Shown piece after piece: positions 1 through 64,000 of a stretch of 64,000 nt of DNA. Source of the stretch: an uncultured Gemmatimonadaceae bacterium (GTDB lineage: Bacteria > Gemmatimonadota > Gemmatimonadetes > Gemmatimonadales > Gemmatimonadaceae); assembly GCA_963829055.1 (NCBI GenBank), contig CAWHHI010000008.1:1-64000 (forward strand), written 5' to 3'. How positions within the stretch are numbered: position 1 is the first letter of the stretch; every line of letters starts with the position of its first letter. A model generated the notes under the pieces. That model was given only the letters and a program-made list of their open reading frames with translations, did not search any database and was not told where the DNA came from. A program made the translations under genes and the position numbers.

Positions 1-328
1 TAGTCAGTCACGAGGGATTCGATGGCTAGAAGCGGTGCATTTCAGGCGCGCTTTCTCGTTCGTGAATTGCCACTGGATTCGGTCGGCCGCCCGATTCTAA
101 CCGGTTCCGGCGCTTCGGACTGACGGCCAGGTCACCCCCTCGCGCCCGGTTCCCGCTACCTCAGCTGCCGCCGCCGGCCTTCGGTGACGGAAAGCGTGGC
201 CGACCTGTGGCAGTGACGGCGCGTCCCGGTCGCCGGGTTTAGGTAACGGCGCGTCTCGTGCTCTGCCTCGGTCACCTGGAAGCCGTCCTCACGAGAGCGA
301 GCGGCAGACGATCCATTCGAGGAGCGCC

Positions 329-958
329 ATGGACCAGCTAGCACGGGCCGCGGACGCCGAGGCGGCGGAGGCGCTGCGCAGTCGCGCGGAGGCCGAGCGG
401 GGGGCGGCTGAGGGAGTCCGCGCCGCCGCCGAGCACGACCGCGCCCACGCGGACCAGCGCCGTGACGACGCGGAGGAGGCCCGCCAGGTCGCGGAGGAGA
501 TCCGGGCGAGCGCCGAGGTCATGCGAAAGTTCCTCGAGGAGGCCCGTCAGGCGGCGGAGGTCCTGCGCGAAACGGTGGAGACCGCGCGCCGGGATAACGA
601 GGCACTCCGCCGTACCCATGAGGAGCTCCGCGCCGACCAGGCGGCGCTGCACGCGCGCGCCGAGGACGCGCGGCGCGCGGCGGAGGAGACGAGGGCCCTG
701 AGCACCGCCGCCGGGCGCACCGCCCGCCGTGCGCTGTCCGACCTGAGGGAGGCAGAGGCCGCAACGGCGGCGGTCCGCCGGAAACTCGCGGCCATCCAGA
801 AGTCAGCCATTATGCAGCGCCAAGTCGATGCCGAGATGCGACGCTCGATGGCGCAGATGCGCGCGGAGACGGACGGGAACGGGTCGCTCGCGAGCGGCGC
901 GGGGGGTGGACGAGCAGCCGCCCCGTCGGGGGGAGGGAGCGACGGCGACGAGCCGTAA
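329..958 (+). CDS. Ala/Glu/Arg-rich coiled-coil hypothetical protein
   Basis: 209-aa ORF with GGAG RBS before the ATG and heptad-like A/E/R composition. Confidence 0.6.
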   Translation: MDQLARAADAEAAEALRSRAEAERGAAEGVRAAAEHDRAHADQRRDDAEEARQVAEEIRASAEVMRKFLEEARQAAEVLRETVETARRDNEALRRTHEELRADQAALHARAEDARRAAEETRALSTAAGRTARRALSDLREAEAATAAVRRKLAAIQKSAIMQRQVDAEMRRSMAQMRAETDGNGSLASGAGGGRAAAPSGGGSDGDEP

Positions 959-1051
959 GCCGCTGCGTGACCGCCGACGCCACTCGCTGCGACTATTCGG
1001 ATAACGTGATTCGATACGACTGGCTCCCCCGCCACTCCAACGGAGCCGAGC

Positions 1052-1581
1052 CTACGTCCACTTCGACCACAGCACCAGCGCGCCGCACGCGGTGCCCGAC
1101 GCACGGTATCGGTTCGCCGGCAGCCCGGGCGGGTGCTCGGTGTAGTACTCGGATCGCCCCGCGCCAGGTCGGCCCACGTGCGGATCATGCCGCCATCCGC
1201 TTCGCCCAGCCGGAAATCGTTGACTCCTCGGGAACGATCGCGTCCCGACCGAGGACACGGCCGCTCGCTGCGTGCCAGGCGGAAGACCGCACCGGTGGTA
1301 TCACCCACGAACTTGAGCTCCACGTCGCTCGCCTCGTACCCCTGGAGCCTAACGCGGACGCGGTGCGCTCCGACCGCGACTCCGGGAATGCGCGCCTGCC
1401 CGAGCGAGTCGGTGTGGGCGAGCAGCGCGAGCTCAGGTAGCACGATCTCGACTCCCGCGAGCGGCTTACCGCTTTCGGCGTCGGCGACGCCAACCGACAG
1501 CGTCGATCGTCCCGACTGCGCGGCGAGGACGGCCGGAAGCGACGCGAGCACCAGCATCGGAGCAACACCACGAAGGCGCAT
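1052..1581 (-). CDS. Carboxypeptidase-regulatory-like domain protein with a TonB-plug-like C-terminus (frameshifted or truncated)
   Basis: Signal peptide, then VADAESGKPLAGVEI..TDSLG..VRLQGY; the C-terminal EYY..SGTACGALVLWSK lies in another frame. Confidence 0.55.
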
Positions 1582-1785
1582 CGTCAGTACCATTTGGACC
1601 AGGGGAGAAGGACGCCACAGCCATAGGCGTGGGTGCGATGCAGAAAAACCGCGGCGCATTGGTTCGTGACCGGGTTCAGTCGTTTTCTGCGGATGCCTGA
1701 GCGCTCGAGCGTCTGCGTTGCGTAGTGCGGGCGCACGCGAATTGGTTGGCCCGTCCAGCGAATTCCCCAACTGTCGCGCTATGTC

Positions 1786-1818
1786 ACGAGGCCCGCGCCA
1801 GTGGCGCGGGCCTCGTGT
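1786..1818. terminator. Perfect hairpin downstream of the M14 peptidase gene
   Basis: CACGAGGCCCGCGCCA-G-TGGCGCGGGCCTCGTG. Confidence 0.6.
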
Positions 1819-1855
1819 TCATTCACTCGATTGCCTGACCTACTGAGTGTTTGAC

Positions 1856-4800
1856 CTACTGATTGTTCTGCGTCGCCGGTTGTGGCTTCGGCGGCTCCGG
1901 TTTCCCGGCGTCGAGGTCGTTCCAGTTCAGGATCGTATTGAATCCGAGGAAGTACGTGCCCTGCGTCTGCCAACGCCAGAACGGGCGAATGCCGAACATG
2001 ACGATGTGGCCATTGCCGACCTTCGAATCGACGATCTGCGCGCGGTTCGACGAGCGCCTGGCCGCCCGCGAGCGTCCCGGACAACAGCATGTCGTTAGGG
2101 TTTGCCAGGGAACGACATGACGACGCGTGGACGAGCGGCATCGGCGTTCGCGCCGCCCGACACCACCGCGGCCACCCGCGAAATCGCGGAAGCGAGCGGA
2201 GTCACCGCCGGCGCCGCCCGCGCGACCACCGCGAGCGCCACTCGTGGCTGCCGAGTCCTCTTCGAACGGAGAGAGTCGTAGCGGCGTGGCCATAGGAGTC
2301 GTGTTCTGACCGAGCCCGCCGTTGATCCCACCCTCACCACCGCCACCGCCGAATCCACCACCACCTCCGCCACCGCCCACGGCGAGCACCGGCGCCTGGC
2401 TGAAGTACACCGGGAGTTGCGTGCCGTCATAACCGTACGCGATCGGGCTCTTAGCGTCGCTGATGATGCCGCGCAGAATCGACCCGCGCACGAACAAGCC
2501 GCGCGGCTCCTCGACGGTCACGCCAGTCGTTATGCCGTACTCAGGGAAGATCGTCGCCGTCGACCCCTCAGTGAGGAGCGTCCCACCGGCCTGCACGAAC
2601 TTCGCGAGCTCGAGCAGTCCTTCCATCCCCATGCCGCCGCGGATGTCATCCGTCTGATCGAGCGCGCCGAGGTTCGGCGTGGCGGCGGACTTTTTGTAGG
2701 GAATGGCTGCGGCTGTGGTCTTTGGAATGCCGTTCACCTGCGACGTCGCCGACCCGCCGATGTGCGGGAAGATGATGACGTCGTACTTCGCGCGCAGATT
2801 GCCGTCGCGAAGCTTCTGGTCGGAGAAGTAGGTGTACGGCACGCCGTACGTATCCAGTGCGGCGCGCACCCACCCTTCGTCCTGCGTGCGCTGCCAGCTG
2901 TGCACGTAGCCAATCCGCGGGATATCCAGGTCGTGCGTCTTCACACTCGGCGCCGCGGCCACGGCCCAGCCCGAGAGTCCCAGATCTTCGAGCTGCTTGC
3001 CGAGCTTCGCGCGATCGCCACCAGGGATGATGAACGCGCCCGCGCGGAACTTGCGGCCGTTCAACTCGAAGTCCTCTTCGGCCGCCTGCATCTTCACCGC
3101 GGCATTCGCGAAGCGGAACTTCATGAGGTTGTTGTCGGTCGTGTGATCGACGACGATCACGTTGCCCGAGCCTTCGATGCCACCCGGCGCCTTCGCCTCG
3201 GACGTCAGCATCGTCATCGGCTGCGTCTGGATCGACTTGTCGGCGACGGTGACGATCTTGACGTTGCGCATGAGCGGGAACGTCCAGCCGGTGTCGTCGT
3301 ACGGCGCCGGGTTCGCCGGCGAGTAGTTCTGCAGCGAGAAGTACATGTCGGCGAGCGTGCGATACGGCTGATCCGCGCGCACGATGTAGTCGCCCTGCTT
3401 CACGTCCAGCGAGCCGACCTTGAACGGCGCATTCGCGGTGTGAATCTCGAGTCCCTGACGACGCATCTCGTTCACGGCATCGGCGGCGTCCGCCTTCCGG
3501 CGCTGCGTGGCCGGGATCACCCAGGCCGCGATGGGCCCGTCCTTCCCCTTCTGAACGGATCGTTTGTTCTTGAGCCAGTAGTTCTCGAGGTAGAGATCCT
3601 TGTTCTTCGCGACGTGGCTCAGCGCGAACAGCGCGGCGGATTCCTGGATGTTCGTGTTGTTGCGCGGGCCCCACTTGATCGACGCCAGCGGCGGGTTCGG
3701 ACGGAACCACTCCTTGCTCGTCGTCGTCGCGCCCGGCTTGACCTCGTAGTTGTCCGGCCCGTAACTCTGCACCTCGTAGAACCGCCCGATCGCGTTATGC
3801 GAGTGGGCGATGAAGAACATGTAGTTAGGCACCCAGCCGTCGTAGAACCCATACGTCCAGACGCCGGGCACGCCACGCTTCGTCATCTCCATGACGTCGT
3901 TCTGCGCGAGCATCCACCACTCGTCCACGGTGATCGGGTCCAGCGCTTCGTTGTACGGACCCGTGCCGGTGGACGCGTAGAGATACGTCTGCGCCTCGTG
4001 CAGGTCGTGCATGATGGTCGGCGTCCAGTCGTTCTGCACACGCGTGACCGCGCGCGTCAGCTGGAGAAACTGCCCCATGCCATCACGATTGTTGTCGTGC
4101 GCGACGTACTTGCCCCAGTACATGAGCGGCAGGCGAGGAGCGCCCGTCGCCAGCTTCTTGTTGAAGTAGTACGTGTCGACCTGCTTCTCGCGGCCGTCCA
4201 CCTCGATCACCGGCGTGATGAACGTGATGACGTTGTTGCGGATGTTCTGGATGAACGGCGTCTCCTCGACCGCGAGGCGATACGCCATCTCCATCAGCAT
4301 CTCGGGCCCGCCGGTCTCGGGCGAATGCATGCCGCTCGTGAACCAGTAGATCGGCTTCGCCGTCGTCATGATCTGGCGCGCCTGCTCTTCCGATGTCTTA
4401 CGCGGATCGGTGAGCGCGTTGAGCATGCCCTTGTACTTGTCGAGATCGCGAATCGTCGCTTCGTCGGCGACGGCGAGGATGACCATGTCGCGCCCTTCTT
4501 CGGATTTGCCGATGCGCCAGACCTTGATCCGGTCGGAGGCCGCGTCGAGCGCGTCGAAGTAGCGGACGATGTCCTTGGCGTACGTGAGCTCGCCCGGCTG
4601 TCCGACGACACGACCGAGGAACTTGAGCGGCGTCGGGACGGTGCTGGACGCGGGGAGGTGATCCACGAGCTCGGTGGTGATCCGCGGATCCTGGAGATAC
4701 TCCTTGATCTTCTTCGTGTACTCCTCGTCGTTCGGCTGCGCGGCTGGTCTCGCCGCGTTGCCGGCGCTCTGAGCACCTGCCGCGCGGCCAGGGGTCAGCG

Positions 4801-4864
4801 CCCACAGTGTCGCCACGGCAATAGGCAACGCGTACCGGCCAACGGGTCGCATCCGATGCGACAT
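1856..4864 (-). CDS. Secreted M14-family zinc carboxypeptidase
   Basis: Signal peptide, GKSEEGR, HSPE zinc motif, DNNRD, HDLHE; compensating frameshifts near 2050-2170. Confidence 0.85.
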   Translation of the reverse strand: MSHRMRPVGRYALPIAVATLWALTPGRAAGAQSAGNAARPAAQPNDEEYTKKIKEYLQDPRITTELVDHLPASSTVPTPLKFLGRVVGQPGELTYAKDIVRYFDALDAASDRIKVWRIGKSEEGRDMVILAVADEATIRDLDKYKGMLNALTDPRKTSEEQARQIMTTAKPIYWFTSGMHSPETGGPEMLMEMAYRLAVEETPFIQNIRNNVITFITPVIEVDGREKQVDTYYFNKKLATGAPRLPLMYWGKYVAHDNNRDGMGQFLQLTRAVTRVQNDWTPTIMHDLHEAQTYLYASTGTGPYNEALDPITVDEWWMLAQNDVMEMTKRGVPGVWTYGFYDGWVPNYMFFIAHSHNAIGRFYEVQSYGPDNYEVKPGATTTSKEWFRPNPPLASIKWGPRNNTNIQESAALFALSHVAKNKDLYLENYWLKNKRSVQKGKDGPIAAWVIPATQRRKADAADAVNEMRRQGLEIHTANAPFKVGSLDVKQGDYIVRADQPYRTLADMYFSLQNYSPANPAPYDDTGWTFPLMRNVKIVTVADKSIQTQPMTMLTSEAKAPGGIEGSGNVIVVDHTTDNNLMKFRFANAAVKMQAAEEDFELNGRKFRAGAFIIPGGDRAKLGKQLEDLGLSGWAVAAAPSVKTHDLDIPRIGYVHSWQRTQDEGWVRAALDTYGVPYTYFSDQKLRDGNLRAKYDVIIFPHIGGSATSQVNGIPKTTAAAIPYKKSAATPNLGALDQTDDIRGGMGMEGLLELAKFVQAGGTLLTEGSTATIFPEYGITTGVTVEEPRGLFVRGSILRGIISDAKSPIAYGYDGTQLPVYFSQAPVLAVGGGGGGGGFGGGGGEGGINGGLGQNTTPMATPLRLSPFEEDSAATSGARGGRAGGAGGDSARFRDFAGGRGGVGRRERRCRSSTRRHVVPWQTLTTCCCPGRSRAARRSSNRAQIVDSKVGNGHIVMFGIRPFWRWQTQGTYFLGFNTILNWNDLDAGKPEPPKPQPATQNNQ

Positions 4865-5008
4865 GTCCTTCCTCCCTGAGAGCTGTTGGATCACGCCGGG
4901 CGAACCCCGGCTGGGTGAGATACTGGGTGAGAATGCTGCATGCTGCGACTAGTACGCGCAACACATGCAAAACGATCGAGACTGTTCCTGGGTCGAGATC
5001 GGCCCCTC

Positions 5009-5415
5009 GGGCCGGTGGGAACTTCGATTTTGCGGATTCTGCGCGGCGAAACTACCGGATACGGCTTTGCATTGGCGCATCGTCGCGCCGCGGTCGGTGA
5101 GAACGACGATTTGGCGGATGACACGGAAAACGGCCGGATCCGGCTTTGCATTGACGCTGGCTCATCACCGGACTCTGAAACAATGGGAACGGCCGCTCGG
5201 GAGACTCCTGCGTCCCGAGCGGCCGTTCCCAAGAAATCCCGGCTCGTTGCGAGCGGAGCCGGCCCCTACGGGGCGCTATCCTGCTTCTTCCGCGTCATCC
5301 GCCCAATCGCAGTTCTCACCGGCCCCGCGCAACGATGCGGCAATGCAAAGCCGTATCCGGCTGTTTCGCAGTCAGATCCGCCCAATCGTTGTTCTCACCG
5401 ACCCCGGCGCGACGC
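5009..5415. repeat. Palindromic array: two ~80-bp units, a central hairpin (5185-5230), then about two inverted units
   Basis: Unit GGTGAGAAC..CGATT..GCGGAT..CCGGATACGGCTTTGCATTG occurs in both orientations. Confidence 0.8.
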
Positions 5416-5432
5416 AACCATGCGCTCCAGGC

Positions 5433-7436
5433 CTAGAGTGGTTTCTGACTCACCACGATCGTCGGACTCGGGTTCGCGATCGCTCCGGCGGTCGTCGCCC
5501 CGTTGCCCAGCTGGCCCGTATCGTTTCTCCCCCAGCACCAGACCGTCAATCGATCTTTCGAGATAGCGCAGCTGTGCGACGCGCTGCCGGTCGCGATCCC
5601 GCTCGCCGAGACCTCGGCCGCGAGGATGCTTCCGACGCGGAGCGGAATCGCGCTGCTGTTCCCCGTGGCGCCGAGTTGTCCGGAGCTATTCGAGCCCCAG
5701 CAATACACCCCCTCCGTGCTCGATACACCGCAGGCATGGGTGAATCCCGCGGAGATCGACTGGAAGATGAGGCCGCCCGCCGACGCCACCGGACTCGAGG
5801 AGTCTCCGTTGTTCGCGCCCGCGCCGAACTTGGAGTTGTTGCTCCCCCAGCAATACGCCTGACCGATCGTCGTCAGTGCGCAGGCGTACTGCCCACCGAG
5901 CGACACGCTCTGGAACGTCAGCCCGCCAACCACCTTGCTCGGCGTCCCGTTGAACGTGTTGCCGTACGAGATCGTCTTGCCGTCACCGAGCTGCCCGATG
6001 CTGTTGGCGCCCCAGCAGTAGGTGTCGCCGCCAGTCGTTAGGCCGCAGGTGTAGGACTGCCCCGCGGTGATCTTCGCGAACGAGAGGTTCGCCGCGACCA
6101 GCACCGGCGTCGACGTCGGCGCGGTACCAGCACCGAGCTGACGCCAATCGTTGTTGCCCCAACAATACGCGCGGTTGTCCGTGGCGACGCCGCAGCTGTG
6201 ATCGGAGCCGGCGGTCACCGAGCGGAACGTCAGATTCCCCGCGACTGCAACCGGCGTCGGGCTCTGCGACGCGTTGGAGCCGTTGCCGAGCATGCCCCAG
6301 CCGTTGTATCCCCAGCAGTAGGCCTTCCCGTCGAGCGACACGCCGCACGTGTGACGACCATAGGTCGAGAGCTGCGCGAAACGAATGTCTCCAGGAACTC
6401 GCACCGGCACGTTGCTCATGGCATCAGCGGACATCTGTGTGCTGCCGAGGCGCCCTTCGTTGCCGTTGAGGCCCCAGCACCACGCGATGCCGCCGCTCGC
6501 GATGTCGCAGGCATGCATGGAGCCCGCGGTCATCGAGCGATACTTGATCACGACGACGCGCGTCGCCGTCGCGCTCTTCCCTTCGCTCGTGGCGGTGACC
6601 GTGACGGTGCCGCGATCGACGCCTGTGAGCATGCCCTGCAGCGGATCGATCGCCGCGACGGCTGCGTTCGAGACCGTCCATCGCACTTCGCGACCGGTGA
6701 GGACGTTGCCGTCCGCGTCACGCAGCGCAACGCCGATCAACTCCGAGCTGAACGCCTCGAGCGTGTCGAGCGCTGGAGCGATGACAATGGCTGCGACCGG
6801 CTTCACCGCGGCCGACACCGTCACGGCCGTCGTGCCACTCTTGCCTTCGCTCGTCGCGGTGAGCGTAGCCGTGCCGGCAGCCACGCCAGTGACGACGCCC
6901 GTCGCGGCATCGATCGTCGCAATCGCCGGAGCACTCGAGCTCCATGCGATCGCTCGGCCCGCGAGCACGTTGCCTTGCTCGTCCTTCGCCGTCGCCGCGA
7001 GCGCGACGGTGGCGCCGACCTTGACCGCGGGCGCGTTAGGCGTGACGGTCACCGTCGCTACCGGTACCGCCGCCACGGTGACCGCAGCCTGCGCGGACTT
7101 CCCTTCGCTCGTCGCCGTGATGGTCGCGGTGCCGGCGGCGACGCCTGTCACGAGCCCGTTGGCATCGACCGTCGCGACGATGGCCGACGACGTCGTCCAC
7201 GCGACCGCTCGCCCCGTGAGCACCGTGCCGCCGACGTCCTTCGTTGTCGCCGTGAGCTGCGCGGTGCGCCCGATGGAGACGCTCGCGGCGGCCGGTGTGA
7301 GCACGACCGAGGCAACGGGCGCCGGGCCGCCACCCTCACCATTGTCGGGCGAGGACGGCGTGTCACTGTCGCCGCTACACGCGGCGAGCACGAGTGCGAA
7401 ACAGGCCGCGGTTGCGGCGGTGAAGAGACGAGCCAT
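5433..7436 (-). CDS. Lipoprotein with three Big_2 Ig-like domains and RCC1 repeats
   Basis: LAAC lipobox; three TITATSEGKS-type repeats; repeated AYCWG.N..GQLG. Confidence 0.9.
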   Translation of the reverse strand: MARLFTAATAACFALVLAACSGDSDTPSSPDNGEGGGPAPVASVVLTPAAASVSIGRTAQLTATTKDVGGTVLTGRAVAWTTSSAIVATVDANGLVTGVAAGTATITATSEGKSAQAAVTVAAVPVATVTVTPNAPAVKVGATVALAATAKDEQGNVLAGRAIAWSSSAPAIATIDAATGVVTGVAAGTATLTATSEGKSGTTAVTVSAAVKPVAAIVIAPALDTLEAFSSELIGVALRDADGNVLTGREVRWTVSNAAVAAIDPLQGMLTGVDRGTVTVTATSEGKSATATRVVVIKYRSMTAGSMHACDIASGGIAWCWGLNGNEGRLGSTQMSADAMSNVPVRVPGDIRFAQLSTYGRHTCGVSLDGKAYCWGYNGWGMLGNGSNASQSPTPVAVAGNLTFRSVTAGSDHSCGVATDNRAYCWGNNDWRQLGAGTAPTSTPVLVAANLSFAKITAGQSYTCGLTTGGDTYCWGANSIGQLGDGKTISYGNTFNGTPSKVVGGLTFQSVSLGGQYACALTTIGQAYCWGSNNSKFGAGANNGDSSSPVASAGGLIFQSISAGFTHACGVSSTEGVYCWGSNSSGQLGATGNSSAIPLRVGSILAAEVSASGIATGSASHSCAISKDRLTVWCWGRNDTGQLGNGATTAGAIANPSPTIVVSQKPL

Positions 7437-7699
7437 GGGAGCATCCTCCGATGCGTGCGCGCTTCGCGATCCTGGATCGCGCCGGCGTTGGTGGACCAGC
7501 GATGTATGCGAGCTTGGTTTGCGTCGCGGTGTCTTGTGTCTCGCGACGAGCGCACGATATGGAGACCGCACTCGACCGTCGTGGGTCGATCGACCTAGCG
7601 CCGAAATCGAGATTGCCGGCGGCGCGATGGTCCGGCGATTGTCGTGAGGGAGCGCTGCTCGTACCATTCGCGGTCCTCAACCCTCTCCCATTCTCGATC

Positions 7700-8264
7700 A
7701 TGCCGGCCTTGAACCTGGCCTTCTGGCGCAAGTGGCACCGTTGGATCGGCTTTCCCGCCGTGCTGTTTCTCCTCTGGGCCGCGACCACGGGCTTCCTCGT
7801 GGCGTTCACGGAATTCTTCGGCGAAGAGGAAGCGCTCCGCGAAGCGACACGGGACATGATCAGCCCCGTGACGCTCGCGTCACCGGCTACCGCAGTGGTC
7901 GGACCCGATCGCGCGCGCGTTCACGACGGCGGCGACGCGCGCGAATGGCGCGCCGGTGGACAAGATCGAGATGCAACTCAAGGGACCGAAGCCGACGGTC
8001 ACGATCTTTACCGGCAAGCCGACCGGCGGTGAGGACCGGAAGTTCGTGTTCGACGGCCGAACCGGTGCGCTGCTCTCGGAGGAAGCGTACGCCGACAAAC
8101 CGTTCCTCTATCGCCTGCACAGTGGCGAGGCGTTCGGCGACGGCGGCCTGGTGGTCGCGATGCTGTGGGGCCTCACGCTGATCGTCCTGACGCTGACAGG
8201 ACTGATCATCTACCTCAAGCTGCGGCGGCCGGGCCTAACGGGAATACGGAAAGTCTTCTGGTAG
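7700..8264 (+). CDS. PepSY-associated TM helix protein (frameshift near 7895)
   Basis: WRKWHRWIG N-terminus; LYRLHSGE..LTGLIIY C-terminus in a second frame. Confidence 0.75.
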
Positions 8265-8312
8265 GACTGCACAAGTGCGCTGGTCGCTCGTGCTGGTCGC
8301 TGGTCGCGTTTT

Positions 8313-8486
8313 GTCATCCCGAGCGGGACGTGTGTCATCCCGAGCGCCAGCGCTTGTCATCCCGAGCAGCAGCGAGGGATCTCCTGTGAAGTACCCGTGG
8401 CCAGTCCAGCCACGATGTCGTCACAGAAGGTCCCTCCCTTCGTTGCTGCGCTTCTCAGGGCACGCTCTGACGCTCCTCGGGATGAC
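8313..8486. repeat. REP-like element, GTCATCCCGAGC subfamily (three tandem left arms plus a long hairpin)
   Basis: GTCATCCCGAGC x3 ... CTCGGGATGAC; same architecture as 11888-12031. Confidence 0.85.
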
Positions 8487-8498
8487 ACTGCGCCCTCG

Positions 8499-8529
8499 AG
8501 CTGATGGCTGATGGCCGATGGCTGATAGC
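8499..8529. repeat. 7-mer tandem repeat (GCTGATG/GCTGATA)
   Basis: agctgatggctgatggccgatggctgatagc. Confidence 0.6.
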
Positions 8530-8531
8530 CG

Positions 8532-9234
8532 TTATTTGAATCCTGCTCCGCCCTTCCGGTCATCCACCACGAACTTGTCACGCGCCGGCATGCGCACCGC
8601 CGGCAACGTGCTGCTGTTCATCACCGCCGTCGGCTCGATCACCTCGTTCTTCGCCAACAGGAACGCGACGACCGCGTAGACCTCGTTGTTCGTGAGCGAA
8701 CCCGGCGCCGTGATCGGCATCGTGCGGCGAACGTAGTCGAACACCGTCGTCGCATAGGGCCAGTAATTGCCGACCGTCTTCACGAGCTTGGGATCCTGAC
8801 CGAACGGAAATCCCTCCCGCGGATCGCGACCCACGAGCTTGGGCGCGGGCGGAGAACCCGCCAGTGGTGCGCCTACCTGCCCCTCGCCCGGCAGGGCCGT
8901 GACACGCAGCGCACTTGGCCGCGAACACCGCGGCGCCCTGGGCCACCGTGCCACTGCCCGCCGGCAATCCCTTACCGTCCGGACCGACGTCGACATCCCA
9001 GGCGGCAACCTCAGAGTCCGTCGCGGGACGCCCAACGCCGAATCGCGCCGGCGGGTCAGGAGCCGCCTGCACGTCCGCCGGCAGCCGCCCCGTGCCTAAC
9101 GTGCGCTGGCGTCGCCCGGCGCGTTCGGCCAACGGACCTCGGTCACACGCGACGAACGCGAGCGCGATGAGGCCCACTCCCGCGAGTGCTCGCGTCCGGG
9201 CGCTGCGGCCCGTGTTCGTCCTGATGCGACTCAT
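8532..9234 (-). CDS. soxD: SoxD-like cytochrome c (frameshift near 8880)
   Basis: WDVDVGPDGKGLPAGSGT, CAACHG, KTVGNYWPYATTVFDYVRRTMP. Confidence 0.75.
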
Positions 9235-9273
9235 GCGAGCGCGTCATGCGAGCGCGATTCATGTGAGCGCGAT

Positions 9274-10651
9274 TCATTCGTCCACCCGAAACGCCACTTG
9301 CCCGGCGGAATCCACATCCCACGCGCGGATGTAGTTGAAGTGGTAATCCGTGCCCGCACCGCGCTTGCCGCGAAACTCGGCCAACGTCGGCTGGGTGTAC
9401 CCAGTGTCGTCGACGGCACGGCTCATCAGCACCGTCGGACGACCATCCCACTGCCACGGGATGCGGAAACGCGTGTGCGCGAGAGCCTGCACCGGCTCCT
9501 GCAGTTCGGCGACCGTCCAGCTGTTACCGCCGTCCACGCTCACGTCGACGCGCACGATCTTGCCACGCCCGCTCCACGCAATGCCCGTGATCTGCGTCCA
9601 CTTGTTGGGCGTCACGCGTCCCGGATACGCCGGCGACGTGATGATCGACTTCGCGTCGAGCACGAAGCTGAACTGCCGAGCGGTCCCGTTCGCGAGCGGG
9701 TCGGTGTACTTGGACGTCTCGTCGCGGAACATGCCGGGGCCGTCGGACACCTCGATGCGCCGCACCCACTTGATGTTCGCGTTGCCCTCGTAGCCCGGCA
9801 ACAGGAGCCGCGCCGGATAGCCGTTCGATGGACGCAACGGCTCACCGTTGTAGGCGTACGCGATCAGCGCGTCGTCCATTCCCTTCTCCATTGGCACGCT
9901 GCGCGATAGCCGCGCGGCGTCACCGCCCTCGGCACGAAACCACGCGGCACCGCGCTGCACGCCGACCTCTCGAAAGAGCGTCGCCAGAAGCACGCCGGTC
10001 CATTCGCCGGAGCTCGTTAGGCCGTCGATCGCCTGGGGCGTCATCTCGCGCTTCGGCGTACGGTACGCACCGCGTCCGTTCCCCGAGCACTCCAGGAATA
10101 CCGTTCGCGACACGCTCGGAAGATGATGCAGATCGTCCAGCGAGAAGACGGTCGGTCGATCCACCAGACCGTGAATCATCAGCTCGTATCGCGCTGGGTC
10201 GATCAGCGCGACCCCCGCGTGGTGCCGCTCGAACACGAGGTCACTCGGCGTCACCGTTCCGGAGAGCTGCTGCAGCGGTGTGAGCGACGACCCGGTCACC
10301 AGGCCGACCGGGGTGCGCGCCGGGGTCTCGAACGGCGATCGCGCGCCTAACGCCGACGTCGGCGGGCCGGGAGCCCGCGTCGGATCCGGCGGCACCGAGG
10401 CGAGGTCGTACACCGGAGCGCCGGGAGGCGCTCCGGCCGGTCGGCGGTGGACTCGTCGGAGCACCCTGTGGTGCGGGCGCCTGCGCTGGCAACCGCGCGA
10501 GCACAACCCCGCCCGCGGACGCGGCAGCCGCCGCGATGAGTCCGCGACGCGTCAGGCGCGCGGATCTCGGGTCGATCGGATTGCGCGCTTCGAGCGCGTC
10601 ACCCGCCGCGCTCGGGGTCATCGAGGGTCCTTCGTCCTGCTCGTCTGCCAT
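9274..10651 (-). CDS. soxC: SoxC-like sulfite/sulfane dehydrogenase molybdoprotein (Tat signal; frameshift near 10450)
   Basis: LTRRGLI Tat motif; FERHHAG, FLECSGN, NGEPLRPSNGYPARL, GIAWSGRG. Confidence 0.8.
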
Positions 10652-10718
10652 ACCCGCCTCATCGCTCGTCCGGCGGCGAATATAGGCCGACGCCGCCTCA
10701 GCGCAATCGAGGACCTAT

Positions 10719-10870
10719 GTCATTCCGAGCGGAGCGCCGCAGGCGCGCGAAGGTCGAGGAATCGCGACCATACCGGGTAGAGGGCCCCTCTATCGGGACG
10801 ATCGCGATTCCTCGACTGCGCTCGGAATGACAACCGATTCCTCGACTCGCTGCGCTCGCTCGGAATGACG
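10719..10870. repeat. REP-like element, GTCATTCCGAGC subfamily
   Basis: GTCATTCCGAGCGGAG..GTCGAGGAATCGCG..CGCGATTCCTCGAC..GCTCGGAATGAC; closely similar to 56661-56794. Confidence 0.85.
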
Positions 10871-10887
10871 ACCGGCCGCTACCACTA

Positions 10888-11884
10888 TCAGTTCCACGGC
10901 AAGGCGCTGCGCTCGCGCCAGTACTCGGTCGAGCCCATCGCCATGGCACGCAGCGCGTCGACCGTGTCATCCGGAACCTCGATGGACGACGCTGCGAGGT
11001 TGGATTCCAGCTGAGTTGTAGTCGTGGCGCCACTCAAGACAACGTCCGCCCACGGCTGCGCGAGTGCGCACGCGAGCGCCAACGCGTCGATGCTGACCGC
11101 GAGCCGTTCTGCTTCTCGCGCGAGTGTGCGAGTATGCGACCGACGCAGCGTCAACGGTCGCACGACCAGTCAGCCGCCCGTTCGCGAGTGCCTCCTTGAC
11201 GATCACGCCCAGCCCGGCGGCATGCGCGGCACTCAACGCATCCTCGGCCGCGCGCTCGAGCAGATTCCACGTGGCCTGCACGGTGTCGAACACGCGATCA
11301 CCGCTGCGGTGGATATCGAGCGCCCGTAGAATCGTGTTCGACTGGCCCTCACCGCTCACCGTGAGCCCGATGCGAAGGCCGGCAGCGCGAGCGTCAGCCA
11401 GCGCGTCGATGAGCGAGTCGTTGGCGAGCACGCCACTCTCGATGGTGGCCGAGTGGATCTGGTAGAGCGCGAGGTGCTTGCCGAGCATCGCGCGCGACTC
11501 GGCGAGCTGGCGGGTGAAGACCGGGAGCGAGTGCTCCTTGATCTCGTGCGTGGGTGCGTCGACACGCCAGTCAGCCGTGTAGGTGTATCCCCACTTCGAG
11601 CCAACCGTCACCGCCAGTGGCGGAATCGTTCGCGATGCGAGCCACGACGCGAGGAACTGCTCGGCAAGGCCGTACGATCGCGCGACGTCGAAGTAGCGCA
11701 CGCCGCGCGCGTACGCGCAGTCGAGCACCAGATGCGCGCGACGCTCCATCGCGTCCTGCCCGCGATCGGACCCGAGATCCTCGCCGTGCCCGACGTTGAT
11801 GTAGCCCGGTCGTCCGAGCGCCGCGAGCCCGAGCCCGATCGGCGACACGGAGAGTCCGGAGGCACCTAACGATTTCAGTAGCAC
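10888..11884 (-). CDS. Aldo/keto reductase (frameshift near 11140)
   Basis: IGLGLAALGRPGY, YFDVARSYG, SKWG, LYQIHS, VVLSGA. Confidence 0.85.
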
Positions 11885-11887
11885 TTC

Positions 11888-12031
11888 GTCATCCCGAGCG
11901 ACGACTGTGTCATCCCGAGCGACAGTGGTGTCATCCCGAGCGGCAGCGAGGGATCTTCTGTGAAGGTCATCGTGGCCAGCCTGGCCACAAGAACGTTCGA
12001 GAAGATCCCTCGCTGCTCGCTCTGGGATGAC
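11888..12031. repeat. REP-like element, GTCATCCCGAGC subfamily
   Basis: Three tandem GTCATCCCGAGC, then AGCGAGGGATCT..AGATCCCTCGCT..GGGATGAC. Confidence 0.85.
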
Positions 12032-12040
12032 ATTCCACTT

Positions 12041-12976
12041 TTAGATAATCCGCTGGCCGAACGCGCTGAGCACGAGCCCCACCGCGAGCTCCGCCGTGCG
12101 GTTCTGCGCGTCGAGCACCGGGTTCACCTCCACCACGTCCAGTGACGTTAGGCGACCGCTGTCCGCGACGATCTCCATCGCGAGATGCCCCTCGCGGTAC
12201 GTGGCGCCACCAGCGACCGGCGTTCCCACCCCCGGGGCGTGTACAGGATCCAGCCAGTCGAGATCCATGGACACATGTACGCCGCCCGTATCTCGACCGA
12301 CGATCGCGAGCGCGTCCTGCATGACCGCGCGGAGTCCGCGCTCATCGATCGCTCGCATTGTGAACGTCGCGACACCCCAATCGCGCAGGTGACGACGCTC
12401 CGGCTCGTCGAGGTCGCGCACGCCGACGACTGCGACGTTCGCCGGGAGGACCGCGGGCGATGGTCCGCCGAGCGCCGCGGAAATTCCCGCGAACATTGGG
12501 TCGCCGTGGCCGAGCAGGTGCGCGAGCGGCATGCCGTGGACGTTTCCACTCACCGAAGTCTGCGGGGTGTTTGCATCCCCGTGCGCATCGAGCCAGATGA
12601 CGCCGACGCGCTCCCCACGCTGCGCGAGCGCGACGGCCGCACCGGCAATCGAGCCCGCGGCAATCGAGTGATCACCACCGACCGTCACCGGGACGGCTCC
12701 GGCGACGATGGCATCCGCGGTCACGCGCGCGAGCTCCATGCACGTCGCCGTGATGGCCGGGAGAAACGCGCCCACCGGTCCAGGAAGCTCCGTCGGCCGA
12801 TGGAGCAGCACCTCGGGTAACGGCGCCGAGACATCGTCATCCGCTTCGACCGTGTGGCCTAACGCCTCGAGGCGGCGCGCCAGGTCCGCGACCCTGAGCG
12901 CGGACGGGCCCATGTCCACTCCTCGACGGCTAGCCCCGAGATCCATGGGTACGCCGGTGATCCGAATGCGGGTCAG
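12041..12976 (-). CDS. rocF: Arginase
   Basis: GVPMDLGASRRGVDMGP, GGDHS, DAHGD, GNVHGMP, SMDLD, EVNP; GGAGG RBS is followed by CTG, so the start codon is uncertain. Confidence 0.9.
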   Translation of the reverse strand: MTRIRITGVPMDLGASRRGVDMGPSALRVADLARRLEALGHTVEADDDVSAPLPEVLLHRPTELPGPVGAFLPAITATCMELARVTADAIVAGAVPVTVGGDHSIAAGSIAGAAVALAQRGERVGVIWLDAHGDANTPQTSVSGNVHGMPLAHLLGHGDPMFAGISAALGGPSPAVLPANVAVVGVRDLDEPERRHLRDWGVATFTMRAIDERGLRAVMQDALAIVGRDTGGVHVSMDLDWLDPVHAPGVGTPVAGGATYREGHLAMEIVADSGRLTSLDVVEVNPVLDAQNRTAELAVGLVLSAFGQRII

Positions 12977-13123
12977 AAGGCCTCCATCGCGTTGTAGGAC
13001 GTGTAGGACGTGTAGGATGACTCGTGGTGCGGTGCCGGCCGACGGCCGTCCGTCATCGCGATGGCAGTTTACCCTGACGGGCACGGGACTCGCGAGTGCC
13101 TTGCGCGACCCGCTCGGAGAGAA

Positions 13124-13731
13124 ATGCTTGTGCGTACGCGTTGGATGCTCACCATCGTGGCTGCTGTTGCGGGAGCCTGTACCGCCGATAAGAACGCCGG
13201 ATCCACTGGCGACACGCTGACTCCCAGTCAACCGCCTGCTACACCGGCAGCGGATTCGACGACCACGCCCGCCTCGGGTGCGCCAACGAGCGCGTGGACG
13301 GTGACGCCTTCGGGCATTGGTCCGATCCGCGTCGGGATGACGGTCGAGGACCTGAAGCGCGTCGGCGGTGACGTGAACGTGCCGGCGGGCAACGCCGACT
13401 GCGCATACGTGCGACCACCGTCTGCGCCGGCGGGTGTGTCCGTCATGCTCGCTCACGGGGAGGTGACGCGCATCGACGTCGAGAGCTCGGGCGTGCAATC
13501 CGACGCCGGTATCGTCGTGGGCGACAGCGCCTCGCGCGTGAGCCAGGTGTACGCGGGCCGCGTGACACGACGCCGCACAAGTACGTCCAGGGCGGGCAGT
13601 ACCTGACGGTGCGCTCGACGTCCCCGCAGGACTCGGCGTTCCGAATCGTTTTCGAAATCGAAGCCGGCCGCGTGACTCGGTTCCGGTCCGGCCGCCTTCC
13701 CGAGGTCGCGTGGGTCGAGCGTTGCGGCTAG
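13124..13731 (+). CDS. Hypothetical lipoprotein (frameshift near 13575)
   Basis: VAGAC lipobox; GIGPIRVGMT; C-terminal FRSGRLPEVAWVERCG in a second frame. Confidence 0.65.
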
Positions 13732-13931
13732 AAAGCGGCGCGTCGAGATCACAGCGCGACGGGCATCGAGAACTGCAAGCTGCATCGCCACCCTGAGGTG
13801 TGATTGTTGCTTGACTTAGTCCCTTGCCTGTTGTAGTGCTATCGCTCGTTCGCACAGAGCACGGCACGTCGGCCGCCGACTGATGCGGATCCCCGGCCGA
13901 CTATCCCTCCGCATCACAAGGGAGCTCGACA

Positions 13932-14636
13932 ATGGCCACTCAACTGACGCCTGAGCAACAGGCCTACTACCAAGGCCTCGCCGACTACGAGGCCGCCCTG
14001 CACGCCGAGGCCACCGCAGCCGCCGGGCAGGTGTCGGACGAGGAGATCCTCCAGGCGCAGATGTACGAAGCCCAGGTGCTGGAAGCGCAGATGTTCGAGG
14101 CGCAGATCGCCGAAGCGCAGATGCTCGAGGCGCAGATGCTCGAAGCCCGGATGCTCGAAATCCAGATGGCCAGCGGCTCGCCCGACATTGAAGCCCACTA
14201 CGCACACGCCATCGCCCAGTACGATGCGCTGCTTCTGCACCAGCAGGCCGCGCTCGAACAGGCCGCAGCCAGCATGGAAGCCGCGTACGTCGGCGGAATG
14301 GTCGCGTACGAGCAGGCCATGATGGCCGAAGCGGAGTTCGCGCAGGCAGGTGCTGCCGGAGAAAGCGGCGGCGTGCCTGACGAGCAGACGGCGTACCTTC
14401 AGGGGCTCACCGACTTCGAGCTCGAGCTGCTCGTGAAGGCTGCGGGCGAGCGCGCGGCTGCCCTCACGCCGGAGCTCCGTGAAGCGTACGACAAGGGGCG
14501 CGCCGACTACGAGAAGGCCATGGCGCCGCAGCCTGGCGAAGGCGGCACCGAAGGTGAAGCGCAGACCGAAGCCGGCGGCGAGGAAGCGAGCGCCGGCGAG
14601 AGTGGCAGAAGCCGGCGCCGCTCACGGTCCCGCTGA
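13932..14636 (+). CDS. A/E/Q-rich hypothetical protein with eight EAQML-type pentapeptide repeats
   Basis: GGAG RBS, GC3-biased codons, 234 aa; stop codon abuts the stop of the convergent NRPS gene. Confidence 0.8.
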   Translation: MATQLTPEQQAYYQGLADYEAALHAEATAAAGQVSDEEILQAQMYEAQVLEAQMFEAQIAEAQMLEAQMLEARMLEIQMASGSPDIEAHYAHAIAQYDALLLHQQAALEQAAASMEAAYVGGMVAYEQAMMAEAEFAQAGAAGESGGVPDEQTAYLQGLTDFELELLVKAAGERAAALTPELREAYDKGRADYEKAMAPQPGEGGTEGEAQTEAGGEEASAGESGRSRRRSRSR

Positions 14637-15239
14637 TCAGCCTCGCGGAAGACGCACGATCGGCGCGGGCGCCGGGGACTCTCCCGACGCCCGCGCTTCA
14701 TCTATGGCCCGCGCGAGACCGTTGACCGTCGGCGCCTCGAACAGACGCCGCAACGGGACCTCGACGCCGAACGCCGCGCGCACGCGCGACATGAGACGCG
14801 TAGCGAGCAGCGAGTGGCCGCCTACCTCGAAGAAGTTGTCGTCGGCACCGATGCGGTCCACTGGCAACAGCTGGCGCCACAATCGCATGAGATCCACCTC
14901 GGTTGGCGTCCTGGGTGGTGTGAGCGGGCGCGCCTCGCGTACGGCCGCGGCAGCACCGTCCAGTCGCCGCGTGTCGAGCTTCCCCGCTTCGTCGCGCGGC
15001 AATGCATCCACCACCACGACCTCCGGGACGAGCGGATCGGGGATGTACTGCGCGACATGTGCGCGGATCGCGTCGCCGGTCGCGTCGCTATGCGGAGCGA
15101 GCGCGACATACGCTACGAGGTGCCGCGCCTCCTCGAGGGCATCCGTCCCGAGGTGCTCGGCCAATAGTGCGCGCTGCTCAGGCGTGAGCCGCCTGACACG
15201 CTCGGCCAACACGCCTAACGCCGCCGCTCGATCACTCAT
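14637..15239 (-). CDS. Stand-alone A-domain C-terminal subdomain plus PCP, with an N-terminal docking-like helix
   Basis: LTPEQRALL, LVAYV, LPRDEAGKLD (A10), NFFEVGGHSLLA; ATG overlaps the upstream TGA (ATGA). Confidence 0.85.
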   Translation of the reverse strand: MSDRAAALGVLAERVRRLTPEQRALLAEHLGTDALEEARHLVAYVALAPHSDATGDAIRAHVAQYIPDPLVPEVVVVDALPRDEAGKLDTRRLDGAAAAVREARPLTPPRTPTEVDLMRLWRQLLPVDRIGADDNFFEVGGHSLLATRLMSRVRAAFGVEVPLRRLFEAPTVNGLARAIDEARASGESPAPAPIVRLPRG

Positions 15240-18200
15240 TTCACGGCCGCAACGACGACCATAGAGTCCGCCCACCAGTAATTGCAGTCGGGCGGGGGCT
15301 CGAGGTCCCGCACGACGCTCAGCGTCAGGCTCGAGAAGTGCCGGAGCACGAGCCGCTGATGGCGCCGGCTGAACGAGTCGATCTCGTTCGTGTAGTACGT
15401 CAGCACGCCGCCCGGCCTGAGCAGCGAGGCCGCGGTCGGAAGAAAGCTGTCGGCAAACGTCACGCTTTCCACCACCCGCGCCACGAACTCGGCCTCGGTC
15501 TGCGGGTAGGTGTCGAACAGGATGGCGTCCACCGGCGCGAGTGTGGCAGCGACGTCCTCCCACCGCCCGTGCATGAAGCGGATGTCGCGGTCCGGATAGT
15601 TCGCGCGCCACTCGCGCGCGGCCGCTAACACGGCATCGTTGGACTCGATGATCGTGTGAGACCGGACGCCGCGCTCCTGCACGAGCGTGGCCGACATTCC
15701 CATGCCGAACCCCACCTCGATCATGTCGCGGTCGGGGCGCGCGACGACGTCGGCCATCGCGCGCATGAGCGGCCGCTCCCACGCCTGCATCACCTGCTGC
15801 CCGCGCAGCTCGAGGCGCTCACCGTCGGCGCGCGCTTGCGCGGTCTTCCACTCGCCCTCGATCGGCGCGCGCACCGAGCCGTGCACGAAGCGGCGCGACA
15901 CCGCGTCGAGATGCGTGAGGTCGTCGGCCAGCTCGTCGGCCGCGCGCTGCAGCAGCCAGTTGCGCTGCGCGTCGGCGGGCGCAGGCACGAACGCGTCGTT
16001 CCGGACGTGCAGCGCGAGCTCGTAATCAGCGGTCTTCCGATGCACGATGGTGCCTCCTTCAGGATGTCGCCCGCTCGTGCGGACGATGTCGAGCAACGCG
16101 GCGCCGCCAGGCCCGAGTCGCTCCACGGCGGTGAGCGCACGGTCCGACCTCTCGGTTCCCAGCGCAGCGAGGCGCTCGACGACGGCGCTCGCGTTAGGTT
16201 GGGCCGACACGAGAACGGCTGCCTCCCGTACCGTCGGGTGCTCGGCGATCACGCTCTCGATCTCGCCGAGCTCGATGCGGAAGCCGCGCACCTTCACCTG
16301 GCGGTCGGCGCGGCCGAGGAACTCGAGCACGCCGTCCTCGCGCCAGCGCGCGGTGTCCCCGGTGCGGTACAGGCGCCCGCCGGGCGCCGCCGCGAACGGG
16401 TCCGGCACGAACCGCTCCGCGGTCAGGGCGGGGTCGTTCAGGTAGCCGAGCGCGACGCCGGCGCCGCCGACGCAGAGCTCCCCGGGTACGCCCGTCGGCG
16501 CGAGCTGCAGGTGCTCGTCGACGACGTAGACACTGGTGTTGTCGATCGGTGAACCGATCGGCACGATGGGATCATTGCATTCCGGTGCGCAGCGCCACCA
16601 CGTCGCGCCGATCGTCGCCTCGGTCGGGCCGTAGCAGTTGATGAGCTGCGCATCCATGCGTGCGTGAAAGAGGCGCGCGAGCGATGCGGGGAGCGCCTCG
16701 CCACCACACACGACTCGGCGTAGCGACGAGACGCTGGCGAAGCGCTCGTCGTCGAGAAACGCGGCCAGCATCGACGGAACGACGTCGATGGCCGTGACCT
16801 GGTGGCGGACGATAAGGTCAACGAGACCCTTCACATCGCGGTGCCCGTCAGGCTCGGCCAGCACGAGCGAGGCGCCAGCGATGAGGGTGCCGAAGATCTC
16901 GACGGCGGCGGCATCGAACGCCACCGAGTACTTGCCGAGGACGCGGTCGCCGGCCGCGAGTGGGAGGGCGCGCTGCAGCCACGCCAGGTGGTTGACGAGC
17001 GCGCGCACCGGAACGACGACGCCCTTGGGTCGGCCGGTGGATCCACTGGTGTAGATGACGTAGGCAGGTGCGTCGACAGCGGCGGTCATTCCGAGCGGAG
17101 TGGGCGCGGAGGGCCCGCAGAGTCGAGCAGTCTCCGCGCTCTGTCCCGGACTCCGCCACCGCGTTAGGCAGCTCGATATCACCGAGCCAGTCGACGAGGA
17201 GGGCGTGATCCGCGAGTGCAGGCGGCAGCAGGCGAGTCAGCCTCCGACTGGTGATCACGACTTCGGCGCTGGCGTCCGCGATTGCGCGCGCGAGTCGCGC
17301 GGGCGGTTGCGCTGGATCCAGCGGCAAATAAGGTGAGCCACTAGCCATCACGCCAAGGAGTGCCACCGGAAGCGCGGGCGATCGCTCCAGGAGCACTGCT
17401 ACCGGCAGTGGACTGGCGGCCGCCGCCGTGCCTCGCGCAAGCGCAGTCGTGAGTCGGGCTGCTCGGCGTACCAGTTCGCCGTAGCTCATCTCCACGCACT
17501 CACCAGAAGCACCCGACGAGTCCCGGTCGTTAGGCGCCACGAGCGCCAGGGCGGTCGGGTCTGCCGCCGCCCGCTGGGCGACCAGCTCGGGGACAGTCAC
17601 GCCCGCGGGCACCTCCACCGCCGGCCCCGTCCCCCACGCGAGCAACCGCCGCCGTTCGGCCGGCGTGATGATCGGCAGCTCGCCCAGCGGCAGGTCGGGC
17701 GCACCCGCGGCGGCCGCCAGCAGAGCCACGTAGTGCTCGAGCAGCCGCGCCATGCGTGCGTGGTCGAACAGGTCGGTCGCGTACTCGGCGTACACCGTCG
17801 CACTATCCGGACGCAGCTCGATGTCGATCGCGAGGTCGACGTTCGCCGTCCCCTTGTGCACCTCGAACGGATGCGTGTCGCCTGTGGCGTCTCGGCTCGG
17901 AGCGTTGAGCAGGTGAAACGTGATCTGGAACAGCGGATTGCGATCGAGACGTCGCTCGGGTGCCAGCGAGGCGACGAGCTTCTCGAATGGGAGGTCCTGG
18001 TGCGCGTGTGCGGCGAGCACCAGCTCGCGCGCGCGTCGCACCGCCTCTCTGAACGAAGGGCGGCCCCCAAGATCCGCTCGCAGCACGAGCGTATTGACGA
18101 AGAAGCCAATGAGGCCCTCGGTCTCCGGCCGCGCACGGTTGGCTACCGGCATGCCGACTACCGGGTCCACCTGCCCGGTGTAGCGCGTGAGCAGCGCCTG

Positions 18201-19139
18201 GAAGCCGGCCAGCAGCACCATGAACGGCGTCGCCGCCTCCGCCATGCCTAACGTGCGCAGTCGCTCCACGAGTTCCGCCGGAAGGCTGATCGTCTGCCTC
18301 GCCCCTCGAAACGTCCCGATGGCCGGACGCGGCCGGTCCGCGGGCAGCTCCGTAACCGGAAGGTCGGCGAGCTGCCGCTTCCAGTAGGCGAGCTGCGCGT
18401 CGAGCGCGGGCCCCTCGAGCCGCACGCGCTGCCAGACCGCGTAGTCGGGGTACTGTACCGGCAGCTCGGCCAACGGCGACGGCCGACCCGCCGCGTACGC
18501 CTGGTAGAGCGCCTCGAGCTCGCGGTTCAGCACCTCCATCGACCACCCGTCCGACACGATGTGATGCATCACGAGCAGCAGCACCCAGTCGCGCGCGTCG
18601 AGTCGCATGAGCGTCGCGCGCAGGAGGGGGCCACGCATCAGGTCGAACGGCCGGCGCGCCTCTTCGGCCACGAGTGCCGTGGCTCGTGCTTCGCGGTCCG
18701 CACGAATGACATCGCCGAGGTCTACGACTGGCAGCGGCAGTACGAGCGACGGCTCGATGCGTTGCATCGGTCGGCCATCGACCTCCACGAACGTCGTGCG
18801 CAGCGCCTCGTGCCGTCGCACGATGTCGCGCAGCGCACGCTGCAGCGCCGGCACGTTCACGGCATGGGCGAGCCGCAGCGCGACGTGGATGTTGTAGAGC
18901 GGACTGCTGGGCGCGAGGCGGTCGAGGAACCAGAGTCGCTCCTGCGCGAACGACGGCGGCACGAGATCCATCGCCGCCGGGCGACGCCCGATGGGGAGGC
19001 GCGTGTACACGTCGGGCTCGCCCGCGAGCAGTCGCTCGAGCGCGGCACGCCGCTCGGGCGACAAGCCAGCGATCCGACTCGCCAGCGATGCCGCGGCGTC
19101 GGAAGACTTCACCGGCGAGGTCTCCGGATCACGCGCCAC
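15236..19139 (-). CDS. NRPS: C - A core - GAMT/RMT2-like methyltransferase (frameshift near 17100-17150)
   Basis: SFAQERLWFL, HHIVSDGWS, YTSGSTGRPKG, YGPTE, YRTGD, KVRGFRIELGEIE; then VMQAWE, IEVGFGMG, HTIIE, G.WEDV, FDTYP. Confidence 0.85.
16250..16531. repeat. 282-bp segment identical to 24531-24812 (A-domain A6-A8 region)
   Basis: Direct comparison of the two segments by eye. Confidence 0.8.
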
Positions 19140-19145
19140 GCGCCC

Positions 19146-22100
19146 TCACACGGGTGGCGCGAGACCGACGTCACCGCGCGGCAAAGTGCGCTCATCCGCG
19201 GCAACACCATCCGTCGCGAGCAGGATCGACATCTCGGCATCCGTGAGATGCTCCACTCGCTCCAGCGCTCGCGCGATTCGCTCGTCCGCGGCGTCCACAT
19301 GCGACGCGTTGCTCGCGATGTGCGCCGCGAGCTGGCCAACCGTAGGCGCGTCGAAGAGCGCTCGCACGGATACCTCGATGCCCAGTGCCTGGCGGATGCG
19401 AGACGTGAGCTGGATGGCGAGCAACGAGTGCCCGCCGAGCTCGAAGAAGTTGTCGTCGAGGCCCACCTGTGCGATCCCGAGCTGCGCCTGCCAGATCTCG
19501 GCCAGCGTGCGCTCGGTGTCAGTGAGGGGCGCTACGTACGTGCTCGACAGCTCGGGCCGCTCGTGCAACACACCCGTTAGGCCCACCGACGCCGCCGCCG
19601 GACCGATCTCGATTTCGGGGGCCGCGGCCGTGGCGCGCACGGCCGCGAGCTCCACCCACTGTTCCAGCCGCCGCTGCAGATCGCCGGTCGAGACCACGAC
19701 CTGACCCGTGACGTTCGCGCCGAGGATGCGCCGGAATACCTCGACGCCTTCGCCGGGCAGGATCGTAAGCTCGGCCGAGCCGTCGGCACTGGCGCCAAAG
19801 TCCCATCCGTCCCAGCTCACACTCACCCACCGAGCACTGCCGGCGCGCTGCTCGCGCTCCGCGACGGCGTCGAGGTACATGTTCGCGGCGGCGTACGGCA
19901 CGTAGCCGAGGCCCACGAGCACCGATGAGAGCGAAGAGAGGAGAACCCAGACGGCGGGCCCGCCATCGCCGCCATCGCGCAGCACGCGGCGCAGCACGCG
20001 CAGACCGTCGGCCTTCGGTGCGAAGTGTGCCGCGCTCGTCTCCGCATCTAGCTCGCCAACACTCTGGAAGAACTCGCGGCTCGTTTGCCCGGCGCCATGG
20101 ATGACCGCGTCGATGCGCCCGAACCGCTCGCGTGCCAGGCGCACGCCCTCGCGCATTGCGCGCTCGTCTCCCACGTCGGCCGCGACCGTGAGCACTTCCG
20201 CACCTAACGACTCGATCGCACGCACCGCGGCAATCCGGCGGCCGGTCGCGTCCGAGGGGTTGTGCGCGAGCCAGTCATCCCATGCCTCGCGCGGAGGCAG
20301 CGCCGTGCGCCCGACGAGCACCAGCTTCGCCTTCACCGTCTGCGCAAGGTACTCGGCGAAGAGCAGACCGATATTCCCAAGGCCGCCGGTCACCAGCCAC
20401 ACGGCGCCAGGTCGCATTGCCACAGAAGGGAGCGCGCTCTCCTCGCGGAGCCGCAACGGCTCGAAGGTCTGCGCCCACCGGTGGGCGCCGCGGTATGCGA
20501 CGACCGCCGACACATTGTCGCTGTCGAGCTCCGCGATCACACGCCGCGCCAGCCCTCGGATATCCGCGTCGTTCAACGCGGCCGGCGCGGGTACGTCGAT
20601 GGCGCGGCAGACGAGCTCGGGGTACTCCTGCGGCACGCCCTTGGATACCGCGAGCAGCGTTGCCTTCTCGGGCTCGAGCGGCTCGTCGCCCGTCACCGTC
20701 ACGATACCGCTGCCGACTGCCGCGACTCGAACACCCGCACGACCGCGAGCGGCGAGCGCCCGCGTCAGGTGCAATACACTATCGAAGCCCCGCCGCTGTG
20801 CGCGCGTGAACGCCGCGTCCTCATCGATCTCCGCTGGCGCGGCGCCGACGCTCCAGCAGTGCAGTACCCGGTCGGGCGTCATCCCGCGTGTATCCAGCGC
20901 GTCGAGCAACGCCGTGTAGCCGGCGCGGTCACCGGGATCGAGCTCGAAGTACGTACCGTCAAGCGCCGCGAATCGCTCACCGGGGACAATCACCGCCACC
21001 GGCGCGCCCGCTGCCTGTAGGATCTGCGTCACCGCCGAACCGAGGGCATCGTCCTCCGCGAACACGAGCCATCTGGATTGCCTAACGTCTTCCGCCGACC
21101 ACGCGGCCTGAGGCAACCGCCGCCAGGACGGAACGTAGGTCCACTCACCGACGTCGGCGCGCTTGCCAACGCTTGCCGCAGCCGCGGCGACCGAGATAGC
21201 GGCGCCATCCGCCGCGGCGATCGGCGCGGGCTCCACCCAGTAGCGCTGCCGCTCGAACGGGTACGTTGGCAGCGGGACCCGCCGACGCCGTTCGTGCGCA
21301 TGCACGCCCGCCCAGTTCACCGGCACGCCAGCCAGCCAGAGGCGACCAAGCGTCGTGAGCGTGGTGGCACCGTCGGCGTTGTGGTCCTGCGGATGGCGCA
21401 TCGTCTGGAGCGGTGTCTGGCCTAACGACCGGGCCGGGTGCTGCCGCGCGAGCGTCGTCAGCGTGTTCCCCGAGCCCACCTCGAGGAGCAGGATCTGCGG
21501 GTCCTGCAGCAACGTCGCGAGGCCGTCGGCGAAGCGGACCGTTCCCCGCAGTTGGCGCGCCCAGTACCCGGGACTCGTCGCCTCCTCCGCGGTGATCCAC
21601 GTGCCCGTGAGATTCGAGACGAACGGGATCGACGGTGCTCGCAATGGGACTCGCGCCACCTCGGCGGCGAACGGCGCGAGCGCCCCCTCCATCGATGCCG
21701 AATGGAATGCGTGGGACGTATGCAGCCGGCGTCCCTGCACGCCCTGCTCGGCGAGCTGCTCGGCGAGCGCGTCCACCGCGGCTTCGGGTCCAGAAACGAC
21801 GCACAGCGCAGGCGCGTTCACCGCCGCGAGCGCGAGGTGCTCGTCGAGCAGCGGCAACACCTCCGCCTCGGGAAGCGCCACGGCGAGCATCGCGCCCCGC
21901 GGCATTCGTTGCATGAGCTGCCCGCGCGCAGCAACGAGCGCGAGCGCCTCGTCGAAGGACAGCACGCCCGCGATGCACGCGGCGACGTACTCGCCTACGC
22001 TGTGGCCGATCATCGCGCGCGGAACGATCCCCCATTCCTGAACGAGCATCGCCGTCGCGTACTCGGTGATGAAGAGCGCCGGCTGCGTGATCGCGGTGAG

Positions 22101-23898
22101 CGCGAGCTGATGCGCTGACGCCTCGGCTTCTGCGCCCTCCCCATAGAGCAGCGCACGCACGTCGAGCTCGAGCCACGGAGCGAGCAGCTCGGCGCCCCGG
22201 TCGATCCACGTTCGAAACGTGGGTTCGGCCTCGTAGAGCTCGCGACCCATTCCCGGGTACTGCGCGCCCTGCCCCGGGAACATGAACGCCACACCGTGCT
22301 CGCGCTCGGCGGTGCCTGTCAGCACACGACGCGGCTCCTTTCCTTCGAGCGCGGCGATAGCGTCTTCGCCTGACGAGCACACCACGACGCGCCGGTGCGC
22401 GAACGCGCGGCGCCCGATCTGCGTGGTGTACGCGACGTCGGCGATGTTCTCATCGGGGTGCGCACGCAGATGTTCGACCAACCGAGTCGTCATCGCGTCG
22501 AGCGCCGACGCCGTCGGCGCCGAGAGCGTGAGCAGCTGCCAGCGCCGTCCGGCGTCCGTGGGCGGAAGCGTCGGCGCTTCCTCGAGGACGACATGCGCGT
22601 TCGTGCCGCCGATCCCGAACGAGCTCACACCGGCGCGGCGCGGATGTCCGCTCGTATGCCACTCGGCGAGACGCGTGCTCACGTAGAATGGGCTCGCGGC
22701 GAAGTCGATCTGCGGGTTCGGCTGCTCGAAGTGCAGGCTCGGCGGAATGAGTCGATGCTCGAGCGCCAGCACGGTCTTGATCAACCCCGTCACGCCCGCG
22801 GCGGAATCGAGGTGGCCGACGTTCGTCTTCACCGAGCCGATCGCGCAGAACTGCCGTCGGCCCGAGCGACCGAACACCTGACTCAGCGCGGCGATCTCGA
22901 TCGGATCGCCGAGCGGTGTTCCGGTTCCGTGCGCCTCGATGTAGGAGATGGTCTCCGGCGCCACGCCGGCCATCGCCTGCGCCATCGCGATCGCCTGCGC
23001 CTGACCGTCGACGCTCGGCGCCGTGTAGCCGACCTTCCCTGCACCGTCGTTGTTGATCCCGGTGCCGCGAATGACGGCGTGAATTGAGTCACCGTCAGCG
23101 ATCGCATCGGACATGCCGCTTGAGCACGACGACACCGACCCCGCTCCCACCGACGGTGCCCTTCGCGCTCGCGTCGAACGCGCGGCAATGCCCGTCCGGC
23201 GAGGCGATCCCGCCCTCGTGGTAGAAGTAGCCCTGCCCCTGGGGCACGGCCACCGTGACGCCGCCGGCGAGCGCCATGTCGCACTGATAGTCGAGCAGAC
23301 TCTGACACGCGAGGCAGACCGCGACGAGCGACGTCGAGCACGCGGTGCCGACGCTGACCGCGGGCCCGTGAAGGTCGAGCTTGTACGCGGTGCGAGTCGC
23401 GAGATGGTCCTTGTCGTTCGAGAGGAGGATCTGGAAGTCGTCGAGCGCGGCGTTCTGCAGGTAGCTGAGGTACAGGTTGAGCGCGTACGTGCTCATCGAC
23501 GCACCCGCATACACGCCGATCAGCCCGGGGAAGCGCGACGGATCGCAGCCCGCGTGCTCGAGCCCCTCCCACGCACACTCGAGGAACAACCGATGCTGCG
23601 GGTCGAGCAGCTCCGCATCGCGTGGACTGAAGCCGAAGAACCGTGCGTCGAACAGGTCGATGTCACGGAGCGTCGCGCCAGCGTTCACGTAGTTGGGCAG
23701 GTCGAGCACTCCAGGATCGACGCCCACCGAACGCAGCTCGTCAGGACCGAAACGTGAGATGCACTCCACGCCATCGCGGACGTTGGCCCAGAAGCGCTCC
23801 ACATTGTCGGCACCAGGGAAGCGTCCGCTCATTCCGACAACGGCGATCCCGTCCGCGAGCCCCACACCCACCCCACTCACTCCGCTGCCATCGCTCAC
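19146..23898 (-). CDS. Type I PKS module KS-AT-KR-ACP (frameshift near 23112)
   Basis: TACSTS, HGTGT, NVGH; AT GHSVG and HAFH; KR GGLGNIG and YAAAN; ACP LGGHSL. Confidence 0.9.
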
Positions 23899-26800
23899 GG
23901 TTCTGCCTCCCCGTAGGTCGTCGGTCCCCTGCGCCGTGCACGGGCCTGCCGCTGTCGTTCGGCGCGCGTCTCCGCTTCAACGAGCGATGCATTGATCGCC
24001 ACGTCCGCCAGCTCCCTTCGCCCGGCGCGCTCACGCCCGAGGTGCGTCGCGAGCGCATGGACGGTCGGGTGCCGGAAGAGCTCTACCAACGGCACGGTAC
24101 CGCGCACTGCGGTCTGGATGCGGTGGTGCGCGCGCACCATGAGCAGCGAGTGGCCGCCCAGGTCGAAGAAGTTGTCGTGCACCCCCACGCGTTCGAGCCC
24201 GAGCACCTCCTGCCAGATGCGCCCGATGGTGGTCTCCAGGTCCGACGCCGGTGCGACGTACGCGTAGTCGAGCACAGGTCGCTCGGCCCCGGGAGCGGGG
24301 AGCGCTTCGCGGTCCACCTTGCCCGTCGCGGTGAGCGGCAGCGCATCCAGGAACACGAATGCGTTAGGCACCATGTAGTCGGGGAGCTCCGTCTGCAGTT
24401 GCCGTCGCAGCTCGCCCGTGGTCGGCGCCGGCGTCGACGCCGGAACGACGTACGCGACGAGCCGCTTGCCGTCGGCGTGATCGTCGCGCGCCGTGACCGC
24501 GCACGCGCGCACCCCAGGCCGTCGCGTCAGCACGCTCTCGATCTCGCCGAGCTCGATGCGGAAGCCGCGCACCTTCACCTGGCGGTCGGCGCGGCCGAGG
24601 AACTCGAGCACGCCGTCCTCGCGCCAGCGCGCGGTGTCCCCGGTGCGGTACAGGCGCCCGCCGGGCGCCGCCGCGAACGGGTCCGGCACGAACCGCTCCG
24701 CGGTCAGGGCGGGGTCGTTCAGGTAGCCGAGCGCGACGCCGGCGCCGCCGACGCAGAGCTCCCCGGGTACGCCCGTCGGCGCGAGCTGCAGGTGCTCGTC
24801 GACGACGTAGACGTGTGTGCCGGCGATCGGCACGCCGATCGGCACGCCGGTTGTCATGTCCTCCTGGGCGTCAATGACGTGGCAGCAGGTGAACGTCGTG
24901 TTCTCCGTGGGCCCGTATCCGTTCACAACGCGACACGTGGGCACTTCGCGCAGGAACCGCTGCACGTGCGGAACCGATAGCCGATCGCCACCAGAGATGA
25001 GCGTGCGCAGCGGGCGCAGCTCGTCCGGCCCGTGCTCGACGACCTGATGGAAGAGCGATGCGGTGAGCCAGAGGGCGGTGACGCCGTGGTCGCGAATGAG
25101 CGCCCCGAGTCCCTCGGGCGTGGGCATGGCCGGGGGCGCGAGCACCACTCGGCCGCCATTGATGAGCGGGCACCAGATCTCGAGCGTGGACGCGTCGAAC
25201 GACACCGGCGCGAGATGAAGCACGACGTCATCGGCACCGAACCATCGCGCGCACGTACCTAACGCGAGGCGGACGATGCCGCGATGCGGTACGACGACGC
25301 CTTTGGGGCGGCCCGTCGAGCCGCTCGTGTACATGATGTACGCGGGCGTGTCGGGGCCGGGGGCGTGCTCCCCGAGCGCGACGAGGGCGGCGGCGAGCGA
25401 CGTCATTCCGAGCGGAGCAGCGACAGAAGGGCCCGCGTTAGGTTCATCGATGTCGCCGAGCCAGTCGACGAGAATCGCCCGCTCGGCGAGCGCCACCGGC
25501 AGACGGCGGACCAGCGCCGCGGTCGTGATGACGACCGTAGCGCCACTGTCGGCAACCGCCTGCGCCAGGCGCGCCGGCGGGTGCGACGGCTCGAGCGGCA
25601 GGTAGGGCACGCCGGCGGCCAGCACGCCGAGCAGCGCGACCGGGAGCGCCGGCGAGCGCTCGAGGAGTACCGCCACCGGCGCTGCGCCGTCTCCCGCTCC
25701 GGCCTCGTGTTCATCCGCCGCGACCTGTACCCAAGCCTGCGCGGTGCGCACCGCCGGCCTAACGCCACGGCCAGCGAGGGTGCCCGCCAGACGCGCGGCC
25801 CGGCCTGCGAGCTCGCCGTAGCTCACCAGTACCGGCGCCCCGCCCACACCCTCGGCGACGTTCGCCACGACGAGTGCAGTGGCGTCTGGGTCCAGGGCGG
25901 CGCGCGCTGCCACGAGCGCGGGAACGCTGACACCGGCAACCAACTCCGCCGCCGGCCCGGTCCCCCATCCGAGCAGCCGCTGCCGCTCGGCGGGGCCGAG
26001 CAGCGGCAGCTCGGCCAGCGGGCGGTCGGGGTCCGCCGCCCCGGCGGTCAGGAGGGCCGCGTAATGCTCCAGCAGCCGCGCCATCCGCGTGTGTCCGAAG
26101 AGGTCCGTCGCATACTCGGCGTGGATCGTTAGGCGGCTGTCCGTCTCGCCGACGAACAGCGTGAGGTCGAATTTTGCAGTGCCGATATCGACGTCGGGCG
26201 ATCCCTCCGCACCAAGCTCCCGCAACGCTGCCGCGTCAGGCGCGTCACCAAGGCTCGCCTGGTAGACGAACATCACCTGGAACAGCGGCGTGTGGCTCAG
26301 ATGCCGCTCTGGCGCAAGGGCCGCGACGAGGCGCTCGAATGGGAGGTCCTGGTGCGCGTAGGCACCGAGCACGAGCTCGCGCGCGCGCCGCACCGCCTCG
26401 CGCAGCGTCGGCCGGCCGGCGAGGTCGGCGCGCAGCACGAGCGTGTTGACGAAGAAGCCGATGAGCCCCTCCGTTTCCGGCCGCCCGCGATTCGCCACCG
26501 GCGTGCCCACCACGGGATCGCTCCGCCCCGTATAGCGCGAGAGCAGCGCCTGGAACCCGGCCAACAGCACCATGAACGGGGTCGCCCCCTCTGCGCGCCC
26601 CAACTCACGCAGCGACGCGGTCAGCTCCGCCGAGAGCCGCCGAGATTGCGAGGCGCCGCGAAAGCTCTGCACGAGAGGACGTGGCCGATCGGACGGAAGG
26701 TCCATTCGCGGCGGCGCGCCGGCGAGTTGAGCGGTCCAGTACGCGCGCTGCGCGTCGAGCGCGGGGCCGTCGAGCTGCCCGCGCTGCCAGACCGCGTAGT

Positions 26801-27338
26801 CCGCGTACTGCACCGGCAGCTCTGTCAGCGGCGACGGCCTATCTGCGACGTACGCGGCGTAGAGCGCTCCCAACTCACGGTGCAGCACTTCCATCGACCA
26901 TCCATCGGACACGATGTGGTGCATAACGAGGAGGAGCACCGCCTGATCGCGGGACAGCCGCAGCAGCGTCCCGCGCAGCAGCGGCCCGACCGCGAGATCG
27001 AACGGCCGCTCGGCGGCCTCGCGCAGGACGCGCGCACCTTCGCGCTCCACTGCGTCCGTGGGGCGGGCGCGAAGATCGATCACTTCCAGAGGAACGGTTC
27101 CCGTGGCGTGCACGACCTGCATCGGCCGTCCGTCCTGCGCCGTGAACGTCGTGCGCAGCGTCTCGTGTCGCCGCACGATCTCGCGCAGCGCGTGCTCGAG
27201 CGCGGCGACGTGGACCGGTTCTGGCAGCGGTACACTGAGACTGAGATTATAGAGCGGGCTTCCGGGCGAAAGCTGGTCGAGGAACCAGAGCCGCTCCTGC
27301 GCGAACGAAGTCGGGAACACGTACCGTGCGTCGTTCAT
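23895..27338 (-). CDS. NRPS C-A-PCP module (predicted Val)
   Basis: HHIVSDG, YTSGSTG, NGYGPTENTTF, TGKVD, GGHSL; specificity code read manually as DALWIGGTFK. Confidence 0.9.
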   Translation of the reverse strand: MNDARYVFPTSFAQERLWFLDQLSPGSPLYNLSLSVPLPEPVHVAALEHALREIVRRHETLRTTFTAQDGRPMQVVHATGTVPLEVIDLRARPTDAVEREGARVLREAAERPFDLAVGPLLRGTLLRLSRDQAVLLLVMHHIVSDGWSMEVLHRELGALYAAYVADRPSPLTELPVQYADYAVWQRGQLDGPALDAQRAYWTAQLAGAPPRMDLPSDRPRPLVQSFRGASQSRRLSAELTASLRELGRAEGATPFMVLLAGFQALLSRYTGRSDPVVGTPVANRGRPETEGLIGFFVNTLVLRADLAGRPTLREAVRRARELVLGAYAHQDLPFERLVAALAPERHLSHTPLFQVMFVYQASLGDAPDAAALRELGAEGSPDVDIGTAKFDLTLFVGETDSRLTIHAEYATDLFGHTRMARLLEHYAALLTAGAADPDRPLAELPLLGPAERQRLLGWGTGPAAELVAGVSVPALVAARAALDPDATALVVANVAEGVGGAPVLVSYGELAGRAARLAGTLAGRGVRPAVRTAQAWVQVAADEHEAGAGDGAAPVAVLLERSPALPVALLGVLAAGVPYLPLEPSHPPARLAQAVADSGATVVITTAALVRRLPVALAERAILVDWLGDIDEPNAGPSVAAPLGMTSLAAALVALGEHAPGPDTPAYIMYTSGSTGRPKGVVVPHRGIVRLALGTCARWFGADDVVLHLAPVSFDASTLEIWCPLINGGRVVLAPPAMPTPEGLGALIRDHGVTALWLTASLFHQVVEHGPDELRPLRTLISGGDRLSVPHVQRFLREVPTCRVVNGYGPTENTTFTCCHVIDAQEDMTTGVPIGVPIAGTHVYVVDEHLQLAPTGVPGELCVGGAGVALGYLNDPALTAERFVPDPFAAAPGGRLYRTGDTARWREDGVLEFLGRADRQVKVRGFRIELGEIESVLTRRPGVRACAVTARDDHADGKRLVAYVVPASTPAPTTGELRRQLQTELPDYMVPNAFVFLDALPLTATGKVDREALPAPGAERPVLDYAYVAPASDLETTIGRIWQEVLGLERVGVHDNFFDLGGHSLLMVRAHHRIQTAVRGTVPLVELFRHPTVHALATHLGRERAGRRELADVAINASLVEAETRAERQRQARARRRGPTTYGEAEP

Positions 27339-27445
27339 GCCCTACTCCTCCACACCGCCGCGCACAACGCGGGTACAGCGTGAGCATGGTCGCGACGGAG
27401 CGCCGCGGCCGGCCAGCCTAACGCGGATGCCGAACCCGGAGTCCG

Positions 27446-28297
27446 CTATGGAATCACACCTGCCACGCGAACCAACTCCGAGATGATCGACTCCGCCACC
27501 GGCCCGCGCGGGTCGTACGCAAAAAAGTGTCCTCCCGGAACCATGCGCTGCGTGAATGGTCCTGACCCGTGCTCGCGCCACGCAGCGATCTCCGCAGGCG
27601 TCACGCGCGCGTCGTTCAACCCCCCGAACACGCTGATCGGGCAGGCGAGCGGCGCGTCCGGGAAGTAGGAATACGTCTCGATGAGCGTGAGATCCGCGCG
27701 AAGCGCCGGGAGCAGCAGGTGCATCACCTCGTCACTGCGCAGCACTTCGTTAGGCGTGCCGTCGAGGCGACGCAGCTCCTCGAGGAGCTCTTCGGTTGGC
27801 AGATCGTGCATTGCTCGGTGACGACGCTGCATCTGCGGCGCGGGTGCCGCCGAGAGGAACAAATGCACCGGTGAAGCACCGAACGCGCGGCGGAGGTACC
27901 GCGCCAGCTCGAAGCAGATCAGCGCGCCCATGCTGTGACCAAACAACGCGAACGGCACGCCAAGGTGCGGCACCATCGCCTCGGCCAGCTCGGAGAGCAG
28001 CGGCGCGAGTCGGACGAACGGCTGATCGGCGATCCGTGCTTCGCGCCCGGGGAGCTGCACCGGTATGATCTCGACGCTTGTCGGCACCGCATCGGTCCAC
28101 TTGCGAAAGACCGACGTGCCGCCGCCAGCGTGCGGGATGGTGAAGAGCCGTACCCGCACTCGCGGGTCGTTGTACCTGATCGCACCCAGGTAACGGCTCC
28201 CCCGGATTATCGACCGAGCCGGCCTTGCGTCCGCGGCTCTACCATCGGTGGCGCCACGTGACGTCCGGCCCACGTGTATGGAAGGCTTCTGCTGCAT
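27446..28297 (-). CDS. Type II thioesterase
   Basis: IPHAGG, QLPGRE, GHSMG, GGHFF; start codon uncertain. Confidence 0.85.
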   Translation of the reverse strand: MQQKPSIHVGRTSRGATDGRAADARPARSIIRGSRYLGAIRYNDPRVRVRLFTIPHAGGGTSVFRKWTDAVPTSVEIIPVQLPGREARIADQPFVRLAPLLSELAEAMVPHLGVPFALFGHSMGALICFELARYLRRAFGASPVHLFLSAAPAPQMQRRHRAMHDLPTEELLEELRRLDGTPNEVLRSDEVMHLLLPALRADLTLIETYSYFPDAPLACPISVFGGLNDARVTPAEIAAWREHGSGPFTQRMVPGGHFFAYDPRGPVAESIISELVRVAGVIP

Positions 28298-28797
28298 CAC
28301 TTCCACTCCGGCGGGCCGCGCTCGGCTCACCTCTGGTGCTTCGAGATCGAGGGCCCGCGAGGACCGCGTGCCCTCCCTCGAGGACCGCGCAAGATGGGAA
28401 GCGCCTGAATGGACTGTCAAGAACGTCGCCAGACGACGTGGTGGACAGCGTATGAGTCGCGCGCAGTCGTGTCCACCAGTTCAGCGACGAGCCCGGCTGA
28501 CGTCGACTCGCAACCGCGGGCTCGCACGCATCAAGCGCTATTCTCGCGCGGGCGTCCGTGCTCTGAGGCACAGCTCTCGGACGACGCGGTCTAGCTCCTG
28601 CGGGCCACCGTACGCGACGGCGATGATGCCAGCATCCTGTTGTTCAGGACCGCCATGGCGGATGGGGTAATCGTCGGCGGGCGCGACTTCGCTGAGCCTG
28701 GGCCGCGTTAGGCGAACTCGGAGACGCCGGTCTTGTCCACGACTCGTCCGGCAAGGGCGTCAGCTTCGATGTGACTCACAGCGAAGTCTGTCCCATG

Positions 28798-28828
28798 CAT
28801 GGTCATCTCCGTTGCAGGAGATGACACC
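28798..28828 (-). repeat. 31-bp hairpin leader, copy 1 (copy 2 at 29842-29872)
   Basis: GGTGTCATCTCCTG(C/G)AACGGAGATGACCATG on the minus strand. Confidence 0.75.
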
Positions 28829-28884
28829 GGGCTGTTACACGAGCGTGACCTACACAATGCCCGCCCGACCGGACCCAGCCGCTG

Positions 28885-29103
28885 TTACGCCTGCTCGGCG
28901 GGCTTGTTGAGCGCCGGCTGGGCGTCCAGCGCCCGCGCCAACAATCGCTCGGCGGTCCGCGCCACGTCCTCGACGAGTTGCGCGAACTCGGCGTCCGTCA
29001 GCGTGGAGCGTACCCGTTCGAGACCCTCGGAAATGGCGGCCCGGCGCTGCTGGGATCGGTCGGACGTTGCTTCGAGCAAGGGACCTCGCGGGTAGCAGAC
29101 CAT
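28885..29103 (-). CDS. Small helical hypothetical protein
   Basis: 72-aa ORF with the amphipathic segment LTDAEFAQLVEDVARTAE. Confidence 0.45.
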   Translation of the reverse strand: MVCYPRGPLLEATSDRSQQRRAAISEGLERVRSTLTDAEFAQLVEDVARTAERLLARALDAQPALNKPAEQA

Positions 29104-29368
29104 GGATCGCGGAAATTTTGATGCGACGCCTTCGCAAGCACTACACCAAACGACCGGCCGAGCCTATCGAGACGCATACTGCCGGAGCGGCCTGCGGATT
29201 GCCTTGGAACTCACTGCCATCGCGTCGTCGTTCGGTAGGCCCGCCTAGGGTTGGCCGCCGGGAAACCGGTACAACAGGTGTGGCCGACGACCCGCGTGCA
29301 GTCCGGACGGGCCAAGGCCGGCGCTGGTTCGGCGGCGGCGCGGTGGTTCCTTTGTGTCAGGCGGTTGC

Positions 29369-29755
29369 ATGGCCATTCTCCACCTCGATGACAACGAGTT
29401 GATCCGCGACGTGGTGCGTCGTGCGCTCGGCGCATCCGGCTTCTCGGTCGTGTCCGCGGACAGCGTGCGCGCCGCGCAGCTCGCGTTGGCCGAGCGCGAC
29501 GACATCGCGGGCGCGCTGCTCGACGTCCGCCTCCGGGACGGCAGCGGCGTGGACCTCTACTGGTGGATCGCCACCCAGCGTCCGGCGCTCGCCAAGCGCG
29601 TCGCGTTTCTCTCCGGCAGCGCGGGTACCGAGGCGTTCGCGCCGCTGGCGGCGCTCGGGTGCCCGATTCTCCCGAAGCCCTTCGAGCTTGCGGACCTCCG
29701 ACGCTTCGCCGCGGAGTGGGAGGCGGCGGCGGACCCAAGTGCGCAGCCACGTTAG
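29369..29755 (+). CDS. Single-domain response regulator receiver
   Basis: ILHLDD, LLDV, SG, FLSG, KPF. Confidence 0.85.
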   Translation: MAILHLDDNELIRDVVRRALGASGFSVVSADSVRAAQLALAERDDIAGALLDVRLRDGSGVDLYWWIATQRPALAKRVAFLSGSAGTEAFAPLAALGCPILPKPFELADLRRFAAEWEAAADPSAQPR

Positions 29756-29841
29756 GCGAGGAAGCCTCACCGCTCGAGGATCCAGAACATCCTCGACCGA
29801 TCGATGGGACTCCCGCAGTAGACACAGCTCGCGAGTTCGTC

Positions 29842-29872
29842 CATGGTCATCTCCGTTCCAGGAGATGACACC
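29842..29872 (-). repeat. 31-bp hairpin leader, copy 2
   Basis: One mismatch to 28798-28828. Confidence 0.75.
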
Positions 29873-30229
29873 AGCCCCTGACTTCTGAACCCGGCGCGGC
29901 GGCTCGGAGCCGAGGCGCGACCTTGGAAAGACTCGCGTAGTTGGCTACCAGACGACTCTCTTCGACACCGTGCGAGGCTTTCAGCGGCGACTCAGCGCGA
30001 TGGGTGGATTCGTCTTTGCTCGCGCCGGCGATCCTGATCGGCTCGCTCCACCCGTCGAAGGCCGTTGCGGTCGCCGGCGGGTGGGACGACGTTGACGATG
30101 GACCCAGCCCGACCACGACGACGTGCTGGCCGTGACGAGTGAGCCACGAAACGGGGGAAGCTACCGCCAAGGAGCTAGCAGCAGTATCGGCGTCGAGATA
30201 CTGACACCGAGACTGACCTACCGCGTAGA

Positions 30230-30270
30230 AACGACAAAGGCCGGACGCGCTATAAACGCTGTCCGGCCTT
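30230..30270 (-). terminator. Terminator after tRNA-Gln
   Basis: AGGCCGGAC..GTCCGGCCT followed by TTGTCGTTT. Confidence 0.7.
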
Positions 30271-30274
30271 GAAG

Positions 30275-30347
30275 TTGCCCCTCCTGGGCTCGAACCAGGA
30301 CTCTTCTGATCCAGAGTCAGACGTGTTGCCAGTTACACCAAGGGGCA
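30275..30347 (-). tRNA. tRNA-Gln(CTG)
   Basis: TGCCCCT..TCTGA-CTCTGGA-TCAGA..GGTTCGAG..GGGGCA cloverleaf; CCA not encoded. Confidence 0.95.
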
Positions 30348-30504
30348 GTGACCTTTTCCCCGCTCGCGCGGAGTTCGTAAGCTAGCTTTGCACAGCTACC
30401 CCATCAACCCCCGAACTACCGACCGCATCGCGTGTTGGCCCGCGCAGCGTGAACCCTTGGACCGCCACGGACGACACAGCGTGCCTGCACCGCGCCGGGT
30501 TCGG

Positions 30505-31800
30505 GTGACACGCTCGAGCCTGCATTTGACGCTCGCGATGGCAGCCATCCTGACGGTCGCGATCGGGTGTCGCGGAACGCCTATCGCGCTCGGAAGCGAT
30601 CGGCGCGCGGCGCGCGCGAACGCCAATGCGCTGTTCGAGGGGCTCGCCAGCAGATTCGACAACGTCCAGCGGGCGCCAAAGTTCTTCCAGGCCCGCTCGA
30701 AGCTGGGCCGGTTTGCGCTGTCGCCCTCCGGCATCTATGGCGACACGTCGGTCTGGACCGCCGTCGGAACAGACAGCACCCGGACGCTCACGCTTTCCGG
30801 GAGCCACACCGCTGGCGGCTACATGTTCACGCCCCGCGCTGCGGTCCCGGTTCCAAACGTCACCGGCGACTCGCGACACGTCATTCGCCTTCACCGAAGA
30901 GGCGAGTCGGAATACGACTGGTCGACCGTCGTCGACCACGCGATCGGGCCCGTGCGCGCGAGCGAGGTGGGCGCCGCGGTCACGGCGTTTCTCGCGGCGC
31001 CGGTGCAGGCGGGCGCCAGCCGCATTCGCGTAGACAACCAGACGATTCTCCCTCGCACGACTCGTGTGCTCGGCGAGCTGTTCTCGCTCGACACGGTTCG
31101 CGTGACACCCGCGAGCGACGGAAGCAGCGCGGTCTTCGTCCGCTTTCACATGGATCCGAACCGGATCAAGCAGACGCGCCCGAACTTCGCGAAGTACCTC
31201 GACAAGTACGTCGCGCCTGCTCAGTACCGGCTCCGCCTCCAGGACGGTCGTGGCGCTCTGTGGCTCGATGCGGCAGGCCAGGACAACGCGTTCACCGTCA
31301 GCTACCGCGTTCAGAACGGAACGCTCGTGTCGCTCGCGGGGCCTGCGCGCCCGATGCCCGATTCGCTGCAGATCAAGTTGGACGCCTCGGCGAAGTTCAT
31401 GATCTTTCGCGTCGGCGTATCGAGCCTCGTAGGCGACTTCGCCTTTCTGCGCAGCGACGGTGAACGCGGGTGGTCCATGCGGTTTCGCCGCGAGCCCGAT
31501 TGGCACTTTCCACTGGCGGTGAACACGTTCATCCGGACATCGCTTCGCCACCCGTTCGCCGGCGAGGGTATCACCGTGCGTATCGCGGTGCGCGATCGCG
31601 GTGGGCAGCAGACATTGCTGACCCGTGAGGTAGGCGTGGCGGTCCAGGAGAGTGCGATCGTCCGCTGGCTCGGCGGCCTCGGGAGCTCGGCCATGAACGA
31701 TTTCGCCGGTCGCGCGGAGGCCGAGGAGAATCGTTATGTGTTCGAGGTTCTGAGCGCGCTGCGCGCGGATTTCGTCGCCGCGCTGTCGGCGGGCGAGTAG
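30505..31800 (+). CDS. Hypothetical exported protein or lipoprotein
   Basis: Long ORF with a hydrophobic N-terminus ending VAIGC; start codon uncertain. Confidence 0.65.
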   Translation: MTRSSLHLTLAMAAILTVAIGCRGTPIALGSDRRAARANANALFEGLASRFDNVQRAPKFFQARSKLGRFALSPSGIYGDTSVWTAVGTDSTRTLTLSGSHTAGGYMFTPRAAVPVPNVTGDSRHVIRLHRRGESEYDWSTVVDHAIGPVRASEVGAAVTAFLAAPVQAGASRIRVDNQTILPRTTRVLGELFSLDTVRVTPASDGSSAVFVRFHMDPNRIKQTRPNFAKYLDKYVAPAQYRLRLQDGRGALWLDAAGQDNAFTVSYRVQNGTLVSLAGPARPMPDSLQIKLDASAKFMIFRVGVSSLVGDFAFLRSDGERGWSMRFRREPDWHFPLAVNTFIRTSLRHPFAGEGITVRIAVRDRGGQQTLLTREVGVAVQESAIVRWLGGLGSSAMNDFAGRAEAEENRYVFEVLSALRADFVAALSAGE

Positions 31801-31825
31801 CGCCCACCGTAGCGTCCACGCCGTA

Positions 31826-31868
31826 GAAAACGAAAAGCGCCACGAGGCCGAATCGGCTCGCAGCGCTT
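31826..31868 (-). terminator. Terminator of the tRNA-Ala transcript
   Basis: AAGCGC..GCCGATTCGGC..GCGCTT followed by TTCGTTTT. Confidence 0.6.
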
Positions 31869-31887
31869 GCGTCGTCCTACCTTCGTT

Positions 31888-31978
31888 GGTTCAGCCGGCG
31901 GGACTTGCCACGCACACCGTCATTGGAACTCTCCGTCCTACCGAGCGGCGGCGGGCAACATTCCCTCTGGCTAGAACC
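31888..31978 (-). ncRNA. Candidate rod-shaped ncRNA of unknown family
   Basis: Nested pairings GGTTC/GAACC, AGCC/GGCT, GGGA/TCCC, TTGCC/GGCAA, CGCCG/CGGTG; lies between the tRNA and the terminator. Confidence 0.4.
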
Positions 31979-32004
31979 ATGCCGCATGTCGCGGCGACCT
32001 TCAA

Positions 32005-32078
<74 letters not shown>

Positions 32079-32431
32079 TCATACACCGGGAGTGCGCGGA
32101 TCGTTTCCACCCGTCGCACCGGGCCGGTAACGAAGCGGCCCCGCTCGTGGCGGGGCCGCGCCGATACGCCGTAAACTACGATGCAACGGGCGGTTGTCAA
32201 GCGCCGCCGTACAGCGCGGCTCCTTCTGCATCGTGGACGAGCGATCGCATTGCCCGTCACGACAGTGGGCGAACCGAGCGAGAGAAAATTGCGTGTGCTG
32301 CCGTTGATACGCATCACGGGCGGTGCTTTGGAGGGCTCTCCTCGCACCATTGCGTTCCCAAGCTATGCTGATATTCTTCGCGCCGCCCCGATAGGAATAT
32401 CCTGACGCTTTCCATCTCAAGGAGTGACCTG

Positions 32432-32839
32432 ATGCGTATTCGTCGTGCCGCCGCTGTGGTTGCGGCATTCGCTCTCACCGGATGCTACCACTCAGTGATC
32501 CAGACCGGCCGTCCCGAGTCGAGCGACGTCATCTCGATCAAGTGGGCGAATGGTTTCATCTATGGCCTGGTTCCGCCCCCGGTCGTCGAAACTGCGGCAC
32601 GATGCACGAACGGAGTTGCCAAGGTCGAGACGCAGCACAGCTTCCTGAACGGTCTGGCCGCCGTGGTCACATTCGGCATCTACACACCAATCCAGATCGA
32701 CGTGACGTGCGCTGCTCGCGGTACGGCGTCGGCCGAGTCGGTGATCAAGGTGGAGAAAGGCAAGACCGCGGCGCAGGCGCTGAACGAAGCCGCCGCACTG
32801 GCGGTCGAGAAGGATTCGCCGGTCTTCGTCCAGTTCTAG
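32432..32839 (+). CDS. Bor-family lipoprotein
   Basis: LTGC lipobox, FIYGLV, C..GVAKVETQHSFLNGL..TFGIYTP..VTC. Confidence 0.8.
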   Translation: MRIRRAAAVVAAFALTGCYHSVIQTGRPESSDVISIKWANGFIYGLVPPPVVETAARCTNGVAKVETQHSFLNGLAAVVTFGIYTPIQIDVTCAARGTASAESVIKVEKGKTAAQALNEAAALAVEKDSPVFVQF

Positions 32840-32906
32840 CAATTCTCGCAGGAGACACGCCTACGAGGCGCGAATCGAGTACCTAACGCCCGCTCCTGAC
32901 GCGCGC

Positions 32907-32943
32907 GAGCCCGGTTTCGGAAGGTCCGAAACCGGGCTCTTTG
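32907..32943 (+). terminator. Intrinsic terminator
   Basis: GAGCCCGGTTTCGGA..TCCGAAACCGGGCTC followed by TTT. Confidence 0.8.
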
Positions 32944-33022
32944 CGTCGTGTTGCCGTTCTTCCCCTGGTACGTTTGCTACCTGTGCTGCCTGTCTTACGG
33001 GTGATCGATTTGGGCTGCGCGG

Positions 33023-33439
33023 CTATCTCGCGTCCCGGGCGTCCCCCGCTGCTTCGACGCTCTCTTCTTCCATGTCATCCCGCCCAGAGCGCGAGCCGTT
33101 GCCCTGATCGCGTGACATCCCCTCGCGCGAGACCTCCACCGGTGACTCGCGGTCGGAGTACGCCGCGCCGGACGTCTCGTTGCCGCGTCCGTTGGATTGA
33201 CGCCCACGATTCTTGGCGCCACGGGACTCCCCACCCTCGCGTCCAATCGCGGCCATGTGCGCGCGATCGCGACTCACAACCTCTCCTCCCTTTCGGCCCG
33301 CGACGCGAGCCTCGTCCGACGTCCACTCGTGAGCGGTTCCCTTCGCGTGCGCAGCACGCCCGCCCTTGCTGGCGATCTCTTTCTGTCGGTTCGCGTCCAT
33401 CGACGCAAACCCCCGCTTGCTCTTGCCCGTTCCCGACAT
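33023..33439 (-). CDS. KGG-motif general stress protein
   Basis: RGFASMD..KEIASKGG, AGRKGG, IGREGG. Confidence 0.85.
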   Translation of the reverse strand: MSGTGKSKRGFASMDANRQKEIASKGGRAAHAKGTAHEWTSDEARVAGRKGGEVVSRDRAHMAAIGREGGESRGAKNRGRQSNGRGNETSGAAYSDRESPVEVSREGMSRDQGNGSRSGRDDMEEESVEAAGDARDAR

Positions 33440-33900
33440 CCGCGCCTCCATCAGTTGGGGTCATGTCAACTCTGGCTCGCGGATCCCCAACAGCTTCTAT
33501 CCGCGAGCACCGCAACAATCCAATTCCCTGACCCAACACACCAGCCCGGCGCAATTCATGGGCCGTAACGTGAGAGCGGGCGTAGAATTTTCTACAATCA
33601 AGTGACTAGGTGGCCAACTTCGCACTCGATGCTCGCCCACGTTTCCCAACCAATCTGCGAGTCCGCACATCATCGCAGAAGCAGCGGCACGCCGCGGTCT
33701 CCACTCGCCCGCCGCGTACATCGGGTTCGAAGCGCCGCCCTGGCCGAGCGCCTGCGACGACCGATAGCGGTGATGAGCGTTCACACAATTAGTTGGAATC
33801 GCAACCCTATCGCGTAAGGCAAGCGGGTTGCAAGGCAAGGCACGGGCCGCGCGCTCGTGCATTAGCTGAGAATCGCGCTACTGCGGGCTATATTCCCGCT

Positions 33901-34872
33901 GTGTCACTCTCGCTCCGGTTTCTCGGGACATCGGCCTCGCGCCCGACCGTCGAACGCGGCGTCAGCTCCATCGCCGTCGTGCGCGAAGGAGAGACATTTC
34001 TTTTCGATTGCGGTGAAGGTACACAGCGCCAGATGATGCGGTATGGGGTCGCGTTCTCGCTCCGCGACATCTTCTTCTCCCATATGCACGTCGATCACAT
34101 CCTCGGTGTGATTGGCCTGATGCGGACCATGGCGCTGCAGGGCCGCGAAGAAACGCTGCGCATTTTCGGGCCCCCGGGCTCGGCGAAAGTACTTCGTCGT
34201 GCAGAGACCATCGGCGCGGACCGGGTCGGATTTCCCGTGGAATACAGGGAACTCACGCCCGGCGAATCGATTCGCCGTGACGGTTACGAGATCGTTGCCT
34301 TCGCGGCAGATCATGTGCGCACGCCGGCGCTCGGCTTCGCGCTGGTCGAAGCGCTTCGCCTTGGCCGATTCAATCCCGATCGCGCGCGCGAGATGGGAGT
34401 GCCCGAAGGCCCCATGTGGGGGCGCCTGCACCGCGGCATGCGCGTCACGCTCGAAGACGGGCGCGAGATCGACCCGGCGGACCTCGTTGGTCCCACTCGG
34501 CCAGGACGGAAGCTCGTCATCACAGGCGATACGCGACCGTGCGATGCCACCGCGGAGGCATCAACGGGAGCCGACCTCCTCGTGCACGAGGCAACGTTCG
34601 CCGAGGAGGAGGCATCGCGCGCGTCGGAGACCGGTCACTCGACGGCACGTGAGGCCGCCCAGATCGCGGTGCGCGCGGGCGTGAGGCGGCTCGTACTCAC
34701 GCACGTGTCGGCCCGCTATTCCCGCGATGTGTCGGACCTCGAACGGGAGGCACGCGCAGTCTTTCCCGTAACGCAGGTCGCGCGCGATGGGACCGAGATC
34801 GACATCCCGTTCCCGGATGCGGCGGAATTGTCTGACGCGACTGGCCGCGCCCCGCACGTCGCGAGTACTTAA
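33901..34872 (+). CDS. rnz: Ribonuclease Z
   Basis: FLGT, DCGEGTQ, SHMHVDH, GVPEGP exosite, GDT, HEATF, GHST, THVSARY. Confidence 0.93.
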   Translation: MSLSLRFLGTSASRPTVERGVSSIAVVREGETFLFDCGEGTQRQMMRYGVAFSLRDIFFSHMHVDHILGVIGLMRTMALQGREETLRIFGPPGSAKVLRRAETIGADRVGFPVEYRELTPGESIRRDGYEIVAFAADHVRTPALGFALVEALRLGRFNPDRAREMGVPEGPMWGRLHRGMRVTLEDGREIDPADLVGPTRPGRKLVITGDTRPCDATAEASTGADLLVHEATFAEEEASRASETGHSTAREAAQIAVRAGVRRLVLTHVSARYSRDVSDLEREARAVFPVTQVARDGTEIDIPFPDAAELSDATGRAPHVAST

Positions 34873-34937
34873 CTCGCCAACGTGAGCACGCGTGGGTTAG
34901 TGCGAGCTCCCGTGGCTAGCGGTTACGGTCGAGTCCG

Positions 34938-35231
34938 CTATCTCGAGCCGCTGGGCCCCGCCGTCGACGGTGCACGTGACGTGGACACGGGCATCGATCG
35001 GCGGTAAAGCCGCTGCAACTGGGCGTCCGTCAGCGAATCCAGCACCGTAGCGCGATTCAGCCGGGCCGTCACGTCATTCGACTCGGCGCCCGGATTGATG
35101 TACCACCCATAGCGATCGAGTTGCGATGTCCGCCCGTCGGGGTGGCGGAAGACGACCATCGCGTTACTGGCGCCAGGAGACTGCACTTCGACCGTCCAGT
35201 TAATGCCGTCAGGTCCCGTGAACGAGCGCAT
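34938..35231 (-). CDS. Hypothetical protein
   Basis: MRSFTGPDGINWTVEV..; 97 aa. Confidence 0.6.
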   Translation of the reverse strand: MRSFTGPDGINWTVEVQSPGASNAMVVFRHPDGRTSQLDRYGWYINPGAESNDVTARLNRATVLDSLTDAQLQRLYRRSMPVSTSRAPSTAGPSGSR

Positions 35232-35274
35232 GATGTGAGGTTCGAGTGATGAAGTGAAATGCTCCGGATGCTCT

Positions 35275-35787
35275 TTACGCCCTGACCGCTCTACCGTTTT
35301 GCTCCGCGTCACGCTCCTCGAGACGACGCCGACGCCGATCCTGAGCCGCCGCATAACGCCGCTTCTCCGCGTCGCTCTCGGCGACGAGCATCGGGATTTC
35401 ACGCGGGTGCCCGTGGTCGTCCACGGCGACGAACGTGAGGTAGCAGGAGTTCGTGTGCCGTCGCACGCCCGAGATCAGATCTTCGGCTTCGACGCGAACC
35501 CCGATCTCCATGGACGTCCGACCCACGAAGTTGACGCTCGCCTTGAGCACGACGAGGTCACCGAGGTGAATGGGCTCCCGGAAGTCTACCCGGTCGATCG
35601 ACGCGGTCACGCAGGTCGAGCGGGCATGCCGGATCGCCGCGACCGCGGCGGTCTTGTCGACCAGCGCCATCACGACTCCGCCGAATACGTTCCCGAGGTT
35701 ATTGGCGTCCGGCGGAAGCATGAGCGCCGAGGACTCGTGCTGCGACTCGCGCACGGTTCGGCTCGAGCGGGCGTTAGCGACGGTCAC
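35275..35787 (-). CDS. Hotdog-fold acyl-CoA thioesterase
   Basis: PPDANNLGNVFGG, VTAS..F..PI, GRTSMEIGV, TFVAVD; in frame with the upstream ORF. Confidence 0.85.
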   Translation of the reverse strand: MTVANARSSRTVRESQHESSALMLPPDANNLGNVFGGVVMALVDKTAAVAAIRHARSTCVTASIDRVDFREPIHLGDLVVLKASVNFVGRTSMEIGVRVEAEDLISGVRRHTNSCYLTFVAVDDHGHPREIPMLVAESDAEKRRYAAAQDRRRRRLEERDAEQNGRAVRA

Positions 35788-35789
35788 TT

Positions 35790-37047
35790 TCGCGACGGTC
35801 ACGGCGGTGAATCGGAGGACGAGACGCGGACCGCGTACGACGAGCAGGCGCTCATGGGGCGTACTGTGTGACTGACCTGTCACGACGTTCGCACGAGCGC
35901 GCGCGGGACCGAGTACGGTGCGGGCGGCACCGGAATAGAGCGACGACTCATCGAACGCACGAGAGAGCCCGCGGACCACCGTGGTATCGACGTCGGGCGT
36001 ATCGAGCCGATAGACGCGCCGCGCTGGTGTCGGAAGGCGCGTGGCGTTCCACTCTCGCTGCGTCGAATCCCGCACGACGAGCGTGGCGAAATCACCGCTC
36101 GTGTCGTACCGGGCGATGACATCGTACCGCGGGCCGTCCCACACCTCGCTCACGGAATCGGCACTGAGCTTCGGGACGGTCGCGGCGATCTCGGCCCACC
36201 ATGCGGGCTGCGGAGCGCGTACGTGCGGGAGCGGCAGTGAGAGCCCACCGCCCGGGCCACCCTTGCCCGGCACGTAGAACCCGACCATCGGCGCGCCATC
36301 GATGTCCACGATCGCGAAGCTGGTGGAGTCGAATTGGAAGGTGTCAATGGCACGCGCGGCCCGGCGGCCGTCTACGCCACTCGCGCGGCGCACCGAGTCG
36401 ATGACGATGCGGTACGCGGCGCGCCCTTCGGCGATGATGCGGTGCGCGACGCTGTCTCCGAAGACGCCGTGCAGCGTCGCGGTGGACCCGTCACGCAGGT
36501 CGACGACGCTGTGTCGCATCACGTGCGAATCTTCGACGTTGGCGATGTCGATGTTGGTGCTGTACGCGAAGGAAAGCAGCGGGCCAACGACGTCGAGCAG
36601 CTCCGCATCGCTCGTCGCGACCGTATGCGGCTCGTCGCTTCCCTCCTCGTCCGCGTCCAGCCTGCGCTCGCCGGGGTGCTCCGCTGCGTAGGCGCGCGCG
36701 ATTCCGTTGACGCGGCGATCCTCGAACACCGGAACGGAATCCCCGGAGACGAGGTCACGCCGGTAGATGCGCTGGCCGACGAGGAGCGCGTCGAAGTACG
36801 AGCGATCGTCGTCGGTGACATAGAGCTCGTAGAACCGACCACGAACGTTCGCGAGGGTGAGCGGCGCGCGTCGAAGCCGAAGCCGACCTTCGGTGGTCGT
36901 CACCCAAAATGCGGAGTCGCCGGCGGTGACGAGAAATTCCGCCGCCGGAGGCGATTCGTTCAGTCGCGGGCGAGATGAACACCCGGCGGCCATGGTGAAG
37001 AGCGCGGCACAGGCAATTGTCGCGCGCAGAGACGAGAGGGGGGGCAT
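35790..37047 (-). CDS. Hypothetical lipoprotein
   Basis: AAGC lipobox; long ORF; 3' end uncertain. Confidence 0.6.
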
Positions 37048-37146
37048 CGTCGTCGGAATATAGCCGAGCCCATTGCCTCGCCGCAGGGCGACGCGCTGGG
37101 CGGCGATTAGATTGCCGCACCCCGACTACCTCTGCCGTGAGTCTCG

Positions 37147-38397
37147 ATGCATCGCTACCTGCCGCTCGTCGTCGTCCTGCTGGCTTGCTCCTCTTCCGCG
37201 GGCGACCGGTCTGACTCCACCGCCCAGGCGTCCGCCGCGCCCGCCACCTCGACTCCTGCGCCGGCCGCCGCTGCTGGAGCGATGGCGAGCGATTCGGCCG
37301 GCACGGCCGTCAGCGCCGCGAGCGGCGGCTCAGCGACGGCGAGCACGGCTCCAGCTACGGCGGTGCGCCCGGCATCGGCCGCGGATCTCCCGATCGTGCG
37401 CGGTCTGTACGTGAACCGCTTCGCCGCCCAGAGCGCCAAGCGCATGCACAAGCTCATCGCGATCGCGGACTCCACCGAGATCAATGCCTTCGTCATCGAC
37501 GTGAAGGACGAGTTCGGGCTGAACATCGCGTCGCAGGATCCGATGGTGCAGAAGAATGCTGGCAAGGCCGGCGTGATCCCTAACGCGAAAGCGTTGCTCG
37601 ACACGCTCAAGGCGCACGACATCCTGGCGATCGCGCGGATCGTGGTGTTCAAGGACTCGGTCGCGGCACGCGTCAATCCCGATCACGTGATCCGGAAGCC
37701 GGACGGCACGGCATGGCGCGACAAGCAGGGCCTAACGTGGGTGAATCCGTACGACGAGGAGATCTGGGAGTACGACATGCGCGTGGCGGAGGAAGCGGTG
37801 CGCCTGGGATTTGGCGAGGTGCAGTTCGACTACATCCGCTTTCCCGAGCCGTACAAGAGCCTTCCGCCGCAGGTATTCCCCAAACAGAACGGGCGCTCGA
37901 AGCCGGACGTGCTCGCGGAGTTCCTGCGACGGGCGAACGGGCGCCTCGACAAGCTGGGCGCACGGACGACCGCGGACATCTTCGGTCTCGTCACGACGGT
38001 GGGCGGCGCCCTCGAGATCGGGCAGGAGTGGGAGAAGGTCTCACCGGCGGTGGACGTGGTGCTGCCGATGACGTACCCGTCGCACTATCCGCCAGGCGCG
38101 TTCGGCGTGAAGCGGCCTAACGCGGAGCCGTACACGATCCAGTTGAAGGCGATCTCGCGCGCGCGCCAGCGCGACGAGAAGCTCGGACTCTCGGGTGAGC
38201 GCGTGCGCCCGTGGATCCAGGCCTTCTCGCTGGGCCAACCGAAGTACGATGCGTCGCATGTGAAGGAGCAGATGCGCGGCATCTACGACGCGGGCTACAA
38301 CGGGTGGGTGTGGTGGCACCCCGGCTCTGTCTACGAGCCGTACCTCGGGGCACTCGAGACGAAGCTCGTGCCACACGCCAAAACAGGCGGCAAATAG
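37147..38397 (+). CDS. Putative glycoside hydrolase (DUF4015-like) lipoprotein
   Basis: LLAC, VRGLY, INAFVIDVKD, ARIVVFKD, QFDYIRFP, YPSHY, PWIQAF. Confidence 0.8.
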   Translation: MHRYLPLVVVLLACSSSAGDRSDSTAQASAAPATSTPAPAAAAGAMASDSAGTAVSAASGGSATASTAPATAVRPASAADLPIVRGLYVNRFAAQSAKRMHKLIAIADSTEINAFVIDVKDEFGLNIASQDPMVQKNAGKAGVIPNAKALLDTLKAHDILAIARIVVFKDSVAARVNPDHVIRKPDGTAWRDKQGLTWVNPYDEEIWEYDMRVAEEAVRLGFGEVQFDYIRFPEPYKSLPPQVFPKQNGRSKPDVLAEFLRRANGRLDKLGARTTADIFGLVTTVGGALEIGQEWEKVSPAVDVVLPMTYPSHYPPGAFGVKRPNAEPYTIQLKAISRARQRDEKLGLSGERVRPWIQAFSLGQPKYDASHVKEQMRGIYDAGYNGWVWWHPGSVYEPYLGALETKLVPHAKTGGK

Positions 38398-38400
38398 ACT

Positions 38401-38520
38401 CAGCGAGCAGCCGGCACGCAGCTGCCCGCTGGGCACATCTGCCGACGGCTGCATGCTGCGGCCGCACGCTGCGCGCTGCTGCTATTAGCGCCCAGCAACC
38501 TACGTGCTGCTCGCTGCTCG
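38401..38520. repeat. Left arm of a ~120-bp inverted repeat
   Basis: Reverse complement of 39122-39239. Confidence 0.85.
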
Positions 38521-38617
38521 CAAACGGCAAGCGGCGTTGGCACCGCCTCGCAATCGAATGGTTGGTAGCGCCTAACGGCGGTACGGCAATGGGAACGTGC
38601 GGCCATATCTTGGCGGC

Positions 38618-39100
38618 ATGACTCCATTCCCTGATCCTCCCGGCTTCGCCGACTGGGAGGCGACCGTACCGGCGTCGTTCAAGCGGGACACGATCTGGCG
38701 CACGCCTGCCTACCGCTTCGGTCTGTGGTTGGGCGACTTGGTGAAGGCCGACGCAAATGTGCTGCGCGCTGACCGGAACAGTCGTAATGACGCCGACCAA
38801 CTGCTACGGGCGGTAGGGTCTATCAGTTCCAACCTTTCGGAAGGCTACAGTCGCAGCACTGGCCCGGAGCGAGCGCGCTACTACGATTACGCACTCGCAT
38901 CGGCCAGAGAGTCGAGGGACTGGTATTTCAAAGCGAGAGACGTGTTAGGCATCGAGAGGATGGAGCATCGCATCGAGATCCTCGACCGCATCATTCGGAT
39001 CCTCACTGCGATTGTTCCGCGTGAACGCGAGGATAAGTCGCACAGGCGACGGCGGAAGGACCGCGATAATCGCCCGCCGCGAACAGATCTGGACCGCTAG
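38618..39100 (+). CDS. Four-helix-bundle protein (23S rRNA IVP family)
   Basis: DQLLRAVGSISSNLSEGYSR..ARYYDYALASARE..W. Confidence 0.88.
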   Translation: MTPFPDPPGFADWEATVPASFKRDTIWRTPAYRFGLWLGDLVKADANVLRADRNSRNDADQLLRAVGSISSNLSEGYSRSTGPERARYYDYALASARESRDWYFKARDVLGIERMEHRIEILDRIIRILTAIVPREREDKSHRRRRKDRDNRPPRTDLDR

Positions 39101-39121
39101 CCGCGCGGCAGCGCGCCGTTA

Positions 39122-39239
39122 CGAGCAGCGAGCAGCGCGTGGGTGACCGGCGCGGTATTGGCAGCAGCGGGCAGCGTGCGGCCGCAGCATGCAGCCGTCG
39201 GCAGAGAGCGGGCAGCTGGACGTGCCGGCTGGCTCGCTG
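39122..39239. repeat. Right arm of the inverted repeat
   Basis: Reverse complement of 38401-38520. Confidence 0.85.
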
Positions 39240-39250
39240 GTTGCTACGTG

Positions 39251-41540
39251 CTAGAAATCGGCCGAGATCCGGACGAGGATGTTTCGGCCCGGATCAAGCG
39301 CGAAGCTCTTGTACCGGCTCAGGAATGACGTGTACCGCGTGTTCGCGAGATTGCGCACGCGCAGGTCGAAGCGAAACGGATGCGATCCGATGTGGCGCGC
39401 CAGGCCCGCGTCGAGGCCCAGCAGCGTGTAGCCGTCCGTCGGCTGGTCGAACTGGCCGAGTCGTGTCTGCTTCGACGAGATCTCGACGTCCACACCGGCG
39501 TGCGCACGCTCGGCCCAACTCAGGCCCACGGTGTGGAAGTCCGTCTCCAACGTCGTGCGCGGAGCCGGCATGAGCGGGAGCGGCTCGTCCGTGTCCTCGT
39601 TCGTCCCGCGCACGATGTCATAACGCGCGCGGAGTGTGACGATGCTCGTCGGATCCACATCCGCCGAGAACTCGGCGCCGTTCAGCGTCGCCAGCGTGTG
39701 CTGGTAGCGGTACACACTCAGGTTGCCCTGCTGCTGGCCCGTCGGCGCGATGTAGATGAAGTCGTCGATCCGGTTGTGAAAGCCCGACAGCTCGGCGTGC
39801 GCGCGTCGACTGCTCCACCGGAGGCTGCCGTCCAGGTTGAGGCTCGTCTCCGGATCGAGGGTCGCGTCGCCGATCTCGTAACGCGCTTCCCCCAGTCGCG
39901 GACCGTTCGCGAACAGCTCGAACAGCGTCGGCGCACGCCATGCGCGGCCGATGTTCGCGGCGACCGATACGTCCGGCACGAGTTGCACGACCGCGCCGAC
40001 GTCGCCGGAGAGCGCGCTCGAGTGACGCGATTGATCGGAGACCCCGAGGTCCGCGTTCGCATCGGCGTCCAGCGAGTGGAGATCCCCGCGTGCGCCGGCG
40101 ACGAAGCTGACGCGACCGAGATCGAATTGCTCGAACGCGAAGGCCGCGGCCGTCGCCAGCCGCGCATCGGGCACGAGCGGGATGATCCCGCGCGAGTCAC
40201 TCGACTGATACCCGCCGCTCACGCCTAACGTGCCGCGCAGCCGGCCCTCGCTCCCGTGATGTGCCAGAACGTCCGCCGTCAGCGTGTTGAGGAGGAGGTT
40301 GAATACTTCGGTCTCCGTCCCTGTCGGTGCGCCGCCCGGTCCGAGCTCGTCCGACACCTCAGCCAGCGAGTGACGCTGCCACTGGACCTTTGGCTCGAGC
40401 CGCAGCCCGCCAGCGACGTAGTTGCCGGTGAACTGCACCCGGTCGTCGGACAGCTTTCGCTCGGGCCCTTCCTCCTCTTCCTCGCTGCCCGGAGGCTTGG
40501 CCGCCTCGCCCGCCTCGAGCAGATGGAACTCGCCGCCATAACGCGCGTAGCGGAGTGTCGACGTGCCGCGAGACGAGCGGAACCCGGCCGCTGCTTCGCC
40601 GGTGACGGCGGAGAACTTCGTGTTCTCCAGCTTCCCGTCAGGCGTGGTCATGTCTTCGGAAAGCCGAGCGATTGCCGTCGCGCGCCAGCCGAGCCGTGAC
40701 CGCGCGCCCTCGGCGCCGAGCACGACGTCCCCCTCGCGATTGTTCGACGCGCCGGACAGCTCGGCCGTCGTGCGCGTGAAGTTACCCGCGCTCGCGTCAG
40801 GCAGCGCGGCGGGAACCGCGTTGACCACGCCGCCGATCGCGTCCGAGCCGTACAGCACACTCGCGGGTCCGCGAATGACTTCGACACGTTGCGCGAGACG
40901 GGCGTCGATCGACGGGCCATCCTCATCGCTCCACGAGTAGTCCTCGAGGCGATGCCCGTTGTCCAGCACCAGGACGCGCGATCCGCTGAGGCCACGGATG
41001 ACGGGCTTTCCGATCTGCTGGCCTGTCGTGAGGTTGTGCACGCCCGGCAGGCGATCGATGGCGCCCGAGAGCGTCACGCTCTGTTCCCGCTGCAGGCGAT
41101 CGCCCGCGAGTTGCGTGACCGGGAGCGGCGACCGGCTCGGATCGAGCACATCGCGCGTGGCCGTCACGACCACAGGCTCCAGGTCTCCGAGGATCAGTGG
41201 CAAGCGCAGATCGAACGACGTACGATCGCCTGCGCCAACGGTGATCGTGCGCGAGACGGACGCGTACCCCAGTCGTCGCGCGACCAGCGTGTAGCGGCCG
41301 GCAGGGACGTCGGCGAAGACGAACGCGCCCTGCGCGTTCGTCGATGCGGCGCGCGAGAGCTCCACGATGGTGACCCGCGCCGCATCGATGGGCACACCGG
41401 TCGAATCGGCAACCCGTCCGCGAATCGAATCCGAGGCCGTGGCCGTCGCGACCACTCGCTCGCTGCGCGGCACTGAAGCGTTGGCACTCGCAGCTGACTC
41501 CGAGTAACGCGATCACGGCGAGTGAAAGACAGAGCGTCAT
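39251..41540 (-). CDS. TonB-dependent receptor (frameshift near 41475)
   Basis: Carboxypeptidase-regulatory domain, VVVTATR, VEVIRGPASVLYGSDAIGGVVN, C-terminal F. Confidence 0.9.
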
Positions 41541-41564
41541 TCCTGGCTCGAAGAAAGAGAAGGT

Positions 41565-42785
41565 TCAGTCGCGTGTGAGATCGGCAACCCCGGCAACGAG
41601 ACGGTCGACCTCGTCGGCCGTCGTATAGCACGCGCATCCAGCGCGAACGACGCCGTCATCGGCGTGCCCGATTCGCTCGAGCACCGTCGTGGCGTAGAAG
41701 TCACCGTTCGAGACGAAGACGCCACGGCGAGCCAGCGCGCGCGCGACGTCGTCGGAGACCATGCCGTCGAGCGTGAAGGCGACGGTTGGCGTGCGAGCGC
41801 TTCCGGGCTGACAGCCATACATCCGCACTCCGGGAATCGCCGATAACCCATTCCACATGCGTGCGAGCAGCGCCGTTCCCTGTTCGTGCAACGTCGCGAA
41901 CGCCGACACGAGTCGGTCGCGCCGCGAGGCGCCCTGCCCCAGGCTGGCGAGATAGTCGACCGCGGCCGCCGCGCCAATGATCCCCTCGTGATTCTGCGTG
42001 CCGGTTTCGAGCCGCTCGGGCGGTGCTTCCGGCGCCGGCTGCAGCTTCGGCACGTCGAGCGACGCGATGAGATCGTTCCTGCCCCACAGCACGCCAACGT
42101 GCGGGCCATAGAACTTGTAGGCCGAGCAGGCGAGGAAGTCGCAGCCTAACGCCTTGACGTCCACGAGCACGTGCGGTGCGTAGTGCACGGCGTCGACGAA
42201 CACGAGCGCGCCCTGCGCCTTGGCGAGACGCGCGGCGGCGGCCACGTCGGTGACCGTCCCCAGCGCGTTGGACGCAGCGCCGATCGCGAGGAGCTTCGTG
42301 CGCGGTGTGATCGCCTGCTCGAGGTCGGCCCAGTCGAGCACGCCCGCCTCGGGATCCATGCGGACCGTCCTGATCGTGACGCCGCGCTCGGCGGCGAGCC
42401 GCGTCCACGGCGCGATGTTGCCATGATGATCGAGCTCCGTGACGACGACTTCGTCGCCCTTGCCCCAACGCGTCGCGAGCCCGCGCGCGAGGTGGAACGT
42501 GAGCGTCGTCATGTTCAATCCGAAGGCGATCTCCGTCGCGTCGCCGTTCACGAAGTCGGCGAACGCCACGCGCGCCGCGTCGAGTGCGGCGTCAGTCTCC
42601 GCGCTCGTCGGGTAGTTCCAGTGCGTGTTCGCGTTGTGGTAGAACAGGTACGTGTTCATCGCCTCGACGACCTGGCGCGGCACCTGCGTGCCACCAGGGC
42701 CGTCGAAATACGCAACGGGGTACCCTTCGTGCTTGCGCTCGAGCGCCGGGAAATCGCGCCTAACGTTGTTGACGTTGTTGCTCAT
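41565..42785 (-). CDS. Cysteine desulfurase-like class V aminotransferase
   Basis: YFDGPGGTQVP, DAVHYAPH, SAYKFYGPH, ETGT. Confidence 0.9.
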   Translation of the reverse strand: MSNNVNNVRRDFPALERKHEGYPVAYFDGPGGTQVPRQVVEAMNTYLFYHNANTHWNYPTSAETDAALDAARVAFADFVNGDATEIAFGLNMTTLTFHLARGLATRWGKGDEVVVTELDHHGNIAPWTRLAAERGVTIRTVRMDPEAGVLDWADLEQAITPRTKLLAIGAASNALGTVTDVAAAARLAKAQGALVFVDAVHYAPHVLVDVKALGCDFLACSAYKFYGPHVGVLWGRNDLIASLDVPKLQPAPEAPPERLETGTQNHEGIIGAAAAVDYLASLGQGASRRDRLVSAFATLHEQGTALLARMWNGLSAIPGVRMYGCQPGSARTPTVAFTLDGMVSDDVARALARRGVFVSNGDFYATTVLERIGHADDGVVRAGCACYTTADEVDRLVAGVADLTRD

Positions 42786-43675
42786 CCGGACACCTCGCAG
42801 CCGGCCCAGGACTCGATCAACTTCACGGTCTCCACGTGATCAGCCTCCTCACCTAACGCGCCGCGGGCCACACGGAGCAGGTCGGCGACGGTCTGTGTGA
42901 GCGGCGACGGCACGCGATTCTCCCGCGCGAACTCGGCCGCGATGGTCACATCCTTCTCCATGAGCGCGAGCTTGAACGTGCGGGGGAACGCGCGCGTGAT
43001 CACGCGCTCGGTGAACAGGTTCTGCGACACGTTCGACCGACCGCTCGACGCGTTGATCACGTCGAGCGCGAGGCTCGCCGACACGCCCGCCTTCGACAGC
43101 GAGACCAGCCCTTCGCTGAGCGCCCAGATGTGAATGCCGAGGAGTGCCTGGTTCACCGCCTTCACGGCGTCGCCTGAGCCGACGGGGCCGCAGAGGACGA
43201 TCTTCTTCCCGAACGCCTCGAGCACCGGCCGAGCGCGTTCGAGGGTTGCCTCATCGGCGCCGCACATGACGGTGAGCGTCCCCTGCTGCGCGCCCGACAC
43301 GCCGCCGCTGACGGGCGCGTCCATGAACGCAACGCTGCGCGCCGATAGCCGGCCTGCGATGCGCTTCGACGTTGCCGGATCACCGGACGTGCAATCGATG
43401 AAGAGCACACCGTCGGCGATGCCGGCCAGCAGCCCGTCGTCGCCATCGAGGAGGGACTCGACCTCGCGTGACGTTGGCAGACAGGTGATAACGACATCGG
43501 CCCCACGTGCGGCATCCGCCGGAGATGTGGCGACACGCGCGCCGGTCTCGGCGCCGAACGCACGGGCGCGCTCGGCCGTGCGGTTCCACACCGTGAGGGA
43601 GAACGGCGGCTTGGCGAGATGGAGCGCGATCGGGGTACCGATCGCGCCAAGGCCCAGGAAGGCAACGCTTGTCAA
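42782..43675 (-). CDS. 3-hydroxyisobutyrate dehydrogenase-family oxidoreductase
   Basis: FLGLGAIG, DAPVSGG, KAVNQ, KD. Confidence 0.88.
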   Translation of the reverse strand: MTSVAFLGLGAIGTPIALHLAKPPFSLTVWNRTAERARAFGAETGARVATSPADAARGADVVITCLPTSREVESLLDGDDGLLAGIADGVLFIDCTSGDPATSKRIAGRLSARSVAFMDAPVSGGVSGAQQGTLTVMCGADEATLERARPVLEAFGKKIVLCGPVGSGDAVKAVNQALLGIHIWALSEGLVSLSKAGVSASLALDVINASSGRSNVSQNLFTERVITRAFPRTFKLALMEKDVTIAAEFARENRVPSPLTQTVADLLRVARGALGEEADHVETVKLIESWAGCEVSG

Positions 43676-43792
43676 CGGCGGATGGGTGCGGGGTGGTGCA
43701 TAGTTGCGTTGGTGGGAAGCCGGAAAGTCGTGACCCCTCGCAGGTACGTCAACTGGCCAGGGCCAGTGACCGGTGCGCTACGTTTCCATGCA

Positions 43793-44050
43793 ATGCATAC
43801 TGTAGTCACCATCTCCGGCATGTTGGCCGTTCACGCGAAACGCGCCGTCTTTACGGCGCTGGCTGGTGTCGAGGGGGTTCGTGTCGCCGACGTGGAGCTC
43901 GGGCGCGCCATTGTGGAACACGATGCGAGCGTCAGCGAGGAGGCGCTCGCGACGGCGATCGAGTCGGTAGGGTGTCACGTCGTCGCAACCGAACGGCTCG
44001 CGAGTCGAATGCTCCCGGTGGTAGGCAGCGCCGATGATGAGAGCGCGTAG
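43793..44050 (+). CDS. HMA-fold protein lacking CxxC
   Basis: ISGMLAVHAKRAV..ALAGVEGV..AIESVG. Confidence 0.65.
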   Translation: MHTVVTISGMLAVHAKRAVFTALAGVEGVRVADVELGRAIVEHDASVSEEALATAIESVGCHVVATERLASRMLPVVGSADDESA

Positions 44051-44101
44051 CGGTGGCGCTCGATCCCGACGCCTTTGCGTCGACAGAGCGACCGAACAAA
44101 T

Positions 44102-44143
44102 GAGAAGACGGGGGTTGGCGGATCTTCGCCAACCCCCGTCTCT
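44102..44143. terminator. Hairpin terminator between convergent genes
   Basis: AGACGGGGGTTGGCG..CGCCAACCCCCGTCT. Confidence 0.8.
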
Positions 44144-44161
44144 TGCATTCACGCGAGACCG

Positions 44162-45580
44162 CTATGGGATCGGCCAGCGGACCGTAACATTGTTACCGGT
44201 TGCGACGTACCCAACGGCGAAATACGGCTGCACCGATGTTATCGCGACCGCAATCGTATTGTCGGAGCCGCTGCCCACCTGTCCGAGGCCACTGAGTCTC
44301 GATGGAGCGCCGGCGAGCGTGGGAGGAGGGCCGGACAGGTCGAGACGCCAGACGGTGCCCTGATTTTTTCCACCGGTGCTGCAGCTGTAGCCAACAATGA
44401 TTCCGGCACTGTTCACATCTTGCGCGCGACCGCCGGCGCACGAAGACGACAGAGATGGAAGGGGCGTGCCGACAACATTCCCTGCCCACGTCGTACCGTT
44501 TCGGTACCAGTACACGGGCGTGCCAGCACGCTGTCCAACGACGACGGTCCCCGCGGGATTGATCGCGTAGGCGATCCCGTCGAGCAGTGCGTAGGTCGTC
44601 GCGTTGTTCCAGACCACACCCTGCACGGTTCCGCCGGCGGACGTCGTCCGTCCTGCCGCCTGTCCGGCTTCGTTCACGTCGTAGATCGATGCGGCAGCAC
44701 CCGGAAGGGCGTACTGAATCGGCTGCGGATCCCACGCACCGTTGGCGCGACGCCAGACCACAGGACGATTGACCTGATTGCGCGCGACCGTTACCGCCAA
44801 CCAGCCGCCGGCGAGCAGTGTTCCGTCACTCGCTATTGCGGCTGATGTCGCGTTGCCACCACCGCTACCGGAAAACCCAGGGAGCGTCTGCCGTGTCCAC
44901 TGGCCGCTGCTCATGTCGCGCGTCCACGCGACCGCGACGAAGCCCCCGTCACGGCCTAACGCGACGGTTCCCGTGGGGTCGATGCCCCAGGCCTGACCCG
45001 CGCCAAGGTCGACGGCCGCACCCGAGATGTTGTCATACACCCACGCACCGGACAGGTCGCCATACCCGACGGCGCTCACCTGCTCGCTGGCGCCCATGAC
45101 GTACCCGCCAATCCCGCCGCCAAGCACTTGTGCGGTGGTGACCTCGAACTTCTCGGTGCCGACGCCTTTCTTGCCCCCAATCAGCGTGACTGCAATGTCC
45201 CAGTACGCGAGATCGGCATCGGCCGAAACCGTGATGTTCGCGACGAGCTCGGACGCGCTCACGACGGTGGTCGAGTTCGTGCGCACCTTCGCGGCATTCG
45301 GGACGCCCGCGAGCGCCCATTCCGCCGCCGCACCAGCGGTGAAGCCGGAGCCGAATACGTGGACGTCCAAAGTCGTGTCCCGGCGTGCGTAGGATGGTGA
45401 CGCAGACGTGACCGCGGGCCCCGCGGGCGTCTTGCCTAACGACGGCCGGTCCACGAGACGGACGTTCGTGGGCGCGTCGCTACAGGCGACGGACAGCGCA
45501 GATAGCCCGGCGGCCATCAGCGCACCAGCGGTGCGTCGCGCACGCGAGGCGGGCAAGAGGATGCGCATGTGGTGGGGCAT
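44162..45580 (-). CDS. Lipoprotein with an Ig-like N-terminus and HAF-like beta repeats
   Basis: VAC lipobox; repeats of type AYAIN..G.VVG and AQDVNSAGIIVG. Confidence 0.75.
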   Translation of the reverse strand: MPHHMRILLPASRARRTAGALMAAGLSALSVACSDAPTNVRLVDRPSLGKTPAGPAVTSASPSYARRDTTLDVHVFGSGFTAGAAAEWALAGVPNAAKVRTNSTTVVSASELVANITVSADADLAYWDIAVTLIGGKKGVGTEKFEVTTAQVLGGGIGGYVMGASEQVSAVGYGDLSGAWVYDNISGAAVDLGAGQAWGIDPTGTVALGRDGGFVAVAWTRDMSSGQWTRQTLPGFSGSGGGNATSAAIASDGTLLAGGWLAVTVARNQVNRPVVWRRANGAWDPQPIQYALPGAAASIYDVNEAGQAAGRTTSAGGTVQGVVWNNATTYALLDGIAYAINPAGTVVVGQRAGTPVYWYRNGTTWAGNVVGTPLPSLSSSCAGGRAQDVNSAGIIVGYSCSTGGKNQGTVWRLDLSGPPPTLAGAPSRLSGLGQVGSGSDNTIAVAITSVQPYFAVGYVATGNNVTVRWPIP

Positions 45581-45644
45581 TCTTGGGCTCCAGTGACGAG
45601 AGATCTGTACGAACTCGGGAGACGACGACTGCAGGCCGGCGATT

Positions 45645-45674
45645 CTATGACACGGCAGACCGCCGCCGGATTGC
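45645..45674 (-). promoter_or_regulatory. Putative ECF promoter GCAAT-N14-CCGTGTCATAG
   Basis: Same motif and spacing as 49341-49370. Confidence 0.65.
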
Positions 45675-45687
45675 GAGCGACCTCAGC

Positions 45688-48600
45688 TCACCAACGGGCA
45701 CGAGGCAACGCGCCGGCGCGAAACACTGATGCGAGCGGCGACGTCTGCATGACGCCAGCGCCGCTCGCCGCGTACGCCGCCCAGTAGTGCGGCGCGGCGT
45801 ATCGTCCCTCGCGAATGAGATCACGCTGCGCGAACGCGAGCGCCTCAGCCGCATCGCCTCCCGCGAGATGCGCGTAGAATCGATCAGCGAGCGCGGCTGC
45901 GCTTTCATCCTCGACTCGCCACCGCGTCGCGACGACAGTGCGCGCACCCGCGTACAGGAACGCCTGCTCCAGCGTCGCATGATCGGCAGCGCGTGCATAA
46001 CGCGACGACCAGGCCCCGCCCACACCGGTCTCGCACCCGGAGAGAAACACGAGTGGGCTGGTGATCCAGAGCGGAAGCAGTTCGTGCACTTCCAGGCGCC
46101 CATTGTCGGCGCCGGCGCCGCTGCCACGCGCGAGCTCGATGCGTGAGAACATCGGGCTATCGACGTCCAGCACGCCATGCGATGCCACGTGCACGATTGC
46201 TCCCCCTTGCAGCGCTTCGCGGAGGGCCTGCTCTGTTGCGGCATCACCGAGCAGCACTGATGAGCCCGGGTGAATCGCGGCCACGCGGTTGGCTTCACCG
46301 CGCGAGCTGACGAGCGTCGTTGGAAACGGCGCGAACGCCGCAATGCGCGGCTGGTCACTCGTGGTGGGTCGAGCGCCCGAGCGTAGCACCGGCAGCGCCG
46401 CAGCGACGGGCAGATACAGCACCGTGTAATCCTCGACCAGCGCACGACCCGACGGCGACCTCAATGCGGCGAACGGCAGGTACGCGAGAGCGCCGTGCGG
46501 CACGACAACGAGTCGGCGCACTCCCGTCAATCCTCCCGCAGTGGCGACCGGCTCGATGAGCGTCGCGTACAGCGCGCGCAGCACGGCGTGGGCGCTGGCG
46601 TCCGTCGATGCCTGGTCCGCGGAAACACCGGCGGCGAGCAGGTCGCGCGCGAGACGAACCCGCCCCGCGAGATCGGATGCGTTCGCCTCGCGTACCGCCA
46701 CCTGCACGCCTCGCCGGTTGAGCCAGAAGATGATCACCTTCTCGCCTGTCACGAAGAACTCGACGAGCGTCTCGTCCTCGCGGAGCGCGGCGCGGATGAC
46801 ACTCGTTCGCGCGCGTGCGAGACGAGTCTGTGGCACACCTGCTCGCGCGCCCGGATAGCGGACGAGCATCTCGTCGAACTCGCGACGCCGCGCGGCCAGC
46901 TCGGCCGCAAGAGCAGGCTGCGGATCGATCGTACTCCTGCCGCGGGCACGAGGCGCACTCTCGCTATCCGCGGAGAGGCGACGCATCAGTCCGTCGATCG
47001 TGTGGAGCACACGTGCGCGCTCGCCGAGGATCGCGCTCGTGCTGTCCGAATCGTCGTCGCGAACCCGGGCTCGAGCGAGGTGGTCCAGCAGCGCACGACT
47101 GCGAGCGCCGTCCGCGACCTCGAGCGCTTCGCTCGTTCGCCCAGCGCTCAAGAGAGCCAGAACGAGGTCCTCATAGACCGAGGCCTTCTCGGTAATGAGC
47201 GCTGTGCGCAACTCACCGTCGCCAAGAGACGTGCGGATTCGCTCCGCATGCGCGACCGCGAGATTGCCATGCGCGATCGCGGCGTCCAATTCACCCAACC
47301 GCCGGTACGCGCGCGCCGTGAGCGCTTCCGCCTCGAACTGCGCACTGACGCCGCCGATGAAGAGCTCGGACCTCGCCGCCGCCAGGAGCGACAGTACGCG
47401 ACGAGAATCGCTTTCCCGATCCGCGATGCGCGCTGAAGTCAGCGCGAGAAGACTGCGTGCTGGCGCAGTACGCAGCGTGTCCGAGAGTGCCGCGGCGACG
47501 GCAAGGCGATCACGCGCCGTGGAATGGTCCCCAGATCGCTCCGCCAGCTCCGCATCGACGAGCAAGTCGGTGAGAACGTCGAACCGCGCGTTCATCGCGC
47601 GGTGCATCGCGAGCGCCCTCGCCGCGCTCGCGCGCGCCCGAGCAGCATCCCCGAGCTCACCAAGCACTGTCGCGCGACGTAATAGCACCGCCGCGACCTC
47701 ATCAGGCGCGCCAACGGCGGAGTCCAGCCGGAACGCTTCGTCGAGAATGCTGAGCGCGCGTCGCCGGTCTCCAGTCTTCTCGTAGATCTCGGCAAGGAGC
47801 TCGAGATTCTCGCCCTCCTGCACCGGGAGATCGGACGCGCGCGCAATCCGGATCGCTGTATCGAGCGCCGCGATGGCACGCTGTGTTTCGCCCAACAGGT
47901 CGTACGCGGTGGCGAGTTGCGCGTACGCATTCTCCTCGCCGACCGGATGGTTCGGCTGCGGATGGCGTCGTCGAAGGTCTTCGATCGCTTCGATCGCGGC
48001 GAGCGGAGCACCGAGACGCACATCCACGGCTGCGATCCCCGTGGTGGCGTTCCATTCCGTGATCGTCTCCCCCAGTCGCCGCGCGGCCTCGCGCGCCGAC
48101 ACCAGATCGGCACGAGCGACTTCGAAGTCGCCGAGGTCGTACGCCAGGAGACCTTTGTTCGCGGTGACCTTGGCCAGGCCAACGCTATCACCCATCTCCG
48201 CCGCGGCCACGCGCGCAGTATCGAACAGCGCCACACCTACGTCGAGGCGCCCTTCGTCTCGCGCCAACAGACCCAGCGCATTGTAGGATCGGAACAGGTC
48301 GGCCCGCATGTCGTGCCGACGTTTGAGCGCGAGCGCGTCCTCCCCGAGTCGTCGAGCCTCCGGATAATCACCGAGACGCCATGCGGCGACGCCGAGCGAG
48401 GTGAGCGACCGCGCGACGGCCACGCTGTCGCCTAACGCATACGCCTGTTGCAGCGCGGCCTGATAGTTCGTTCGCGCGCTGTCGTACTGACCGCGCTCGT
48501 ACAAGGCGTCGGCCGCGGCGACTATTTGCTCGAGTCGGCTCGCGGGGCTTCCGTCCGCTGTAACGGTCCCGGGAGTGACAGAACCGGACGCTGACGTCTG

Positions 48601-48693
48601 ACGCGGCCGCGGATCGAGCGCGGGCGTCGACGCGTCGCCGCAACTCATCGTTGCGACGAGCATGATCGGCGCGCTCAACGTCGCGAGGCGCAT
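45688..48693 (-). CDS. TPR-CHAT domain protein
   Basis: TPR repeats; VVPHGALAYLPF, HVASHG, LSGCET, W.VED, PHYWAAY. Confidence 0.92.
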   Translation of the reverse strand: MRLATLSAPIMLVATMSCGDASTPALDPRPRQTSASGSVTPGTVTADGSPASRLEQIVAAADALYERGQYDSARTNYQAALQQAYALGDSVAVARSLTSLGVAAWRLGDYPEARRLGEDALALKRRHDMRADLFRSYNALGLLARDEGRLDVGVALFDTARVAAAEMGDSVGLAKVTANKGLLAYDLGDFEVARADLVSAREAARRLGETITEWNATTGIAAVDVRLGAPLAAIEAIEDLRRRHPQPNHPVGEENAYAQLATAYDLLGETQRAIAALDTAIRIARASDLPVQEGENLELLAEIYEKTGDRRRALSILDEAFRLDSAVGAPDEVAAVLLRRATVLGELGDAARARASAARALAMHRAMNARFDVLTDLLVDAELAERSGDHSTARDRLAVAAALSDTLRTAPARSLLALTSARIADRESDSRRVLSLLAAARSELFIGGVSAQFEAEALTARAYRRLGELDAAIAHGNLAVAHAERIRTSLGDGELRTALITEKASVYEDLVLALLSAGRTSEALEVADGARSRALLDHLARARVRDDDSDSTSAILGERARVLHTIDGLMRRLSADSESAPRARGRSTIDPQPALAAELAARRREFDEMLVRYPGARAGVPQTRLARARTSVIRAALREDETLVEFFVTGEKVIIFWLNRRGVQVAVREANASDLAGRVRLARDLLAAGVSADQASTDASAHAVLRALYATLIEPVATAGGLTGVRRLVVVPHGALAYLPFAALRSPSGRALVEDYTVLYLPVAAALPVLRSGARPTTSDQPRIAAFAPFPTTLVSSRGEANRVAAIHPGSSVLLGDAATEQALREALQGGAIVHVASHGVLDVDSPMFSRIELARGSGAGADNGRLEVHELLPLWITSPLVFLSGCETGVGGAWSSRYARAADHATLEQAFLYAGARTVVATRWRVEDESAAALADRFYAHLAGGDAAEALAFAQRDLIREGRYAAPHYWAAYAASGAGVMQTSPLASVFRAGALPRARW

Positions 48694-48696
48694 TGC

Positions 48697-49296
48697 CTAT
48701 CTGGTCGTGAAGCGCTGGCGACCCGTCCCTACTGATCGGCCATCGGATTTCAGGCCGTCCACGTACCAGTGGATCTCTGCTCCAGGCGCAAGGACAACGG
48801 AATCCGGCAGCGCGACGCTGGTGTCCGACGTGCTGGTCGTCCACCGCGCACGGCCATCCGCGTCGAGGACAGTCAGCGTGTACTCCACCACGGATTCGGA
48901 CGCGCGCCACACGAATCGAACGCCCGCCGGTGTCACTACGGCTTCTCTCGCCGGCATGACTACCGCGAGCGTGGTGGAATTCGCAGCGGAGGGTATTGGC
49001 GCCGATCGCATCCGCGGACTGCTCGCCGTCGGTGCTTGCCGAGAGATGACCATGAGCAGGACTGCCGCGGCGGCCGCACCGACGACCGCGACCGAAGGCC
49101 AGCGTCGCACCGCCGGCGTCGGCGCGGGCGCGGCGTTCACGAGCCGCTTGGCGCTCACGAATTCGGACCGACATTGGAAGCAGTCCGCAACGTGAGCTTC
49201 GACCTCCGCTCGCGCTGATGGAGCCAACGATCCGTCGATGTACGCAGCGAGCGTCTCGGCCGGGAGATGACCCGGCGGCGGAGCTGAGCTCAACAT
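48697..49296 (-). CDS. zf-HC2 anti-sigma factor
   Basis: HVADCFQC, TM helix, periplasmic beta domain. Confidence 0.85.
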   Translation of the reverse strand: MLSSAPPPGHLPAETLAAYIDGSLAPSARAEVEAHVADCFQCRSEFVSAKRLVNAAPAPTPAVRRWPSVAVVGAAAAAVLLMVISRQAPTASSPRMRSAPIPSAANSTTLAVVMPAREAVVTPAGVRFVWRASESVVEYTLTVLDADGRARWTTSTSDTSVALPDSVVLAPGAEIHWYVDGLKSDGRSVGTGRQRFTTR

Positions 49297-49340
49297 GAGC
49301 GTCGAGTCACGGCGAGACCGAGAGCTGGGGGGCACATTGC

Positions 49341-49370
49341 CTATGACACGGAAGAGCGAACGCGAATTGC
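49341..49370 (-). promoter_or_regulatory. Putative ECF promoter GCAAT-N14-CCGTGTCATAG
   Basis: Lies between the sigma and anti-sigma genes; duplicate of 45645-45674. Confidence 0.65.
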
Positions 49371-49399
49371 ACGCGGCCTCGGGCTGATCGACCGTGATG

Positions 49400-50089
49400 T
49401 TACGGAACGGCGCCTTCGAGACCGCGTGCGATGAGCCCGCGGCGCAACACGTCGAGTACGTGATTCAACCGCCGGTAGACGTGAAACGGCGTGGGCGCGT
49501 CGATCACCTCGGCGATCTCCTTCGCCGACAGGTCGTCCTCGAAGCGGAGTTTGATGAGGAGCCGGTCGGCGGCCGGGAGCGCCTCGATCTCCGCCGACAA
49601 TGCCGCGCGCGTTTCCGCCACGATGATGCCCGCATCGGCGGCCTGACAGTCGGTGTCGGGAAGGAGTGCGAGGTCCATCGCCTCCGCCGCGAGGTCAGCG
49701 AGCCGCCGGCGCGCCGCCCGGTCGTCGCGCGCTACGTCAGGCGCGGCCTCAGCGGCCGTTCTCCCATAGCGCTCCCGATGCCAATCATGAGCAAGCCGCC
49801 GAGCGACCACGACGAGCCACGTCGTAAACTTGCCGGTGCCGTCCGCGGCGAATGTTCGCAAGCGCCGACAATCCTGGTCACTCAGCTTCTGCAGGATGAA
49901 CGTGTACGCGTCCATCGCTGAATCGTGATCGCGATCAACCGATCGCACCGCGTGCAGCATGACCTTGCTGTACGTGGCGACGAACGCCTCCCACGCGCGC
50001 TCCCGCCTCGCCGCGGTGGCGGCGTCGAGGAGCGCGGAGAGCTCGGCTGGGCGAGTGTGCGTCACGCGAGAGAAGGGACGACGCGCCAC
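49400..50089 (-). CDS. ECF RNA polymerase sigma factor
   Basis: AWEAFV, KFTTWL..VARR, LPAADRLLIKLRF..LSAKEIA. Confidence 0.85.
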   Translation of the reverse strand: MARRPFSRVTHTRPAELSALLDAATAARRERAWEAFVATYSKVMLHAVRSVDRDHDSAMDAYTFILQKLSDQDCRRLRTFAADGTGKFTTWLVVVARRLAHDWHRERYGRTAAEAAPDVARDDRAARRRLADLAAEAMDLALLPDTDCQAADAGIIVAETRAALSAEIEALPAADRLLIKLRFEDDLSAKEIAEVIDAPTPFHVYRRLNHVLDVLRRGLIARGLEGAVP

Positions 50090-50254
50090 GTCGAGTTGCT
50101 CGACGAATTCGCGTGCGATCGATAATAGGGGAGGCTGTCACCGGCGCAACACGCCGCGGAAGCGAACAGGCAAACAATGACGCGCCAGCTTGTTCGCTCT
50201 GGGCCACCCTCGTAACTTGACGCCCCGCCCTCGCCCGCCGCACACGACTCGCCG

Positions 50255-51637
50255 ATGACTCCACCTCAGCGAAAGGAAGAACGCCCTGTCGCGGCGCTGA
50301 TCGCGCCGGACATTCTGGCGCTGCTGGAGGAGTCTCCGGCGGATGTCGCCGCGGAGACCGAGGAGATGCACGCGGCCGATCTCGCGGACGTCGCCGAAGC
50401 GCTCCCGATCGAGCAGGTGAGGATCCTGCTTCGCGTCCTGCCCGCCGCGCGCGCGGCCGACGTGCTCGAGTACCTCGACGAAGAGCTCAGGTCCGAGCTG
50501 CTCGAGGAGATGTCCGCGGCGCAGGCCGCGAAGCTCGTCTCCGAGATGACGCCGGACGATCGCGCCGACGTCCTCGAGGAGATGGAGGAAGACCGCGCCG
50601 AAGCGATTCTCGCGGAAATCCCCGCCGAGGCGCGGCGCGAAACAGAAAAGCTGCTCACGTACGCTCCGGATTCGGCCGGTGGCATCATGACCACCGAGTT
50701 CGTGCAGGTGCCGGAGACGATCACGGTGGAAGAGGCGCTCGCCAGCGTGCGACGCATCGCACGCGCGGGGCGCCGCGAGGCGATGCACAACATCTACGTG
50801 ACCGACGCGCAGGGGATCCTGCGCGGCGTGCTCTCACTGCGCGAGATGCTCGCCGCAGCCGAGGGTACCCGCGTGGCGGACGTCGCGTGGGAAGAGGTGG
50901 TCAGCGTTCCCGCCACGACCGATCGCGCGGAAGTGGCGCGGGCAGTATCGGAATACGATCTCGTCGCCGTGCCGGTGGTCGATGACGGCGGACGCGTCAT
51001 CGGCGTGGTGACGGTCGACGACGTCATCGACGCGATCGTCGAAGAGCAGACGGAAGACGTGCAGAAGCTCGGCGCCGTCCAGCCGCTCGAGGAGCCCTAC
51101 TTCCAGGCGGGCTTCTGGTCCATCGCGCGCAAACGCGGCGGGTGGCTCACGCTGCTGTTCATCGAGGAGATGTTCACGGGGACGGCGCTGCGTCACTACG
51201 AAGCGACGCTCGCGAGCGCGATCGCGCTGACGTTCTTCATCCCGCTCATCATCAGCTCGGGCGGTAACTCGGGCTCGCAGTCGGCGACGCTCATCACGCG
51301 TGCGCTCGCGGTCGGTGACGTGGACATGCGCGACGCGATGCGCGTGTTTCTCCGCGAGCTCGGGCAGGGCCTCGTGCTCGGCGCGTTCCTCGGCGCGATC
51401 GGGTTCGGACGCGCGCTCATGTGGGGGAACGGCACCGAGGTCGCGACGGTGGTGGCGCTCACGCTGCTGTTCGTCGTGATCACGGGCACGATCGTGGGGG
51501 CGATGCTGCCGATGGCCTTCACGAAGCTCGGGTTTGATCCGGCGATCGCGTCATCGCCGTTCGTCGCGTCACTGGTCGACGTGGCGGGGATCATCATCTA
51601 CTTCAACATCGCCATCCATCTACTCGGCCTGAAGTAG
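50255..51637 (+). CDS. mgtE: Magnesium transporter MgtE
   Basis: MgtE_N, CBS pair, GGNSGSQ, DPA..SSPFV..LVD. Confidence 0.95.
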   Translation: MTPPQRKEERPVAALIAPDILALLEESPADVAAETEEMHAADLADVAEALPIEQVRILLRVLPAARAADVLEYLDEELRSELLEEMSAAQAAKLVSEMTPDDRADVLEEMEEDRAEAILAEIPAEARRETEKLLTYAPDSAGGIMTTEFVQVPETITVEEALASVRRIARAGRREAMHNIYVTDAQGILRGVLSLREMLAAAEGTRVADVAWEEVVSVPATTDRAEVARAVSEYDLVAVPVVDDGGRVIGVVTVDDVIDAIVEEQTEDVQKLGAVQPLEEPYFQAGFWSIARKRGGWLTLLFIEEMFTGTALRHYEATLASAIALTFFIPLIISSGGNSGSQSATLITRALAVGDVDMRDAMRVFLRELGQGLVLGAFLGAIGFGRALMWGNGTEVATVVALTLLFVVITGTIVGAMLPMAFTKLGFDPAIASSPFVASLVDVAGIIIYFNIAIHLLGLK

Positions 51638-51658
51638 TCGCTTGCTGGACGCTGCTGT

Positions 51659-51737
51659 TGCCGACGGCTGCATGCTGCGGCCGCACGCTGCGCGCTGCAG
51701 CCATTACCCCCGGTGACCCACGCGCTGCTCGCTGCAT
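51659..51737. repeat. Orphan copy of the four-helix-bundle flanking repeat
   Basis: TGCCGACGGCTGCATGCTGCGGCCGCACGCTGCGCGCTGC..CCCACGCGCTGCTCGCTGC. Confidence 0.85.
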
Positions 51738-51816
51738 GCAGCCGCACGCAGCGTCACCCAGCATACCAGCACGACCGACCCAGCCACCAGCCGCAGTTCC
51801 CCGTTCCCGGTTCCCG

Positions 51817-53745
51817 TTAGACCGCCGCCGGCTGACGAGCAACAGGCAGCTCGACGGTGTCAGCGTCGATCGGATCCTCGGGCACGAGTCCGACGCTGCC
51901 CTGCTCGAGCCACGCGTGCTCCCCGCGCAGCACCTGCATCGCGACTTTGTAGAGCGCCGGATCAGAAGGTCCGAACAGCGCGCGGAAGTTCGCGCGAATT
52001 CTCTGGCGGGCTTCGATGCAGAATGCGTCCGCGAGCGTCACCGCTTCCGGCCGTCCCTGCTTCGCGAGCATCTGCGCCCGCGAGCATGCCGCGGCCATCG
52101 CGTACAGCTCGGCGCCAATGTCGACCGCGCGAAACAGCACCATCTGCCGGCGCTCGAGCTTGGGCCCGAACCGCACCATGGCGTGGAAGAGCGAGCGTCC
52201 GAGCTTGTTCGTCGCGCGATCCGCAAAGCGCAGGTGTGACGCGAGCTTCCCGAATTCCGCGTACGGTCGCGGCCGCGCTCGCGCGAGCCAGCGCGCCGGG
52301 TACCACGTCGCGTAGAACGGCGCGGACTTGGACAGCGCGGCGAGACGCTGCTTCATCGATGACTCCGGCGCGACGATCGGGAACGCGAGCTTGAAGTGGT
52401 GATCGACCGCCTCGCGCGCGATGAAGAGACGCATGATCTCCGAGGATCCTTCGAAGATCAGGTTGATGCGGAAGTCCCGCATCGCGCGCTCGACCGGAAT
52501 CGGCTTCTCGCCGCGTTGCTCGAGTGACTGCGCCGTCTCGTAGCCGCGCCCGCCGCGGATCTGGAGCGTGTCGTCCACGATCCGCCAACCGGCCTCGGTG
52601 TTGTAGAGCTTCGCGATCGCCGCTTCGAGCCTGATGTCGTAGCCGCCCTGCTCATAGAGCGCGGTGGACAGCTCGGCTACCGCTTCCATGGCGAACGTGT
52701 TCGCGGCCATGCGGGCGATCTTCTGCGCGATCGCTTCGTGTTTCCCGATCGGCTGGCCCCATTGCACGCGCTCGTTCGCCCACTCGCGCGCGACGCGAAG
52801 CAGCGCCTTGCCCATGCCTGCGCACCCGGCGGGAATCGTTAGGCGCCCCGTGTTCAGCGTCACGAGCGCGAGCTTGAGGCCCTTCCCCTCACCCCACAGG
52901 ATGTTCTCGCGCGGCACGCGCACGTTGTTGAACCGGATGACGCCGTTCTCTATCGCCTTGAGGCCCATGAAGCGGCAGCGATGGACGATCTCGACGCCCG
53001 GAAACGACCGCTCGACGATGAACGCGGTGATCTGTTTTCGCGTCTTGCCTGTGGCATCGACGACATCGGGAGTGCGGGCCATGACCACATACAGATCGGC
53101 GCGCGTCCCGTTCGTGCACCACAGCTTCTGCCCGTTGAGGATGAAGTGCTTCCCATCCTCCGTCGGCGTCGCGGTCGTCGACATGTTGGCCGGATCAGAT
53201 CCGGCGTCGACTTCGGTGAGCGCGAACGCCGAGATCGCGCCCTTCGCGAGACGCGGGAAATACTTCCGCTTCTGCTCTTCGGTGCCGAACAGCTTGAGGG
53301 GCTGCGGCACGCCGATGGATTGGCTCGCGGAGAGCAAGGCGACGAGTGACCCGTCGCGCGATGTGACCATCTCCATCGCTCTGACGTACGATAGCTGTGA
53401 AAGCCCGAGCCCTCCGTATTCCTTCGGGATCTTGATCCCGAACGCGCCCATGTCGCGCAGCTCCTGGACGTACGACTCGGGGATCTCGCCCGTGCGGTCG
53501 ACCTCTTCGGACGGAAAGCGCTCGAGGAACGCGCGCAGACGATCGAAGAACGGCTTCGCCCGCGCCGCTTCCGCGGGATCGTCCACGGCGGGGTGCGGAT
53601 GAATCAGATCGAGCCGGAAGCGTCCGAGGAACAGCTCACGGGCGAAGCTCGGGTGCTCCCACTCGGTTTCGCGAGCCGATTCAGCGACGTCCCGCGCTTC
53701 CTTCTCGGAAGCAATGTGCGACGTGTCGGTCATGTCCGCGCTCAC
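51817..53745 (-). CDS. Acyl-CoA dehydrogenase (long form)
   Basis: FALTE..AGSD, NGQKLW, GGRGY, IFEGSSEI. Confidence 0.92.
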   Translation of the reverse strand: MSADMTDTSHIASEKEARDVAESARETEWEHPSFARELFLGRFRLDLIHPHPAVDDPAEAARAKPFFDRLRAFLERFPSEEVDRTGEIPESYVQELRDMGAFGIKIPKEYGGLGLSQLSYVRAMEMVTSRDGSLVALLSASQSIGVPQPLKLFGTEEQKRKYFPRLAKGAISAFALTEVDAGSDPANMSTTATPTEDGKHFILNGQKLWCTNGTRADLYVVMARTPDVVDATGKTRKQITAFIVERSFPGVEIVHRCRFMGLKAIENGVIRFNNVRVPRENILWGEGKGLKLALVTLNTGRLTIPAGCAGMGKALLRVAREWANERVQWGQPIGKHEAIAQKIARMAANTFAMEAVAELSTALYEQGGYDIRLEAAIAKLYNTEAGWRIVDDTLQIRGGRGYETAQSLEQRGEKPIPVERAMRDFRINLIFEGSSEIMRLFIAREAVDHHFKLAFPIVAPESSMKQRLAALSKSAPFYATWYPARWLARARPRPYAEFGKLASHLRFADRATNKLGRSLFHAMVRFGPKLERRQMVLFRAVDIGAELYAMAAACSRAQMLAKQGRPEAVTLADAFCIEARQRIRANFRALFGPSDPALYKVAMQVLRGEHAWLEQGSVGLVPEDPIDADTVELPVARQPAAV

Positions 53746-53754
53746 ACGGGTTCG

Positions 53755-54552
53755 TCACATGGGTTCGTGACGCTCCCGCGGGATTTTCAGTGCACGATGA
53801 CTGCCACGTCGCAGCGCACCCCGACGATCGGCTCGGATGGCGAAGGCCGCTCCGACGACTCCGATCAGCGCGAACGCGAACCACTGGAACGCGTACCCCA
53901 GGTGCGGCCCCTCATCCAGGGTCGGGAGCGGAAGGCGCGCGGGCGTCGCGGCGGGCGGCGTGGCCGACGCAGGCTCTGCCGGCACGGCGGCCGCCGCCGA
54001 AGTCTCGGTCTCCACGAGCAGGAACGGCGCGAGGGGGTACGGGAGGCGCCTGGTGAGCGAATCGAACGCGAGGTGCCGCACGACACGCGCGTTCGTCGCC
54101 GCGCTCACCGGACCGCGCGCGGTTGGCTCGATGGCTACGAGATAGCCGGTCACGGTCGTATCGGCTGGCTCCTTCCACCGCGCGAAGTCCGCAGTCATCG
54201 CGTCCGGCGCGTACACCCAACCCCGATTCACGAGTACGACGGTGTCGGTGCCGGCGAGGTGCATCGGCGTCACGAGATTCACCCCGGGCGAACCCTGCCG
54301 CGTACGCGATGCGAGTGAGAACTCGTTCGCGAAGTCGAACGTACCGGACGCAGTCGCGCGGCGGAAACCGGCGGTCGCCGAATCACGCACGACGTCTCTC
54401 ACGGGCCGCGGCTCTGAGGACAGCCGGTCGAGTAGCATCGCATTGAGCGCACGCCGTTCATGCAGCCGGTGCAGCTGCCAGAAGCCGAGGCGCACGCACC
54501 CCGCGGACACCACGAGGGCGAACAACAGGAACGCGAGTGCTCGGCGACTCAC
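53755..54552 (-). CDS. SURF1-family protein
   Basis: LGFWQLHR, VLVNRGWV, HLGYAFQWF. Confidence 0.88.
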   Translation of the reverse strand: MSRRALAFLLFALVVSAGCVRLGFWQLHRLHERRALNAMLLDRLSSEPRPVRDVVRDSATAGFRRATASGTFDFANEFSLASRTRQGSPGVNLVTPMHLAGTDTVVLVNRGWVYAPDAMTADFARWKEPADTTVTGYLVAIEPTARGPVSAATNARVVRHLAFDSLTRRLPYPLAPFLLVETETSAAAAVPAEPASATPPAATPARLPLPTLDEGPHLGYAFQWFAFALIGVVGAAFAIRADRRGALRRGSHRALKIPRERHEPM

Positions 54553-54787
54553 GAGTGTGCGGAGCGAAGGGTGTGGGTCACCCTGGAAAGCTAATCGCGA
54601 CGTTCGGCGTCATCGCCGAGCCGTCGAGGATGCTCGGCCATTCGATTCCGACGGAAGCCGCGGCCGCCGTCCCAATGTTCGGAACGCCGGTGACCCGTTA
54701 GGCGCGGATGATCCGCCGCTCTGGTTGTAGCCTGGCGTGTTCGTTCCATGGCGGGCCAATCCCGGATCGTGTCAGCACGGCGCGTCG

Positions 54788-55597
54788 CTAGAACAGCGAC
54801 ATCTGCTCGCCCAACTGGTCGGGCTCGACGGGCCGCTGATGCAGCAGGCGCTGAAGCTCCCGCGCCGACGCCGGACTGTGACCGGCAAAATGGTTGTTCA
54901 CGTAGCCGTAGACCGTCTTCACACGGTTCGCCAGCGCGGCGATCACTGCCGCCCACGACTCGAGCTCTCTTCCCCGGTCGACCTGGATACGCGAGTAGTC
55001 CACGAGGTCCCGGTTCGGCCCCATCCATCTGATGTAGGCGACATCAGAAGTCGGGCGTGACGCGAGCGTCATCATGGTCTTCCGCGGAATCCACCGCGCG
55101 TCGACGAACGCCACCGCCACGTTATGCTCGGCCAGGAGCGCGATGATGCCGTCGTGAATCCACCCGCGTTGCCGAAACTCCACCGCGACGCGCACATCCC
55201 GTGGGATCATCGGCAGGAAACCCGCGAGCGCTGGCAGCTCTGACGGCGCGAAGTCCGGGCCGAGCTGCATCAGGATCGGCCCGAGCTTCGGCCCAAGCTC
55301 ACGCGCGCGATCGAAGAACAGCGCCGCCAGGTCGGCCGAGTCGCGCAGGCGGTTCTCGTGCGTGATCTCCTGCGGCATCTTGAGCGCGAATGAGAACTCG
55401 GGCGGCGTGCGCTCCGCCCATCCTCGCACCGTCTTCGCGGCGGGGATCGCGTAGAACGTCGAGTCCACCTCGACGGTCGTGAACGCCCGCGAATACACGG
55501 CGAGAAAATCCGCTGGCCGAGTGCCCGAGGGATAGAACGGGCCGACCCACGCTTCGTAGTTCCACCCTTGGGTGCCAATGCGGATGTCGTTGCTCAT
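54788..55597 (-). CDS. DUF72 family protein
   Basis: IGTQGW, VEVDSTFY, EFR, NNH. Confidence 0.88.
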   Translation of the reverse strand: MSNDIRIGTQGWNYEAWVGPFYPSGTRPADFLAVYSRAFTTVEVDSTFYAIPAAKTVRGWAERTPPEFSFALKMPQEITHENRLRDSADLAALFFDRARELGPKLGPILMQLGPDFAPSELPALAGFLPMIPRDVRVAVEFRQRGWIHDGIIALLAEHNVAVAFVDARWIPRKTMMTLASRPTSDVAYIRWMGPNRDLVDYSRIQVDRGRELESWAAVIAALANRVKTVYGYVNNHFAGHSPASARELQRLLHQRPVEPDQLGEQMSLF

Positions 55598-55702
55598 CGC
55601 GACAGAATCGATGCCGTGAATCAGTGATGTCAAGTTGAGGTCGGTCCCGATCTTGCTTTCGTGTGCGTCGTCACAATTGATCACGCATGCTGGAGGCATA
55701 CC

Positions 55703-56653
55703 ATGGATGAAATGGATCGCAGGCCCGTGGGTGAAGATCCCACGCTCATGGGAAATGATGTCCCTCGCGACGAGACGGCGAACGATCGCGATGTCACCGC
55801 GCGACCCGTCCGGGATGACGACAATCCAACGACCGCTGATTACGTCGGCGAAGCGGCTGGCGGAGTTTCCGGCGGCCTTGCTGGCGCGGCGATCGGATCC
55901 ATCGGTGGTCCGGTCGGCACGTTGATCGGCGGACTCGCTGGCGTCATCGGCGGCTGGTGGGCAGGACGTTCGATTGCCGAGGCTGCCAAGGATTATGGCG
56001 ACGAGGACGATCGTCGTTATCGCACGCATTACGAGACGGGCTCGCGCGGCGCGGATCGCTCGTACGATGACGTGCGTCCCGCGTACCAGCTCGGACATCT
56101 CGCCAGCCGCAACCCCGACTACCGCGGCCGTGACTTCGATGCGATCGAACCCGATCTGCGCCGCGGCTGGTCCGACGACGTCAGCACGCGTCATGGTGAT
56201 TGGTCATCCGTCCGCAACTACGCGAGAGAAGCGTACACGCACGGCAGCTCGACGCTCGCAGCGACGTCCGCCGGCTCGATCGACAGCAGCGTGCGCACGA
56301 GCGATCGGCTCGACGACATGGGCAACCGCTCGGCGAATGCCGCCGATCGCGTCGCCACTGGTCTCGAGGCCGGCGTAGACAACATCAAGGACAGAATCGA
56401 CGGCAATCCCGCGTCGAAGCCCGGCCTCGATCCGACCGATGCACGCGCGGGTGGACGCAATTTCGCAGAGCGCACGGCCGATGGCGTTCGCAGTACTACA
56501 GACGATCGCCTGGCAGACACGGGCTCCGGCGTTGGTGACGCAGCGCGCCGCGGCGCCAACAAGGTCGTGGACGCGGTCGACAACGTGAAGGACCGCATTG
56601 ACGGCAACCCGGCGTCCAAGCCGGGCCCTGATCCGACCGACAAGCGGTTCTAG
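55703..56653 (+). CDS. Glycine-zipper hypothetical protein with a duplicated C-terminal motif
   Basis: GGLAGAAIG..; two copies of DNxKDRIDGNPASKPGxDPTD. Confidence 0.75.
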   Translation: MDEMDRRPVGEDPTLMGNDVPRDETANDRDVTARPVRDDDNPTTADYVGEAAGGVSGGLAGAAIGSIGGPVGTLIGGLAGVIGGWWAGRSIAEAAKDYGDEDDRRYRTHYETGSRGADRSYDDVRPAYQLGHLASRNPDYRGRDFDAIEPDLRRGWSDDVSTRHGDWSSVRNYAREAYTHGSSTLAATSAGSIDSSVRTSDRLDDMGNRSANAADRVATGLEAGVDNIKDRIDGNPASKPGLDPTDARAGGRNFAERTADGVRSTTDDRLADTGSGVGDAARRGANKVVDAVDNVKDRIDGNPASKPGPDPTDKRF

Positions 56654-56660
56654 GGGTAGC

Positions 56661-56794
56661 GTCATTCCGAGCGGAGCCGCGAAGCGGCGGAGTCGAGGAA
56701 TCGCGATCATACGGGTAGAGGGGCCCTCTATCGGGACGATCGCGATTCCTCGACTCACTTCGTTCGCTCGGAATGACAACCCGCTCGGCATGAC
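56661..56794. repeat. REP-like element, GTCATTCCGAGC subfamily
   Basis: Closely similar to 10719-10870. Confidence 0.85.
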
Positions 56795-56800
56795 GCGCGC

Positions 56801-58299
56801 CTAACGATACGTCTCGAAGAACCCCGCCCCCTCCCCTACGATCGGCGCCCCGCCCGCTCGGCCACTCAGGCGCGCCGTCCCCTTCATCTGAATGAAGTAC
56901 GGCCGCGCGAGAGCCCGCGCCGTCATCGTCTCTCCGCGTTCGGCCTGCGGCTGGCGCGTATCGGTCGCCACCGCGTCCTCGATCGTCAGCTCGACGCGCA
57001 GCGTGTCGTTGCCACGCACATCCGCGAACACCGCGCGAGACGGCACGCGCAGCAGCGCCCCACCAGTCACTCGAAGGGTGCGGCCGTCCGTGTAGTCGAC
57101 GCGCTTCGGGCGAAACAGCGTGCGGAAGCCTAACGAATCGACGAGATAGAAGAACAGCGGGACCTCACCCATCACGCTGTCGGGCTGCTGGACGCGGCCG
57201 TAAAGGAACGTGTAGGAGCCAGCGCGCGCCGCGCCCCACTCCCACGTGACCCCACGCCAGACTCCCCAGTTGTGATCGTGATAGGCCTGCGCGCCGTCGT
57301 AGTGCTCGCAGCGGTCGCTGACACAGATCGTGCCGGTCGCGGCGGCACGTAGTCCGGCCACGGCGTACCCCGACACGAACGTTCCGGTGCCGAGCGAGGC
57401 GCCAGGAAAGTAGGCACCTGGTGCGGGCGTGACCGTGAGATCGACGCTCGCGGGGCCGGCACCGCCATCGCCCTGCGCGAGCGCGTGGACGAGATAGCGC
57501 CCCGTGGAATCCACCGTGACCGTTCCCGTGCCGACGCGCAGATCGGCCTTCGACGTGGAGAACGCGATGGCGCTCGACGGGAAATGCGGCGGTGAAGCGG
57601 CGCGCTGGCTTCCCCTCCTCGTGCAGCGTGAGCAGCACCTGACCTCCCCACTCGCCGTCCGGTACGGCGCCGCCAACGATGAACGAGAGGAATGCCCACC
57701 GCTTCCGATCGCTGGAGAGCACGTTGAAGTAGTGCCACTCCGCCCAACTATCGCGATTCTCGAGATCCCGCGCCGGAAGGTGGAAGTGGTCGATGTCCGC
57801 GCGCAGTTCGGCGGTCGTCGGGCGCGCGCCACCGGCGGTCGAAGTCATCATCATCCCACTGGCCGCCGCCTAACGGCGGCACCGCGCCGACGATCGACGA
57901 CTGCGACGGCAGCTCGCCGGTCGCACGCACAGGCCGCTCAGTGCCGTCCGCCGTGCGCAGATAGATCACCTTGTCCACGATCTGCGGAGCGACGGCACGC
58001 ATCTGCGACGCGTTCCGCGGGCTGGACAGCAGTTGCAGGTCGAGGAAGCGCGCGTTGCTGATCGAGAAGAACAGTCCACCGACGCCCCCGGTCTTCATGA
58101 CCTCGACGTCGATACCCTCCGGAAGCACCGTGACGTCGCCGCCGCCAACGAGACGTTCGTCGCGCGCCTGCGTGAGCAGTGCCTCGCCGATCGCGAGCAG
58201 GACGATCATCACGCCGACGCCCAGCCCGAACCCGCCGAGCAGGAGCGCCGATCGCCACGGGCGCAGTGTGAGGTTGCGACGAGCGAGGATGCCGATCAT
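56801..58299 (-). CDS. MacB-type N-terminus joined to an AttH/CrtC-like lipocalin domain (two frameshifts)
   Basis: ILARRNL..RSALLL; WAEWHYFN, AYHDHNWG, WEWG, GAGFFE. Confidence 0.7.
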
Positions 58300-59006
58300 G
58301 CGCGCCGCAGCAGTGGTTCGTCCCGAACGACGCGTCCGTCGAGCATATGCACGACGCGCCGCGCGGCCCCAGCCAGCTTCTCGTCATGAGTCACGACAAC
58401 GATCGTCATGCCGTCGCGATTGAGGCGGTCGAATAGCGCGATGACGTCCGCACCGGTACGCGCATCGAGCTCACCGGTGGGCTCGTCCGCGAGGAGCACG
58501 GTCGGCCGATTCGCGAGCGCCCGCGCGATCGCCACACGCTGTTGCTCGCCGCCCGATAGCTCCGACGGGCGATGCCCCGCCCGCTCGGCGAGCCCGACGT
58601 AGCCTAACAATTCCGTCGACCGCTGCTGCCGCTCGGCCGCCGCGACCTTCGCCTCAGCCATGGGCAGCTCGATGTTCTCGCGAGCGCTGAGCACCGGCAG
58701 CAGATAAAATCGCTGGAACACAAACCCAATGTGCGTCAATCGAAACCGCGTCGCCTCGCGATCCGGGAGTGAGCTGACGGCCGTCCCGCCGATTTCTACC
58801 GTCCCCGTTGTCGGCCGATCGATCGCGCCAAGGAGGTTCAGCAGCGTCGACTTGCCGCACCCGGACGGACCGACGATCGCCACGTACTCGCCGCGCGTGA
58901 CGTCGAGCGACACGCCGCGAACGGCGTGCACGGCGGAGCCGGACAGCGGGTAGTCGCGGTGAACGTCACGCGTCGACAGGACGAGCTGGCCGTTCTGGCC
59001 GTTCAT
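58296..59006 (-). CDS. ABC transporter ATP-binding protein (LolD-like)
   Basis: [27 protein letters not shown]. Confidence 0.92.
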
Positions 59007-60192
59007 CCGACGGCCTCCTCGCGTAACGTGGCCGAGATCGGAAGCGATGCCGCGCGCCACGATGGGTAAATGCCCGCGATGATCCCCGACGCGACCAGCA
59101 GACCTAACGCGCGGAACGCGGCACTCGGCTGGAACAGAAAGAAGTCGATCGCGTCCGGCAGCCCCGGGAACCCACGCAGAATCGAGTTCAGATATCGCGC
59201 CGTCACGATCCCGAGCAGCAGACCCGCGACCGCTCCCGTCAGGCTGAGCGCGACGCCCTCGATGGTGATCTGCTGCACGATGTGCCAGCGCGAAACGCCA
59301 ATGGCACGCATGACCGCGATCTCCCCGACGCGTTCGTTCACACTGACGGTGATGATGGTGGAGACGAGTAGAAACCCGACGATCAGGCTCACCGCGCCGA
59401 GGATGAACGCGAGCTGACGGAAGTAGCTGAGCCGACGCTCCGCCTCCGCGATCGCGCCGGCCGTCGACAACGCGGTGACCCGAGGCAGCGCGCGCTCGAT
59501 AGCGGCGCGTGCGACTTCCGGGTCCACGTTAGGTGCCGTGCGCACCATGAACAGCGACACGCGATCCGCTCGTTGCCCGCCGACCATTGCCTGAACGGTT
59601 GCGAGACGCAGGGCCACGGCTCGATCCTCGGCGCTGAGATAGGTGAAACGCGCGCGTCCGGAGATCACGAGCCGCTGCCTCCCCTGATACGTGCGCAGCT
59701 GCGGGTCGAACCCGACGGCGATGTCCAGCGTGTCGCCAACGTGCGCCCTTGGCAGCACGAAGGAAGGCGTCGCTGACGACGATCGTGTTCGGCGCGGTCG
59801 GCTCCGCGCCTTCGAGAAGCTGGTAGTCGCCCTGGACCGCCGGATCGATTCCGAGCGCGAATGCCGTGACCGGCTCACCCCTGCCTAACACGTGAATCGT
59901 CGCGCCGAGTACTGGCGCAACCGCTGTGACGCCCGCGACGCGCTGGATGGCCGCGGTCGCCTCGGCTCGCCTGCCCGATCGTCGCCTCGCTGTCGAACGG
60001 GAGCGTTCCGCGTGGCGACACGCGGATGGTGAACCCGTTGCTCCCGAGCAGGCTCGCGAACGACTGGCGCATTCCCGTCGCCAGCATCACCATGTCGAGC
60101 AGCATCGCCGCGGAGACAGCGACGCCGAGCGTCGCGAGCAACGTGCGGCTGACGTGACGTCGGAGAGTGCGGCCCGCGAGCTGAAATCGCAT
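59003..60192 (-). CDS. FtsX/MacB-like ABC permease (frameshifted)
   Basis: RTLLATLGVA; ERVGEIAVMRAIG; YPSWRAASL. Confidence 0.8.
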
Positions 60193-61061
60193 CAGCGGCC
60201 GAACAGCGCGAGCGGTGGCGTGCGCGCGAGCCTGCGCGCAGCGAGGGCACCAGCGCCAATGCCGAGCACGAGCGACAGCAACACGGAATAGGCGACCGTG
60301 CTCGGGGTGATGATCGCGAAGCGCAGCGGCGTGCGATATACGCTCTGGTAGTGCACGTTGACGAACGCTGATACCGCGAAGCCGAGCGCCACGCCGAACA
60401 AGCTTCCGGCAAGCGCGACGAACGACGACTCGAGCATCACCGATCGGACGACCGTCGACCGCGAGATGCCCATGAGTCTCATCGCGGCTACGTCGCGACG
60501 GCGCTCATCTACCTTGAGCAGCATGATGCAGAGGAGAAACGTCGCGCTCGCCACGATGGTGATGACGCCGATCGCACGATGGAACCGGCTGACGACGAGA
60601 AACGTCTTCGACGTCTCGACCGCGATCTCGCGCGACGGATAGGCTTTGAACCCGAAGGCCGCCGAGTTGATGCGGCTCAGCACGGAGTCTGTGGCAGTGC
60701 CACCAGCCGTGAGCACCGCAAAGCGATCGACTCGATCACCGTACCCGATCAGGCGCTGCAGGTGATCGAGGTGCAGGCGCACGCGGTACTCGCTTCGCGC
60801 GACCTCTGACGGGTCCGCGCGGCGGCGGATGATCGCCGAGACGCGCACCGTATCACCGGTGGCGCTGCCGGGTTCGGGCGCGAGCACGACGCGGTCGCCA
60901 ATGCGAATTCCGGCATCGGACGCGAGGCGCTCGTCGATAGCGATGGTGCGCTGCGCGTTCGCGCCGACTGTTGCGGAGTCGATGCGCTGCGCCGTCGCTG
61001 CCGCCAGCGGGACGCAGCACAACGCCAACAGTCGGGACGTGCCACTCAAGAATCCGCGCAC
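60192..61061 (-). CDS. FtsX-like ABC permease
   Basis: ERRRDVAAMRLMG, TM helices. Confidence 0.8.
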   Translation of the reverse strand: MRGFLSGTSRLLALCCVPLAAATAQRIDSATVGANAQRTIAIDERLASDAGIRIGDRVVLAPEPGSATGDTVRVSAIIRRRADPSEVARSEYRVRLHLDHLQRLIGYGDRVDRFAVLTAGGTATDSVLSRINSAAFGFKAYPSREIAVETSKTFLVVSRFHRAIGVITIVASATFLLCIMLLKVDERRRDVAAMRLMGISRSTVVRSVMLESSFVALAGSLFGVALGFAVSAFVNVHYQSVYRTPLRFAIITPSTVAYSVLLSLVLGIGAGALAARRLARTPPLALFGR

Positions 61062-61173
61062 GCCCCGAAATGTGTTCGACTGGCCGGTCCCGAGGCAGTC
61101 AGCGCGGATGCGCGCGCGAAGATCCGCGCGACGACTGGTCCGACCGATCAGCGCGACGACGCCGGTCCGCCGA

Positions 61174-61593
61174 TCACGGATGCCGCACGGGGTGTCGAAC
61201 CCACGACGCGGTGTCCTTGAGCGACTCGCGCGACGCGGCCAGCGTCGATGCCGGCTTCGCCACCGTGGACAGCCCGCGCCGAAGCGCGATGAACCCGCCG
61301 ACGAGCTCCACCACGCCGACGATCAATGCGCCCGCCCAGTAGTTGTGATTGAGCGCAGCGGACACCAGCGCCACCAGCAGCACCGTGAGCGCGACCGCCG
61401 CCACTATGCCGAACGCGAGCGCGAGCGCGAGTTGAATCGACCCGCGTACTCCGGTGCGCACGCTCTGGTGCAGCTCGAGCTTCGCGAGTCGAACCTCATC
61501 ACCGGCAAGACGCTTGGAGTCATCCGCCAAGCGACGAATGAGATCCGGAATCCCCGTATCGGGGTCGATCTGGATAGATGGTCGTGCAGTCAC
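61174..61593 (-). CDS. Holin-X/DUF1469-like membrane protein
   Basis: LIRRLADD..EVRLAKLEL, two TM helices, ESLKD. Confidence 0.75.
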   Translation of the reverse strand: MTARPSIQIDPDTGIPDLIRRLADDSKRLAGDEVRLAKLELHQSVRTGVRGSIQLALALAFGIVAAVALTVLLVALVSAALNHNYWAGALIVGVVELVGGFIALRRGLSTVAKPASTLAASRESLKDTASWVRHPVRHP

Positions 61594-61732
61594 CGTGGCC
61601 TCCGCAAAACGACGCGACGCAGTTCAGACACGGTGCTTAGGGCAAAGAGCATTCCTCTGCGCACGATTGGCTTGCTGCGTCGGGTACCAGGGTGCGAGCT
61701 TAGCCGCACCTTCAACCCACGAGCGCCATCGC

Positions 61733-63169
61733 ATGGCCGTACCCGCCGTCGTCGAAGAGCCGACCGTACCCGCGAAGGGCCGCGGCCGTCTCCTGCAGGT
61801 GCTCGGCGTCGCGTTCGGTGTCGCCGTCATCATCGGCAATACGATCGGGTCTGGAATCCTGCGCACTCCGGGCACAGTCGCCGGACTTCTGCCGAGCCGG
61901 CACGCGTTCCTGCTCGCGTGGGTGGCCGGCGGAGTGTACGCACTCCTCGGCGTCGTGTCGCTCGCGGAGTTGGGGGTAGCTGGTCCCGCGGTCGGGCGGG
62001 CAGTACGTGTTCGCGCCGACGCGCCTTCGGGCCGTACGCCGGCTTCATCATCGGCTGGAGTGACTGGGTCTCCTCCGTGGCGTCGTTCGCCGCTGCGGCA
62101 ATTGTGATCGGCGAATACAGCGGCGCGTTGTTCCCGTCGATCACTCGCTATTCGCTCGCGGTTGCGATGGCTGTAGTGGTGGTCTTCACGCTGTTGCAGT
62201 ACGGAGGGCGTCCGGCGCGGTGACCAGATCCAGCAGGCGACCACGCTCCTCAAGGCGTTGGGCTTCGTGGGGCTCATCGTCGCGTGTTTTGTCTTTTCGC
62301 CGGTGAATGCGGCGCCGGCGCCCACCGCGATCGCGACCGCCACAGGGGGCATCGGCATCGCCGCTGTCGTGCTCGCCATGCAGGCGGTGATCTTCACGTT
62401 CGATGGCTGGAACGGGATGCTCTACTTCTCCGAGGAGGTACGCGATCCCGGCCGGCAGATTCCTCGCGCAATGTTCACCGGCGTCCTCGCCATCATCGCG
62501 ATCTACGTCCTCGTGAACGCCGCGTTCGTCCACGTGTTAGGCATGAGCGGGCTGGCGGGGAACGAGTTCGCGGCCGGGGCGGCGGCGCAGGCGCTCTTCG
62601 GCAGCCGCGGAGACACCATCATCCGGGTCCTCATCATCGTCGGACTGTTCAGTGGCGTGAACGCCTACATCCTGTTCTGCGCGCGCATCCCGTACGCGAT
62701 GAGCCGGGACGGCCTGTTTCCGAAATGGGGAATGACCGTGAACGCGGGCGGGACGCCGACCAACACGCTGCTGCTGTCGGGCGCTCTCGCGATCGGCTTC
62801 CTGGTCACGGGCACGTTCAACTCCGTGATCGCCGTCGCCGCGTTCTTTTTCGTGCTCAACTACGTGGCGTCGTTCGCGTCCGTCTTCGTCTTCCGCCGGA
62901 CGATGCCCGACGCGCCACGCCCATATCGCGCCTGGGGCTACCCTTGGACGACGGGATTCTCACTGCTTGGCGGCATCGCGTTTCTCGTCGGCGCCGTCGT
63001 GAGCGACCGGAGGAACTCGCTCATCGCGATCGGGCTGCTCGTCGTCAGCTATCCGGTGTTCGCGATGACGACGCCGACGCAAGGGCGATTAGCCGGTCAG
63101 CGGAGCTGCGCCGAGCGCCGGCTACGAGCTGCAAGGACCTCGACGAAGATCTTCGCCGCCAGCGCGTAG
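61733..63169 (+). CDS. APC-family amino acid permease (frameshifted; 3' end uncertain)
   Basis: IGNTIGSGI, FDGWN, EEVRDP, RIPYAMSRDG, RPYRAWGYP. Confidence 0.85.
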
Positions 63170-63856
63170 CCGATCTGATGCTGCGTCGGACCGACGCGAA
63201 CGGTGAGCGGCCCGTCGAACGGAGCCCGCGCGCCGAGCGTGACCATGACGCCAGGGCGGATGCCTAACGAATCGAGGTAGCGGAGCAGCTCGTCATTCTC
63301 ATCCGCCACACGCATCACACACGCTCGCCCACCCGTCGGGACGTCCGCGAGCAACGCGTGGCGCGTTTCATCGATGATGCCGTCGCGCGTCGGGATCGGC
63401 GCCCCATGCGGGTCGGTGAGCGGCTCGCCGATCGCGGCGGCCATGCGATCGATGAGCTCGTCCGACGCCGCATGCTCGAGTCGCTCCGCCTCGGGATGCA
63501 CCTGATCCCACGGGTAGCCGAGCGCCTTCACGAGATACGCCTCGATGACGCGATGGCGGCGAATCGTCCTGAGCGCCGCGCGGCGACCGGCATCGGTGAG
63601 ACGCACGCCGCGATACCGCTCGTACGCCAACAGCCCCTGCTCCGCCAGTCGGCGCACCATCCCGGTCACGGACGCGGGCGCGATCTGTAACCGATGCGCG
63701 ATGTCGTTCGTCGCGGCCGCGCTCTCGCTCAGCTCGATGTCGTAGATCGCCTTGAGGTAGTCCTCGACGGGCCCCGTGAGATCCACGAGGCGCGCCTCGA
63801 CCGGCGCGGCCGCCTTGGCTGCGCGAACACGCCGCGATGAACGCTCGCCCGTCATG
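63097..63856 (-). CDS. DtxR/MntR-family metal-dependent regulator with a FeoA domain
   Basis: VEDYLKAIY, RRHRVIE, EAERLEH, DPHGAPIP. Confidence 0.9.
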
Positions 63857-63899
63857 CGGCGAGTACGTGGCTCACGTCGGTTCACAAGGTTCACGTCGC

Positions 63900-64000
63900 C
63901 GCGACCTTCTGCTTCGCGTGACTCGGCGCGCGGAGCAGCAGCACGGGCACGCTCGTCATGTGGCGAACCGCATTGGCGACGCTGCCGTAAATGAGATCGC
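63900..64000 (-). CDS. C-terminal end of a universal-stress domain (partial, runs off the window)
   Basis: DLIYGSVANAVRHMTSVPVLLLR. Confidence 0.6.

What the first reader, a model, noticed from the sequence alone, without database searches (positions are those of the whole stretch)
1348..63269. Highly iterated non-palindromic motif RCCTAACG/CGTTAGGY written into genes across the window
Seen: by manual scan, 31 CCTAACG (e.g. 1348, 8234, 9095, 10346, 11865, 12858, 15214, 18247, 20203, 21081, 21421, 25258, 37731, 42759, 48431, 57129, 63263) and 18 CGTTAGG (e.g. 2093, 6036, 7034, 10015, 12146, 16192, 17162, 19575, 24362, 26127, 27748, 52837, 59527), plus a few CCTAACA variants. That is about one per 1.3 kb. 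A base-composition estimate at ~69% GC gives about 7, and TA-containing words are normally depleted further. 47 of 49 extend to RCCTAACG. Most lie inside ORFs, in different frames, and force codons that are rare at this GC (TTA-GGC, CTA-ACG, GTT-AGG, CCT-AAC), so the pressure acts on the DNA rather than the protein. Both strands carry it, and it also pervades the NRPS/PKS cluster. Established analogues are DNA uptake sequences (Pasteurellaceae, Neisseria), cyanobacterial HIP1 and Chi/KOPS. It also matches the integron core GTTRRRY. Inference: a lineage-specific uptake, methylation-drive, recombination or nucleoid-protein signal; I know of no description for this lineage.
Basis: partly seen in the sequence, partly recalled or inferred. 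Interest (0 to 1): 0.85.

Follow-up and report, generated by a model that had tools for sequence, protein, structure and literature searches.

The report
Hyper-abundant genome word matching integron core
A soil bacterium of the Gemmatimonadaceae has the eight-letter DNA word GCCTAACG written about once per gene through its whole genome, much like the "self tags" by which Neisseria and Haemophilus recognise their own DNA, and the word is spelled like the recombination core of integron gene cassettes.

Summary
CCTAACG occurs 49 times in the window (31 +, 18 -) against 2.9 expected, and 47 of 49 read RCCTAACG. The genome (7.8 Mb Gemmatimonadaceae MAG) holds 6391 copies. Coding sequence holds 4171 against 215-360 after synonymous-codon shuffling.

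The signal acts on the DNA. All four stop-free frames are used, and 306 of 4321 genes take their stop codon from the word. There is no strand skew. Copies avoid each other within 200 bp. Between species, 56% of sites are conserved against a 19.5% baseline.

The excess fills one large clade of Gemmatimonadaceae, with losses, and is nearly absent from the rest of the phylum.

No reader was found. DNA methyltransferases, competence genes and integron integrase occur equally in word-rich and word-poor genomes.

The word equals the R'' box of this order's integron attC sites.

Best reading: a DNA-uptake-type self-tag spread by molecular drive (confidence 0.4). I found no published description. The scan noted the same word earlier in two other genomes.

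The parts
1348..1354 (+). word copy CCTAACG
2093..2099 (-). word copy (C before it, one of 2 non-R)
6036..6042 (-). word copy
7034..7040 (-). word copy
8234..8240 (+). word copy
9095..9101 (+). word copy
10015..10021 (-). word copy
10346..10352 (+). word copy
11865..11871 (+). word copy
12146..12152 (-). word copy
12858..12864 (+). word copy
15214..15220 (+). word copy
16192..16198 (-). word copy inside NRPS/PKS stretch
17162..17168 (-). word copy inside NRPS/PKS stretch
17528..17534 (-). word copy inside NRPS/PKS stretch
18247..18253 (+). word copy inside NRPS/PKS stretch
19575..19581 (-). word copy inside NRPS/PKS stretch
20203..20209 (+). word copy inside NRPS/PKS stretch
21081..21087 (+). 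word copy inside NRPS/PKS stretch
21421..21427 (+). word copy inside NRPS/PKS stretch
24362..24368 (-). word copy inside NRPS/PKS stretch
25258..25264 (+). word copy inside NRPS/PKS stretch
25436..25442 (-). word copy inside NRPS/PKS stretch
25758..25764 (+). word copy inside NRPS/PKS stretch
26127..26133 (-). word copy inside NRPS/PKS stretch
27417..27423 (+). word copy inside NRPS/PKS stretch
27748..27754 (-). word copy inside NRPS/PKS stretch
28706..28712 (-). word copy
29750..29756 (-). word copy
32882..32888 (+). word copy
37579..37585 (+). word copy (C before it, one of 2 non-R); first of a run of 12 + copies, a run length expected about 3 times by chance among 6391 sites
37731..37737 (+). 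word copy
38116..38122 (+). word copy
38571..38577 (+). word copy, intergenic
40224..40230 (+). word copy
42145..42151 (+). word copy
42759..42765 (+). word copy
42852..42858 (+). word copy
44955..44961 (+). word copy
45435..45441 (+). word copy
48431..48437 (+). word copy
52837..52843 (-). word copy
54696..54702 (-). word copy
56800..56806 (+). word copy
57129..57135 (+). word copy
57869..57875 (+). word copy
59103..59109 (+). word copy
59527..59533 (-). word copy
63263..63269 (+). word copy

Best explanation
GCCTAACG is a lineage-specific 'self word' of one large clade of Gemmatimonadaceae, kept at about one copy per 1.2 kb by a process that acts on the DNA itself. I think the most likely mechanism is a DNA-uptake-sequence-type molecular drive. 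In that model a component of the transformation machinery, or an early step after uptake, prefers fragments that carry the word. Word-bearing alleles then enter and recombine more often than word-free alleles. The word therefore spreads to every position that protein coding tolerates, until mutational decay and purifying selection balance the gain. One copy per fragment is enough, which would explain why copies avoid each other within 200 bp. SHOWN: the extreme excess that is independent of coding; the use of every permitted frame and of stop codons; strand symmetry; the spacing repulsion; conservation with turnover at orthologous sites; restriction to one clade; absence from foreign DNA.
For: EXCESS. 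The genome holds 6391 CCTAACG and 5004 GCCTAACG. It is the top-ranked 7-mer under order-1 and order-2 Markov models (18x and 26x). The 8-mer is 87x over an order-2 model trained with the word masked. Coding sequence holds 4171 copies against a mean of 360 (10 within-gene synonymous shuffles) or 215 (5 resamplings from word-free codon usage).

DNA LEVEL. All 4 stop-free frames are used (1214, 784, 1611, 538 copies) and sense/antisense is 1998/2149. 1616 of 2875 TTA codons lie in the word. 178 of 558 TAA stops and 128 of 1128 TAG stops are supplied by the word. Density is 1.7-2.0 per kb around stop codons against about 0.7 per kb inside genes.

NO POLARITY. Correlation of word skew with GC skew is -0.10 over 155 bins, and orientation runs look random. 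The two replichore arms of contig C16 hold 159+/201- and 248+/246-.

SPACING. Gaps of 8-50, 50-100 and 100-200 bp occur at 0.28, 0.34 and 0.55 of the exponential expectation. 39 control 7-mers of similar count give 0.75-1.42.

EVOLUTION. 112 of 200 sites are conserved in two congeneric species at 76.6% DNA identity, against 19.5% for all 7-mers (rank 2 of 2049). Against another rich genus only 6 of 19 G000 sites and 6 of 66 G014 sites are shared. Against six poor genomes 0 of 112 are shared. The word therefore accumulates independently in each lineage.

FOREIGN DNA. Foreign-looking segments of 31-50 kb carry no copy.

UPTAKE TOOLKIT. ComEC is present in 31 of 31 genomes, a secretin in 29 of 29, a ComEA-like protein in 28 of 29 and DprA in 35 of 36.

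PRECEDENT. The only other unskewed hyper-abundant short words I know of are USS, DUS and HIP1. All three are now tied to transformation (USS and DUS recalled; HIP1 from the abstract of PMC13756078, and the listing of bioRxiv 10.1101/2024.09.10.611283).
Against: No experiment shows competence in this phylum. Two searches found no paper that mentions both Gemmatimonadota and uptake sequences or competence. The uptake genes are just as present in word-poor genomes, so they do not explain who has the word. No receptor candidate was identified. One-mismatch variants inside the core are at or below expectation (0.4-1.0x), except GCATAACG (11.5x) and GCCTGACG (2.2x); as I recall, one-off USS are enriched in Haemophilus. 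There is no excess of close inverted pairs of the terminator type seen in Neisseria: 13 convergent, 15 divergent and 53 direct pairs within 60 bp. The exact identity with the integron attC R'' box points towards a recombinase-linked story that the uptake model does not predict. No lineage 'dialects' were found: six poor genomes have no hyper-abundant k-mer of their own, and two candidate dialect words failed.
Confidence: 0.4

Rival explanations
1. Integron-linked word. The reader is the integron integrase IntI or another tyrosine recombinase that recognises the attC R box. The genome-wide copies would be secondary recombination cores, or footprints of recombinase activity, scattered at about one per gene.
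For: The word is the canonical R'' (inverse core) box; the consensus RYYYAAC/GTTRRRY and the example GCCTAAC come from passages of PMC12901181. In the word-poor relative G021, 27 of the 29 GCCTAAC sites printed from contig C95 open an approximately 100-bp attC and carry the eighth base G; the other 2 are secondary matches inside two of those attC sites or an unrelated site. G000 has an intI at C20:208041-208958 (265.7 bits against a cut-off of 265) beside a sparse run of attC-like sites at C20:103-207 kb. In these sites both R'' and R' read as the word. IntI scores over the cut-off in 26 of 36 Gemmatimonadaceae genomes.
Against: IntI is not co-distributed with the word: it is over the cut-off in 12 of 18 rich and 14 of 18 poor genomes. 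The genome-wide copies carry no attC anatomy. There is no information outside the 8 bases. ICS-then-CS pairs at 40-160 bp number 84, against 79-94 for the other three orientations. The variant profile does not follow RYYYAAC: GCTTAACG is at 1.0x, GTCTAACG at 0.7x and GCCCAACG at 0.6x, while the non-consensus GCATAACG is at 11.5x. No known IntI reaction leaves a bare core without a cassette (recalled knowledge of the mechanism).
Confidence: 0.15
2. Methylation-linked word of the HIP1 type. The core CCTAAC would be the target of the family's conserved, roughly 1070-aa Eco57I/MmeI-type adenine methyltransferase. Methylation-dependent repair, or methylation-dependent transformation, would then favour the word. 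This can coexist with the uptake model.
For: This methyltransferase is the only DNA methyltransferase found in G000 that all rich lineages share. Searches of G000 for PF02384, PF01555 and PF00145 found none, there was one PF07669 hit, and the D12 enzyme is lacking in six rich genera. It lies 11 kb beyond the window, is syntenic in G001, and is paired with an SNF2 helicase. Asymmetric 6-base sites with the target A next to last are typical of this enzyme family (recalled, not tested). HIP1 boosts transformation in a methylation-dependent way (abstract of PMC13756078).
Against: The enzyme is present in 24 of 26 genomes, rich and poor alike. Identity along its length follows phylogeny, not word status. 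In full-length alignments of 10 rich and 10 poor enzymes, only 3 columns have disjoint residue sets and none is conserved among the rich. Poor genomes with the enzyme have no hyper-abundant word of their own. No Vsr was found. Methylation itself could not be tested, because all 24 runs listed are held only as contigs.
Confidence: 0.15
3. Selected functional site without drive: a Chi-like recombination signal for two-ended breaks, or an array of binding sites for a nucleoid-associated protein, kept by selection at about one per kb.
For: The density is of the same order as recalled Chi densities. Sites are conserved. The even spacing with short-range repulsion would suit a signal needed once per stretch.
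Against: There is no orientation bias relative to replication, although gene-strand bias is strong and a clear skew switch lies on contig C16. The 26-87x excess far exceeds the few-fold excess recalled for Chi. Selection on 6000 individually weak sites is hard to sustain. Most copies are not shared between two rich genera, which fits turnover under a drive better than site-specific function.
Confidence: 0.1
4. Artefact of basecalling or assembly in a long-read MAG.
For: G000 does carry many single-base indel errors. Genes are split across frames, and contigs from 3-4 independent runs share single-base gaps against it (table 4).
Against: The same word is hyper-abundant in all 6 other species of the genus, each in 260-1170 contigs (read type not told), and in well over a hundred further genomes of the family. 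The window stretch is held in contigs of at least 17 studies. None of the 40 base differences listed from four laid runs falls in the 10 word copies of that stretch; 170 further differences were not shown.
Confidence: 0.01

Closest known systems
DNA uptake sequences: USS of Pasteurellaceae and DUS of Neisseriaceae
   Same: A short non-palindromic word at about one per kb. It is found in all frames and in intergenic DNA, with both strands equal. It is restricted to a clade, positionally conserved between species and absent from foreign DNA, and denser where constraint is low: 1.07 per kb in unaligned against 0.66 per kb in aligned DNA.
   Different: Uptake preference is untested and no receptor is known. 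This is a different phylum with no reported competence. The word is 8 bases with no extended flanks. No halo of one-mismatch variants. No terminator-type inverted pairs. No dialects. The word coincides with the integron core.
HIP1 (GCGATCGC) of cyanobacteria
   Same: An octamer, 15- to 300-fold over-represented (start of the abstract of PMC5861425, seen in the listing). It is evolutionarily conserved with a quasi-even distribution, and absent from some lineages of the phylum (abstract of PMC13756078).
   Different: HIP1 is a palindrome covered by two cognate methyltransferases. Here the word is asymmetric and no methyltransferase tracks it. The type IV secretion link reported for HIP1 does not apply: VirB4 was found in 2 of 36 genomes.
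Integron attC R''/R' (inverse core / core) boxes
   Same: Letter-for-letter identity with GCCTAAC/GTTAGGC. In this order's real attC sites the eighth base G is also present.
   Different: The roughly 6400 genomic copies stand alone, without L boxes, a partner box or cassette structure. They sit inside ordinary conserved genes. Word abundance does not follow intI.
Chi and KOPS/AIMS polar motifs
   Same: Over-represented octamers tied to DNA transactions.
   Different: Those motifs are skewed towards one replication strand. This word is not.

Membership tests
DNA uptake sequence (USS/DUS) | Genome-wide hyper-abundance far above composition and codon expectation | tested here: met
   6391 copies. 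18-26x over order-1 and order-2 Markov models. Coding sequence 4171 against 215-360 after shuffling.
DNA uptake sequence (USS/DUS) | No strand or replication polarity; all reading frames and intergenic DNA used | tested here: met
   r = -0.10 with GC skew. 4 of 4 stop-free frames used. Stop codons are supplied by the word.
DNA uptake sequence (USS/DUS) | Competent cells take up word-bearing DNA preferentially | not testable with these tools
   Needs an uptake or transformation assay in a word-rich isolate.
DNA uptake sequence (USS/DUS) | Transformation machinery encoded | tested here: met
   ComEC 31/31, secretin 29/29, ComEA-like 28/29, DprA 35/36. These are equally present in word-poor genomes, so the feature does not discriminate.
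DNA uptake sequence (USS/DUS) | A specific receptor (ComP-type minor pilin in Neisseria; recalled) | not tested
   No candidate was identified. Pilins were not surveyed.
DNA uptake sequence (USS/DUS) | Close inverted pairs acting as terminators (Neisseria; recalled) | tested here: not met
   13 convergent, 15 divergent and 53 direct pairs within 60 bp. All short spacings are depleted.
HIP1-type methylation-linked word | Cognate DNA methyltransferase(s) co-distributed with the word | tested here: not met
   The Eco57I-type enzyme is in 24/26 genomes, rich and poor. The D12 enzyme is absent from 6 rich genera. No discriminating columns were found.
HIP1-type methylation-linked word | The word is methylated in vivo | not testable with these tools
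   All runs are kept only as contigs.
HIP1-type methylation-linked word | Palindromic octamer | tested here: not met
   GCCTAACG is not its own reverse complement (sequence).
Chi / KOPS polar motifs | Orientation skewed with the direction of replication | tested here: not met
Integron attC site | R'' RYYYAAC and R' GTTRRRY boxes | tested here: met
   The word contains GCCTAAC and its complement contains GTTAGGC. Consensus taken from PMC12901181.
Integron attC site | Paired R''-L''...L'-R' imperfect palindrome of about 55-140 bp at cassette ends, in same-strand arrays near intI | tested here: not met
   Not met by the genome-wide and window copies. Met only by some 15-20 sites of G000, mostly at C20:103-207 kb, and by the G021 array.
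REP / MITE-type dispersed repeat | Conserved sequence or palindrome beyond the core, mostly intergenic | tested here: not met
   Information content is about 0 outside positions -1 to +7, and most copies are in genes.

The most novel reading that the evidence does not exclude
The word is the integron recombination core that has escaped the integron. In one clade of Gemmatimonadaceae a reader of the attC R box now acts genome-wide: either the uptake receptor tuned to the most repeated sequence of the ancestral cassette arrays, or a recombinase. Chromosomal genes and gene cassettes would then carry the same 'passport' at about one per gene. That would couple natural transformation to cassette capture, and might offer a route by which ordinary genes become cassettes.
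Probability: 0.12. Interest if true: 0.9.

Novelty: new variant of a known kind. Interest (0 to 1): 0.72.

Why it matters
If the word is an uptake or recombination self-tag, it would be the first outside Proteobacteria and Cyanobacteria. It would be indirect evidence that an abundant, barely cultured soil phylum exchanges DNA by sequence-selective transformation.

It gives a sharp natural experiment.

It is also a practical marker. Word-free stretches flag foreign or chimeric DNA in MAGs of this clade, and the word could raise transformation efficiency when genetic tools are built.

The identity with the integron attC core links two fields that have not been connected, uptake sequences and cassette recombination. 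It bears on the open question of where attC sites and cassettes come from.

Tried and rejected
LINEAGE DIALECTS. In 80 loci of other Gemmatimonadaceae, several dispersed AT-containing 8-mers looked locally enriched. The two I tested genome-wide, TTGCCGAT and CCGTTGAT, are ordinary: 78-456 copies in each of 5 genomes, in all of them alike. Samples of six word-poor genomes show no hyper-abundant k-mer.

MAXIMAL-ORDER MARKOV RANKING. It hides the word, because its sub-words carry the signal. Low-order and masked models were used instead.

FIRST GENE CALLER. A GC3 threshold covered only about 53% of the genome. It was replaced by a codon-likelihood caller covering 76%. This is still crude and undercalls, so the 'intergenic' counts are upper bounds.

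SAME-STRAND ARRAYS IN POOR GENOMES. I first read these as repeated protein domains. They are integron cassette arrays.

CANDIDATE READERS. I found no link to the word for: the Eco57I-type methyltransferase; the D12 methyltransferase; Vsr, C5, N6_Mtase and N6_N4 families, none of which were found in G000; ComEC, secretin, ComEA and DprA; VirB4; IntI. A Tex-like HHH_3 protein is absent from the 6 rich and present in 6 of 8 poor g56 genomes, but it is present in other rich genera, so this reflects phylogeny only.

STRICT ATTC SCAN. The structural scan found only 3 palindromes, each counted on both strands, and missed the real sites. A fuzzy match to G000's own attC left end worked better.

RPOB TREE. 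3 of 22 rows (G039, G011, G051) sat on a branch of about 10 changes per site. My script had evidently picked a neighbouring long ORF, so they are unusable. The printed group statistics still include them as 'poor'.

METHYLATION FROM READS. Not possible, because only contigs are held. Laying four runs gave no information on methylation.

RUNS OF ONE ORIENTATION. The window has a run of 12 + copies, and 11 - copies lie beside intI. Runs of that length are expected about 3 times among 6391 sites, and the runs tests are unremarkable.


Full report
OBSERVATION. The window is G000:C8:1-64000 of a 7,784,024-base, 20-contig genome. It has 64-71% G+C in 4-kb windows. 100 dinucleotide-preserving shuffles give a mean of 2.87 and a maximum of 10. 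The preceding base is G in 38 sites, A in 9 and C in 2, so 47 of 49 read RCCTAACG. Four CCTAACA variants are present. 15 copies lie in the NRPS/PKS stretch 15239-28159.

WHOLE GENOME. The genome holds 6391 copies of the 7-mer, counting both strands, and 5004 of GCCTAACG. Expected counts are 353 (order-1 Markov), 249 (order 2) and 720 (order 3). It is the top-ranked 7-mer of the genome under orders 1 and 2, and second (behind its own overlap GCCTAAC) under order 3. With the core masked for training, the 8-mer is expected 58 times, an 87-fold excess. That expectation, about 7 per Mb, equals what word-poor relatives actually carry, for example 28 in 3.8 Mb in G008. Poor genomes are therefore at baseline and are not avoiding the word.

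A SIGNAL ON DNA, NOT PROTEIN. I used a crude codon-likelihood gene caller covering 76% of the genome.
- Copies fall in all four frames that contain no stop: P-N-x 1214, x-L-T 784, x-L-G on the antisense strand 1611, x-V-R on the antisense strand 538.
- Sense/antisense is 1998/2149, and 2244 copies are intergenic or at gene edges.
- Coding sequence holds 4171 copies. Ten within-gene synonymous shuffles give a mean of 360 (range 330-392). Five resamplings from word-free codon usage give a mean of 215.
- 1616 of the 2875 TTA codons in called genes lie in the word.
- The two frames that do contain a stop are used exactly where a stop is allowed. 178 of 558 TAA stops lie in CCTAACG and 128 of 1128 TAG stops lie in CGTTAGG, together 306 of 4321 confident genes.
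- Density is 1.96 per kb in the last 50 bases of genes and 1.70 per kb in the next 50, against about 0.7 per kb inside genes.
- In samples of two sister species the word is denser in DNA that does not align to G000 (1.07 per kb) than in aligned DNA (0.66 per kb).
The word sits wherever constraint permits.

ANATOMY. Information is confined to 8 positions. At -1 the base is G 78%, A 13%, C 7%, T 2%. At +7 there is a weak preference for C or A. Beyond that only codon periodicity is visible, so this is not part of a longer repeat. Within the core, single-base variants are at 0.4-1.0 of expectation, except GCATAACG (11.5x) and GCCTGACG (2.2x). End variants are enriched: ACCTAACG 30x, CCCTAACG 16x and GCCTAACA 26x.

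ORIENTATION AND SPACING. The excess of + over - copies does not follow GC skew (r = -0.10) or gene strand (r = -0.04) over 155 bins of 50 kb, although gene strand and GC skew correlate with each other at 0.50. Runs tests per contig give z from -2.75 to +1.1. On contig C16, where both skews switch near 550 kb, the arms hold 159+/201- and 248+/246-. This excludes a Chi/KOPS-type polar signal.

Copies repel each other. Gaps under 20 bp occur at 0.19 of the exponential expectation, 20-50 bp at 0.29, 50-100 bp at 0.34 and 100-200 bp at 0.55. Gaps of 400-1600 bp occur at 1.25. 39 control 7-mers of similar abundance give 0.75-1.42 in the short bins. The only low outlier of the 40 drawn was GCCTAAC itself. 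A purely local mutation or repair bias would not produce this repulsion. A process that needs one copy per stretch of DNA would.

WHO HAS IT. Record titles name the relatives as Gemmatimonadaceae MAGs. All 7 genomes of the genus carry 2501-5112 copies of the 8-mer.

Among 401 genomes of 77 genera of the family, every sampled genome of the following genera carries about 150-1300 copies per Mb (my arithmetic on rounded genome sizes): g1 (7 of 7), g9 (7 of 7), g62 (12 of 12), g69 (13 of 13), g80 (5 of 5), g76 (7 of 7), g84 (9 of 9) and g35 (3 of 3). The maximum is G210, with 7821 copies in 6.1 Mb. Most other genera are at baseline. Genus g56 is split: 6 genomes hold 3244-4141 copies and 8 genomes hold 4-66.

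In a phylum sample of 251 genomes, 198 lie outside this family. Of those, only the 5 genomes of genus g110 exceed 150 copies (181-1061), and the other 193 hold at most 91. G030, of a third family, holds 345.

An RpoB tree (19 usable rows, 3 rows with a mis-picked ORF) puts 10 rich genera in one group (SH-aLRT 91). It places rich g56 and g48 with poor g4 (support 100), and rich g62 and g55 with poor g37 and g3. This needs at least 3 changes of state, and 0 of 500 label shuffles do as well. I read this as one old gain with several losses, though two or three gains are not excluded. The tree is unrooted and rests on a single gene.

Several counted genomes are flagged unpublished (G013, G031, G056, G057, G155, G269, G287, G314, G458, G485, G554). 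They enter the tallies. No conclusion rests on them alone.

DYNAMICS. I aligned 278 kb of G001 and G005 to G000 at 76.6% identity. 112 of 200 G000 copies are intact at the orthologous place, against 19.5% for all 7-mers. That is rank 2 of the 2049 7-mers with 40 or more occurrences. The 88 non-conserved sites differ at 1, 2, 3 or 4-6 positions in 18, 30, 29 and 11 cases. They mostly read as ordinary GC-rich synonyms such as CCTGACG, CCGAGCG and CCGAACG. Sites are therefore either perfect or unrelated, with few intermediates. Against G014, a different rich genus with 129 copies of the 7-mer in a 76-kb sample, only 6 of 19 G000 copies and 6 of 66 G014 copies coincide. Against six poor genomes, 0 of 112 coincide. 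The word is therefore maintained, but it also turns over and accumulates independently in each lineage. The process is ongoing and is not an inherited relic.

FOREIGN DNA LACKS IT. Seven gaps of 12 kb or more exist where 0.3 are expected. The largest are C6:5440-55038, C11:1-44055 and C6:591808-623330. The first carries second copies of FtsK, chorismate synthase, DAHP synthase, leucyl aminopeptidase and TrpB. These are only 47-56% identical to the copies elsewhere in the genome. This segment is foreign or chimeric DNA, in a MAG with 3.95% estimated contamination.

NOT AN ARTEFACT. G000 does have many single-base indel errors. Genes are split across frames, and contigs of 3-4 independent runs share single-base gaps against it. 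The word, however, is present in the fragmented assemblies of other species. The stretch 37001-46000 is held in contigs of at least 17 studies. None of the 40 listed base differences from four laid runs touches its 10 copies; 170 further differences were not shown.

SEARCH FOR A READER.
- Methyltransferases. G000 gave no match to the N6_Mtase, N6_N4_Mtase, C5 or Vsr families (the genome is 86% complete). It has one Eco57I/MmeI-type enzyme at C8:~73.5-77 kb, frame-broken by assembly errors, about 1070 aa in relatives. PADLOC's best match is type IIG RE-MTase, and DrmMI also matches. It sits next to an SNF2 helicase. G000 also has one D12-class enzyme.
- The Eco57I-type enzyme is in 24 of 26 genomes, rich and poor alike. 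Its identity profile follows phylogeny. In 10 rich against 10 poor full-length sequences, only 3 columns have disjoint residue sets, and none is conserved among the rich.
- The D12 enzyme is absent from six rich genera and present in poor ones.
- Uptake genes. ComEC (31/31), a secretin (29/29), a ComEA-like protein (28/29) and DprA (35/36) are universal.
- VirB4 is nearly absent, in 2 of 36 genomes.
None of these explains who has the word.

THE INTEGRON LINK. Two earlier notes of this scan, on other Gemmatimonadaceae genomes, reported the same word. One pointed to the integron core, and I tested that. The attC consensus is R'' 5'-RYYYAAC-3' and R' 5'-GTTRRRY-3', with GCCTAAC as a real R'' (passages of PMC12901181).

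In the word-poor relative G021 most copies of the word lie in same-strand arrays. On contig C95, 27 of the 29 GCCTAAC sites printed open an approximately 100-bp attC. These have the form GCCTAACGG..GCGC.TAAGCTGCGGCGC ... GCGCCG.CAGCTTCA.GCGC.TGTTAGGC and are spaced about 500-2500 bp apart. Strand-lopsided counts in other poor genomes (62/6, 20/71, 1/21) fit such arrays, but I did not inspect those genomes.

G000 has an intI at C20:208041-208958 (265.7 bits against a cut-off of 265). Beside it lie some 15-20 attC-like sites, mostly on C20:103-207 kb and all in one orientation. In these sites both R'' (GCCTAACGC) and R' (ACGTTAGG) read as the word. So the hyper-abundant word is the R box of this order's own integrons, including the eighth base.

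The link stops there, for three reasons. IntI scores over the cut-off in 12 of 18 rich and 14 of 18 poor genomes. The genomic copies have no attC anatomy. The variant profile does not follow RYYYAAC.

MECHANISM. The features that are shown are: an extreme excess independent of coding, strand symmetry, one copy per stretch with repulsion, conservation with turnover, accumulation in every lineage of a clade, and absence from foreign DNA. These are the signature of a molecular drive working through recombination of preferentially acquired DNA, as modelled for USS (recalled). HIP1, the only other such octamer, has recently been tied to transformation (abstract of PMC13756078; listing of bioRxiv 10.1101/2024.09.10.611283).

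I therefore put an uptake-type self-tag first, at 0.4. Rivals are a recombinase-linked role of the integron core (0.15), a methylation-linked HIP1-like system using the conserved type IIG-like enzyme (0.15, not exclusive of the first), and a selected Chi-like or nucleoid site (0.1). About 0.2 remains for something not on this list.

NOVELTY AND LIMITS. The word is not in print as a motif: one unrelated hit. No paper in the library joins Gemmatimonadota with uptake sequences or competence, or describes its integrons' relation to a genome word. The library lacks most subscription journals.

Papers seen: PMC13756078 (outline and abstract); PMC12901181 (three passages). For PMC5861425, PMC4390886, PMC1939737 and the 2024 bioRxiv preprint I saw search listings with abstract starts only. 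Statements about ComP, one-off USS, Neisseria terminators, Chi excess and enzyme-family site shapes are recalled, not tested.

My gene calls are crude. The relatives are MAGs. The co-distribution tests cover 26-36 genomes that are not phylogenetically independent. The scan found this same word before on other DNA, so this window is a further instance. It adds the family- and phylum-wide map, the spacing and stop-codon results, the orthologous-site dynamics, the negative candidate tests and the direct check of the attC identity.

Noticed in passing
window 15239-28159: Hybrid NRPS/PKS cluster on the - strand with condensation, adenylation, PCP, KS, AT, KR and thioesterase domains. The genes are split across frames (KS N- and C-halves in separate ORFs; an adenylation domain split between two ORFs), most likely by assembly indels.
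   Followed up: partly
window 37120, 39151, 39219, 39234, 39245, 41499, 41562, 45645: Contigs from 3-4 independent public runs all lack one base (two at 39219) relative to the window. The G000 assembly carries many single-base insertion errors, which explains its split genes and its 86% completeness despite only 20 contigs.
   Followed up: partly
window 38441-38489, 39152-39218, 40820-40888, 51749-51818: Short intergenic GCAGC/GCTGC-rich elements match dozens of places in sister genomes at 76-88% identity. They show 5- to 15-fold higher summed contig depth than their surroundings. This looks like a dispersed REP-like repeat family unrelated to the word.
   Followed up: no
G000:C8:73500-78500 (about 10-14 kb beyond the window end): A roughly 1070-aa Eco57I/MmeI-type (type IIG-like / DrmMI-like) methyltransferase sits next to an SNF2 helicase. 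The methyltransferase is conserved in 24 of 26 Gemmatimonadaceae genomes and is syntenic in G001. That is unusually stable for something that looks like a defence module.
   Followed up: partly
G000:C6:5440-55038; G000:C11:1-44055; G000:C6:591808-623330: Word-free stretches of 31-50 kb. The first holds duplicate housekeeping genes (FtsK, chorismate synthase, DAHP synthase, TrpB, leucyl aminopeptidase) at 47-56% identity to the other copies, plus a D5_N primase-like gene. It is either a chimeric join or a large foreign insert. The word could serve as a chimera detector for this clade.
   Followed up: partly
G000:C20:103000-209000; L224-L225 (G021:C95:1-24000): Chromosomal integrons are common in Gemmatimonadaceae: IntI scores over the NCBIfam cut-off in 26 of 36 genomes. 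G000 has a sparse array about 100 kb long. G021 has at least 27 cassettes in 24 kb with highly uniform attC sites.
   Followed up: partly
G000:C16, near 550 kb: GC skew and gene-strand bias switch sign together, and gene-strand bias reaches 0.9. This looks like a replication origin or terminus, with unusually strong co-orientation for a GC-rich genome.
   Followed up: no
window 45691-48693: A 1001-aa TPR + CHAT (caspase-like) protein. Nearby at 5436-7436 lies an RCC1-repeat / Big_2 surface-type protein.
   Followed up: no
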